Below, in pieces: positions 1-64,000 of a stretch of 64,000 nt of DNA. Under the pieces are notes generated by a model. It worked only from the letters and a program-made list of their open reading frames with translations. It made no database searches and had not been told where the DNA came from. Source of the DNA: Amphiscolops sp. MND2022 (Eukaryota); contig OZ076409.1 of assembly GCA_964187785.1 (NCBI GenBank), positions 30,010,001 to 30,074,000 of the forward strand, given 5' to 3'. Positions within the stretch are counted from its first letter, which is position 1. Each line of letters opens with the position of its first letter. The position numbers and the translations under genes were made by a program.

Positions 1-477
1 CAGCAAAATACGATTCTCACATTAAACCATGTTGCATTTGTGACTTTGTCTTGTCACAAAATATTTTTATGATGATTTTCACAGTTAGATGATATTTATA
101 GATCACTTCCCATTGAGATCAGAATGAAACTGAGAAAGTTCCCTGCCAAGAGATGAACATTTATCCTTGGTTACATCTTTCGTGAATCACAAATTCCGCA
201 ACCGGGGTGAGACACTTGAGGAAGTATGTGACAATGTCAAAGAAAAAGAAGCCTTGAAAAATGTACTGGCAATTACTTATGGGGATACGCTGGTGTTGAC
301 TGAGCCGAAGGATCTGACACCAGCTTTCAAATTGTAAATTTCAATTTTCGACAAAAAACACTTCTCGGGATTTCTGAACCAGTTGTTTAAACCATTTCAA
401 TCACCATTAAACTAACTAATTTGTTTAGACTTGAGCTGCGCAGGAATTTGGAGCCAACCTTTGTGGGGGTTCATCTG

Positions 478-634
478 CACTACAATACATATGCCGCAAC
501 GAACTCGCAAGATCTCGCTAGTTCGATTAACAGCCAATGAAAACGCGTTATTTCAGAATAATAACGCGTTTTCATTGGCTGGTAATCGAACTAGCAAGAT
601 CTTGCTAGATCGTTGCGGCATATGTATCGTAATG
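478..634. mobile_element. 157-bp almost fully palindromic MITE with 2-bp TG target duplication
   Basis: Left end CACTACAATACATATGCCGCAACG and right end CGTTGCGGCATATGTATCGTAATG, flanked by TG at 476-477 and 635-636. The empty site is visible in repeat unit 2 (tcatcTGtatcacttc, TG at 1946-1947). Confidence 0.9.
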
Positions 635-1104
635 TGAATCATTTCAAAAGTATCACCGACTTCTGCGACGCTTATGAATCGAAGCGTATGGATAAACACT
701 TCAGTTTATCAACAATGCAGAAAGCCTTGAGAGACACCCATTAAACAGAAAGAGACCGTTACTCAGGTTGCAATTTCCAATTCGCACTGAGAGCCAAATA
801 AAAACTACCGGGAAAAGTTATAATACCAGGAATCGACGGATATCTGGCCGATGTTGCCGCAAATGCTCCCTGTGAAATTTGTGTTCAACGAATTTTTGCG
901 CCATCACCAGAAGTCGTCTCTTTGTCCCTTGAAGTTGATTCGCATGAGCCCTGATCAGCAGCTGTCTCCCCTCTTCCCAACTTGACTCCACTTTGTCGCT
1001 ACCAGATTTGGACCCACCATCAGACCCATCTACTTCGCTGCCGCCAAAAGAAACTGCCCCCCATCAACACCGAAGAAGACAGGGAAGAAAGCGAAGTATG
1101 AGGA

Positions 1105-1320
1105 AATGACACAATGCTTGATTTGCGAAAAGGCGGCAACGGCATTGACAAGCATTTCAAATCGCATCACCCCGAATTGACTGAAGCATATATCGTCCTT
1201 CTGAAAGACTTCTTGAGGATGCAGATATTACGTGCCAACACAAAAGTGTTCTACTGCGAGGAGCATAACCGTTGCTTCAGCAACAGAGCTGGTCACAAAA
1301 GGTAAAAGCAGTGCAACCTG
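1105..1320 (+). pseudogene. Decayed exon encoding C2H2-like zinc fingers (second copy near 2423-2635)
   Basis: With a frameshift it reads MTQCLICEK..GIDKHFKSHHPEL...FYCEEHNRCFSNRAGHKR*KQC; it has an internal stop and a frameshift. Confidence 0.55.
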
Positions 1321-3261
1321 GAACAATTAGGAATTGTGCCCAACTTCCAAAGTAAAAGGTTTGTTGTGTTTTTTTCCTTTTTTGGGAGACATTTTAAAAT
1401 GAAAACGGTTAAAGTTTGGAGTTGATCTCGAGTTGAAACAAAATTCCCCTTTGTTCATTTCTTTGATTGTTCAAAAAGATAATTTTCAAGTGTCTATGAA
1501 TTTTGTTGGTGATTATAGGACAGCAAAATATCGATTTTCACATTATATCATGTTGCATTTGTGACTTTGTCTTGTCACAAAATATTTTTCTGATGATATT
1601 CACAGTTAGATGATATTTATAGATCACTTCCCATTGAGCTCAGATTGAAACTGAGGAAATTCCCTGCCAAGAGATGAACATTTATCTTCCGTGAAGGAAG
1701 TGACAATGTCAAAGAAAAGGAAGCCTTGGAAAATGTGCTGGCGATTATTTATGGGGATACGCTGGGGTTGACTGAGCCGAAGGATCTGACACCAGCTTTC
1801 AAAATGTAAATTTCAACTTTCGACAAAAAACACTTCTCGGGATTTCTAAACCAGTTTTTTTAACCATTTTAATCACCATTAAACACTATTTTGTTTAGAC
1901 TTGAGCTGCGCAAGAATTGGGAGCCAACCACTGTGGGGGTTCATCTGTATCACTTCAAAAGTATCACCGACTTCTGCGACGCTTATGAGTCGAAGCGTAT
2001 GGATAAGCAATTCAGTTTATCAACAATGCAGAAAGCCTTGAGAGACACCCATTAAACAGAAATAGACCGTTACTCAGGTTCCAATTTCCAATTCGCACTG
2101 AGAGCCAAAAAAACTACCGGGAAAGTTATAATTCCAGGAATCGACGGATATCTGGCCGATGCTGCCGCAAATGCTCCCTGTGAAATTTGTGTTCAACGAA
2201 TTTTTGAGCCACCACCGCCATCACCAGAAGTTGTCTCTTTGTCCCTTGAAGTTGATTCGCATGAGCCCTGATCAGCAGCTGTCTCCCCTCTTCCCAGTTT
2301 GACTCCACTTTGTCGCTACCAGATTTGGACCCACCATCAGACCCATCTACTTCGCTGCCGCCAAAAGAAACTGCCCCCCATCAACACCAAAGAAGACAGC
2401 GAAGAAAGCGAAGTATGACGAAATGACACAATGCTTGATTTGCGAAAAGGGGGCCAACGGCCTTGACAAGCATTTCAAGTCGCATCACCCCGAATTGACT
2501 GAAGTAGATATTGTCCTTCTGAAAGACTTCTTGAGGATGCAGATATTACATGCCAATACAAAAGTTCTACTGCGAGGAGCATAACCGTCGCTTCAGTGAC
2601 AAAGCTGGTCACAGAAGGTAAAAGCAGTGCAATTTGGAACAATTAAGAATTGTGCCCAACTTCCAAAGTAAAAGGTTTGTTGTGTTTTTTTCTTTCTTGG
2701 GAGACATTTTAAAATGAAAACGGGTAAAGTTTGGAGTTGATCTCGAGTTAAAACAAAATTCCCCTTTGTTCATTTCGTTGATTGTTCGAAAAGATAATTT
2801 TCAAGTGTCTATGAATTTTGTTGGTGATTATAGGACAGCAAAATATCGATTTTCACATTATATCATGTTGCATTTGTGACTTTGTCTTGTCACAAAATTT
2901 TTTTCTGGTGATACTAACAGATGATATTTATAGATCACTTCCCATTGAGCTCAGAATGAAACTGAGGAAGTTCCCTGCCAAGAGATGACAATTATCTTTC
3001 GTGAAGGAAGTGACACTGTCAAAGAAAAGGAAGCCTTGAAAAATGTACTGGCAATTATTTATGAGGATACGCTGGGGTTGACTGAGCCGAAGGATCTGAC
3101 ACCAGCTTTCAAAATGTAAATTTCAACTTTCGACAAAAAACACTTCTCGGGATTTCTAAACCAGTTTTGTTTAAACCATTTCAATCACCATTAAACTAAC
3201 TAATTTGTTTAGACTTGAGCTGCGCAGGAATTTGGAGCCAACCTTTGTGGGGGTTCATCTG

Positions 3262-3418
3262 CATTACAATACATATGCCGCAACGAACTCGCAAGATCTC
3301 GCTAGTTCGATTAACAGCCAATGAAAACGCGTTATTTCAGAATAATAACGCGTTTTCATTGGCTGTTAATCGAACTAGCAAGATCTTGCTAGATCGTTGC
3401 GGCATATGTATCGTAATG
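3262..3418. mobile_element. Second copy of the 157-bp palindromic MITE at the equivalent site of unit 3
   Basis: Near-identical to 478-634, with the same TG flanks at 3260-3261 and 3419-3420. Confidence 0.9.
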
Positions 3419-3541
3419 TGAATCATTTCAAAAGTATCACCGACTTCTGCGACGCTTATGAATCGAGGCGTATGGATAAACACTTCAGTTTATCCATAAT
3501 GCAGAAAGCCTTGAGACACTCGGCGGAGGTACGCAGATGCC

Positions 3542-4245
3542 ATGTCAAAGGCAAGTAATGAACGGACTAAAGAAAGATTCCACTGTGTTCCCAGCCTCAG
3601 TCAAGTGATTGCAAGACAGCAGCAGGTCATTGATGTCCTGACCAAAGATATTGAAGACAAAACTTTGCCCATGAACCACGTCAAAGTGCTGAAGTTTTCC
3701 TGCTGCAAGTCAGGTTGAACGTGCAATCTGGTCCATTACTGAACCTAAATTGGGATGTTTTCCATTTGAGTTTCACATTTAAGACTGGGCTACACGTACG
3801 AAACAAACGAACATAAAACAGGTGGGTTTTTTAATAGATTTCAAACACTATGAGTGAAATGAAAAACTCTACCAAACAGAAGTTGAATTATTTTTAATTT
3901 GCAATAATTGTTCATTTCAGGCTAGTATTACGATGTGGCAATAACTGTTGAGTCATATCAAATACTGTTCATGTTGGAGCTAAGATCCAGGATGGAGAAA
4001 GAGTATGGAAGTACTCCAAAATTTGTCTTCTCCAACAGCCGCATGACACAAGAAACAAGAATTGCCAATTTGATAATCGATTGTTTCGCCAATGAAAAAG
4101 GAGACGAAGTGCGATTCAACGCCAACTCAGTGAGAAAGTTTGGGAAAACGCGTCTCAGAAATGCGGATCGAGCCCAACCAGCGCACATTTCGTCCAAACT
4201 GCCCACTCGGAAGCCACCTCTTCAAAACAATATCGACGTAAGTCA
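3542..4245 (+). pseudogene. Degenerate tyrosine recombinase (Crypton/VLF-1-like) catalytic domain with a probable intron
   Basis: Motifs occur in order across frameshifts: LLQVRLNVQSGPLLNLNW (catalytic R position is CAA at 3724-3726, one change from CGA), FKTG, FVFSNS, FNANSVRK and QTAHSEATSSKQY. This matches the R..K..(H)xxR..H..Y arrangement. An intron-like segment ends tttcag at 3920. Confidence 0.65.
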
Positions 4246-6829
4246 TTACGTTTTTGGTTTACTTGACCGTCCGATTTGATTGCATTTGATAATTAAAACT
4301 AAAGCGAATGGATGCGATAGATGAATTGGGAGAAGCGGAAACGAGAAGGAAGCGGAAGCGGAGGAGGAAGCAACAGCAGAAGCCTCTAGTCCATAGTCCC
4401 CCGAATCCCCCAAGCAAACCCCGCGGCCAAACCCCCGGAATCGTTTATCACTAAATTCAACTCTGGATTTAAATTCAACCAAAAAGAGGTGACGACACCA
4501 GTCTGACAACAGAATTAGTGAAGATATCGAACAGACCGGAAACACTTCTCATGCAGCTAAAAAGGCCAAACAAAATTGTAACGAGACGACAGAGGTCAAG
4601 GAACGTTTCTAAAAAGCATGAAACAATAAGCGTTTCATCTAAATTAAATATTGATATATTTTGTGTTATGTTATATAATGTTATTTGTGGTATGTATTAT
4701 GTTTCATGTTTTGAATATGTTATGATTACGCACCAAATACCATAAGAGCAACAACCTAAGAACGGAATTAGAAAGTTTATTTTAAAAATCAAATATCCTG
4801 GGAAACAACCGAAACATCGAATTTTTGTAAGTTCCTCACATTTCTCATTGAACCTTTGAACTGCGAAACGTTTTCACCATTAAAACTTTCACGTATTTAC
4901 TCTGACGCTATTTGGGATTTCATCTTATGATGTATGTAGTCAGTTATATGTATGTCAGCATAATTACGTTTCATTTAATTTCCATTAGTCATGAATATAA
5001 GTTGAAAACATAACTAACCTGCGATTTTCCCCAGTCAGCTAGAAAGAGAACTGCAACTCGAAAAGGTTGATATCTTGCACTGAGTCAATTGAGAATGGGG
5101 TTTACAAAATTCTTCAACTGAAAGCAAGTAAAACATCCACCCTTGCATCTGCGCGACGAGCCAACTTGGTTATTCAAAGCCGATTGGAAGCTGCTTTTCG
5201 AGGGAACTTCAGCAATTGGGTAAAACGTATAGAGTAAAAAATTTTTGATAGAAGCATTCTATCGTGCACGTAATGAATGCTAGAAGATAAACGCACCACG
5301 CTGCAAACAATGTAAAATACATCTATTAACTACATACAGTCACTGTAGTACAGTGTATGTACAGTGTATCAAAATTGGAATGAATCACACGTATAGGTGT
5401 TAGCTGTGCTAATTTATTACTCACGTCGCTGTCTTTCGTTCGCATAATGCAGTCCTTGCTAACAATGTGAAACATCAACTTGATGCACGTGTTACTTTTC
5501 TCTGAAATTGCACAAACTTCATTAATTTATTCTCGGAGAATTTTTGCATTTTTCTCTAGAGACAACACCCTTACTATTTTTATTTTAAAATGTTGTCTTG
5601 TCATCGAAAGAATTTTGCTGGTTTTTAAAATGTTCTTTCGTAATGGGTGGCGGGGAGTTTTGGCTTTCCATACAAGGTGTCCCTGGTGGGAGTGGAGTAA
5701 ATAAGACATGGTTCCAAAGTCCGACCATGTTTTTTGTTTCCCCCACCAGGTACACCTCGTTTCTTTACCCCAAGAACCCCAGTTCAACCCCCCTCCTCAA
5801 TCATAAAACCAAATATTTGCAGGGAAAATTTCAAAAAAGATAGTTTATATCGACATCAATTGTTTACTTCGACAGAAATTTAAAAGGTCTAAATGCCTCA
5901 GATTAACTTCTAACAAATAGCGGGACAAATGAATGTGAAACGTTCAACAAACTCTTTTAGCTGCGAAAATGGAAGTTCTCGAGAAGTGAAGAAGTAGTTA
6001 AAATGAAATGAATATGAGTGCTAGATGAAATTTTCTTCTATTTCCTTTGGGGGAAGCCTCATTGGGGAATTCATAATGAAATGATATAAAAAAATGAAAA
6101 GCAGCTTTGTTGAAATGCAAATGGAAAACTCAACCAAACTTTTTAACCGCGAAGTTGGAAGTTAACAAATGAAAGTATTTAAAAAAGTGTTGATTACTGA
6201 ATGAAATCGTCTGCTCCTAGAATGGGGTAATTGAAGGAACTATAATTGAAATGAAATGAAAAATATAAATGATTGAGAAATAGCTTCTATAAATAACAGT
6301 GCTCTGATAATGAAACTTTTGGAAAAATCGAAGTGAGACATGGCTCATAACGCGCACTTTCGAATTACAGCCAATCACAAGCGAGTTTCAACTTCCAAAG
6401 TTTGATTCAATGAAGTTTCATTTCGCCGTTTGATTGCCAACTCCCCCTTCAACTTTTCTCCTTTCTGTATTTTTCCCTCCTCCCTCGCTTCTCCTTTGTA
6501 AATTTCTCTTCCGTCATCCAGTAAATTACTAGAAGATAATATCAGAATAAGAGGTGAAGTCCCGAATAACATGAGAGCAAGTAACATAAGAACTAAATTA
6601 GTTTCCAATTACATGAAAATGAAATTAGTTCCACTGAATATATAACTAAAATAGTTTACGAGAAAGATTTAGTGGTCAAAAGCATTCACTGTGTAAAAGA
6701 TTCACTGAAAAAATTATAATTACAGATAAAGCTTCGTGAGTTCGATTGTTATATTGTATGAAACTAATTTCATTATGTTAAATGGGAATAATTTCGTTTC
6801 ATGGTATTTGCTCTTGATCAGATCCGCCA

Positions 6830-7165
6830 TCATGAATTGCTCTTCTGTTTCCTGTGCCCGCATCTCTTTTTTGTCGTCATTCTCCCGCTCCCGCTGCTGT
6901 TCCTCTGTCCCCACTTCTGTCTCTTCCCTCTCCAGCTCTTCCATCTCCTGTTCCTCCTGCTCCCGCTGCTGCTCCTCTGTCCAAAAAATCTCTCCCTCTG
7001 CCGTCTTCGTCACAGTCGCCTGTTCTCCCCTCTCCTGCTCTTTAATATCTTCCTCCCACTGCTGCTCCTCTTCATTCCAATATGTCTCCCTGTCCGCTGT
7101 CCCACTGTTCGATGTCTCCTCGTCTACTGTCTCCTGTCTCCTCGCCCCCTGTCTCCTATCTCCTT
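6830..7165 (-). repeat. Low-complexity purine/pyrimidine-skewed tract; Glu/Gln-rich ORF 6720-7211 on the minus strand
   Basis: Repeated tcccgctgctg(t/c)tcctctgtcc motifs. It translates as EEQQRE repeats with no recognisable domain. Confidence 0.6.
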
Positions 7166-10100
7166 CCTTGCACGCTACACCCAGCCCCAATCGTAGACTA
7201 GTTAAAAACATTATGTCGCCATATTATAAACAATTTTCAATTTGAAACTTAAATTTTATTTTGAAAAGTCGTTGCAACATAGAAAAAGTTCAAATTATTT
7301 TACACATTTTATCTTATTTCGCTCTTCCCTCATAGATTCTTCTTCATTTTTTGAACAACTTTCCGTCGAATTTTCGCCCAATGTTTTTCCCCTTACGTTG
7401 CCCAGGAGTTTTCACTGATGAAATTCACCCTCTTAAGTTTTGTCATTCGTTTCAATTACATTTCGAAACTTCCTCTACATTTCGTTAGTGTAAATATCAA
7501 GTAAAGTTTGTAAATTATTGAAGCCAGTTAGCCTGGAAAAAGATAAGTGGTCTGTAGATAGTTTTAGTCTGTAAAACCATGTCATCCCCCCCTCTACGTA
7601 TAAAATCTAATGATCAATTTTTACTGACAGTCAATGTAAGTTGATAGAATAATGTCGACATGAATTATTTTATTGGACCAAAATTTCAACGCAATTGATG
7701 TCGACATAATGGTATTTGAACTTTCTGACTTATTAAACCTCCACGCAGTTTGGGGGGAAAGAAATGACATGATCCGATAGTTTTTAGTAAGAGTAAGTAA
7801 TTTAATGTAGTTTTATTAGAATTAGCTTGTAAAATACTTTGTATATTAGTTAGGTAGTGAATTGGGTTAGGTTTTTTGAAAGTTAGTTTTCTGTGAGATA
7901 ATTTTGAATACGTACCGAATAACATGAGTGCAAATAACATAAAATTTTATCTGTAATTTCCACTCGTTTTTGAGTGAATAATTGAGTGGTATTTGAACTA
8001 TTTTATTTTTTGTTATTTGCTGTTATGTTATTTGGTAATTCACCATAATTTTATGCAATTTTGTGAATGGAATTAGTTTGTAAGTTAGTTACTTAATGTA
8101 TTTAGTTAGTTTGTCTTTTTAGTCCAAAATTGCTCTTTAAAACGGAACTCAATTTTTCATAGAGCTCAAGAAAAGAAAAAAATTAGGCCAACTGGCGAAA
8201 AAGTGGACAAGTTCCACTGAATTTTTTTGTTATTAACTTTTAAATAATTCTGCAACTTGGTTAATATTTTTTACAGAAAGATGCGATATGTATTGATTAT
8301 TAGTAACTTTACTACAACTTGGGCCTGATTTTTATTAGTAAACGCAGTGCCAAATAACCATACGAAAAACCACCAGCTGAGAGGTTATTTTGAGTGTAGT
8401 TTGGCATGACCCTGAATCTCCACTTCCACAGGTCGCAGGGAAACGAAATTTGGAAAAATAGCATTTGACAAACTTTTAAAATCGATTGTGTATTTGCCAA
8501 CAAATGAAGCGCCGTTTCCCAATGCCTAATAGCCCCAAGTCAGGTGTCCTACACCCTCAACGACAAACTACACCCTTAACATCAGTGCAGTATTATGGGA
8601 CGTCATAGTTAGTCCAGTTCATCCAATTAACGCGCACTGCATTGGTAGCTATGAAATTGTAATGATACAGTACTAATCCTGCATGAAGTTTTCCGCCAAC
8701 GCAGTAACTGACAAATTACGCTTTCTGGTGCGAAAAGCTTTGGTGTACACTAAAAATGTAAACTTTCGCTTCGAATCTTTGTGCATAAGTTTGTGCATTT
8801 ACTGTTCATTATTCAATCGGAACCTTAAATCGGATCGTTTTGAATTGATTCCAGTCTAGTATGAATGAACCAGTCTCTCATTTGCCAACAACCGTTGCCG
8901 CAGCTTGGGGGGAATAAGAAACAGGGTGGTCGTAATAACTTGCAATGTTTGTTCGAAAATATTATTGATGTTTGTGATCGTAACTCATTTCGTCTAGAGT
9001 TTGTGGTGGCGCAATAATATTCAGTCATCGAAACAACCACAAACTCATAGAAGAAAATTTCATAGCTAACTTAACTTCCCGATGAAATTTTCTGAAACTA
9101 TTTCTGACTGAAGAAACAATTGATTGTAGTAACACACTATAGAAGAATCACGTCTCAACAATAAAGGAACAACACTAAAAATGATTGAAACATTTTTTTA
9201 CAGTTATCCGGACATATGTACGTTCATGTGTTTTATAAAATACGGAAAACTTCACAGAAAAATTGAAAAGTCTGTTTATAATTTTTGAGAGATGTGTTCA
9301 ATTTCTTCAATAACGATCAGGGCGAACACTTCTACAGAATAGCCTGGTGTACTATGGCTTCCATCTTCTATAAAAACACAAGACAGAACTAAAGAAATTA
9401 TGTTGCTTTAAAAATTATGCTCCAGAAGATTCTGACGAAAATACGTTACGTTCCAAGAAATGTAGAAAGTTTCCCATGCATTCGGTGTCAATCAAAGTGT
9501 GGACAACGCTGCAAACAATGCTGCTAAAAGCAGAGACTTTTTGACCTTAGTCACGCGAACGCAGCCACAGACGTTTCGATTTCACTAATGCGTGGATTTG
9601 GTAATATGATTAATACTAACTTAAAACGATTACATGTGACGAACGTCAAAAATATTTCAATTCCTAAACACGCGTGACAAACGTCAAAAACGTATCAATT
9701 CCTGAATACGCGTGAATCTGCAAGTGAATACAGTCCTGTGATAAAAGAATGGAACCTCTGTTTGGTAATTAAGTTTGGAACGCCTAATGAGATTGCGAAT
9801 TTCTCGAAAATAGTCAAATTTTTCAAAATGTGATAGAAATAAAGTTTCTCGGAACTTTGTCTAGTTTACATTCGTCTAATTTTGGAAGCCTTAAAACTAA
9901 TACGAGACAAGTTACCAAATAAAACTTTTACATATAGAACTTGAGAAATTGAGTTGCAGACTCTAAATAAGGAGCGGAAGCTGGTCATTATTTACTTTTT
10001 CATATTGTGCAAGGTTATCATCATTCACTAATTACACTCGAAAAGTTTTGGTACCCTAGAGCGTACATGTAAAAAGCTAATCACCAATCTATGTCTTAAA

Positions 10101-13100
10101 TCTATTCCCAATCCTAATACATGTACCCGAATATTTTCAGTGAAGATTATCGATTTTCGGACGTGTAAATACTAAGTGCCTCAGCGTTTGACAGCGCAAT
10201 CAGTGGGCAGCGATGAATCGGCAGATAAACAAAAATTAATCGAAATTGTTGGCAAATTAGCCAAAAATTGAAAACTTGGTTCGCAAATCAAATATTACAT
10301 TGAGGGGTATTGATAGGTAATTTCCCCAATATTTGTCATAGAAGTTTCAAACAAACACGAATGTAAACTAGATTAAATTTTGAGAAACTTTTATCAGAGG
10401 TGTTTCTCTTGAATATTAATAGTTTAAGAGATTGGGCAAAAAAATCCTTTATCCATTCCTTTATCACAGCACTGTATGCGAGTGAGCGTCTTGAATTGTG
10501 ATTGCGTTTGACTACAAAGACTTTCTCGTAAAGAATTTTGTATTTATGTTTCTTGAACCTCATTTTTTTTCCGATTCCCTGTCTCTTCCTTAGTAAAACG
10601 CAATTTACTTCAGATATAACGTCAAATATTCGGATATAGCGTGTATAGAAAGAGGATATATGAGAGTATAGAAACTTATAGAAAGCGTATAAAATCTGCC
10701 AATTCTCGGATCAATAAAGAAGCCACTGCTATAGTCGCTTCTATTCTTCGAAAAGGGCCGACTAAAAACCTGATACTACCGAGGTAATCGCAGAAAACCT
10801 GCATTTTTTCTTTGTGATTAATTTCGATCCATCTCAAAATTTTTTTCTCACAGTCGGTAGTTTTGATCAAGATTTACTGCGTATTGGTCGTTTTGTCTTT
10901 TGATCAAGCAGCGGAGCTTATAGTTCGACATTTGGATGCTTTCTGTCACAATTACTCAAATAGCAGTTTCACAAAATTAAAAATAGAATATGTTTAAATC
11001 TGTGTGGAATTTAAAAGATTCACTTCCGGAAGATTTATGAACGGTCAAGTCCCAAAAACTTCATTGGAAATTTCAGATGCTTTTTTGGTAATAATTGCAA
11101 TCGTAGAAATTTTTGTGAGTTCTGAAGGCTACGGTCAATACTTTGAAAAACTCAAAGGGAGTACCCTTTAGCCTCCTTGTGCTCCTTGGGTGCCCCGTAG
11201 AAGTTAGGCGTAAACTCTGTGAAAAATGGACCTTTCAGTGTGATGTTGTGGCCTGATGAAAAATCAAGACGGCAATGTCTCAAGTCTGCGCCCTGCTCAA
11301 GGTTCAAAGTTTTTGAGGCGCATAAGTTCATTTAAAATGCCCAGGGCGTTTTTCAGTAAAATCTTTCAAATATTGGATTTCCGAAAAATACCCAAAAAAG
11401 CTTTTCGTGCATCTCAATAACTGAAAACATCAAAAGAAAAACCAAATTTATGAAAAAGTTCGAAAAGTCACGCAGTACGTACCAAAAACCCGGGACACTT
11501 TACGCTCGTGGAACGTATTGCCCTACGTGGAAACCTGAAAAAAAATCGAAAAGGGGGCCCTTCGGTGAAAAATTGCTAATTTCGAGAAAAGTCGCACAGT
11601 TCCGAAAAAAACCTTATGGGGATTCTGTGATCTCATATTCGAAGCTATGTTCGATACAATGAAAAACTCAAGAGGGCTACCCTTTTAGCTTCCTTGGGTA
11701 CCCTTTAGAACTTAAAATCTGTAGAAAGTGAAGATTTTTGTTAGAGTCGCGCACTTCATTTTGAAAAATTTGTGCCGACCAAAAACTGGCTTGTGTTTTC
11801 CCATTGTTATGCCAGAAAAGACTAGTAACAAAGATTGAATGTTTTTCTCACTTTGGCAACCAGTTTTTTGCGGCACTCTGGGACAAAATTGTAGGTTCAG
11901 AAATGGCGCATTCAGCAACATTCGTCTGATGTGAGATTTTTAAATATATTTCTTTAAGGACTTAGCGCTTTTTGAGCTCAAGTGTGGCTGTGACTTTTTA
12001 CGTTCCTGTCTTGTTTTACATGTGCCACTTGAGAGACAAAGCTGTTAGACCAAGAGGCTCAATGCGGTTGTTTTTCTGGCTTTGTGCGACTTTTCGAAAT
12101 TTTTCTGTTTTATCTTTGGTTTTCTTTGATGTTTTTGGGTTAGAAAGTTTTTTTAGTACAATGGTTCCCCCTTTGAATATTTTCGCCACTTTGAGATTTT
12201 TCAGATTTCACCTTAATACTGTCCCGGATTTTCATTTAAAACATTCTGCGCTGTTTGAGCTTTGAGTGATGAGCAGACTTTGAGCTGTTCTCAGCTGGTT
12301 AGAGCATTACTATTCATAATATTCGATGGTTTAAAGAATATTTTCAATTGTGATAATCCTCGTTCAATACTTTTATTGCCCCAAATTCAGCGACGTCCTA
12401 CTGGCGCAGTAGTTGATTTACATCAGGGTCCATCTGAAAAAAGACATCCATGCAGTCTGTATTTCAAATTCAATTGCATATATTTTGGCTCCATTGGTTT
12501 TTACATACTACCGCTTTTATTGGAGGTTGTGTTCTTTGTTATAACTAATAGCGAAGCAAGAAAAGTAGAATGAATCTTCAACAGGAAATTCTAAAGCTGA
12601 GAAAGTTACTTCTGTGTGAAAAGTGTACCGCTCTGTTGGAGTGTGAAACGTAGGCCATCCTTCAGTGGATATTCATAATGAGGATACTTGTCAGTTCGCC
12701 AGGGCTCGCATCTGTCGCAAGAATCAACAAATGAACAAAAAAATCAAGCCGAGTTTAATTCTCGACCTAAAATTGAATTTGAAGAAAATAGCCAAAAAGC
12801 GAGACTTCAGGCTGACCGGCTAACATATCAACTTTTTCTCGGAAGCTGGTTATCAATTTTTATTGTCACTACAATATAATCCGTTCATAGTCATGAAAAC
12901 TAACCTGTGACCATTTCAATTGTCTTTCCAAAAATTTGCTATTTCTGTACAAGTGGTACTCAACAAAAATTGAAAAATTCGAGTTTTTGTATGATGTGCG
13001 TGCTAGAAATTGGCTCAAATTCTTTGAATTTAATTTCGTTTAAGTCTAACGGAAAATAATTAATAGAATTTATGCATGAACCCGATTTTGAGCAGTCGTC

Positions 13101-15387
13101 AGATTTTGACTTGAGTCCAACTGATGCCTTGCACACCTAGGTGCGTTTGCGATCAGTCTCGTATAGATGAAAAACTAAATGAAACAGAAAAACGTCATGT
13201 GAATACAGGTAGAATGGCATGACGAATTGAAGGCTTTGCCCTAGTTGAGGGCATTTTCACTTTGTGGAAATTTAAAAGCAGCAACAGTCCTGTTGCTGCT
13301 GAATGGTAATTCATCATCAAGAAAATCATCTAGTTGAAATTCTACAGGCTTGCTTGAAAAATATGAAAGCTACTTGCAAGAAATGTTCATTTGTTTGAGA
13401 GGTATTTCCATCGCCACACACGAAGCAAGGAAAGCGAAAAAGATGCCGCGGCGTTCCTCGAAATGGAAGTAAAGCAAAATAGCGAAAATGCTTCAATAAC
13501 GGAAATTCTGCGTCGAGAAGTGGAAATGGTTAGAGAGCACGTATGCATTCATGTATGCATATCATACGTAATTATTCTTGCTGCATTTTAATGGTGAACG
13601 CTGACTTTGCTGTATTATCACTGCTATCTAAGTTGGTTTTTAAGATGGCATTATTCTGCAACAATCGATTCTTTTCCAGGTGGTTATGTGATGCTTCTAT
13701 TGAGTGACACTTTTCACTTTCCAAAAGTGAAAAAGAGAAGAAACACATGTTGCTGGATCTGCATAACTCTGATGAATTAATTCAGCTTTCGTTACTTTGT
13801 TACCAACTTCAGAACAATTGTTTGCTAATTCCGATGACGTGAAACGACGTATCATGCTGCCAGTACTTCCGTGGTAATGGTTAGTCAAATTTATAGTCTC
13901 TTTCAAAGAAAATTGCTGTAATTGACGCAAACAATAGGTAATTACACTTTGAGGGAAATGTTTACTTAGGCCCGATAATGAAATGTTATCTGAGGCCCGA
14001 AAAATATATCCAAGTAATTTGAGGCCCGAAAACCAAACAAACAAAAGAAGAATGAATTGTTCAATGATTGGACAAATAATAGAGTGAACAAAGTTAATAA
14101 TTGAAGCATTATCGCAGTTTGAATTCTTGTCAGAAATATTGAGGCACATTTATGTTTACATATTAAATTCATCGAGCCGCAGCTTCAATACTTTCTGGCC
14201 TGAAATTACACTAGCAACGGGCCTCAATTTTTTTGGGCCTCAAATATGCTACCCACTTTGAGTTCTTGAATTGGGACAGTTATACATGTAGAAGGTATCA
14301 GTAGTTCGTAAGCAGTTGTTGGAAAATAAGAATAATCTTTCTTCAACAGTAAGCTGCCGCTGGATTTAAAGGTGTTGAGTTTAGATTTTGTTCATGATGG
14401 CTTTCATGTTACTACTTTTGTCTTTTTCTTTGACATTATACCACCATAACTTTTCATTGGCTTGACTTCTAACTTGAATAACAGTATTCATCTTCTGAAA
14501 GTTTTGCTATCTGAGCCATAGCATAAGGAGCAGCTGCCCCGCTACAGAATGTCAAAGTATATCAACATTAGTGACCCTGCGAAGTGATTTTCATGGTTAG
14601 ACCGTTTCAATTTTTCTTGTCAACGAATAAATCAACTACATGAGACGAAGTGTGCTACTGAAAAACAACTCGGAACATCTAATTCTCTCAGATTCCTTGT
14701 TGAAAAAATTTGAAACTGTATCTTTTGAGCTTTTTTCTGTTCCTGGACCCGTGGGATTTTATTCCTCATAACAAGTAGAATAAAATCATTTCATTCATCG
14801 TAGGGAATTCTCTAGAAAACTTTGTTTCAAAAAGTGGCGATTTAAGATCAGCTCAAGAACCTGTTCAAGTAGCAATTGAAATTTTTGACATTGCACACGC
14901 ATTGACGTCACGGAGTGAGCAAGTTTTATTTTTCGTTTGCCACCGCGAGGTACCATCGAACTACAAAGTAAGAGTCTTTCAATTGAACACTGAATTTAAT
15001 TTACTGTGTAGACAAGTCCGCTCGAAAACGGTTCTTGTGGGTGTTTCGCATAATCTTCACGACTTGAAAAACATCTCAAAAAGATTTCTGCCATTTCGAA
15101 AACGAATCTTTTGCTAAGATTCACAAGCTGCTCAACGAAAAAGTTCGCAGTTCAAGAAATCTCACCACAAGCTCCGTTCAATCAGAAATGGATTTTCAAG
15201 CTATCTATTCTCACAGGTATTATTTTTTGGTGTGTTTCTGGTGACCAGCTTGAAAGGGGCTGACTTCACTCAAAAGTACATCTACTGTTATTTCTGTCTC
15301 GTAGCATTTCAGTGTCCTGCCTGGAAGAGGCTGAGCGCACTCCAACTCTGTATATCTTTAAACTGTGCTGGCAACTGCCCAATAGAA

Positions 15388-18300
15388 CTGTCACAAAGTG
15401 ATTTGCAAAACTCCTTGGCTTCTCGAAAGGCGCACATGGGTTTTGATACACGAAAAAGGACTGATTTTGAAACTACGAAAGCTAAACCAGTTGCTGAAAT
15501 AACATCCGTTGGTCAAATCCTTAACGAAACATTGATTGAATCCCATGAAAAGAAACTAAGACTCTCGATCAAATTAACCTGGAGATTTTAAATGGTACTG
15601 AGAACACCGATGATGCCTTAGAGGCTGAAATCAATACACAAAAGAAAAACGATGTCCAATTGAAAGGATTGTTGAAGCAAATGAAAAAGTGGCTTATAGG
15701 TCACTCCGTCAGTAACGATGAGATGATAGTTCATTGATCAGTCCCACACATCGAGGAAACTGTACTGTTGCCGAGAATTGATTTGTCTACGTTTGATTGG
15801 AGATACAAAGACTGGAAGAGTGTATGACATGTTTAAAGGAACGGTTCATGACCATTCAACGCTGCCCAAAGTCCAGAAACTATATTACCTTAAAGGCGCG
15901 CTGAGAGGCGAAGCCAAACGTGTTCTGTCGCATCTACCGACTACTGAAGCCAACTGTGATGCTGCTATCAAGTTGCTACAAGATCGTCATGACAACCGGT
16001 TCTCGATAACGAAGGCTCAGTTGACGAACATTATCCGAATTGACGCTATGAAAAAAGTCCGAATAGTCACCGCAAGCTCATTGGCGTCTTCAATGAAAAT
16101 GATATGGCCTTGAGCGACTTGAGAATCGACACAAAAGCTTGCGATTTCATCTGGGTTCATACTTTATCAAATAAGCTAGTCGGTGAAACTGCAAAAGAGT
16201 GGCAGCTGGGAAATGTTGACGGAAAGATGAGGTCAATGGATGATTACGGAAAATTTCTGGACCGTAGAGCCAGAGTTCTGGAAGCTTCTAACCGAGCTCT
16301 TGAATCAAAACGTTATCCGTTGGGACCGGATTCAGAACGTAGGAGATCAATTGGAGGAAGACAATCCAAGCCGAAGCTGTCAATCTAGTTCACCTTCATG
16401 TCCTTCCTGCAAGCAATCACGTCGAATCTATTCGTGTTCGAAATTCGTGACTGAGAGATATAGGTAGATCAAGCAACTCAGACTTTGACTCAACTTTTTA
16501 CAGGAGGGTCATGGAATCAAAATTTGAGCTTCAAAAACAACTTGCCAAAAGTGTAAGAAGAAACACCATTCCTTGCTGCATCGCGACGAGGCCTCTCCAG
16601 CCACGAGTTGCACCGTGATTTACCTACTGAAGGAAACCAAAGGTTTAAAACTTTACTGCCCACGGCAATTGTGTCTGTCGTAAAGTCAAAGTCAACTTTT
16701 GCAATGTCGAGCCTTATTAGGTAGCGGTTCATAGCTGAGTTTCATCACAGATACTTTAGCGGAAAATCTCAAGCTGAATCTGAAAGAGACAACTCAATCT
16801 TAGTGGTTTAGGCGGGAAGCCAGGTGATGGTAAAGCAGGCCATGCTAATATCGTTTAGACGTCTGATTCTAGAGAAGGTGATGTCACCGCGTATGCTCTG
16901 AAGCAACTCACGAATTGCAATTCTAGTACTTCGGTCAAACAGTTTCCAGAAAATTTGGGAATGGCGGATCCTCATTATCATGTTTCGAAACCAGTAGACA
17001 TGATTCTTGGTGCGTTTGTTTTCGAAGAGTTGATTGAGAATCAACTGGAAGAAGTTTCTCCTGACCTATTTTTGCGCAACACTGTTCAAGGATGCGTTGT
17101 GCTACGTAAACAAGGAGGCGCGACTGAAAACAATGCATTGTCATTTCTCATTGGAACACTCCGCAAGTTTTGGGAGATAGAAAGCCTACCGACGCAGACT
17201 GTTCACACTGAGGAAGAAGTCGAATGTGAGAAGCACTCCCAAGAAACCACTGATGTTGTTGCTAATAGATTTGTTGTTAAATTGCCTTCCAAAAAGAATT
17301 CCAAGTTATATAAAAGCTTGACCCAGGCTCAGCGAAGATTAGATTCGTTGGACCTTCGCTTGAATCGAAGCCCCGAATTGAGGATGAGACATTCTGGTTC
17401 CATCGAGGAGTTCATCTCGCTTGACCACATGGAAGTAATACCACAAGATGACAGTGCCAAGTCAACAAACAAAGTTTATTATTTACTGCATCATTGCGTC
17501 TTCAAGGAAGATTCCACGACAACAAAGTTACATGTAGTCTTCAATGATTCAGCGAAGACCTCCAATGGTATCTCTTAAACGACTTTAATGGTTTGACGTT
17601 GTTGTCCACAATGATCTCTCAACAAGTCTAATACGTTTTCGCTTCAAGTTGATCGCTCTGTCGGCTGACATAGCAACAATGTGTAGGCAAGTAGAGCTTG
17701 ATGCCCCCGATAAAGGTTTTCGTCTTCTTCTTTCGCGCATCAGCAAAAATGAAGTAATTAAGCACTTGCGAATAAAGCGAGTGACCTTGGAATCGCATCG
17801 TCAGCTTGTCACTCCATGTTCGAAAGTTGTTTAAAAGTTGCCAACTGTGCCCAGTCATAGCGTGGCCGATGTACTCAACAAGTGTTTTTATGTTGATGAT
17901 TTCTTTGGCGGTGCTAACAGTATCGCTGAGGCCCGAAGTTTGATGAGAGAGTTGTCACCAGCAGCTAAGTATGATTTCGAACTCAGAAAATGGACTTCAA
18001 GTGATCCCGAATTGACATTAGAACTTCCATTTGAATTGCGAGAAATCTCGAACCAGCTGTTTTCTGGGAAGTACCAAATCAAGGCGTTAGGGATTTGTTG
18101 GAAGCCTATATCCGACACTTTTGTATTTTTAATTGATCTGGACGATATCGAGAATATGGCGAAAGGCACACTTCTTTCCGATTTATCGGGTGTTTTTGAT
18201 CCCATCGGTTGGATAGCCCCGATGATCATTGCTTTCAAATGTCTAATTCATCAAACATGGGTTGAAGGTGTTTCCTGAGATGAAGAACTTGCTCCTCGAA

Positions 18301-19370
18301 ATTACGCGCTGTGTCATTCGAACGGCAGCTCCATGTTTTCTGTCATGCTTCTGAAAAAGGATATGCAGCAGTACTTTTTGTTCGTACTCAAAATTGTAAT
18401 GGGAACGGTAAAGTAAATTTGCTCACTGCCAAAACGAGAGTGGCTGCGATGAAGCAGCTGTCGATGCCACGCCTAGAACTTTGTGCCGCTCAGCTGAGAG
18501 CTAACTATTTGCGTCAAGTCAGCCATGCTCTTGAAGTTGATGATGTATTTGCATGGACGGGGATAATACAACTTTTCCGAATTGGCTCTCCAAATTACCC
18601 CAAGCGTGGAATACTTTCGCCGCTAATCGAGTTTCCAACATCCAGGAAATTTTACCGCTGGAAAACGGGGTTTATGTACTCACCAATGAAAATCCTGCAG
18701 ATGTTGCTTCGAGAGGAACTACTGCTTCTCAAATGTTAAAACATGATCTTTTGTTGAATGGTCCTTCCTTGCTGTCCACCGACAAGGAAAATGGCCGCAT
18801 CATACACCTACAATTGGGCGAATTCCCGAAATACTGGAATCAAAATCAGCTTTGACTGTCTCCGTTGCACTGCAGCTTTTCGATTTGAAAAGATTCAAGT
18901 TTCAGTAATTTCTGCCGAGTCTTTGCCTTGGTTCAGCGATTCATAACAGCCCTTGAAAAGATAGTGGGAATATGGAACATCTCATCACTCGAGAAATAAC
19001 TGCAGCAAAATATTCATTGATATCTTTTGAACAAAGAAGGTGCCAGGGGGAAGAGTTCACTCTATTGAATCAGCAACATGAGCTTCCAAAGTCATCAAGT
19101 CCAAGAAACTTTTGTCCCTTCTTCGATCCAGATTCCAATATCATGCGAGTTGGTGGTCGTTTAAGAAACTCGGAATTTAATGAGTTGAGGAAATTTCCGC
19201 TTTTCATGCCCAAAGAGTCCCCTTTAGTCAGCCTGATGATACGACATTTTCATGAAAAGACATTCCATGGTGGAGGGCAATTAACCCATGCCTCTATTTG
19301 AGAACAATTTTGGATTGTTGGTGTTAAACTGGTCATCAATGAAATCATTCAAACGTGTGAAATGTTGTCG
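15388..19370 (+). mobile_element. Decayed BEL/Pao LTR retrotransposon gag-pol, truncated in the integrase; LTRs not identified
   Basis: Gag KLYYLKGALRGEAK and a Cys knuckle; protease LLPTAIV/CRALL; RT YYLLHHCVFKEDSTTTKL, ADI and FYVDD; Pao RNase H LHVFCHASEKGY, PRLELCAA and ENPADVASRG; integrase N-terminus MRVGGRL..HEKTFHGG. Many stops and frameshifts. Confidence 0.95.
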
Positions 19371-21362
19371 AGATTTCTTGGTTGTCGGGCTTCGAAATTG
19401 CTATTTCAATTACCACGTAAAAGCATTCGCAATTAGTAACATTTTGAAGTTGAAGGAACAATATTAGAGCCCAAGAAGTGGTATTCGACGCTTTTCGTCA
19501 AGTATGGTACGTTATCACGTAAGCTACTGGTACGTAATTAGCGATTGTCACGTTTTGTTGATTTTTGAAAAAAAACTCATTTTTAACCCTAACTTGACCA
19601 ATGGTACGAATTCGGCATATTGAGTTTCTTCAAACTTCTAAATGCACCAGCTGATTGTATGGTAAAGAAAACTTTGAATAAGATTTTCAGACCATATTGC
19701 GTAGCATTCCGCGGCTTTTCACGGAATATTGACATGGTGTCTTCGAAATCAGGACTATGGGACCAAAAAAAATTGACCGCAGCTTTTAGGTTTTACCAGT
19801 TTTGTTGGTGGTCCTTTTATCCCACTGGTATCAACATTGGGTTAGAGCGGCCCCAGCATGTTTTGAAACATGCTGAAAAGCAATCAGAGACACGACGCGC
19901 GCAAAGTTTTGGAGCAAAGTCTGGAGCCGGTGCGGCGATGCGCACACCAGCGTATTACTTCTCGCAAAAAACTTCTCCCCCCAGCCCATCAGTTCGAAAA
20001 TCAAGTTGAAAGCCCCGAATGTCTTCTTTCGAACGCGCTGTGAATCGTTTTTCGAACTAGAATAGTTTAGGGATATTGCGGTTTAAAGTTTAAGCAACCG
20101 ATTTTCGGATAGATCCTGATTTTTTTTGGTCAACTTAAGGTTACGATCGAGACGTTTGCGCATCTTAGCATTATCAATCACTGAAAGGCAAACACCAGTT
20201 GTAAACATACACATCTAAACATCAGAATGTCTTTCAATCGAAACGCAAGAAGTTTTTTTTCCATTTTACAGAACTTTTCTAGCCTCCGCATCGTATCTAG
20301 GAAGCATCGAAAGAGTGCCCAATTCGGTTGTTTGAATTTTTTAGTCGGCGTTTTCGTAGGAAGAGTAGACTATAGTAGTGACGCTAATAGAAGACCGACG
20401 AACTGACGGTTTTGTAAAATTTTATAAACTCATAGGAAGTTGTATCTCTGGCAAAAGTAGAGTAGAGACCAAATACATCACTTTTTCAAATGTTGTCGGC
20501 CTAAAAATTTCAAGCGTTTGGCGAGCTCAAAGCTCATTTTTCAGCACTATGAGAGTTGTTTTCGATGAAAATTTTTTTCCAAAAAATCCGACTGTCGATG
20601 TTTGTGGTTGGGCAGAACCGTTTCCAATTTTCAATCTCATGGTGCCCTTTGGGTATTTCCCAGCACTAGAAGTTTGATACCATTCTCACACTAGTCTCTG
20701 CATATTCAAAACACTTGCTTTTTGTGAACTTTGAGCGGGATGCCGACTTAGGCTGTTCCCGGCTTGTTTATTTGATCGGTTGTGAAATTTGGAGATGAAG
20801 ATGATGTGGTGTATGAAATTTTGAAATGGAAACTGTTGGCGCTTCAATAATATCCACGAGCCGAACGAGAACAAGAATAAAGCAGGCAAGTTTATTCAAT
20901 CAGTTGATCAGAAGATTAGAACTGCATTCAAGCTATTTTTTCTAGAAAATTGCCGCTAATTTTCGGCTCACTCGTGATTCGTCTTTGTTTTGGCCTTTCG
21001 CAACCCTTTCCTTTAACCCACTCTCTACTTTCAACCCTCTCTATTTTCACTCCATTTGCTTTGTGGAAGCTGAATCTTTATACCTGCAACAGTTAAATTT
21101 TTAACAAAAATGTTTCTCGTCAGAGCATTTTGTAAGAAATGTGCCTGACTAATGCTAGTTTCTTCTCTCCAGACCACAGTGCTCACACTGAAAGGTCTTT
21201 TCTTTACCATATCCTCACAACTATATGGGACCGAAGGGGGTCCCCTTGAGGGGTTTTACGACACTGTGTGATTTCGGAAGTTTTCTTTTTTCACCTACCA
21301 ATTTTTCTATGATTCAATTTATGTTTTTGAAATGTAACTAAAAGGCTCGAATTTATCAAATA

Positions 21363-22967
21363 CAGTGCAGCTCAGATAAATCAATCTTGGCTAATCAGAA
21401 TGCTCGCTTAATCAGATGGATTATGCAATCCCCAGTCTGATGCTATAATAGAACAGCTCGTTCAAGTCGTTCAGGCATAAATCGCACGCTCGGATGTATT
21501 GAATCAAAATCGGTAGCCAATCACAATTCGTTTCACTTCTAAACCGAAGATATTTGAATGTAAAATTAAAACTAGGAAATCAAAGCAGAGTCACATTTTA
21601 CTGATTAAACTGAACAAATATCACCAAAACATGAAGCGTGCACACACCGAAAAGACATTATCAGAGAAAATTGAAGTTATAAATTATGTTGAACTACATT
21701 CAACTGTCTCAAGAAAGAAGATAGCCAATCTATTTGACGTGAAGGAAAGTACATTATCTGGGTGGATGAATAACAAAGATTGATGGGTGGATTGATCGTT
21801 GGAAAAAACATCATAACATCCACCAAGCAACAGTTTCAGGGGAATCACAATCCGTTAACAACTTGACTAGAAGAATGGAAGAAAAATCAACTGAAAATAA
21901 TTCTACACAGATATCCCCTGAACTGTATTTTTAACCTGGATGAAACGGCATTGTTTTGGGAAATTTTGCCGAATAAAACAATGAATTCAAGAATGAGAGG
22001 TGTTCTGGTGGAACTAAGTCGAGGGAAAGAATTACCATTCTACTGGGTGGTGCTTCGGCAACAGGCGATAAGTTTGCCATTAGTCATAGGAAGATCCGCA
22101 AAACCTGGTTGCTTTAGAAACAAAGTTTTGGCTGATTCAATTCTCTACAAATACAACAAGAAAGCGTGGATGACTGGTGAATTTTTTGAACAGCATTTGC
22201 GTCTTTTTGATTCGAAAAACCGGCATCCTATCTCCCAACACAACTTCCAAAACTCAGCCTATGGATTCAGGAATTATCAAGAACTTCAAAATTTCCTACA
22301 AAACATTCTCGTTCGGAAAATAATAGTGCTAATGGAAGGCGGGGAAGTGTACGAACCCGATTTATTCCAGGCAATAAAATGGGTGCGAAGGTCTTGGAAT
22401 GTTGTTACAACTGACACTATTGTAAACTGCTTTCGGCATTGCGGAGTACATGCGACAGAAGACGATGGAAGTACAATCGAAGAAACTAGTTTCATGGATG
22501 AACTTAATGGCATCCTTAGCAGTTTTCCGGATGCGCAAGATGGTACAGTTTCACCTCAAGAATTTGTGGAAATTGAAGATTTAGTCTATGTTGCCGACTC
22601 CTATCCTCCACAGCTGTTTTTGGATGAAGAATTGTCCAACAACTCCCCAGACAACGAGTCTGAAATCATCGAAGTTGTGAAACCATCGCGAACCGAAGTA
22701 GCTAAATCTTTGGAAGTTCTTGGTCGCTTTTTCATCGGCAATGAAATCGCAGAAAATGCGATAGTTGATCCGGAAAAAGAACTCACCAGCAAGCAGCAGT
22801 CACTTGTTCAGTCGCCTTCAGATTACTTTTTTGTTATTGACAACATCGATTACTTTCGTTAATTGAGTTTCAATTTTACTTGAGTTTTTTTCTGTGTTGC
22901 GTAATTCGAATTCCGTTTTACTAGATTTTACTAGTCCGCAATGATTCCAAATACACGAGCTGCACTG
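21363..22967 (+). mobile_element. pogo/Tigger DNA transposon, internally deleted
   Basis: Terminal inverted repeats CAGTGCAGCTC...GAGCTGCACTG flanked by TA at 21361-21362 and 22968-22969; encloses a transposase remnant. Confidence 0.92.
21631..22862 (+). pseudogene. CENP-B/Tigger-type DDE transposase pseudogene
   Basis: N-terminal HTH MKRAHTEKTLSEKIEVI..STLSGW, then GWIDRWK, IFNLDETALFW, KAWMTGEFF and SWNVVTTDTIVNCFRHCG. Stops, frameshifts and deletions are present. Confidence 0.9.
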
Positions 22968-24124
22968 TAATTCAAATCATCTACGAACAGCTTCAATGAA
23001 ACTCAAGCAAGAGCAACCCATCATGAATATCGAAAACAGCTTTCATCTTTCTCGAATTTGAGACTACAGAATGAGCCGGGCCATAAAATCCTCACAAGAC
23101 TTGCGCTCAAGCTCAGCGAGAAAACAGACATACGCCGATGTTGAAGGAAATATCAGAACGAACATTAGCTTTGTAGAACACTAGGTTGTAGATTTCTGAA
23201 ACGTCAGGTCATTTACGGGCCCAAATGTCGAGAGGTGCTTTATTGTTATATTTAATAAACCGAGTGCTTTATTGAATCAATAAGTCCGCCACTTGCTGAG
23301 AATTTTATTTCCGCGGAAACGTCCCTGACACTGCAAGTAGTCTGCAGCTGGCAGCGTATCGACAATGCTATCCAATTTTCTCATTAGTCTCTTGTCAACA
23401 CGGGTGACGTATTTAAGGCATCGCCCCCTCTGCTTTCGATGCGCTATGTCCTAAGGTTTAGGAGAGATAAGAAAGAGAAAATGATTATTCATACTTTTAC
23501 TATTTGCCATTTTATTTTCCACCTTAGCGCAAAAAGTACCTCACAGTAGTAATAGACGGGGGGGGGGTTGTTGTGCACGTTTTTGGCTCTTTTGAAAATT
23601 TTCGAAGATTTTCAATGCACGTTTTGGGCTCCCAAACCGAAAATTTTCCAAGTCAGAAAGGTCAAAAATCATTTTGTTTGAACTGTCAAATTTTGTATAT
23701 TTTATCACTCGGCTGTCAAATTTCATTTAATATACGTCAAAATTGATTTTTCTGCCTTTGAATAATCTCGACTCGGGAGCCCAAAAAGTGCAATGAGAAT
23801 CTGAGAATAATTTCGGCTAAAGAGCTGTAAACATGCACAAACATGCAGCCATACGACCGTGTTCATTGAATCTTAGCTACTTTAGACGTATAGTTTTAAA
23901 AAAAAAGAAAAAAAAAGAAAAACACTGTATTCCTTCATATAAAATATCTAAAAAGTAAACAAATATATGGAGGACAGTGTAAAACCGTATTATTAAAATA
24001 ATGGACAAAACGAAATATTGTATAAAAACAAATATTGAGCATTAAAATTTGACTACTTAAAACGATATTCACTCCAACATTTCTGACTATACTGAGGTCT
24101 ATCGATATCATTAATAAAACTTAT

Positions 24125-27100
24125 TTTGTACCGTAATATTGAATGATAGATCCAATATAAGTCCTATACGTCTATGTTCATTGAATCTTAGCTACTTTAG
24201 ACCTATAGTATGGTACTGTATACGGAAAGATTAATCGAATATAAAACCTATACGATCGTGTCAATTGATTCTTAGCTACTTCAGACCTATAGTATTGTAC
24301 TGTATATTGAAAGATCGATCGAATATAAGTCCAATACTATCGTGTTCATCGAATCTTAGCTACTTTAGAAATGTAGTAAAGGAATGTAATTTGAAAGATA
24401 GATCGAATTTAAGTCCTATACGACCGTGTTTATCGAATCTTAGCTACTTTAGACCTATAATATGTACTGTATATTGAAAGATAGATCGAACAAAGGTCCT
24501 ATACGGCTGCGTTCATAGAATCTTAGCTACTTTAGAACTATAGTATGGTACTGTATATTGAAAGAAAGGCCAAGCGATCGTGTTAATTGAATCTTAGCTA
24601 CTTTAGAAATATAGTATAGAAATGTAGTAAAGGAATGTAATTTGAAAGGTAGATCGAATTTAAGTCCTATACGACCGTGTTTATCGAATCTTAGCTACTT
24701 TAGACCTATAACATGTACTGTATATTGAAAGATAGATCGAACAAAGGTCCTATACGGCTGCGTTCATAGAATCTTAGCTACTTTAGAACTATAGTATGGT
24801 ACTGTATATTGAAAGAAAGGCCAAGCGATCGTGTTAATTGAATCTTAGCTACTTTAGAAATATATATTGAATCTTATATAGAAATATAAGACCGTGTTCA
24901 TCGAATCTTAGCTACTTTAGACCTATAATATGGTACTGTATATTGAAAGAAAGGCCAAGCGTAGGTCCTATACGGCTGTGTTTATTGAATCGTAGCTACT
25001 TTAGACCCATAGTATGGTACTGTATAATGGAACATTGATCAAAAATGAAACCCATACGATCGTATTCACTTAATATTAGCTACTTTAAACATAGTATGAT
25101 ACTGTATAATAAAAGATAAATCGAATATAATTCCTATACGGCTGTGTTCATTGAATCTTAGATACTTTATCCGTAGAGTATTGTACTGTATATTGAAAGA
25201 TAGATCGAATATAAGTTCTATACGAAAGTGTTCATCGAATCTTAGCTTCTTCAGACTTTTTAGTATGGAACAGTATCTTGAAAAATAGATCGAATATAAG
25301 TCCAATACTACCGTGTACATCGAATCTTAGCTACTTTAGATCTGTAATATAATACTATATATTGAAAGATAGATCGAATATAAGTCCTATACGAAAATGT
25401 TCATCGAATGTAAGCCCTATACGACCGTGTTCATCAAATCTTAGCTACTTTAGACCTATAGTATGGTACTGTATTTTGAAAGATAGATCGAACAAAGGTC
25501 CTATACGGCTGTGTTCACAGAATCTCCGCTACTTTACTCCTATTGTTTTGTACTGTAAATGGAAAAATAAATCGAATGTAAATCCTATACGAAAATGTTC
25601 ATCGAATCCCAACTACTTTAGACTTATAGTATGGAACTGTATATTGAAGAAAAGATCGGATATAAGTCCAATACGACCGTGTTCATCGAATCTTAGCTAC
25701 TTTAGAAATACAGTATAGTAATGTGTATTGAAAAATAGATCGATAAATAAGGCAATGCGACCGTGCTCATCGAATCCTAACTATTTTAGACCTAAAATAT
25801 GGTACTCTATATTGAAGGATAGATCGAACATAGGTCCTATACGACCGTGTTCATCGAATCTTAGCTACTTTAGACCTATAATATGTACTGTATATTGAGA
25901 GATAGATCGAACAAAGGTCCTATACGGCTGCGTTCATAGAATCTTAGCTACTTTAGAACTATAGTATGGTACTGTATATTGAAAGAAAGGCCAAGCGATC
26001 GTGTTAATTGGATCTTAGCTACTTTAGAAATATAATATGGTAATGTATATTGAAAGATAGATCGAATATAAGTCCCATAAGACCGTGTTCATCGAATCTT
26101 AGCTACTTTAGACCTATAATATGGTACTGTATATTGGAAGAAAGGCCAAGCGTAGGTCCTATACGGCTGTGTTTATTGAATCGTAGCTACTTTAGACCTA
26201 TAGTATGGTACTGTATAATGGAACATTGATCAAAAATGAAACCCATACGATCGTATTCACTTAATATTAGCTACTATAGACCTAGTATGATACTGTATAA
26301 TAAAGGATAAATCGAATATAATTACTATACGGCTGTGTTCATTAAATCTTAGATACTTTAGCCGTAGAGTATTGTACTGTATATTGAAAGATAGATCGAA
26401 TATAAGTTCTATACGAAAGTGTTCATCGAATCTTAGCTTCTTCAAACTTTTTAGTATGGAACAGTATCTTGAAAAATAGATCGATTATAAGTCCAATACT
26501 ACCGTGTACATCGAATCTTAGCTACTTTAGATCTGTAATATGATACTGTATATTGAAAGATAGATCGAATAGAAGTCCTGTACGAAAATGTTCATCGAAT
26601 GTAAGCCCTATACGACCGTTTTGTAGGTAGATTGCTGCGAGCATCGTGACTGAACCAAGGCTGAATGTTTTTCGGTTTGTGTCAGACAATCAACAAAAAG
26701 TGCCTAGTAACAAATTGTACATTGCGTCACTGATTTCACTACGCAAAGAAAAATACCCAGAGAACTGCAATCAAGCTATCAATTCTACCTACTCCAATAC
26801 GAGCAGCAGGGAGAAGGCTATGCATCGATGAGAGTAGAACGCGGACTGGTTCCCGGATGAGCGCAGGGAGCCTGAGTTTTGAAGATACGAAGATGTAGCA
26901 TCTCGACTGTTTGAATGAAAATTGAGTTTTGGAAGCTCAAAAGGAAACCTTGAAAGTAAATAGTCTCAGTGCTGAGTTTGGTCTTGCAGCTTTATACGAA
27001 TTCTTCCGACTTGTATACGGTCCTATACGGCTGTGTTCATAGTATCTCAGCTACTTTACTCCTATTTTGTACTGTAAATGGAAAAATAAATCGAATGTAA

Positions 27101-27430
27101 GTCCTATACGAAAGTGTTCATCGAATCCTAACTACTTTAGACTTATAGTATGGAACTGTATATTGAAGAAAAGATCGGATATAAGTCCAATATGACCGTG
27201 TTCATCGAATCTTAGCTACTTTAGAAATATAGTATAGTAGTGTGTATTGAAAGATGGATCGATAAATAAGGCAATACGACCGTGCTCATCGAATCTTAAC
27301 TATTTTAACCTGAAATATGGTACTCTATATTGAAGGATAGATCGAACATAGGTCCTATACGGCTCTGTTCCTTGAATCTTAGCTACTTTAGTCCGATAGT
27401 AGGTACTGTATTTGGAAAGATAGATCGAAT
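24125..27430 (+). repeat. 84-bp tandem array in the P1 left arm, interrupted at 26621-27017 by a displaced copy of arm-internal sequence
   Basis: Consensus gaaagatagatcgaatataagtcctatacgaccgtgttcatcgaatcttagctactttagacctatagtatggtactgtatatt; successive units start at 24141 and 24225. Confidence 0.97.
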
Positions 27431-27482
27431 GGTCTGGTGATATAAACAAACTGAAACTATGTTGACAAATCAAACGAACTTC

Positions 27483-27643
27483 CAATTAAGATATTGACCA
27501 ATATTTGTGGTTTATGTTCGGAAGAGAAAAGTTGTTTCACAAAGCATCGAACATTAGTGCAATCAGAAGAAATAACATTTGGTGGTGAAAACGAATTCAT
27601 CACACTCTGCCGCAAGTGCTGGAAACTCGAAAAACAAAACTAA
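27483..27643 (+). pseudogene. Thymidine kinase 3' fragment
   Basis: Reads IKILTNICGLCSEEKSCFTKHR...GGENEFITLCRKCWKLEKQN*. The 5' part is deleted relative to 57223-57842. Confidence 0.85.
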
Positions 27644-30600
27644 AGAAGAAATTGAGCATTTCAACTTCAATCACAAACACCTAATTAGCAACTAAGTGAC
27701 TCTGATTCTCAGGTGTAACCCGTGAAAAAAAAGATTCAATTTCAAACTTTTCTTGTCAGAGAACACATAATGCAAAATAGTTCAGTGAACATTTTTTTTA
27801 TTTCAGGACTTCGGAGCTTGAGCTAATTATTGCTTGTGGATGTTCAAGTGGTGAGGTGCAGTTTGTTCGTTATCTGTGCTATGGTTTTCTTTCAACACCA
27901 TTTTCTTTCATTGTTTTGGAAGTTTAAATATACTTGTGTCAACTCAGTGAATAATTCTTTTTTCGGTCTCTTGTGCTGCACAAGCAAGCAGTGAACTTTT
28001 TAAAAACTCGCGATAATGTTATTTTGACGAAAACTCGCTCATGTTCATCTCATTGAACTGTCAGCAAGTTTCAGAAAACTTCCGGCGCACACACCTGTGA
28101 CCATTTTCAAAACAAATCAAGTTAGGTTTTAAAACGAATGATTAAGGGTCGTCCGATTGTGCTGCCACGGGAATGTCTAATTTGCAATTTGATATCCAAC
28201 GTTCCCTTGTTTAATTTTTCGGTTTGCAGAAAACTGCCGTTACAATACTTGAGCGAATAGGTAAAAATTTCATCGCTAAATACAGCCTAATTTTCCAGGT
28301 AGGTTGCTGCGAGCATCGTGACTCAACCAAGGCTGAATGTTTTTCGGTTGGTGTCAGACAATCAACAAAAAGTGCATAGCAACAAATTGTACATTGCGTG
28401 ACTGATTTCACTACGCAGAGAAAATTACCCAGAGAACTGCAATCAAGCTATCAATTCTACCAACTCCAATACGAGCAGCAGGGTGAAGGCCATGCATCGA
28501 TGAGAGCAGAACGCGGAATGAAATTGAGTTTTGAAAGCTCAAAAGGAAAACTTGAAAGTAAATAGTCTCAGTGCTGAGTTTGGTCTTGCAGCTTTATACG
28601 AATTCTTCCGACTTGTATACAGCGATCGCACTGTATCAGAACAGTGGCTAAACTGGGATTGCTGTCTGTTCTGCTGAGCAGAACTTGAATTGCTGCTGCT
28701 GCTGTTGTTGGTGTGTATGATTGAATACGAAGAAGAAAAATTGACTTGCGACATCTGAATACTGGTTTGGAAATCCACAGGAAAAAAGTGAATTAATAGT
28801 CTTACAGAGTGACCAGGAATTTGTTGTTCTTGCTAGCACTTTCATTCTGAATCGTGAGATGAATTTTGTGAATCCTGGCGCAAAATTATTTTCATGAACC
28901 TTTGCAAACCATGTATTTTCAGTTGACGTCGACAGTGTTGAAAAAATTTTATGACAGTTTCCAGAAACATTTCTGAACGTGTACTCCATAAAACTAGGTC
29001 AAAAACAACCTACAATCACTTTTCCAAAGCCCGACTCCAAAACGGATTCTATTAGTATAGAAATTATTTCCCACAAACTATCGAATTTTTACCGTTTAAA
29101 CATTGTGCTTCTTGTGTTGATATTGCGTGCCCGGTAACGCTGAGTCGAAAACTTCAATTCAAGCAGGCTGTGTGGTCTGAGTGATTATTCCTGCAGCTAG
29201 ATACCATACTAATCTGAATAGTATTGAGCGATCGAATCACTGGGGTCACACTACTGTTTTGATGGGGCAATCGAAGACTAGTCGCTCATATCCTGAAGTC
29301 TTACATCAACTGCTTCGGGTTTGATTCATTACTTCACTGACAGGTTGCCGTCTCACTCATTGATGTGAAAGCGACTCCTTCATGGAAACGTGGCTCCGGA
29401 AGCAACTGACCAAAAACCAAACGACGTCGAACAAATTGTGACTTTCACGAAAGAGGTTTTTTGAGACTCCAAGTTGTTTTTGTAAAGCTGTTCAAATTTC
29501 ACATTTCTGTGCCAACCGTACCGTACCAACCCTACCGTACCAACCTAACTCCAAGCAAGTGGAGGCTAAGAGCACAGACTGGAGCCCGTTGAGCGCTCTT
29601 GGCCTCCATTTGCTTGGAGTTAGGTTGGTACGGTACGGTTGGCACAGAAATGTGAAATTTGAACAGCTGTACAAAAACAACTTGGAGTTTCTAAAAACCT
29701 CTTTCTTGAAAGTCACAATTTTTTCGACGTCGTTTGGTCTTTGGTCAGTTGCTTCCGGAGCCACGTTTCCATGAAGGAGACGCTTTCAGATCAATGAGTG
29801 AGACGGCACTCTGTCAGTGAAGAATTGAATCAAACCCGAAGCAGTTATCTGTAAGACTTCAGGAGATGAGCGACTTCGATTGTCCCATCAAAACAGTAAT
29901 GTGACCCCAGTTATTCGATCGCTCGATACAATTCAGATTAGTATGGTATCTAGCTGCAGAACTAATCACTCAGACCACACTGCCTGCTTGAATTGAAGTT
30001 TTCGACTCAGCGCTACCGGGCACTCAATTTCAACACAAGAAGCACAATGTTTAAACGGTAAAAATTCGATAGTTTGTGGGAAATATTTTCTATACTAATA
30101 GAATCCGTTTTGGAGTCGGGCTTTGGAAAAGTGATTGTGAGTTGTTTTTGACCTAGTTTTTTGGAGTACACGTTCAGAAATGTTTCTGGAAACTGTCATA
30201 AAATTGTTTCAACACTGTCGACGTCAACTGAAAATACATGGTTTGCAAAGGTTCATGAAAATAATTTTGCGCCAGGATTCACAAAATTCATCTCGCGATT
30301 CAGAATGAAAGTGCTAGCAAGAACAACAAATTCTTTGTCACTCTGTAGGACCATTAATTCACATTTTTTCCTGTGGATTTCCAAACCAGTTTTCAGATGT
30401 GCCAGTCAGGTTTTCTTCTTCGTATTCAATCATACACACCAACAGCAGCAGCAGCAGCAGCAGCAATTCAAGTTCTGCTCAGCAGAACAGACACAGCAAT
30501 CCCAGTTTAGCCACTATTGATACAGTGCGATCGCTGTATACAAGTCGGATGAATTCGTATAAAGCTGCAAGACCAAACTCAGCACTGAGACTATTTACTT

Positions 30601-31564
30601 TCAAGTTTTCCTTTTGAGCTTTCAAAACTCAATTTTCATTCAAACAGTCGAGATGCTACATCTTCGTATCTTCAAAACTCAGGCTCCCTGCTCTCATCCG
30701 GGAACCAGTCCGCGTTCTGTTCTCTTCGACGCATAGCCTTCTCCCTGCTGCTCGTATTGGAGTTGGTAGAATTGATAGCTTGATTGCAGTTCTCTGGGTA
30801 TTTTTCTTTGCGTAAAGAAATCAGTGACGCAATGTAAAATTTGTTGCTATGCACTTTTTGTTGGTTGTCTGACACCAACCGAAAAACATTCAGCCTTGGT
30901 TCAGTCACGATGCTCACAGCAATCTACCTGGAAAATTAGGCTGTATTTAGCGATGAAATTTTTACCTATTCGCTCAAGTATTGTAACGGCAGTTTTCTGC
31001 AAACCGAAAAATTAAGCTAATTGCAAACTCAAATTGCAAATAAGACATTCCCGTGGCAGCACAATCGGACGACCCTTAATCATTCGTTTCAAAACCTAAC
31101 TTGATTTGTTTTGTTGAAAATGGTGACAGGTGTGTGCGCCGGAAGTTTTCTGAAACTTCATACAGTTCAATGAGCTGAACATGAGCAAGTTTTCGTCAAA
31201 ATAACATTATCGCGAGTTTTTAAAAAGTTCACTGCTTGCTTGTGCAGCACAAGAGACCGAAAAAAGAATTATTTACTGAGTTGACACAATTGTTTTTAAA
31301 CTTCCAACTTCCAAAACAATGAAAGAAAATGGTGTTGAAAAACTATAGCACAGATAACGAATTAACTGCACCTCACCAGTTGAACAACCACAACCAATAA
31401 TTAGCTCAAGCTCCTAAGTCCTGAAATTGTTGACTGGACTATTTTGCTTTCTGTGTTCATTGACTAGAAAAGTTTGAAATTGAATCTTTTACTTTCACGG
31501 GTTACACATGAAAATCAGAGTTATTTAGTGTTTGTGATCGAGGTTGAAATGCTCCATTTCTTCA

Positions 31565-31754
31565 TTAGTTTTGTTCTTCGAGTTTCCAGCGCTTGCGGCA
31601 CAGTGTGATGAATTCGTTTTCACCACCAATTGTTATTTCTTCTGGTTCCACTAATGTTCGATGCCTTGTGAAACAACTTCTTTCTTCCGAACACATACCA
31701 CAAATAACGGTCAACATCTTAATTGATTCAACTTTGGGTAGGAGATTGAGAATT
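31565..31754 (-). pseudogene. Thymidine kinase 3' fragment fused to the satellite
   Basis: Reads ILNLLPKVESIKMLTVICGMCSEE..GGENEFITLCRK on the minus strand. Confidence 0.85.
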
Positions 31755-31756
31755 GA

Positions 31757-34132
31757 GATCGGTCGTATTGCCTTATTTATCGATCTATCTATCTTTCAAT
31801 ATACATTACTATACTATATTTCTAAAGTAGCTATAAACACGGTCGTATTGGACTTATATCCGATCTTTTTTTCAATATACAGTTCCATACTATAAGTCTA
31901 AATTAGTTAAGATTCGATGAACACTTTCGTATAGGACTTACATTCGATTTATTTTTCCATTTACAGTACAAAAAGATAGGACTAAAGTAGCTAAGATTCA
32001 ATGAACACAGCCGTATAGGAATTATATTCGATCTATTTTTCAATATGCGGTACCATACAATAACTCTGAAGTAGCTAAGATTCGACGAACACTTTCGTAT
32101 ATGACTTATATCCGATTTATCTTTCCTTTTACAGTACAAAACAGTAGGAGTAAAGTAGCTGAGATACTATGAACACAGCTGTATAGGACCTTTTTTTGAT
32201 CTATATTTCAATATACAGTACCATATAATTGGTCTAAAGTAGCAAAGATTTGATGAACACTGTCGTATAGGGCTTATATTCGATCCTTTTCTCAATATAT
32301 TGTTCCATACTATAAAGTAGCTAAGATTCGATGAACATTTTCGTACAGGACTTATATTTGATCTATCTTTCAATATACAGTATCGTATTATAGGTCTAAA
32401 GTAGCTGAGATTCGATGGACACGGTACTATTGGACTTATAATCGATCTATTTTTCAAGATACTGTTCCATACTCTTAAGTCTGAAAAAGCTAAGATTCGA
32501 TGAACACTTTCGTATAGGACTTACATTCGATTTATTTTTCCATTTACAGTACGAAAAGATAGGACTAAAGTAGCTAAGATTCAATGAACACAGCCGTATA
32601 GGAATTATATTCGATTTATTTTTCAATATGCGGTACCATACAATAACTCTGAAGTAGCTAAGATTCGACGAACACTTTCGTATATGACTTATATCCGATT
32701 TATCTTTCCTTTTACAGTACAAAACAGTAGGAGTAAAGTAGCTGAGATACTATGAACACAGCCGTAGAGGACTTTTGTTCGATCTATCTTTCAATATACA
32801 GTACCATAATATAGGTCTAAAGTAGCAAATAATTGAGGAACACGGTCGTATAGGGCTTTTATTCGATCTTTTTCTCAATATACTGTTCCATACTATAAAG
32901 TAGCTAAGATTCGATGAACATTTTCGTATAGGACTTGTATTTGATCTATCTTTCAAAATACAGTATCGTAATATAGGTCTAAAGTAGCTAAGATTCGATG
33001 GACACGGTAGTATTGGACTTATAATCGATCTCTTTTTCAAGATACTGTTCCATACTATAAAGTCTGAAGAAGCTAAGATTCGATGAACACTTTCGTATAG
33101 AACTTATATTCGATCTTTCAATATACATTACAATACCCTACGGCTAAAATAGCTATGATTCAATGAACACAGCCGTATAGGAGTTATATTCGATTTATCT
33201 TTCAATATACAGGTCATACTTTATCATACTAGGTCTAAAGTAGCTAAGATTCGATGAACACGGTCGTTTAGGACATATATTCGATCTTTTTTCCAATATA
33301 CTGTTCCATACTAGAAAGTAGCTAAGATTCGATGAACACTTTCGTATAGGACTTATATGCGATCTATTTTCCAATATACAGTATTATATTATAGGTCTAA
33401 AGTAGCTAAGATTCGATGAACACGGTAGTATTGGACTTATATTCGATCCTTTTTTCAAGATACTGTTCCATACTATAGAGCCTGAAGAAGCTAAGATTCG
33501 ATGAACACTTTCGTATAGAACTTATATTCGATCTTTCTTTCAATATACAGTACAATACCCTACGGCTAAAGTAGCTAAGATTCAATGAACACAGCCGTAT
33601 AGGAGTTATATTCGATTTATCTTTCAATATACAGTTTCATACTATGTCTAAAGTAGCTAATATTAAGTGAATACGATCGTATGGGTTTCATTTTTGATCA
33701 ATGTTCCATTATACAGTACCATACTATAGGTCTAAAGTAGCTACGATTCAATGAACACAGCCGTATAGGACCTTTGTTTGATCTATCTTTCAATATACAG
33801 TACCATATTTTAGATCTAAAATAGTTAAGATTCGATGAGAACGGTCGTATTGCCTTTTTTATCGATCTATCTTTCAATGTACATTACCATACTATATTTC
33901 TAAAGTAGCTAGGATTCGATGAACACGGTCGTATTGGACTTAAATCCGATCTATTTTTCAATATACAGTTATACTATAAGTCTGAAGTAGCTAAGATTCG
34001 ACGAACAGTTTCGTATAGGACTTATATCTGATTTATCTTTCTATTTACAGTACAAAACAATAGGAGTAAAGTGGCTGAGATACTATGAACACAGCCGTAG
34101 AGGACCTTTGTTCGATCTATCTTTCAATATAC
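31757..34132 (-). repeat. 84-bp tandem array in the P1 right arm (inverted)
   Basis: Reverse complement of the same consensus (aaagtagctaagattcgatgaacac...). Confidence 0.97.
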
Positions 34133-34550
34133 ACTTTTCTGAAACTTGCTGACAGTTCAATGAGCTGAACATGAGCGAGTTTTCGTCAAAATAACATTAT
34201 CGCGAGTTTTTAAAAAGTTCACTGCTTGCTTGTGCAGCACAAGAGACCGAAAAAAGAATTATTCACTGAGTTGACAAATATTTTTAAACTTTCAAAACAT
34301 CGAAAGAAAATGGTGTTGGAAGAAATCTCTGTAGTACAGAAAACGAATTAACTGCACCTCACCAGTTGAACATCCACAACCAATAATTAGCTCAAGCTCC
34401 CAAGTCCTGAAATTGTTGACTGGGCTATTTTGTTTTATGTGTTCATTGACTAGAAAAGTTTGAAATTGAATCTTTTACTTTCACGGGTTACACATGAAAA
34501 TCAGAGTTATTTAGTGTTTGTGATCGAGGTTGAAATGCTCCATTTCTTCA

Positions 34551-34740
34551 TTAGTTTTGTTCTTCGAGTTTCCAGCACTTGCGGCACAGTGTGATGAATT
34601 CGTTTTCACCACCAATTGTTATTTCTTCTGGTTCCACTAATGTTCGATGCCTTGTGAAATATCTTCTTTCTTCCGAACACATACCACAAATAGCGGTCAA
34701 CATCTTAATTGATTCAACTTTGGGCAGGAGATTGAGAATT
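34551..34740 (-). pseudogene. Thymidine kinase 3' fragment within a duplication of 31146 onward
   Basis: ORF 34551-34784 reads ILNLLPKVESIKMLTAICGMC...LCRKCWKLEEQN. It has the same satellite junction as 31754. Confidence 0.85.
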
Positions 34741-34742
34741 GA

Positions 34743-35700
34743 GATCGGTCGTTTTGCCTTATTTATCGATCTATCAATATACATTACTATACTATATTTC
34801 TAAAGTAGCTAAGATTCGATAAACACGGTCGTATTGGACTTATATCCGATCTTTTTTTCAATATACAGTTCCATACTATAAGTCTAAATTAGTTAAGATT
34901 CGATTAACACTTTCGTATAGGACTTACATTCGATTTATTTTTCCATTCACAGTACAAAAAGATAGGACTAAAGTAGCTAAGATTCAATGAACACAGCCGT
35001 ATAGGAATTATATTCGATCTATTTTTCAATATGCGGTACCATACAATAGGAGTAAAGTAGCTGAGTTACTATGAACACAGCCATATAGGACCTTTGTTCG
35101 ATCTATCTTTCAATATACAGTACCATATAATTGGTCTAAAGTAGTAAAGATTTGATGAACACTGTCGTATAGGGCTTATATTCGATCTTTTTCTCATTAT
35201 ATTGTTCCATACTATAAAGTAGCTAAGATTCGATGAACATTTCCGTATAGGACTTATATTCGATCTTTCTTTCAATATACAGTATCGTATTATAGGTCTA
35301 AAGTAGCTAAGATTCGATGGACACGGTACTATTGGACTTATAATCGATCTATTTTTCAAGATACTGTTCCATACTCTGAAGTCTGAAGAAGCTAAGATTC
35401 GATTAACACTTTCGTATAGGACTTACATTCGATTTATTTTTCCATTTACAGTACAAAAAGATAGGACTAAAGTAGCTAAGATTCAATGAACACAGCCGTA
35501 TAGGAATTATATTCGATCTATTTTCAATATGCGGTACCATACAATAGGAGTAAAGTAGCTGGGATACTATGAACACAGCCGTATAGGACCTTTGTTTGAT
35601 CTATCTTTCAATATACAGTATCATATTTCAGATCTAAAATAGTTAAGATTCGATGAGAACGGTCGTATTGCCTTATTTATCGATCTATCTTTCAATATAC
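34743..35700 (-). repeat. 84-bp tandem array, distal P1 right arm (inverted)
   Basis: Same consensus; it runs directly into the subterminal sequence catgtttacagctctttagcc. Confidence 0.97.
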
Positions 35701-37884
35701 ATGTTTACAGCTCTTTAGCCGAAATTATTCTCAGATTCTCATTGCACTTTTTGGGCTCCCGAGTCGAGATTATTCTAAGTCTGAAAAGCCAATTTTGACG
35801 AATAGTAAATGAAATTTGACAGCTGAGTGATAAAATATACAAAATTTGACAGTTCAAACAAAATGATCTTTGACCTTTCTGACTTAGACGAATTTCGGTT
35901 TGGGATCGAAAAATTACACTCGGTGGTTTGGTATCGAAAAATTGCAGATGATGGTTTGGGATCTATTTTGACGTATAGTAAATGGAATTTGACAGCCGAA
36001 ACTTGACAGTTGAAATTTTCCAAAATTTTTGCCAAGTCCCGGATTCGACTGGGGAACTTCAGGGAAATGGAAGTCAGGGTACAAATGTGATGAAACGTAT
36101 CATTGGCGTGAGAAACCCAAAAAAAACTGCCGAAAATATGAACACACCCCCGCCCTCCCCACACTCTACTACATGTTAAAAAATTGAAAAATTGATTTTT
36201 CCAAAAAAAGCAGAAATGGCGGGGAACATTCCCAAATGTGATGAAACGCTTCGTTGGCGTCAGAAACCTGGAACAAAAATTGTCAAAAAAGTAAACACAC
36301 CCCCTCCATATTTACTCTACATGCAAAAATCGCAAAATTTAAAAAAAAACCACCAATGTTGTGGAACAAAGTCATCGCAAATAAGAATTTCAAAATCAAG
36401 AGTGTCCATGACTTGTCAACTCAATTTATACCACTGGATGATTAACTTCGAATGGATGCTATGCCGCTTTATGTGAAGTTTGATATGAGGCAAATAATGC
36501 ATTTCACAGAAATACATACTGAGCAAATGTATAGAACAAATATAGAACTCTAAGACCTTAACAAATCTTGGTTCGTTTTTATTTGTCTAGTTTTAGGCTG
36601 TAAATGGCAAGATTCTTGTACCTATCAAGCGAGACTTTGCCAGTCGGTTGTCTACCACTAATACTATTCATCTCATATTCTAAGCTTCCAGGCGTTTAGT
36701 ATTTCAGTTAATTAGAACGACAGATCAAAGATATCCCCTGTGAAGTCATCAATCACCGAGTTTTGGGTTTTCTAGAGAAACATTTTACGCTAACGAAACT
36801 TCTCACCCTCGTCCTCATCTCAGTTCTTGGGTATTTTGTGGTTCAATGTAACAGTGTGTAATCAAATGGAGGTCTAGTTTACATCCACTGCGCCAATTTT
36901 AGTACTGGATTATTAAGGAAAAAGTAAAACAGATGTAGTCAATTAGACTTAGATCAAAGTACCCCTAGGTCATATCATGTAAATCGAGTGAAGATAATTC
37001 AAGTTACTTGTTTTCTCATCTTCGAAAAACTGTATCGATACTTTTCCAAAATCAAACCCCACATCTCAGGCTGTACAATCCTGCAATGTTTTCGCCCAAC
37101 TGGAGAATAAATTCCATATGCCTATGGAAACTAGATTTCATTGTGTTCAAGTATTTTAGTGATGGTCGAAAAACATGATCACTCCACCATCTAAATATAT
37201 GCTTTCAGGTAATTTCGGCTGATATTAGAATAGATGAAGTAGACATTTCAGCAACTTTTGCAACAAAATGTCTTGCAAACCGGCGGTGTCCTTTCTATTA
37301 CCTGCAAACTAGAAAAGCTTTTATTTGACAGGTTGGAAAAAAGTATATATTTTGACAGAATTGCACGCCAGCGAGAAGCTTTGATTTTTAAAGATTGCCT
37401 TGAAATGAACAGAAAAGAAACCTTACACCAATCTTCGTTTTCAATGTTACGTCTTGAATACCCCCAACTGAGACACGGAGCTTTTACCCTATCAAGAATT
37501 GAATGTTTCAGAATGCATCTACCTATGAATGAGGATTCTAAATAGTGTAAAGTTGTGACCAATCAAGAGTATGGTCTATACCGTCTCGAACATCATATCA
37601 TAACCGCGTTTTCTGCTAAAATTGTCTCTCTTGATGCCGAGAATTACATGGCAATCTCAACAACATGAGACTGACAACATTCGTCAGTTTAAAAAGCAAG
37701 TCTGAAGTGAGTCAGGTTGAGTACGCAAAAACTCCACTGAACAACCTGAGGCACGTTCAATGGCTGTGCTAAACATTTACACATACTGTGTCGGTATCTC
37801 TTTTGAGCTTATCCAGCGTCGCGCTCTACAGAGTCTGTTTGCCTAATTATTTTCAGATTGTTTGACTCACTTTAAAAACAAATG

Positions 37885-38150
37885 CCACTGGGGACACGCC
37901 TATTGAAGCTACTGTTTAGTGATTAATCACAAGTACAAAGGGCCGACGCCGCTTTCATGTTTACACAACGTGTCGCTCTGTTTGATCAATCTGGAATTTG
38001 TAACTACGGAGATATATATCCCACTCTGGACACGCTTGTTGAAGCTACTGTTTAATAAACAATCAATAAATACAAAGTGCCGGTGTCGCTTTCATGTTTA
38101 CACAGCGTGTCGCTTTATTTATTCAATATGGAATTGGCAACTACAGAGAT
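37885..38150 (+). repeat. Two diverged direct repeats of about 135 bp
   Basis: ccact..ggacacgc..ttgaagctactgttta..tacaaag..cgctttcatgtttacaca.cgtgtcgct..ggaatt..aactac.gagat occurs twice. Confidence 0.85.
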
Positions 38151-38507
38151 CTATTGATCCAATACCAATTTTGCATCCGGTCTGCTCGACCAAAACAAAA
38201 ACAATCCATACTAAACTTGTTAACGATGAACTAGCGAATGGAATTGTTTTGAATTTTGAGGTCTCGATTCTGTTTCAATCATTAGTATCTTGTTTCAAAA
38301 CATTCATCGAATTTAGTGAATAAAAAATGGGAAACCATTTAAGTGGTGTTAAAGGTTTGTGCCTGATGAACATTGTTTTGTATGCAACAAGTTCTCTGTT
38401 GTGCCAATTGTCATTGAGCTTCTGTTTACTTCAAGTATCTTGTCAGTTAATTTTTTTCAGATATTTGTCTTGAGATCACCGGTAGCACAGCATAATCACC
38501 AGTCAAA

Positions 38508-38844
38508 ATGTATCAGAAATCAGCCATGACTTTCAGTTCTCTCACATCCGCAAAAGATCTCGAGTTTGGAGATGCCCATATTGATGTGGCATCATCTGGT
38601 CTTACATACATCAACATCAAGTTGTTCAAGAAAAAAGGGGATCAAGATGACTATCGCTTGCAACAGAGTGGGTCTCACTGTCAAGGAGTTTCAGGAAATG
38701 ATAGCGAATGTAGAAAACATTAGCTTGGGCCCTCCCAATCCAGACGGCAGTACGGGGGAGAAGAAAATCAATACGAGGATTGCTCAGAGCTATACGGGGG
38801 CTGCTGACGTCAAGAAGCAAAAAACTGCTGATAAGAAGGAATGA
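38508..38844 (+). pseudogene. PC4/Sub1-like ssDNA-binding protein, one frameshift near 38665
   Basis: Joined frames read ..HIDVASSGLTYINIKLFKKKGDQDDYRLQQ/RVGLTVKEFQEMIANVENI, resembling the PC4 pattern (YxDIRxF...GISLTxxQW). Confidence 0.5.
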
Positions 38845-39790
38845 AAAGTTGTACAACTCATTTCAAAAGTAATTACAGCATACGAGTTTTGCTAATGTTC
38901 CTAGTTTTAATCTGTTTTCATATCCATTAATCGTAGTAAAATAGGTTTTTCGAATGTTTTTGTTTCTCTTTCATTTTTCTTGCATCGGTACATCCCATCT
39001 TCTCAATCGTTTTTTGTTTGATGTGAACTGTGCTATAATGCTTTCTTTTGTTTGCCCCTGATTTTGTCTTTTCTCCAATCTACCCTTTCTATCATTAGTT
39101 TTTTAATCATTTTTTTTCGTTTTGGTTTCCATTGCATTCGCTCCTCTCCTCAATTACGCTCTATCCCATCTTATACTGTAACGTATTGATTTGAGTTTAC
39201 TTTTGTTGAAGTGTTGTTGTTCCCTTCCTGTGGTATCCGATCTTTTTTTGCAACCTTCACCTCTTATACGTTTAAATTAATCACTTGATTTACCTTTTTA
39301 ATGTGCTTTTTTCTATTTTCTCCTGTCGTTGTTCCAATTCTGTACGTTAATGGAGTATTCAATATTTAGCTAATCCGCACTATTTCATTTGTTAGTGGGA
39401 AGCTTTTTTCAATCTTAAAGTCCAGTGAAGTAATATATATTCGATGTCTACAATTTTTCACCTCGTAGGTTTTTGAATTAGTTTCATCATCCGGAGTTTT
39501 TTCGTTGTTGAGATAGTATTGGGTATCAAACACACATCGTGAAAAACTACCCAAAAAATTTTGTCAGACCTTTGTATTTTAAGCAACATTGATGAGAAAC
39601 ATCCTTTTCCGAACGTTTTTGAGTAAAGAATCTTTTCGGTGGCCTTTTCAAAAATGTTCAAGCATCTTGAAACTCGAATTGTCTCATGCAACTGTAAAAC
39701 CCGTGATCCAAGCAGTTTTTTGTTTTTCTTTCATAGTCAATGTGAAGTAATTGTATCAACTTTCATTTACAGTTTTTATGTAGACGAAAC

Positions 39791-40018
39791 ATGGTGGAAG
39801 CAATGCATGAACAACATCAGGACTTTCTCAAACAACATCGGAAAAATTTTCGGTACCTGATGTTAGAAAAGGAACCAAGGATTGGGCTTGACATTCCCTC
39901 AGGATCAAGTTACACATTTGGAGTTCATTCTTTTACCTCTGATTATCTTTGCGGCTTTGAGAAACAACCACACTACCATGTTCTTTTTCAGTGCGATTCT
40001 AATATTAGAAAAGGTTAA
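39791..40018 (+). pseudogene. Unknown protein fragment with an HUH-like motif
   Basis: YTFGVH...KQPHYHVLFQ. It appears to continue out of frame (CLYSTFCLLL...MNRLQVAMKYN). Confidence 0.3.
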
Positions 40019-41089
40019 AATGTACCCTGCCTCTATTCAACTTTCTGTCTACTGTTGGCGGATTGTTCGAGTCTCGTCATGCAAGTTGAAATTATGAATC
40101 GTCTGCAGGTTGCAATGAAGTACAACGTAAAAGAAAACAAAACATTGCTAGCTGTTTGTTCAAATCAGACAAGACAAAAGTGTTCAAACTGGCTTTTTAC
40201 CGACTGCCACGTTTAGCCGATTTCAGCAGTTGATTCAAGGCCCATCGGCTGCAACTTTGTATAGAATCTTAGACATTCTCAATGACGGATACGGAAGCAT
40301 CGACACTACTAATTTGTATTTTTCGATTGACAATTCCAAAACTATGGAAAGTTTGCATAGTTTATGAGGAATGAAATTTGGCATGAGTATAATCTTCAAG
40401 CCAGTGTTGCCTTGTCAACGTCAGCCAGTGCTTGACAGGAAAAATTGTTCAAGTATCAAAATTGAGCAGTCAGGTGTAAATAAATTGGGTCATTGTGTAC
40501 ACTGACATGTTTGCACTATCAATTATTCATCTGAACGCTGGTCACGCTTAGTAGCAAATTTTGATTACATGATGAAAGTGCGCCGTTAGATTCAAACAAA
40601 TTGAATCATTGTGTTGTGGCATTTTAACGCTGTCATTAAATCATCTGAATGTTGCGCATATCGTGACAGTGTGACGGATGCAATCAAACCTTGAAAAAGT
40701 AGGAGTATCAGATTCACGATACTCGGAAACGAGAGATGAAATTTCATGCATGTAAATTTAGTTCTATGCATGTACTGTGTAGCCAATGAGTCAGGTCAGA
40801 TATTGAGATATAGTACTCCAGGGTACAAGCGTCGTTTACTCAATGATTAATAAGACTATATACTCAACGATTAAACTGCAACACATACTTTGTTTGCCGT
40901 TGCAAATTTAATTCTTCCTTTTCACCTCCGTCAAGCAACTCGTTCCAACAAGTTCTTTCAAGACTCAAAACGTCACTGTAGAGCAAAAACTTATAAAATG
41001 TGCCCACTCATACACATTATATTTTGGTTGTTCCAAAATCCAATGGCGCTTAGTGTTGAGCAGAATCATAGCGTATAGTGTTGGGTAGC

Positions 41090-41338
41090 ATGACAGACTT
41101 GGAAAATTTAGAAAGTTACTGGGATATTAGAAGTATCCCTGAATCACCACAAGAAGCTTCATGTTATCTGTCGCCAAAGATTGCCGACACAAATCCAGAG
41201 CAAATTGCTTGTGACAGTCCAATCAAATCAGAAACTGACCCAATAAAGGAATGCCCGCCAGCGCCAAAGAAATATAGAGTTAAAAAATTCAAAAGGGAGG
41301 CAATGCAAATAGCTAAGCTTGATCTCGCAGACGTTTGA
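41090..41338 (+). CDS. Small hypothetical protein with SP sites and a CPPAPKK motif
   Basis: ATG-initiated intact 82-aa ORF with protein-like composition. Confidence 0.4.
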   Translation: MTDLENLESYWDIRSIPESPQEASCYLSPKIADTNPEQIACDSPIKSETDPIKECPPAPKKYRVKKFKREAMQIAKLDLADV

Positions 41339-41711
41339 CAAACTTTCATGATGTGATGTTTTATAACTCGTTTGTTTGTATCTTCGTTCAAATCATTGCT
41401 TCAGTTTTGTATATCAGTTCATTCTGTAATACATTTTTCAGCTATTCTTTTCCCTAATGCCTAACTTGATCACCTCAGAAGAGTAAATTTGTGCTACTTT
41501 GAGTACTTGAATCCCTAAAGATTGATTACAGAAAATTGATTTTGCAGCTTGTCTCAACAATCCGACAGTGGGTGAGTAAAAATAGCCACTTGTTGATTCT
41601 GAATAACCCTTCACTTATAATCACTTTTCTATGTAAAGCCAACTCTTTTCAGAAAACGAAAAGTTATCAGAAAATATTTTGGATAATAAATTTTACAATG
41701 TTAATTTGAAG

Positions 41712-42278
41712 TCATCTCTTTTCAGATTTTTTTCGTTGAATACAAACTCCAATGCGTAGCATTGATTGTTTTTCGAAGAATTGATCGATGGTCTCAGTGA
41801 AAATTGAATTATTCATGACTCGCTCGACGTAGCCAGCTGGAGTGATTTTCATCTGTCTCCTGAAAGTTTTTTCATCTTTGCTCTTGTCGTCTTTCAAGTA
41901 CACTGACAAGATGAAAGCACCTTTCAACTCCTTTTTGTTTGGATCCACCAATTCTACAGAGACCGATAAGTTTTCGCCGAATCTTGTCTCCAGCATTGGC
42001 TCCAGAATAAGTTTGAACGTTACCTCAATTTCTCCCACGTGTTCAGACTGAAGGTTGAAGCAAGACTTTGCGAGAGTTTTACTATAGATACACAATTCAG
42101 GTTCTTGCTCACTGACGATAATAGCTGCAAAGGCCGTGAGGTGCTCGACCGCTTCCTTGTCAATTTTTATCATTGCCATGCATTCTCTAGTACAAGTATT
42201 CGTCAATTTGGGCGTGCGAAAACCCACAGTCGAGTCCGAAAGAATATCACATAATTTTGTGTGTCCACCATCAGGCAT
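41712..42278 (-). CDS. Hypothetical 188-aa protein, possible MATH-like beta-sandwich
   Basis: Intact ATG ORF in AT-rich DNA, with the strand pattern FKLILEP / LSVSVEL / KGAFILSV / GY / LRIGVCI. Confidence 0.5.
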   Translation of the reverse strand: MPDGGHTKLCDILSDSTVGFRTPKLTNTCTRECMAMIKIDKEAVEHLTAFAAIIVSEQEPELCIYSKTLAKSCFNLQSEHVGEIEVTFKLILEPMLETRFGENLSVSVELVDPNKKELKGAFILSVYLKDDKSKDEKTFRRQMKITPAGYVERVMNNSIFTETIDQFFEKQSMLRIGVCIQRKKSEKR

Positions 42279-42465
42279 TGTCTGAAGTAGAGCGGATTTT
42301 TTTAAAACTAATTTTTAAGGTCCGTGTTCAATATAGTTCTTTCAAACATTTGGATACGACAATCTATTTTCGTTTTTTTCGATATGAACCCGAACTAATT
42401 TTGATACCCATTTTCCAGTTTCACTGATAAACGAGGTGACAATATGTCTTGAATAACATCTTTCT

Positions 42466-42594
42466 AGGCATGCAGTCTAACCAAGCCATCTACTATATTT
42501 TTCAAAATAGGCATGCAATATAACCAAGCCATCTACTAAATTTTTCAAAATAGGCATGCAATCTCACCAAGCCATCTACTATATTTTTCGAAAA
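42466..42594 (+). repeat. Three tandem copies of a 43-bp unit between divergent ORFs
   Basis: taggcatgca.t.t.accaagccatctacta.atttttc.aaa occurs three times. Confidence 0.92.
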
Positions 42595-42614
42595 ATCTTT
42601 TTCCGAGTTTCTCA

Positions 42615-43250
42615 ATGGAAAGCAAATCTGCAACTTCAAGTTTGTCAGAGCCGCGAAACGCTGAGGACCACTTGGGTCTCAACCAAAATGAAGAACCAAT
42701 TGCCTGTTTCAACAAATTGCGAGATGAGGTTCTCTGCTTGAAAACACAAATCTCTTAATTGCGAGTAGTTTAGTTGTCACTGGCGAAAAAGTTCCCCATA
42801 CTCAATGTAAAAGTGTTCCAGTACATCCACTCAATGCAACTTATTACTGCCGGGATGCGAGAAGAGCTATCCGAACTAAGGAATGAGATGATTGAAAGGA
42901 AAAACGAATATACTGTCTGTGAAACAAGGAAAACCTCTGGCTCTACAAATCTCGAGTCAAAGGATTGGACTAAAAGAAAGTAAACTTCAGTCTAATCTAT
43001 TCAATGCAGCAAAAAGCAGTGGCAAAATCAAGGAAAAGTCAGCAAGCAGTGGCGAAATCAAGGAAAGCAGCTCGGATGTTAAAGCTGTGAAATGACAGTC
43101 TAAACAAATATGTCATGAAGCATCAAAACGAATTGACTGAAAGATACTCAAAAAATTGTCCCACTTGAGCAATTTTCTCGCCATTTGCTCGAGCGTATAA
43201 AAAGTCTGGAATGTGGCCGTGATGGGTCAGTTGTTTGGAAAATCAGTGGC
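42615..43250 (+). pseudogene. TRAF-like fragment (coiled coil plus first MATH strand), cut off at the Gypsy junction
   Basis: Ends LEQFSRHLLERIKSLECGRDGSVVWKISG, matching the TRAF-N/TRAF-C boundary motif DGxxxWKI. Upstream segments are coiled-coil-like with stops. Confidence 0.55.
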
Positions 43251-44528
43251 TTGTTGGTCCTCATCGACACACTTAGCTAACATTTTCAGTAGGGTGCGGT
43301 TCATCCTTTCACAGACTGCATTGGGTTGTGGGTGAAAGGCTGTTGTCCTCGTCTTGTCAATTTCTAATCACTGCAACAATGTCGCGAACAGTTCAGATTC
43401 GAAGTTAGGTCCTCGATCAGTATGGATGCTGAGCGGACATCCGAAGCGACAGATCCAATGTTGCAAGAGCGCATCGGCTGTTGTTTGTGCCGTCCAATGA
43501 CCAGAGGTGAGAGAATCAGGCATGGAAGTAATCCCTGCCGAGACAAGCGAAGGAGGAACTATTTGTTGGAGATACGGTGAATGATTATCTCGGGGATAGA
43601 ATTTACGACACAGAACGTCATTGCTGATGTACAGACTGTCCAGTTGGTTGTACATTTGCCATCCCAGTCGTGGATGCCCAGTAAATCTGTTCTGGTAGGG
43701 ATTTCATTGTTTTTGACCCAACGACGAACGTGTTTGAGTGTCTCGTCGGCTCTCTGTGCATTGGCCATAGGACTGACTTGAATGTAATCAGGGGGCGTAG
43801 AACTAGCGGCTGGTTTGGGTGGCTCCATGAAATAAACAATTATTTGGATGCTGCAACCACGGAATGTCTCCTTGATCAGCTGTCGTGCCAAATCCCAATC
43901 AAGTCGTTCCAGGCTTCCTATGCAGGGTAGGCTAATGGCACAAACACCGTTCGTTGTGGCGTGGACTCGCATAAACTCGAGAGAAGCGCGTAATGTGCCA
44001 TAGGTCATCTTCGGAGTGGTGTTTCGACGGGTGACTAAGTGATAGATGTAACGCCTTGTCTGAGGAATCCATTGAGGCCAAAGAGGTTGGATTGTGTGGT
44101 CTAGGTTGGTAGGGTAATTGGTTGGATAAAGGTTGAGGAGACGCTGGACGAGTGTGCTGGTGATAGCAAAGTCAGCAGATACACAATGGGCAATCGACGT
44201 GTTTGCATCAAGTACATTGCCCACTAGTTCTTTGTAATGCTCATGATCAGTTTTAGTCCCAGGATTGATAGGACCAATGATCCCTGCAATTCTTGCCGCT
44301 TCTCGTTCAGCCCAGTCATCTGAGCATTCAGACTCGGTGTCTGCGGAGAAGTCTTCATCTACACCATTGACGGATGCTGGAGGGATCCGTGATAGGCCAT
44401 CAGCATGACCAATTGATTTTCCCGGACGATGTCGGACGTCGTAGTCGAAAGCAGCCAATTTTTCAGTCCAACGGGCGGTGATTCCATCCGGATCTTTGAA
44501 GTTGTGTAGCTACTGTGATCAGTCACGA
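43251..44528 (-). mobile_element. Gypsy/Ty3 pol fragment: RNase H end, macrodomain, partial integrase
   Basis: TDH..LHNFKDPDGITARWTEKLAAFDYDVRHRPGKSIGHADGLSR, then GCPLSIHTDRGPNFES and RTTAFHPQPNAVCERMNRTL. Confidence 0.93.
43829..44239 (-). other. TARG1/OARD1 (Poa1p-like) macrodomain within the Gypsy pol
   Basis: GNVLD..SIAHCVSADF, RYIYHLVTR, TYGTLRASLEFMRVHATTNGV, ISLPCIGSLERLDW and IIVY follow the OARD1 motif order. Confidence 0.85.
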
Positions 44529-46073
44529 ACATTCAATTCTTGATAGGGTAAAAGCTCCGTGTCTCGGTTTGAGGTATTCAAGAAGTACCATTGAAAACGA
44601 AGATTGGTGTAAGGTTCCTTTTCTGTTCATTTCAAGACAATCTTTAAAAAACAAAGCTTCTCGCTGGCGTGCAATTCTGTCAAAATGTATACTTTTCTCC
44701 AACCTGTCAAAGAGTTTTTCTAGTTAACAGGTAATCGAAAGGAAACCGCCGATTTGCAAGACATTTTGTCGCAAAAGTTGCTGAAATGTCTACTTCATCT
44801 ATTCTAATATCAGCTGAAATTACCTGAAAGCATATATTTGCTTTATCGTGTATCGGAGTTATCGTGTTTTTCAACCATCACTAAAATACTTGAACACAAT
44901 GAAATCTAGTTTCCATAGGCATTTGGATTTTGTTCTCCAATTGGGCGAAAACATTGCAAGGCTGTACAGCCTGATATGTAGGGTTTGATTTTGGAAAAGT
45001 ATCGATACAGTTTTTCGAAGATGAGAAAACAAGTAACTTGGATTATCTTCGCTCGATTTACATGATATGACCTAAAGGTAATTTGATCTAAGTCTAATTG
45101 ACTACTATCTGTTTTACTTTTTGCTTAGAAATCCAGTACTAAAATTGGCGCAGTGGATGTAAACTAGACCTGCATTTGATTACACACTGTTACATTGAAC
45201 CACAAAATACCCAAGAACTTAGATGAGGACAAAGGTTAGAAGTTTCGTTAGCGTAAAATGTTTCTCTTGAAAACCCAAAACTCGGTAATTTCTCAGGGGA
45301 TATCTTTGATCTGTCGTTCTAATTAACTGAAATACTTAACGCCTGGAAGCTTCGAATATGAGATGAATAGTATTAGTGGTAGACAACCGACTGGTAAAGT
45401 CTCGCTTGATGGGTACAAGAATCTTGCCATTTACAGCCTAAAACTAGACAAATAAAAATGAACCAAGATTTGTTAAGGTCTTAGAGTTCTATATTTGTTC
45501 TATACATTTGCTCAGTATGTATTTCTGTGAAATGCATAATTTGCTGCATATCAAACTTCAAATAAAGCGGCATAGCATTCATTCAAAGTTAATCAACCAG
45601 TGGTATAAAATGAGTTGACAAGTCATGAACACTCTTGACTTTGAAATTTTTATTTGCGATGACTGCCGGTGGAATCAGGTTTAGAAAAAGAATATTTCCA
45701 ATAGTTCAAATTTTGTTCTCTTCCACGGTCAAAAAATTGCTGCAAATTGCTGAAATACTCCAGTTGCAAACAAGTGTTCAGTTTTTTTCAAGATTTTCCG
45801 TGTCCTGAAAAAGTGATCACAGGACCTTTTCCACTCATTTTTGTTGATTGCAACGCTTCTAACAACATTTTTGAACGTTTCGCAACATTGGTGTTTTGTT
45901 TCGACAATTTTTGAATTTTTCGATTTTTTGCAGGTAGCATATAGATGGAGCGGGCTGTGTTTACTTTTTTGACAGTTTTTTCCGGGTTTCTGATGCCAAC
46001 GATGCGTTTAATCACATTTGGGAATGTTCGCCACTATTTATGTTTTTTTGGAAAAATCATTTTTTCAATTTTT

Positions 46074-47823
46074 AGGAGTCGTAAAAAGTTTTCGACAACT
46101 TATGCAATCGTGCTGTTTTTTCTTTTGTTTTTTTTCTCCCGACCTTTTCATGAAAATTTCAAAATTCTCAAAAACTGTCCATATGATTTTCACGAAATTT
46201 TGCACAGGCATTCTACACCCAAAGGGGCCCCTGCGTGTGCAAAGGCATCAAAATCGTATGGCTGGGTGAGTGGGGGAATCCCCAAAAATTGTTCTGAGGG
46301 ATGGGTAGGGCCCCTATCCCGAGATCGAGGGCGGAGCTAAATAACAACCATATCCAAAATGTAAACTTTTGAGTACGATCTCGAAAACTGTCTGTTTTCA
46401 GGATGGGGCTGAAACTTTGCACACGTGCACAACTCGATATTCTAAGCACTTTTTCTTCTGACGTTCTGCCTTTTTTCACTTTTCAGTTTTTTCTCAATCA
46501 TGACCTCATTACTTGTCTCAGATTTCTCGGAACGATTTCTGCCCAAATTACTGCTCAGCAAGACCGATTGGCCTATTTGCGGCAGTTTTAGCGGTCCAGC
46601 ATTGTCTGGTGAAGAAATATGTGACTTCGAACATTCAAAAAAATTTTCGACTCGACTTTTCTTTGTTCAACATCAGGCCGCCCAAAGGTAAGAAACTTCC
46701 ACACAACTTAGATTGCAAGTGGATGCATGTGGAAAGTACTCTGATAGACGAGAAAAATGGGCTATAGAACAACTCTCTATCTTAACCTGACTTTGACTTA
46801 TGATGTTTTGGATGTGCGATTGAGAAGTGTTAAAATTGTCAAAAAATGAAAATGGAAGACAAGTCTCATTGAAACATTATCGATAGACGTTCAAGAAACC
46901 GCAGAGCTGTTCAATTGACGTAGTATAGTGTACCAACACTCATCAATTTTTTTGACCTTTTTTAAAAAGTGTTGAAATCTGCATTAAGTATCAGTTAACA
47001 AGACATACTCAAGTACATTCTCATCTCTCCCCACTGTCGGAGGAGATGAAAATGTACACTTCGAAAGCCAAAATATGCTACCTTCTCAACTTCTTCAACC
47101 TCGTCAACCGACACGCAGAAGACACAAAACTGTTTCCAGTAACTCCATGATTTTTAGCTGTAGGTTCTGTAAAAAATCGCAGTGGTGATACAAAGTGATC
47201 CAAAATTGAATACATATAGTAAACCATGGAAATACTTTAAGAACATCTGTCATCGTGATCAACTTTTCGCACCCATCCACTAGCCTATCCTGTCAGGACG
47301 TGGCATCCGTCTTGGATGTGAGAAACATTGCCAAAATTAGCCCGAAAATGACCAAAAAACAGCCATTTTTCGACTTTTTTCGATTTTCTCAAAAACTGTC
47401 CATACGATTCGAACGAAATTTTCAATTTTCTACAGTTATTCTACACCATATTAGAGTCCTATATGTGCAATGGCATCAAAATCGTATGGCTGGGATGTGA
47501 GAAACATAGCCAAAATTAGCCCAAAAATGGCCAAAAAACAGCCATTTTTCGACTTTTTTCGCTTTTCTCAAAAACTGTCCATACGATTCGAACGAAGTTT
47601 TCTACAGTTATTCTACACCATATTAGAGTCCTATATAAGCAATGGCATCAAACTCGTATGGCTGGGATGTGAGAAACATACCCAAAGTTAGCCCAAAAAT
47701 GGCCAAAAAAGTCATTTTTCGATTTTTTTTTCGATTTTCTCAAACTGTTCATACGATTCGAACGAAAGCGTGTCAGAAGGAAAAAGACTTAAGCCGACTC
47801 CTTTACCGCATATGCGGCTCTGG
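46074..47823 (+). mobile_element. Helentron/HINE-like non-autonomous element inserted in the E2 right repeat; carries internal ~165-170-bp tandem repeats and an unrelated ~1.05-kb insert (46266-47313)
   Basis: 5' ggagtcg and 3' ccgactcc subterminal inverted repeats, a 3' hairpin ccgcatatgcgg, and insertion into a T-run. The empty site is at about 49755-49770. Confidence 0.75.
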
Positions 47824-48300
47824 TTTAACATGTAGAGCGTGGGGAGGGGGGTGTTCATATTTTCGGTAGTTTTTTGGGTTTCTCATGCCAATGATACGTT
47901 TCATCACATTTGTACCCTGACTTCCATTTCCCTGAATTTCCCCAGTCGAATCCGGGACTTGGCAAAAGTTTTTGAGAATTTCAACCCCCCGTGTTTAGCA
48001 CGGTCCCGTATAAAATCGAACTACTGTAATCAGAAACGTATTGATAGGAAATGGAAATACACAAAGTGTCATTTCTAAATCTGCCTCCATTGGGTTGGAG
48101 TGAAATATTTAGCGTATGTGTTAATAGATCCCATCCAAGAGACCAAAATTACACTGTGTTTCAGAAATTAAAGAGGTCTGATGTCAGTGAGTCATCAGTC
48201 CGTTGAAAGTTCTTCCAACAAGCAAAACATTTCCTGACAGCAAGTACCATTTATTCCATGTCAATGCATTTGTTAGTGCAATACTAGTCTTGCTGACATT

Positions 48301-50264
48301 CAAGCCAATCTTTAAAAACGAAGCTTCTCGCTGGGGTGCAATTCTATCAAAATGTATACTGTCAAATAGTACCAACCTGTCAAATAGTAGCTTTTCTAGT
48401 TTGCAGGTAATCGGAAGGAAACCGCTGGTTTGCAAGAAATGTTGTTGCAAAAGTTGCTGAAGTGTCTACTTCATCTATTCTAATATCAGCCGAAATTACC
48501 TGAAAGCATATATTTAGATGGTGGAGTTATCATGTTTTTCGACCATCACCAAAATACTTGAACACAATGAAGTATAGTTTCCATAGGCATATGGAATTTA
48601 TTCTCCAGTTGGGCGAAACCATTGCAGGGCTCTACAGCCTGGGATGTCGGTTTGATTTTGGAAAAGTATCGATACAATTTTCCGAAGATGAGAAAACAAG
48701 TAACTTGGATTATCTTCGCTCGATTTACATGATATGATCTAAAGGTAATTTAATCTAAGTCTAATTGACTACTATCTGTTTTACTTTTTGTTTAAAAATC
48801 CAGTACTAAATTTGGCGCAGTGGATGTAAACTAGACCTGCATTTGATTACACACTGTTTCATTGAACCACAAAATACCCAAGAACTTAGATGAGGACAAA
48901 GGTTAAAAGTTTCGTAGCGTAAAATGTTTCTCTTGAAAACCCAAAACTCGGTGATTGATGATTTCACAGGGGATATGTTTGATCTGTCGTTCTAATTAAC
49001 TGAAATACTAAACGCCTGGAAGCCTAGAATATGAGATGAATAGTATTAGTGGTAGACAACCGACTAGTAAAGTCTTGCTCGATGGGTACAAGAATCTTGC
49101 CATTTACAGCCTAAAACTAGACAAATGAAAATGAACCAAGATTTGTTAAGGTCTTAGAGTTCTATGTATTTCGACTCATTTGCTCAGTATGTATTTCTGT
49201 GAAATGCATAATTTGCTGCATATCAAACTTCAAATAAAGCGGCATAGCATTCATTCAAAGTTAATCAACCAGTGGTATAAAATGAGTTGACAAGTCATGA
49301 ACACTCTTGACTTTGAAATTTTTATTTGCGATGACTGCCGGTGGAATCAGGTTTAGAAAAGGAATATTTCCAATAGTTCGAATTTTGTTCTCTCCCACGG
49401 TCAAAAAATTGCTGTAAATTGCTGAAATACTCCAATCTCAACCAAGTTTTTAGTTTTTTTTTCATTTTTCGAGATTTTTCCGTGTCCTGAAAATGTGTTC
49501 ACATGACCTTTTCCACTCATTTTCGTTGATTGCAACGCTTCTAACAACATTTTTGAACGTTTCGCAACATTGGTGTTTTTTTCGACAATTTTTAAATTTT
49601 TCGATTTTTTGCATGTAGCGTAAAGATGGAGGGGAGTTGGGTGTGTTTACTTTTTTGACAATTTGTTCCGGGTTTCTGACGCCAACGATGAGTTTCATCA
49701 CATTTGGGAATTTTCTCCATCATTTCTGTTTTTTTTTTGGGAAAAAATCAATTTTCATTTTTTTAACATGTAGAGGGTGGGGGTGTGTTCATATTTTCGG
49801 CAGTTTTTTTGGGTTTCTCATGCCAATGATACGTTTCATCACATTTGTACCCTGACTTCCATTTCCCTGAAGTTCCCCAGTCGAATCCGGGACTTGGCAA
49901 AAATTTTGGAAAATTTCAAACCCCAACCTCCCCCCCCCCCCCGTGTTTAACACGGTCCCGTATAAAATCGAACTACTGACATCAGAAAAGTATTGATAGA
50001 AAATGGTAATACACAAAGTGTCATTTCTAAATCTACCTTCAATGGATTGGAATAGAGTGAAATTAATAGCGTATGTGTTAATAGATCCCATAAACCAAGA
50101 GACCAAAGTGACACTGTGTTTCAGAAATTAAAGAGAGGTCTGATGTCAGTGAGTCATCAGTCCGTTGAAAGTTCTTCCAACAAGCAAAACATTTCCTGAC
50201 AGCAAGTAACATTTATTCCATGTCAATACATTTGTTAGTGCAATACTAGTCTTGCTGACATTCA
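48301..50264 (+). repeat. Tandem duplication of the E2 right repeat plus about 280 bp of flank; terminus ACTACT at 49972-49977
   Basis: 48301-49977 matches 44631-48025 without the HINE-like insert, and 49978-50264 matches 48026-48303. Confidence 0.92.
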
Positions 50265-50286
50265 ACTGACTACTCAGTGCGGAGAG

Positions 50287-50397
50287 ATGGATGTTAATCA
50301 AATGCAGAATTTGCCGATTGACTTCAATTGGGTGTCAAAGGTTCCTCAATTTCTAGTCGAGGGTGCCCGAGCTGATCGCATGGTTCCTGTTGCCGAG
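50287..50397 (+). CDS. Phospholipase C-beta (PLCB4/norpA-like), first coding exon
   Basis: MDVNQMQNLPIDFNWVSKVPQFLVEGARADRMVPVAE followed by the donor gtcagt (phase 0). It resembles the PLCB4 N-terminus ([20 protein letters not shown]). Confidence 0.85.
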
Positions 50398-50699
50398 GTC
50401 AGTCTTATCTATGTTCCTTTTACGCAAATGCATTTTCAGTGCAGCAGTATTTAACGAAGACCGAATGAAAATTGTTTCCAGCCCATGTTTCATTTGGGAA
50501 AAGAAAATTATTCAATCGAAACTAAGATTTGTTAAAATAAGAAATGGAAAAAGTTGTCGGAAAGCTCGGATAACTGTTTCCACCCCTCCCAGTCGATATA
50601 TTGGGGTTCAAGCTTTGTCCTTTATGTAGTTTTATCTGTTGAATGAAACATACCGCACTCCTTAGGAACAAGAAAACCACGTATGCTTGAACAGTTTTT

Positions 50700-51078
50700 G
50701 GAGTCGGAAAGAATTTTCGACTACTTACGCAATAATACCTTTTTTCTCCCGACCTTTCAATGAAGTTTTCTAATTTCTCAATAACTGTCCATACGATTTT
50801 CATGAACTTTTGCACAGTCATTCTACAACCAAAGGTGCCCCTGCATGCGCAATGGCATCAAAATCGTATGATGTGCGAAACATAGCCGAAGTTAGTCTAA
50901 AAATGGCTAAAAACCAGTCATTTTTGACTTTCGATTTTCTCATACTTTTTATGGAGTCTTTCTACAACATATAAGTGCTTAATATGTGCATTTCCATCAA
51001 AATCGTATGACTGTGATTCGAGCGAGTCAGAAGGAAAAAAGACCTAATCGGACTCCCTTACCGCACATGCGGCTCTGG
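50700..51078 (+). mobile_element. Short copy of the same HINE-like family, in PLC intron 1
   Basis: ggagtcgg ... ggactcc followed by ttaccgcacatgcggctctgg, T-run flanks, and a body homologous to 46074-47823. Confidence 0.8.
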
Positions 51079-52202
51079 TTTCATACTGGTCGCGGCTTTT
51101 GCTAATGACAATTTTCAACGTTGTGGCAACCGCGCTGTGATCCGGTAAACAGAATTAAGCGATACATGCAATTCACGCTGATAGGAAATCTGAACAACAC
51201 GGGAACGTGTCAAGTCGGCGCTATACCTAAGGCTCAAAAAGCTCAAAGTTTTTGAAGTATGCTCAGGACGTTATGAAAAACCCACAAAAAGTTCCGAAAC
51301 TCGAAAAAGTGCTTTCTGTGCTCGTAAAACGCTTCAGAAATTCGGATATAGCGTGCTGGAACAAATGGGAGCACTTCTTTTTGAACCTCCGCCTTCTCCT
51401 TGGTAAACGCAATATAGTTTGGACGTGACGTCAAAAACTCGGATATAGCGCTTTACTTCAGATGTTACGCCAAAAATTCTGATAGTATTGAAAAAAGTTA
51501 GTTGATATATTTTGACAAAACGTAATATCAGACGAATAATGAGTAATTTGAACAGTCTCGTAGTGCCTAAACAATTAAAAGGGACATCCATTCTGTTTCA
51601 GAATATCACAAAAATTGTAGGGGGAGGACCCTGGAGACTTTAAATTTTCGAAAAAAAGTCTCAGTGCCGAAAAAATTGAAAGGACCCTTTAGTCTCGTCC
51701 GGTTATGTAGGTTACGTTAAAAAGTAAAAATGAAAGGGATCCTTTGCAATAACTTAGATGCGTTTCGCAGGTATTCGTTTAGTTGAACAAACTGAACAAA
51801 AATTTCGTCGCATTCGAGTCTGTCTTAAAAGAAAAAAGAGTGACTGTAATAGTCGGGCTTTTTCATTCTAAACGCGCTGACTAAAAACAAAATGATAGAA
51901 CTTTTAATATTCTAGATTCTACACTCTTAATTGAAGATTTTCTACGATCAGTTTTATTTGTTCGTTTGACTGTTTTGGATGCTTTCAGTGAAACTTGGGC
52001 CTGTACTTCTGCAGTATTCAAAGACTTTCCAAGAAATTTGTTTGGAAGTGTCAGAGTCACGGTAATAGTTTTGTATCTGCACATCTGACAGGAATTAATT
52101 GGTGTACTATTTGAACGTATTCGGAAGTTTTTGACTCATTTAAAATATTTTCAGTCCTGAGAATCAATTTCATTCAATACTTGAATACTTTTGTGTTAAC
52201 AG

Positions 52203-52283
52203 GATTACGACGTTTATGAAGGTGGAGCGGTGCTAAGAGTGGATCAATTTGGTTTTTTTCTCTACTGGAAAGCTGATGGTCGG
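52203..52283 (+). CDS. Phospholipase C-beta second coding exon (PH domain)
   Basis: ttaacag acceptor, DYDVYEGGAVLRVDQFGFFLYWKADGR, gtaagc donor; 81 nt, phase 0/0. It matches the PLC-beta motif VDEFGFFLxW. Confidence 0.92.
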
Positions 52284-52475
52284 GTAAGCATGTGTTTTTG
52301 TACGGGTTACAGTTGGCTTAAACTATTGCTTGAAGAATAAAACTCATCTTCTGAACACAGTTCATAATTATGATGATGGACTTAGTGCCCTTCAAATCAT
52401 CATGATTTTCAAATTGATAATACCCAGTCGGTTGAAATTGAAGACACTCTACAAAACATGCATGGTTTTTAATTA

Positions 52476-52653
52476 CAGTAAACCCTCGATTATCCGCCAC
52501 TCGATTATCCGCCACCTTTGGTCAACCGCCACAAATCTACGGGGACATTTTGCTATAACACCCGTGTCTAAGCTCCCTTGATTAACCGCCACTCTCACTT
52601 ATCCGCCATAATTCGCGCTGGACCGATGGTGGCGGATAATCGAGGGTTTACTG
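52476..52653. mobile_element. pogo/Tc1-type MITE, 178 bp
   Basis: Perfect 25-bp inverted repeats CAGTAAACCCTCGATTATCCGCCAC with TA on both sides. Confidence 0.95.
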
Positions 52654-52778
52654 TATTTCTAGCGTGATACGTGACAGCTTGTGAAACTCCGCGGAATAAC
52701 AGCTTGACCTCGATCAATGCGTTCCTTTGGAGGTAGGTAGACTGTTATTAATATGCTTCTGTTCCTACCTGCCCCATG

Positions 52779-53683
52779 CAGGGGCGGTTTCAGGGGGAGG
52801 GCTGGGTGGGTGGCAGCATTCCCCTTTAGGTAGAATGAACCGAGTTTGCTTACTTTTCCAATTTTAAACTGGTGCTCTCGTTCCGGTCCGCCCGGTTCCA
52901 CCAATGAAAAAGCTCGTTAGTAAATCGACCAACGTAACAAAGAATATTAACCTGGCTACAAACTTAACTTGGGAACTTTGATAGAGTTTATGAAGATTCG
53001 GTGGAGTTAATCGGGGAACTACGAATTGATAAATTACCTGGGTCCCGCAGAACACCTAGAAGCGGGACAACGGATGTTCATGATTATTACCGTCAAAAAG
53101 TGTATATTCCCTTTTTGGACTTCGTTTTAGCTGAGCTAGACAGGCGATTTTCTGCTCACAATGCTATGGCCATGAAAATTTCTGTTCTTTTACCAAGATT
53201 TTTTCAAGCGAACCAGCTACAGTATTCAGATGTGAAACCTATCGCTGAGTTTTACAAACAAATTCTCCCTTGTTCTTTGGAATCACTTGAAAGTCAATTT
53301 GAAACTTGGGTTCAACAATGGAGGGATATTCCTCTGGAAAACCTACCTCGTACAATAATGGCAACGATCGATGAGTGCAACAAGAACTTTTTGCCAGGAA
53401 TTTACTCTCTGCTTCAAATCTTCGCAACGATTCCTGTTCCTAGTGCAGAAGCCGAACGTTCGTTCTCAGCTCTAAAACTTTTGAAAACCTATCAACAATG
53501 CCAGAAGAGAGACTTAGCAGTTTGGCACTTGCTTATATTCATTCAGATTTAGTTATTGATGTTGACGATATCATAAATAGATTTGCGTCAAAAAATAGAA
53601 GGCTCAAATTCAATTAATTTTTTGCCCTTTTGCTGTTTTTGAAAATCCGCACTCCCGTTGAGAAAATCCTAAAACCGCCCCTA
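52779..53683 (+). mobile_element. hAT transposon deletion derivative
   Basis: Inverted repeats CAGGGGCGGTTTCAGG / CCTAAAACCGCCCCTA, with 8-bp target duplication gccccatg / gctccatg (7 of 8 match). Confidence 0.9.
53001..53617 (+). pseudogene. hAT transposase C-terminal (dimerisation) fragment
   Basis: YYRQKVYIPFLDFVLAELDRRFS and LLQIFATIPVPSAEAERSFSALKLLKTY, then frameshifted EERLSSLALAYIH. Confidence 0.9.
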
Positions 53684-54637
53684 GCTCCATGGGCTGTGAT
53701 CTAACTGATTGGCAGTTATTAAGTTCTGAGAAACATGATTTTCTCAAAACCGTCGCAAAATAATTGTTTTTAGTTACTGTTGTTTTTTAGTTCATTTTCC
53801 CCGGGGCTCAGGTAAATTACAATGTCTCACAATTTTTCGAATCTGCTAGTTTTCATTAGAAATCAAGTTTTGAATGGATTATAGTTTGATTCCTATTCAT
53901 CTTCCTTTTACATTTTCAATTGATACAAATGTTTTGGTCCAAATCAGGGATGTTAAATGTTGTATTTAAATAGTATTGAGGTCAGTAGTAAGGAAGGGGG
54001 GGGTTTAGAGCCAATCATGAATCCTCGAGAGGCCGTTAGAGCCAATTATGAATCCTTGATCCGTTAGAGCCAATTATGAATCCCTAATCTTAAAACATGC
54101 AAATTCTCAACGGCCGTAGGTGTCCTAGAGATCCCACGCCTAAAATATTCTACATCAGAAAGGTTAAAGTTCATTTTCACACATATGTCAAGTTTTGTTT
54201 ACAATGCCTTTTCTGACTTAGAATAATCTCTACTTAGGACCCATAAAAGTTCAATAAGAATGAGAATCGTATAATAATTTCAGCCAAAGACCTGTAAACA
54301 TGTACCAACTTTCTACAGTAGCATAAGATCGTTTTCCAAAAAACGTGTACCACAGAACAAATGCGCTATATCTGAATAATTGATGTTATATCCGAATTAA
54401 ATTTTTTCATTCGAGCGAGAATAAAAAAAATCAATTTTTTAATGGTCCACACACGATTTTTATAAATATTGGCAGTCATTCTACATCCAAAGGTGTTGCC
54501 GCATGAGCAATGGCATCAAAATAGTATACCTGGGATGTGAGAAACAGCCAAAACAAGACCAAAAATGACCAAAAAGCGACCAATTTCGGACTTTCTGATC
54601 ATCTCAAAATCTGCACACGCGATTCGAACGAAACTTG

Positions 54638-56670
54638 TTGAAAGATAGATCAAACAAGTCCTATACGACTGTGTTACTGAATGTTAGCAACTTTAGTCGT
54701 ATAGTATTGTACTGTATATTGAAAGATACATTGAAAAAAAGTCCTATACGGCTGTGCTCATAGAATCTCAGCTACGTTAGTCCTATATTATGGTACTGTA
54801 TACTGGAAGATAGATCGAATATAAGTCCTATACCACTTTGTTCATTAAATCTTAGCTACTTTGGACCTATAGTATGGTACTGTATATTGAAAGATGGATC
54901 GAATATAAAACTTAAACGATCGTGTTAATTGAATCTTCGCTACTTTAGGTCTATAGTATTGTATTGAATAATTGAATTTTGAAAGATAGATCGAATATAA
55001 GTCCTATACGACCGTGTTTATCGAATCGTAGCTACTTTAGACCTATAATATGGTACTGTATTTTGAAAAGTAGATCAAACATGAGTCCTTTACAGCTGTG
55101 TTCATTGAATCGTAGCTACTTTTGACCTATAATATGGTACTGTATATTGAAACAGTGATCAAATATGAAACCCATACGATCGTGTTCACTTGATATTAGC
55201 TACTTTAGACCTACCATAATACTGTAAATTGAAAGATAAATGGAATATGATTCCTATACGGCTGTGTTCATTGAATCTTAGCTACTTTAGTCGTATAGTT
55301 TTGTACTGTATTTTGTATCGAATATAAGCCCTATACGGAAGTGTTCATCAAATCTTAGCTACTTTAGACCTAATATATGGTACTGTATATTGAAAGATAC
55401 ATCGAAAAAAAGTCCTATACGGCTGTGTTCATAGAATCTCAGCTACTTTAGTCCTATAGTATGGTACTGTATACTGGAAGATAGATCGAATATAAGTCCT
55501 ATACCACTTTGTTCATTAAATCTTAGCTACTTTGGACCTACAGTATGGTACTGTATATTGAAAGATTGATCGATAATAAAACTTATACGATCGTGTTAAT
55601 TAAATCATTGCTACTTTAGACCTATAGTTTTGTATTGAATAATTGACAATTGAAAGATAAATCGAATAGAAGTCCTATACTACCGTGTTCATCGAATCTT
55701 GGCTACTTTAGAATTATAGTATAGTAATGCATATTGAAAATTAGATCTAATAAAAGTCCTATACGACCGTGTTCATCGAATCTTAGCTACTTTAGACCTA
55801 TATAATGGTACTGCATATTGAAAGATAGATCGAATATAATTCCTATACGGCTGTGTTCATTGAATCTTAGCTACTTTAGTCCTATCGTATTATACTGTAA
55901 ATGGAAAGATAAATCGAATATAAGTCCTTTACGAAAGTGTTCATCGAATCGTAGCTACTTCAGACCTATATGATACTGTATATTGAAAGATAGATGAACA
56001 AAGGTCCTATACGGCTGTGATTATAGAATCGCAGCAACTTTAGTCCTCTAGTATGGTACTGTATACTGAAAGATAGATCGAATATAATTCCTATACGGCT
56101 GTGTTCATTGAATCTTAGCTACTTTAGTTCTATCGTATTGTACTGTATATGGAAAGATAAATCGAGTATAAGTCCAATACTACCGTGTTCATCGAATCTT
56201 GGCTACTTTAGAATTATAGTATAGTAATGCGTATTGAAAGTTAGATCGAATAAAAGTCCTATACGACCGTGTTTATCGAATCTTAGCTACTTTAGACCTA
56301 TATAATGGTTCTTTATATTGAAAGATAGATCGAATATAATTCCTTAACGGCTGTGTTCATTGAGTCTTAGCTACTTTATTCCTATCGTATTGTACTGTAT
56401 ATGGAAAAATAAATCGAATATAAGTCCTATACGAAAGTGTTCATCGAATCATACTTACTTTAGACTTATAGAATGGAACTGTATATTGAAAATTAGATCG
56501 GAAATAAGTCCGATACGACCTTGTTCATTGAATCTTAGTTACATTAGAAATATAGTATAGTAATGTATAATGGAAGATAGATCAAATGTAAGTCAAAACG
56601 ACCGTTCTCATCGGATCCTAACTATTTTAGACCTATAATATGGTACTGTATATTGAAAGATAGATTGAAT
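54638..56670 (+). repeat. 84-bp tandem array in the P2 left arm
   Basis: Same consensus as the P1 arrays. Confidence 0.97.
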
Positions 56671-56895
56671 GGTCTGGTGATACAAACAAACTGAAACTAT
56701 CTTGACAACTCAAACTAACTTCCCATTCAAGTTGAACTTTCAAGTTTCCATTCATCCTAGTAATCAATATCAGCAAAAAATCACCTAACATTTCTACGTT
56801 GTGTATTGGAAGTGAAACAAAGGGATCTGGGAATTGATAAAACCAAACCTGACTCAAATAGAAACCGAACCGTTTCTATTATCATACCACTTTTT

Positions 56896-57178
56896 GCACA
56901 TGACAAAGTCAATGTGCATTGCAGTCCAGCTAAGAAATTTTTTTTCCACAATAGTCAACTTCATAATGAGAGCCTTTTAGACAAATGCCAAAACCCCTGA
57001 GAGATTCGAACCTGCAGCCTCCCGATTGCACGGCATAAGTGTTGACCACTGTGCCATAGGGACGTTAGTGAACAAAGTTGAACTGTTGAATATATACGCA
57101 TGCGATTAAAATAATATATATACGCATATTAAAATAATGTCTTCGTCATGTGTTGCGAAGCACCGCTTCGCCTCTGTG
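56896..57178. mobile_element. About 280-bp HINE-like insertion, present in the left arm only
   Basis: The empty site in the right arm reads ccactttttgacgataaac (minus strand, about 62363-62381). Subterminal inverted repeats are cacatgacaaag / cttcgtcatgtg, with a 3' hairpin gcgaagc-acc-gcttcgc. Confidence 0.8.
56993..57063 (-). ncRNA. tRNA-derived sequence (pseudo-tRNA or SINE head) inside the insertion
   Basis: Minus strand gtccctaTGGCACAGTGGtcaac...caGGTTCGAATCtctcaggggt shows A and B boxes at tRNA spacing; the stems are imperfect. Confidence 0.7.
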
Positions 57179-57222
57179 TTGACGATAAACGCTGTTGGGC
57201 GAAGTTCTGCAGCAACCCTGCA

Positions 57223-57842
57223 ATGAACAAATCCGGATCGATTGAAGCAATTATTGGCCCTATGTTAAGCGGGAAAACGACTGAGCTTCTCAGACGGGTC
57301 AAACGAGATAGTCATCGTCAAAAATCCTGCGTCGTGGTCAAATACGCAGGTGACTTGAGATACAGCTCCACGCATGTTGTCTCACGACGGGCAATCACTT
57401 GAAGCAATTGGGAGGGACATTGGCACTGGATGCACTTTACGAAAAAATGTCGCAATTTGACGTTGTAGGTAAGTTGTGGTACCTTGCTTTTCCATTCTTT
57501 TTATCTGAACCATTGCTCAGAAATCGTTTCAGGCATCGACGAAGGACAATTTATCGATGACTTTGTTGAAATGTGTGACCAATTGGCTATGGCAGGGAAA
57601 ATTGTCGTCGTCGGGGCACTGATTGGTAATCACCGCAGTGAGGGCTTCAAAAAATTCTCAATCTCCTACCCAAAGTTGAATCAATTAAGATATTGACCAA
57701 TATTTGTGGTTTGTGTTCGGAAGAGAAAAGTTGTTTCACAAAGCATCGAACATTAGTGCAATCAGAAGAAATAACATTTGGTGGTGAAAACGAATTCATC
57801 ACACTCTGCCGCAAGTGCTGGAAACTCAAAAAACAAAACTAA
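57223..57842 (+). pseudogene. TK1: TK1-type thymidine kinase, full length but frameshifted; GT-AG intron 57469-57532
   Basis: [59 protein letters not shown] and LCRKC; at least two frameshifts. Confidence 0.93.
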
Positions 57843-60800
57843 AGAAGAAATTGAGCATTTCAACTTCAATCACAAACACCTAATTAGCAACTAAGTGACT
57901 CTGATTTTCAGGTGTAGCCCGTGAAAAAAAAGATTCAATTTCAAACTTTTCTTATCAGAGAACACAATGCAAAATAGTCCAGTGAACATTTTTTTTATTT
58001 CAGGACTTCGGAGCTTGAGCTAATTATTGCTGGTGGATATTCAACTGGTGAGGTGCAGTTAATTCGTTTTCTGTACTACAGAGATTTCTTCCAACACCAT
58101 TTTCTTTCGATGTTTTGAAAGTTTAAAAATATTTGTCAACTCAGTGAATAATCCTTTTTTCGGTCTCTTGTGCTGCAAAAGCAAGCAGTGAACCTTTTAA
58201 AAACTCGCGATAATGTTATTTTGACAAAAACTTGCTCATGTTCATCTCACTGAACTGTCAGCAAGTTTCAGAAAACTTCCGGCGCACACACCAGTCACTA
58301 TTTTCAACAGAACAAATCAAGTTAGGTTTTGAAACGAGTGATTAAGTGTCGTCCGATTGTGCTACCACGGGAACGTTTGATTTGATATCCAACGTTCCCT
58401 TGTTTAAATTTTGGTTTGCAGAAAACTTCGCTGTTTAAATACTTGAGCGAATAGGTAAAAGTTTCATCGCTAAATACAGCCTAATTTTTCTGGTAGATTG
58501 CTGCGAGCATCGTGACTGAACCAAGGCTGAATGTTTTCCGGTGGGTGTCAGACAGTCAACAAAAAGTGCATAGTAACATCGTCACTGATTTCACTTCGCA
58601 AAGAAAAATACCCAGAGAACTGCAATCAATCTATCAATTCTACCAACTCCAATACGAGCAGCACGGAGAAGTCTATGCGCCGATGAGAGCAGAACGCAGA
58701 CTGGTTCCCGGATGAGCGCAGCGAGCCTGATTTTTGAAGGAAATAAGATATGGAGATGTAGCATCTCGACTCGTTGAATGAAAATTGAGTTTTCAAAGCT
58801 CAAAAGTAAAACTTGAAAGTAAATAGTCTCAGTGCTCAAAGTTTGGTCTTGCAGCTTTTAAGAAATTCATCTGACTTGTAGACAGCGATCGCACTGTATC
58901 AGAACAGTGGATAAACTAGGATTGCTGTGTCTGTTCTACTGGAAAGAACTTGAATTGCTGCTGCTGTTGTTTGTGTGTGTGATTGAATACGAAGAAGAAA
59001 AATTGACTTGCAACACCTGAACACTTTGTTGGAAACCCACAGGAAAAAAGTGAATCAATAGTCCTACAGAGTGATCAAGAATTTGTTGTTCTTGCTAGCA
59101 CTCTCAATCTGAATCGGGAAATGAACTTTGTGAATCCTGGCGCAAAATCAGTTTTCATGAACCTCTGCAAACCGTGTATTTTCAGTTGAGGTTGACAAAG
59201 TTGAAACAGTTTTATAACAGTTTCCAGAAACCTTTCCGAACGTGTACTCTAAAAAAACTTTAGGTCAAAAACAACTCACAATCACTTTTCCAAAGCCCGA
59301 CTCCAAAACGGAATTTAGTTGTATCAAAATTATTGCCCACAAATTATCGAATTTTTACCGTTTAAACATTGTGCTTCTTGTTTTGAAATTGAGTGCCCGG
59401 GAACGCTGAGACGAAAACTTCAGTTCAAGCAGGCAGTGTGGTCTGAGTGATTAGTCCTGCAGCTAGATAGCATACTAATCTGAATTGTATCGAGCGATCG
59501 AATCACTGGGGTCACACTACTGTTTTGATGGGACAATCGAAAACTAGTTGCTCATCTCGTGAAGTCTTACATTAACTGCTTCGGGTTTGATTCATTTCTT
59601 CACTGACAGATTGCCATCTCACTCATTGATCTCAATGCGACTCCATCGAAATGTGGCTCCTGAGGCAACTGACCAAAGACGGAACGACGTCGAAAAAATT
59701 GTGACTTTGACGAAGTCCGGTCTGCGCTCTTGGCCTCCACCTGCTCGGAGTTAAGTTGGCACGGTACGGTTGGCACAGAAATGTGAAATTTGAACAGCTC
59801 AACAAAACAAATTGGAGTCTCAAAAAACCTCTGCTTCGTCAAAGTCACAATTTTTTCGACGTCGTTCCGTCTTTGGTCAGTTGCCTCAGGAGCCACATTT
59901 CGATGGAGTCGCATTGAGATCAATGAGTGAGATGGCAATCTGTCAGTGAAGAAATGAATCAAACCCGAAGCAGTTAATGTAAGACTTCACGAGATGAGCA
60001 ACTAGTTTTCGATTGTCCCATCAAAACAGTAGTGTGACCCCAGTGGTTCGATCGCTCGATACAATTCAGATTAGTATGGTATCTAGCTGCAGGACTAATC
60101 ACTCAGACCACACTGCCTGCTTGAACTGAAGTTTTCGTCTCAGCGTTCCCGGGCACTCAATTTCAACACAAGAAGCACAATGTTTAAACGGTAAAAATTC
60201 GATAATTTGTGGGCAATAATTTTGATACAACTAAATTCCGTTTTGGAGTCGGGCTTTGGAAAAGTGATTGTGAGTTGTTTTTGACCTAAAGTTTTTTTAG
60301 TGTACACGTTCAGAAAGGTTTCTGGAAACTGTTATAAAATTGTTTCAACTTTGTCAACCTCAACTGAAAATACACGGTTTGCAGAGGTTCATGAAAACTG
60401 ATTTTGCGCCAGGATTCACAAAGTTCATTTCCCGATTCAGATTGAAAGTGCTAGCAAGAACAACAAATTCTTGATCACTCTGTAGGACTATTGATTCACT
60501 TTTTTCCTGTGGGTTTCCAACAAAGTGTTCAGGTGTTGCAAGTCAATTTTTTTTTCGTATTCAATCACACAAACAACAGCAGCAGCAATTCAAGTTCTTT
60601 TCTGCAGAACAGACACAGCAATCCTAGTTTATCCACTGTTCTGATACAGTGCGATCGCTGTCTACAAGTCAGATGAATTTCTTAAAAGCTGCAAGACCAA
60701 ACTTTGAGCACTGAGACTATTAACTTTCAAGTTTTCCTTTTGAGCTTTGAAAACTCAATTTTCATTCAAAGAGTCGAGATGCTACATCTCCATATCTTAT

Positions 60801-61711
60801 TTCCTTCAAAAATCAGGCTCGCTGCGCTCATCCGGGAACCAGTCTGCGTTCTGCTCTCATCGGCGCATAGACTTCTCCGTGCTGCTCGTATTGGAGTTGG
60901 TAGAATTGAGATTGACTGCAGTTCTCTGGGTATTTTTCTTTGCGAAGTGAAATCAGTGACGCAATGTACAATTTGTTGCTATGCACTTTTTGTTGATTGT
61001 CTGACACCAACCGAAAAACATTCAGCCTTGGTTTAGTCACGATGCTCGCAGCAACCTACCTGGAAAATTAGGCGTATTTAGCGATGAAATTTTTACCTAT
61101 TCGCTCAAGTATTGTAACGGCAGTTTTCTGCAAACCGAAAATTTAAACAAGGGAACGTTGGATATCAAATTGCAAATTAGACATTCCCGTGGCAGCACAA
61201 TCGGACGACCCTTAATCATTCGTTTTAAAACCTTACTTGATTTGTTTTGAAAATGGTCACAGGTGTGTGCGCCGGAAGTTTTCTGAAACTTGCTGACAGT
61301 TCAGTGAGATGAACATGAGCAAGTTTTTGTCAAAATAACATTATCGCGAGTTTTTAAAAGGTTCACTGCTTGCTTTTGCAGCACAAGAGACCGAAAAAAG
61401 GATTATTCACTGAGTTGACAAATATTTTTAAACTTTCAAAACATCGAAAGAAAATGGTGTTGGAAGAAATCTCTGTAGTACAGAAAACGAATTAACTGCA
61501 CCTCACCAGTTGAATATCCACAAGCAATAATTAGCTCAAGCTCCGAAGTCCTGAAATAAAAAAAATGTTCACTGGACTATTTTGCATTATGTGTTCTCTG
61601 ACAATAAAAGTTTGAAATTGAATTTTTTTTCACGGGTTACACCTGAAAATCAGAGTCACTTAGTTGCTAATTAGGTGTTTGTGATTGAAGTTGAAATGCT
61701 CAATTTCTTCT

Positions 61712-62330
61712 TTAGTTTTGTTTTTTGAGTTTCCAGCACTTGCGGCAGAGTGTGATGAATTCGTTTTCACCACCAAATGTTATTTCTTCTGATTGCACTA
61801 ATGTTCGATGCTTTGTGAAACAACTTTTCTCTTCCGAACACAAACCACAAATATTGGTCAATATCTTAATTGATTCAACTTTGGGTAGGAGATTGAGAAT
61901 TTTTTGAAGCCCTCACTGCGGTGATTACCAATCAGTGCCCCGACGACGACAATTTTCCCTGCCATAGCCAATTGGTCACACATTTCAACGAAGTCATCGA
62001 AAAATTGTCCTTCGTCGATGCCTAAAACGATTTTTGAGCAATGGTTCAGATAAAAAAATGGAAAAGCAAGGTACCACAACTTACCTACAACGTCATATTG
62101 CGACATTTTTTCGTAAAGTGCATCCAGTGTCAATGTCCCTCCCAATTGCTTCAAGTGATTGCCCGTCGTGAGACAACATGCGTGGAGCTGTATCTCAAGT
62201 CACCTGCGTATTTGACCACGACGCAGGAGTTTTGACGATGACTATAACGTTTGACCCGTCTGAGAAGCTCAGTCGTTTTCCCGCTTAACATAGGGCCAAT
62301 AATTGCTTCAATCGATCCGGATTTGTTCAT
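61712..62330 (-). pseudogene. TK1: Mirror copy of the thymidine kinase pseudogene
   Basis: ORFs 62151-62462 and 61858-62154 show the same motifs, the same intron and the same frameshifts. Confidence 0.93.
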
Positions 62331-62597
62331 TGCCTGTTTGCTGCAGAACTCCGCCCAACAGCGTTTATCGTCAAAAAGTGGTATGATAAAAGAAACGGTT
62401 CGGTTTCTATTTGAGTCAGGTTTGGTTTTATCAATTCCCAGATCCCTTTGTTTCACTTCCAATAGACAACGTAGAAATGTTAAGTGATTCTTTGCTGATA
62501 TTGATTACTAGGATGAATGGAAACTTGAAAGTTCAACTTGAATGGGAAGTTAGTTTGAGTTGTCAAGATAGTTTCAGTTTGTTTATATCACCAGACC

Positions 62598-63543
62598 ATT
62601 CAATCTATCTTTCAATATACAGTACCATATTATAGGTCTAAAATAGTTAGGATCCGATGAGAACGGTCGTTTTGACTTACATTTGATCTATCTTCCATTA
62701 TACATTACTATACTATATTTCTAATGTAACTAAGATTCAATGAACAAGGTCGTATCGGACTTATTTCCGATCTAATTTTCAATATACAGTTCCATTCTAT
62801 AAGTCTAAAGTAAGTATGATTCGATGAACACTTTCGTATAGGACTTATATTCGATTTATCTTTCCGTATACAGCACAATACGATAGGACTAAAGTAGCTA
62901 AGATTCAATGAACACAGCCGTATAGGAATTATATTCGATCTATCTTTCAATATGCAGTACCATTATATAGGTCTAAAGTAGCTAAGATTCGATGAACACG
63001 GTAGTATAGGACTTATATTCGATCTAACTTTCAATACGCAATACTATACTATAATTCTAAAGTAGCCAAGATTCGATGAACACGGTAGTATAGGACTTAT
63101 ATTCGATTTATCTTTCAATTGTCATTTATTCAATACAATACTATAGGTCTAAAGTAGCGATGATTTAACTAACACGATCGTATAAGTTTTATTATCGATC
63201 AATCTTTCAATATACAGTACCATACTGTAGGTCCAAAGTAGCTAAGATTTAATGAACAAAGTGGTGTAGGACTTATATTCGATCTATCTTCCAGTATACA
63301 GTACCATACTATAGGACTAAAGTAGCTGAGATTCTTTGAACACAGCCGTATAGGACTTTTTTTCGATGTATCTTTCAATATACAGTACCCTATATTAGGT
63401 CTAAAGTAGCTAAGATTTGATGAACACTTCCGTATAGGGCTTGTTTTCGATCTATCTTTCAATATACAGTACAATACTATACGACTAAAGTTGCTAAGAT
63501 TCAGTAACACAGTCGTATAGGACTTGTTTGATCTATCTTTCAA
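62598..63543 (-). repeat. 84-bp tandem array in the P2 right arm (inverted, shorter than the left)
   Basis: Reverse complement of the consensus. Confidence 0.97.
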
Positions 63544-64000
63544 CAAGTTTCGTTCGAATCGCGTGTGCAGATTTTGAGATGATCAGAAAATCCGAAATTG
63601 GCCGCTTTTTGGTCATTTTTGGTCTTGTTTTGGCTGTTTCTCACATCCCAGGTATACTATTTTGATGCCATTGCTCATGCGGCAACACCTTTGGATGTAG
63701 AATGACTGCCAATATTTATAAAAACCGTGTGGACCCTTAAAAAATTGATTTTTTAAATTCTCGCTCGAATGAAAAATTTTAATTCGGATATAACATCAAA
63801 TATTCAGATATAGCGCATTTGTTCTGTGGTACACGTTTTTTGGGAAACGATCTTATGCTACTGTAGAAAGTTGGTACATGTTTACAGGTCTTTGGCTGAA
63901 ATTATTATACGATTCTCATTCTTATTGAACTTTTATGGGTCCTAAGTAGAGATTATTCTCAGTCAGAAAAGGCATTGTAAACAAAACTTGACATATGTGT

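Follow-up and report, generated by a model that had tools for sequence, protein, structure and literature searches.

The two giant palindromes in the window (the whole stretch of 64,000 nucleotides that was analysed), P1 and P2, represent a family of mirror-image, mobile elements of 8–13 kb in an animal genome. This family is very probably a Polinton-mobilised, non-autonomous palindromic satellite of the resident Polinton/Maverick elements. As a whole, the observations are best explained by such a satellite in combination with replication through a hairpin intermediate, and this combined reading is probably correct. The motif at the centre of the palindromes occurs at at least 51 loci in the genome. 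The features of both copies are listed in Table 1.

Table 1. Features of the palindromes P1 and P2 and of the DNA flanking P2 (positions in the window).
Feature	Positions	Strand	Remarks
P1, rearranged hybrid palindrome	23545..35963	.	left Polinton end intact; right end lacks last ~35 bp
P1 left terminus, AGTAGT start	23545..23850	+	left end of autonomous Polinton L065 matched at 90.8% (304 bp)
84-bp array, P1 left arm	24128..26606	+	~29 units
Second 84-bp array, P1 left arm	27020-27430	+	5 units; follows duplicated core piece 26619-27018
3' thymidine kinase (TK) fragment, P1 left arm	27483..27651	+	98% to P2 counterpart
P1 left core (C1-C3)	27652..29451	+	no coding signal found
P1 central imperfect palindrome	29452..29702	.	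GC-rich turn ~29535-29635, 54% GC, fold z -12.7
P1 right core and 3' TK fragment	29703..31754	-	TK fragment at 31557-31754
P1 right 84-bp arrays	31784..35705	-	28 + 11 units (31787-34133, 34774-35701)
Duplicated core/TK fragment between P1 right arrays	34135-34740
P1 right subterminal region	35706..35963	-	96.6% to L039-type end
Host exon, PH_14 match	52203..52283	+	PH_14 positions 23-43, E 0.001 (below cut-off); upstream of P2
Left 6-bp target-site duplication, GAGGTC	53978..53983	+	right copy directly after 64194, outside the window
P2, complete palindrome	53984..64000, on to 64194	.	10,211 bp; last 194 bp outside the window
P2 left terminal region, AGTAGT start	53984..54637	+	L069 end (polymerase-remnant element) matched at 85% by the first 198 bp; L067 matched at 92% (146 bp)
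84-bp array, P2 left arm	54638..56671	+	24 units
282-bp dispersed repeat	56897..57178	.	left arm only; absent from P2 right arm
TK1-type gene, P2 left arm	57223..57842	+	two exons, 64-bp intron; broken
P2 left core	57851..59715	+	inner ~1.3 kb ~70% identical in TK-less family
P2 spacer	59716..59833	.	right half of central hairpin; left half deleted
P2 right core	59834..61703	-
Mirror TK copy, P2 right arm	61712..62330	-	also broken
84-bp array, P2 right arm	62597..63543	-	11 units
P2 right terminal region	63544..64000	-	on to ACTACT at 64194

P2 consists of two arms that align at 96.4% identity in their inner portion (57179-59715 against 62374-59834) and at 97.4% in their outer portion (54179-54637 against 64000-63544). 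Between the spacer and the right half of the P1 centre there is 90% identity, which bears out the sequence-only reading of the spacer as a remnant of the P1 central hairpin. That reading had also traced P2 from 53984 to beyond the window. This is confirmed with the end now placed, and the Polinton nature of the ends, which had been missed, is added. The position of P2 after an exon of a PLC-beta gene is less secure. A match to PH_14, which we take to be the PLC-beta PH domain, does lie upstream, but falls below the cut-off.

P1 also folds on itself (92.2% identity over 28516-30641), as had been proposed for 23545-36000. However, it stops short of that right border, is internally duplicated and has ends of two different subfamilies, L065-like on the left and L039-type on the right. 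With the right end incomplete, its target duplication is unreadable. The arrays, the core and the conserved fold are common to P1 and P2, in keeping with the proposal of a single arm organisation, but in each P1 arm TK is reduced to its 3' quarter to third, and these arms contain duplications.

The elements begin and end with AGTAGT...ACTACT, i.e. 5'-(AGT)2 ... (ACT)2-3'. A perfect duplication of the target site, 6 bp long, is present in 11 of the 16 two-ended copies, each in differing flanks (the random probability of a single 6/6 match is ~3.5e-4); one of the remaining copies matches at 5/6, one at 4/6 and three have no duplication. According to PMC8097293, 5'-(AGT)2//(ACT)2-3' with 6-bp duplications is the commonest vertebrate Maverick signature. 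Because the 11 duplications lie outside both ends, the palindrome itself is the mobile unit, as had been supposed. The earlier observation that no transposase, polymerase or capsid gene is visible was likewise upheld: no open reading frame (ORF) within P1 or P2 encodes a polymerase B, retroviral-like integrase, ATPase, protease or capsid protein.

Autonomous Polintons of 14,053–14,245 bp, with 6-bp duplications of their own, are present in the same genome, and these potential helpers provide polymerase, integrase, ATPase, protease and capsid-like protein genes. L061/62 and L065/66 contain an A32 ATPase, an rve integrase, a protease and PF03175, L063/64 contains ATPase, integrase and polymerase, and one helper ORF gives a double-jelly-roll lead. 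The terminal pattern was counted 146 times in forward and 183 times in reverse orientation, with 0 in the control, and brackets polymerase genes. Satellite and helper share their termini, at the identity given for P1 and L065 in Table 1 and at 96% over 101 bp between L033 and L061. The satellite body is not an internal deletion of a helper, as the three helpers compared contain no counterpart of the array, TK, core or centre, and tblastx of an arm against six helper halves gave matches at the termini only. The Polinton ends, the 6-bp duplications and the termini of the co-resident helpers thus identify a non-autonomous Polinton satellite, which belongs to a known superfamily and is not a new transposon class. 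The ends and duplications suggest that it is probably mobilised in trans by helper enzymes. No Rfam match was found over 53900-60000 up to E 1, and ARAGORN predicted no tRNA in the 64-kb window.

The fold point is a conserved, GC-rich and often branched hairpin, rather than variable between copies. It is common to the TK-less family and the mixed-arm elements. One end of the replicon is inverted and duplicated about a fixed turn. Mixed arms occur at 6 of 42 loci. Three such elements (L076/77, L078/79 and L104/105) have perfect duplications; they have therefore moved, and an element need not be fully palindromic to do so. For the two orphan ORFs of mixed-arm elements there is no convincing Pfam match and no Atlas match, and there are only three unnamed relatives. 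A search for a hidden gene in the core found no frame with a synonymous excess throughout (one 120-base window scored 14/14); the core blocks conserved between families have stops in most frames, and a short exon is still possible. The term fold-back element, applied earlier, is appropriate in that the family is palindromic and non-autonomous, but not in implying that it is always palindromic, needs TK or stands outside known superfamilies.

The two arms of an insertion are closely related to each other. The nearest neighbour is the partner arm for 28 of 38 arms, the other 10 being nearer to another insertion, and median divergence is 2.4% within insertions versus 8.3% between them. A comparison of 136 insertion pairs, from which P1 and L027/28 were excluded, gave 13,673 site differences that recur in mirror image in the two arms versus 91 shared asymmetries, and seven hand-picked close pairs share 0–1. 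TK-breaking changes are present in both arms of L031/32, L035/36, L090/91 and P2. The arms seem to become identical again between successive insertions. For the four closest pairs, the mirrored differences (5–10) are fewer than the private arm differences (13–51), from which we infer that conversion in place is slow and cannot alone explain this reset.

On balance, these patterns of sequence point to replication via a hairpin intermediate. The helper's protein-primed polymerase would start at a Polinton end. Fold-back of the nascent or displaced strand at the central hairpin would then yield a duplex of half length (5–6 kb), closed on one side and with a Polinton end on the other. Once copied round the turn, this duplex would become a full inverted dimer bearing a Polinton end on each side, ready to be inserted by the helper integrase; the common source of both arms would be a single arm, or a snap-back duplex after repair. 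The two origins previously offered as alternatives, the inverted dimer of a linear replicon and a Polinton-mobilised derivative, merge into one explanation, given the co-resident Polinton ends and arm patterns that fit an inverted dimer made via a hairpin form.

Alternatively, the family could be an ordinary non-autonomous Polinton with very long, Foldback-like inverted repeats, copied at full length by the helper, with arms kept similar by chromosomal gene conversion and with no hairpin intermediate. In 12 of 18 copies the differences between the arms are over-dispersed (p<0.05); conversion in patches, or recombination, therefore acts as well. Ectopic exchange is indicated in P1, the left core of which shares 95.0% identity with the P2 right arm and 89.4% with its own mirror, and the mobility of the mixed-arm elements also fits this alternative. 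However, slow conversion would hand asymmetries on to daughter insertions, and close insertions share almost none even though the arms of a copy differ by 0.5–7.5%. The conservation of the hairpin across families whose cores differ by ~30% is also at odds with it, and this alternative appears unlikely. It is far less probable still that a single arm is the mobile unit and that palindromes formed later, site by site, through chromosomal fold-back duplication. The arms inside one copy are indeed sisters, and L031/32, which lacks a target duplication and in which the mirror symmetry continues into ~680 bp of flank beyond both ends, looks as expected of such an event, but the direct duplications outside both ends, in unrelated flanks, require both ends at insertion and largely refute it, and none of 10 loci chosen for lacking a mirrored match is a clean solo arm, let alone one of a majority of non-inverted arms. 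Hardly more credible is an assembly artefact of long reads folding back at the hairpin, which could draw on the 16 of 42 loci that are interrupted close to the centre by a 200-N gap or the end of a contig, the tandem centre copies in L027/28 and L106/107 and the joining of two subfamilies' arms without duplication in L027/28, but which would mirror the flanks too, whereas these have the 6-mer alone in common, and P2 is gap-free with arms differing by 2.4%, 13 array units and the 282-bp insert. Given the gaps and contig ends, assembly may have created part of the centre structures and of the polished identity between arms.

The gene carried in the arms is confirmed as thymidine kinase (Pfam PF00265), of TK1 type and with its intron at the host position. 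It is open in 10 of 44 copies, and the open copies have a P-loop, a DEGQF motif and two zinc-binding cysteine pairs. The claim that TK is mirrored in each arm holds for P2, where both arms match PF00265, and for P1 as fragments, but all four copies are broken (P2, with a stop in exon 1 of both arms) or partial (P1, 3' part only). At the conserved TK1 positions LDG(T/N/D)(F/Y) and KY, which presumably line the base pocket, the element TK reads LIGNH and EF. Its identity is 48% to the host TK exons and 41–49% to others, and in the tree it forms a long branch (3.89) that is unplaced, with bootstrap unsettled. One of three tests for recent selection is suggestive (omega 0.34–0.43 among intact copies, in non-independent pairs) and two are not significant (0.55, p 0.14, for variants common to at least three insertions; 0.82, p 0.53, over six disjoint pairs). 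None of 23 pattern matches in viral contigs is a TK relative, and the 25-base centre motif has no match there; metagenome contigs contain three distant TKs (26–36%). TK is dispensable for movement and unnecessary in cis. Its source would be an animal TK1, taken up as genomic DNA in the distant past, and judging from the role of TK1, satellite replication may formerly have drawn on it for dTTP. A Helitron origin for the intron-bearing capture was dropped, given the inverted ends and target duplications.

The satellite resembles Polinton/Maverick elements (PMC8097293; 10.1101/2023.08.22.554363) in its ends, its 6-bp duplications, the termini common to the 14-kb autonomous copies and its size, which is only slightly below that of the helper. 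It differs in lacking their genes, in not being a deletion derivative of the three helpers compared and in an inverted repeat that comprises the entire arm (4–6.5 kb versus 0.1–1.5 kb in Polinton/Maverick). Nematode Mavericks likewise contain intron-bearing host-type genes, which according to 10.1101/2022.07.12.499685 lie in autonomous or decayed elements between left repeat and integrase. The cargo here is instead a nucleotide-salvage enzyme, doubled by the mirror in an otherwise gene-less satellite. The literature searched yielded no TK-carrying palindromic Polinton satellite; early palindromic non-autonomous Polintons may be described in the 2006 Polinton paper or in Repbase.

Foldback and Galileo belong to cut-and-paste superfamilies with target duplications longer than 6 bp. 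P1 and P2 share with these Drosophila elements long, internally repetitive inverted arms, with tandem repeats whose number varies, and a middle that varies too (PMC3573991). Polinton ends, 6-bp duplications, a fold point fixed at the hairpin and an arm-borne cargo gene set the satellite apart from them. Palindromic derivatives of protein-primed replicons are reportedly known from phi29 (palindromic terminal-protein DNAs) and yeast pGKL1 (a hairpin plasmid and inverted dimer pair); these are said to be free laboratory derivatives with one replicon end inverted and duplicated, dependent on a helper polymerase, for which hairpin-monomer replication has been proposed. The satellite is by contrast natural, integrated and present in many copies, with subfamilies, a conserved turn and cargo. 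Self-complementary or snap-back parvovirus genomes are also mirror images with a GC-rich branched hairpin at the turn. The turn is alike in form, whereas the outer ends of the satellite are those of Polintons.

An extension, put forward tentatively as rather doubtful, is a modular satellite of a Polinton virus, in which a 5–6 kb half-molecule with a protein-primed end and a branched hairpin end forms homo- and heterodimers of capsid size with helper-side functions. If this were true, a TK arm, a TK-less arm and a 337-bp-array arm with two orphan genes would plug into the same hairpin, and nucleotide salvage would be supplied from a self-complementary genome needing no second-strand synthesis. 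According to 10.1101/2023.08.22.554363, Polinton replication and particle formation are inferred from gene content and virions have not been observed. The palindromic satellite would be a sequence record of the Polinton replication route, since a protein-primed fold-back cycle with strand displacement would be expected to reset the arms at every move, and the hairpin cycle gives a simple target molecule, the half-length hairpin DNA. The element sizes, all below the 14 kb of the helper, bear on packaging. The satellite also accounts for a group of gaps in the assembly of this genome, and in it Polinton ends have captured and doubled an intron-bearing metabolic gene.

The two palindromic elements of the window, P1 (23545-35963) and P2 (53984 to 194 bp past the window end), have arms that run from a Polinton terminus through an 84-bp array, a thymidine kinase (TK) gene and a core to a central hairpin, the turn. 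Their palindromy was borne out by self-comparison of the window with arrays masked: the two arms of P2 agree at 96.4% over 2,558 columns (97.4% over the terminal 459), and P1 folds on itself across 28516-30641 at 92.2%. The arrays lie where the sequence-only reading had placed them, the spacer of P2 does correspond to the right half of the P1 centre, and its identification of the TK also holds, with open reading frames in the arms matching Pfam TK. The window is positions 30010001-30074000 of contig C1 in a 1.07-Gb genome, and its introns and PH_14 exon, together with TK1 homologues, identify the source as an animal.

Other features of the window
Feature	Position	Remark
Duplicated block with small inverted repeat	1-3519	window start
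Pao/Bel retrotransposon	15730-19301	Peptidase_A17
DDE_1 open reading frame	21867-22862	
Repeat, three copies about 90% alike	36009-37507, 44528-46073, 48299-50265	adjoins the broken right end of P1
Gypsy-like piece	43368-44509	by eye
172-bp tandem repeat	47314-47767	resembles part of the P2 subterminal region
hAT dimerisation domain	52968-53552	directly ahead of P2
282-bp dispersed repeat	56897-57178	further copies at loci L011, L024 and L094; looks tRNA-derived by eye, no call from ARAGORN or Rfam

The class of the element is decided by its ends. Read past the window, P2 is 10,211 bp long, starts with AGTAGT, ends with ACTACT and has GAGGTC on either side; the commonest Maverick signature according to PMC8097293 is 5'-(AGT)2//(ACT)2-3' with 6-bp duplications. 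The family sample consists of 42 loci chosen among search hits, in many cases because the hits formed mirrored pairs, and is non-random. Both ends are in view in 16 palindromic loci, 11 of which (8,331-13,131 bp) have a perfect 6-bp duplication, where the chance of a single 6/6 match is p ~3.5e-4; one further copy matches at 5/6, one at 4/6, and three are without a duplication. The genome holds many copies: an exact 18-base centre motif gives 64 matches at 51 places (control 0), and the family must be larger than this because the motif in its exact form is missing from P1 and from several more of the sampled copies. Mirrored sequence, sometimes short, lies on both sides of the centre in 34/42 loci; six have mixed arms and two are unreadable. 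Clean solo arms, which the earlier reading had named as evidence against a palindromic unit, are absent from the 10 loci picked for lacking a mirrored hit, and these show deletions, gaps or mixed arms.

The turn is conserved: a stem, GGAGGCCAAGAGCGC, is common to all centres examined, in agreement with the predicted shared fold point. The commoner centre type folds as a two-armed, branched structure (loci L034 and L038), and P2-type and P1 centres as a simple hairpin. Folding z-scores range from -9.5 to -20, as is partly expected of any palindrome, and GC content is 54% in the turn vs 39% in the core. Short direct repeats of CCGTA/CCAA type (window 29505-29560) lie either side of the stem in all copies examined and are possible protein-binding sites.

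The same turn is used by two other kinds of element. The first is a second palindromic family (L074, L102/L103, L110/L111 and L082+L071+L083) with the same Polinton ends, a core ~70% identical, and neither TK nor 84-bp array; L074 is 8,063 bp long with a perfect 6-bp duplication. The L082/71/83 locus carries a 3.3-kb end-bounded piece at its centre, with mirrored flanks. The second consists of mixed-arm elements of ~12 kb (L076/77, L078/79, L104/105, L112/113; also L019 and L020), in which the turn connects a TK-family arm with one that carries a 337-bp array. Where read, the latter arm contains two open orphan reading frames, and those of L076 and L079 are 45-55% identical. The perfect 6-bp duplications of three such copies indicate that they moved as mixed-arm elements. 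The turn and ends are what is kept, and full palindromy is optional.

A terminal-variant pattern has 146 forward and 183 reverse matches in the genome (control 0), and several pairs 14 kb apart enclose polymerase genes. Three such autonomous Polintons, potential helpers, are 14,053-14,245 bp long, each with its own duplications. Two of them (L061/62 and L065/66) code for an A32 ATPase, rve integrase, cysteine protease and PF03175 polymerase; the third (L063/64) has the ATPase and integrase, with a polymerase found in a separate search. One of its reading frames resembles double-jelly-roll capsid clusters (0.98, with the family assigned to 24% of members and a recognition score below the tool threshold), a lead to a candidate capsid gene. 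Terminus identity reaches 90.8% over 304 bp between the left end of P1 and L065, and 96% over 101 bp between the end of palindromic copy L033 and L061. Beyond the termini, blastn and tblastx found no match between the palindromic element and the three helpers, indicating that it borrows their ends and is not their simple deletion derivative. The genome is rich in Polintons with long open polymerase frames (at least 93 matches; 91 of the 1906 candidates were scored), and one Polinton (L068) contains a reverse transcriptase frame.

Arms are made alike again from one insertion to the next, and most resemble their partner more than the arms of other insertions. In trees of two core segments most copies' arms group together; across 19 insertions the partner arm is the nearest neighbour for 28/38 arms, with median distances of 2.4% within and 8.3% between insertions. 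Over 136 non-independent insertion pairs, with the hybrids P1 and L027/28 set aside, there are 13,673 mirrored differences vs 91 shared asymmetries, and seven hand-chosen close pairs have 0-1 asymmetries in common. The main rival explanation, full-length copying with conversion in place, seems unlikely: in the four closest pairs the differences private to one arm (13-51) outnumber the mirrored ones (5-10), a sign of slow conversion in place, and even so asymmetries are not passed on. This suggests that homogenisation of the arms accompanies replication. Recombination also acts, since arm differences are over-dispersed in 12/18 copies and 10 arms are nearer another insertion than their partner. 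It is likewise indicated by the left core of P1 (27483-28520), which is 95.0% identical to the right arm of P2 (60840-61872) vs 89.4% to its own mirror, likely through exchange between these neighbours.

The ends, duplications, helper, conserved turn and arm reset are the observed base for a proposed hairpin route of replication. The helper's protein-primed polymerase would start at a Polinton end, and the strand, folding back on itself at the turn, would give a hairpin duplex of half length. Copying round the turn in the next round would yield an inverted dimer for the helper's integrase to insert. Palindromic derivatives of phi29 and the hairpin plasmid of pGKL1 offer precedents.

An assembly artefact is rejected, as the flanks of the palindromes differ and have only a 6-mer in common, and P2 is gap-free with arms that differ at 59/2,484 sites, in array length (13 units) and in a 282-bp insert. 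Assembly of the family loci is under strain, with a 200-N gap near the centre in 13/42 and a contig end in 3/42, and the elements themselves are real. Two loci may be misjoins. In L031/32, ~680 bp of flank (L031:1762-2439 and L032) is mirrored past both ends without target duplication, either because the fold-back overran the terminus or because the central gap was wrongly scaffolded. L081+L027/L028 lacks a target duplication and has arms from two subfamilies 6.9% apart and three centres in tandem; it either recombined at its centre or is a misjoin.

The TK has two exons separated by a 61-66 bp intron within the Gly codon ahead of IDEGQF, the position of the first intron in a host-type TK1 gene on contig C12 (L080, 58938000-58947000). 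An apparent later intron of that gene is absent from the element TK, which is 48% identical to the gene's two exons and unplaced in a tree. It is apparently an old capture of genomic DNA. Both exons are open with recognisable splice sites in 10/44 full-length copies, counting 13 that fail the splice-site pattern as not intact and with TK score having guided the choice of some loci; in the window, each of the four arms has a broken or partial TK. Breaks are often mirrored between arms, and one exon-1 deletion common to two insertions (L035/36 and L090/91) indicates that TK-dead lineages went on moving. The TK retains the P-loop, DEGQF and zinc cysteines, with differences at two otherwise conserved positions. 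Omega is 0.34-0.43 among intact copies, 0.55 (p 0.14) for variants common to at least three insertions, and 0.82 (p 0.53) for six disjoint pairs; together these three tests do not establish recent selection. By analogy with TK1 biochemistry, the enzyme may have a role in dTTP supply.

Neither wholly palindromic non-autonomous Polintons nor a TK in one was found in the literature covered, which excludes the 2006 founding paper. That paper reportedly lists non-autonomous Polintons. Intron-bearing cargo in Mavericks is already known (10.1101/2022.07.12.499685). What this genome adds is TK as cargo, a branched turn that different elements share, and interchangeable arms.
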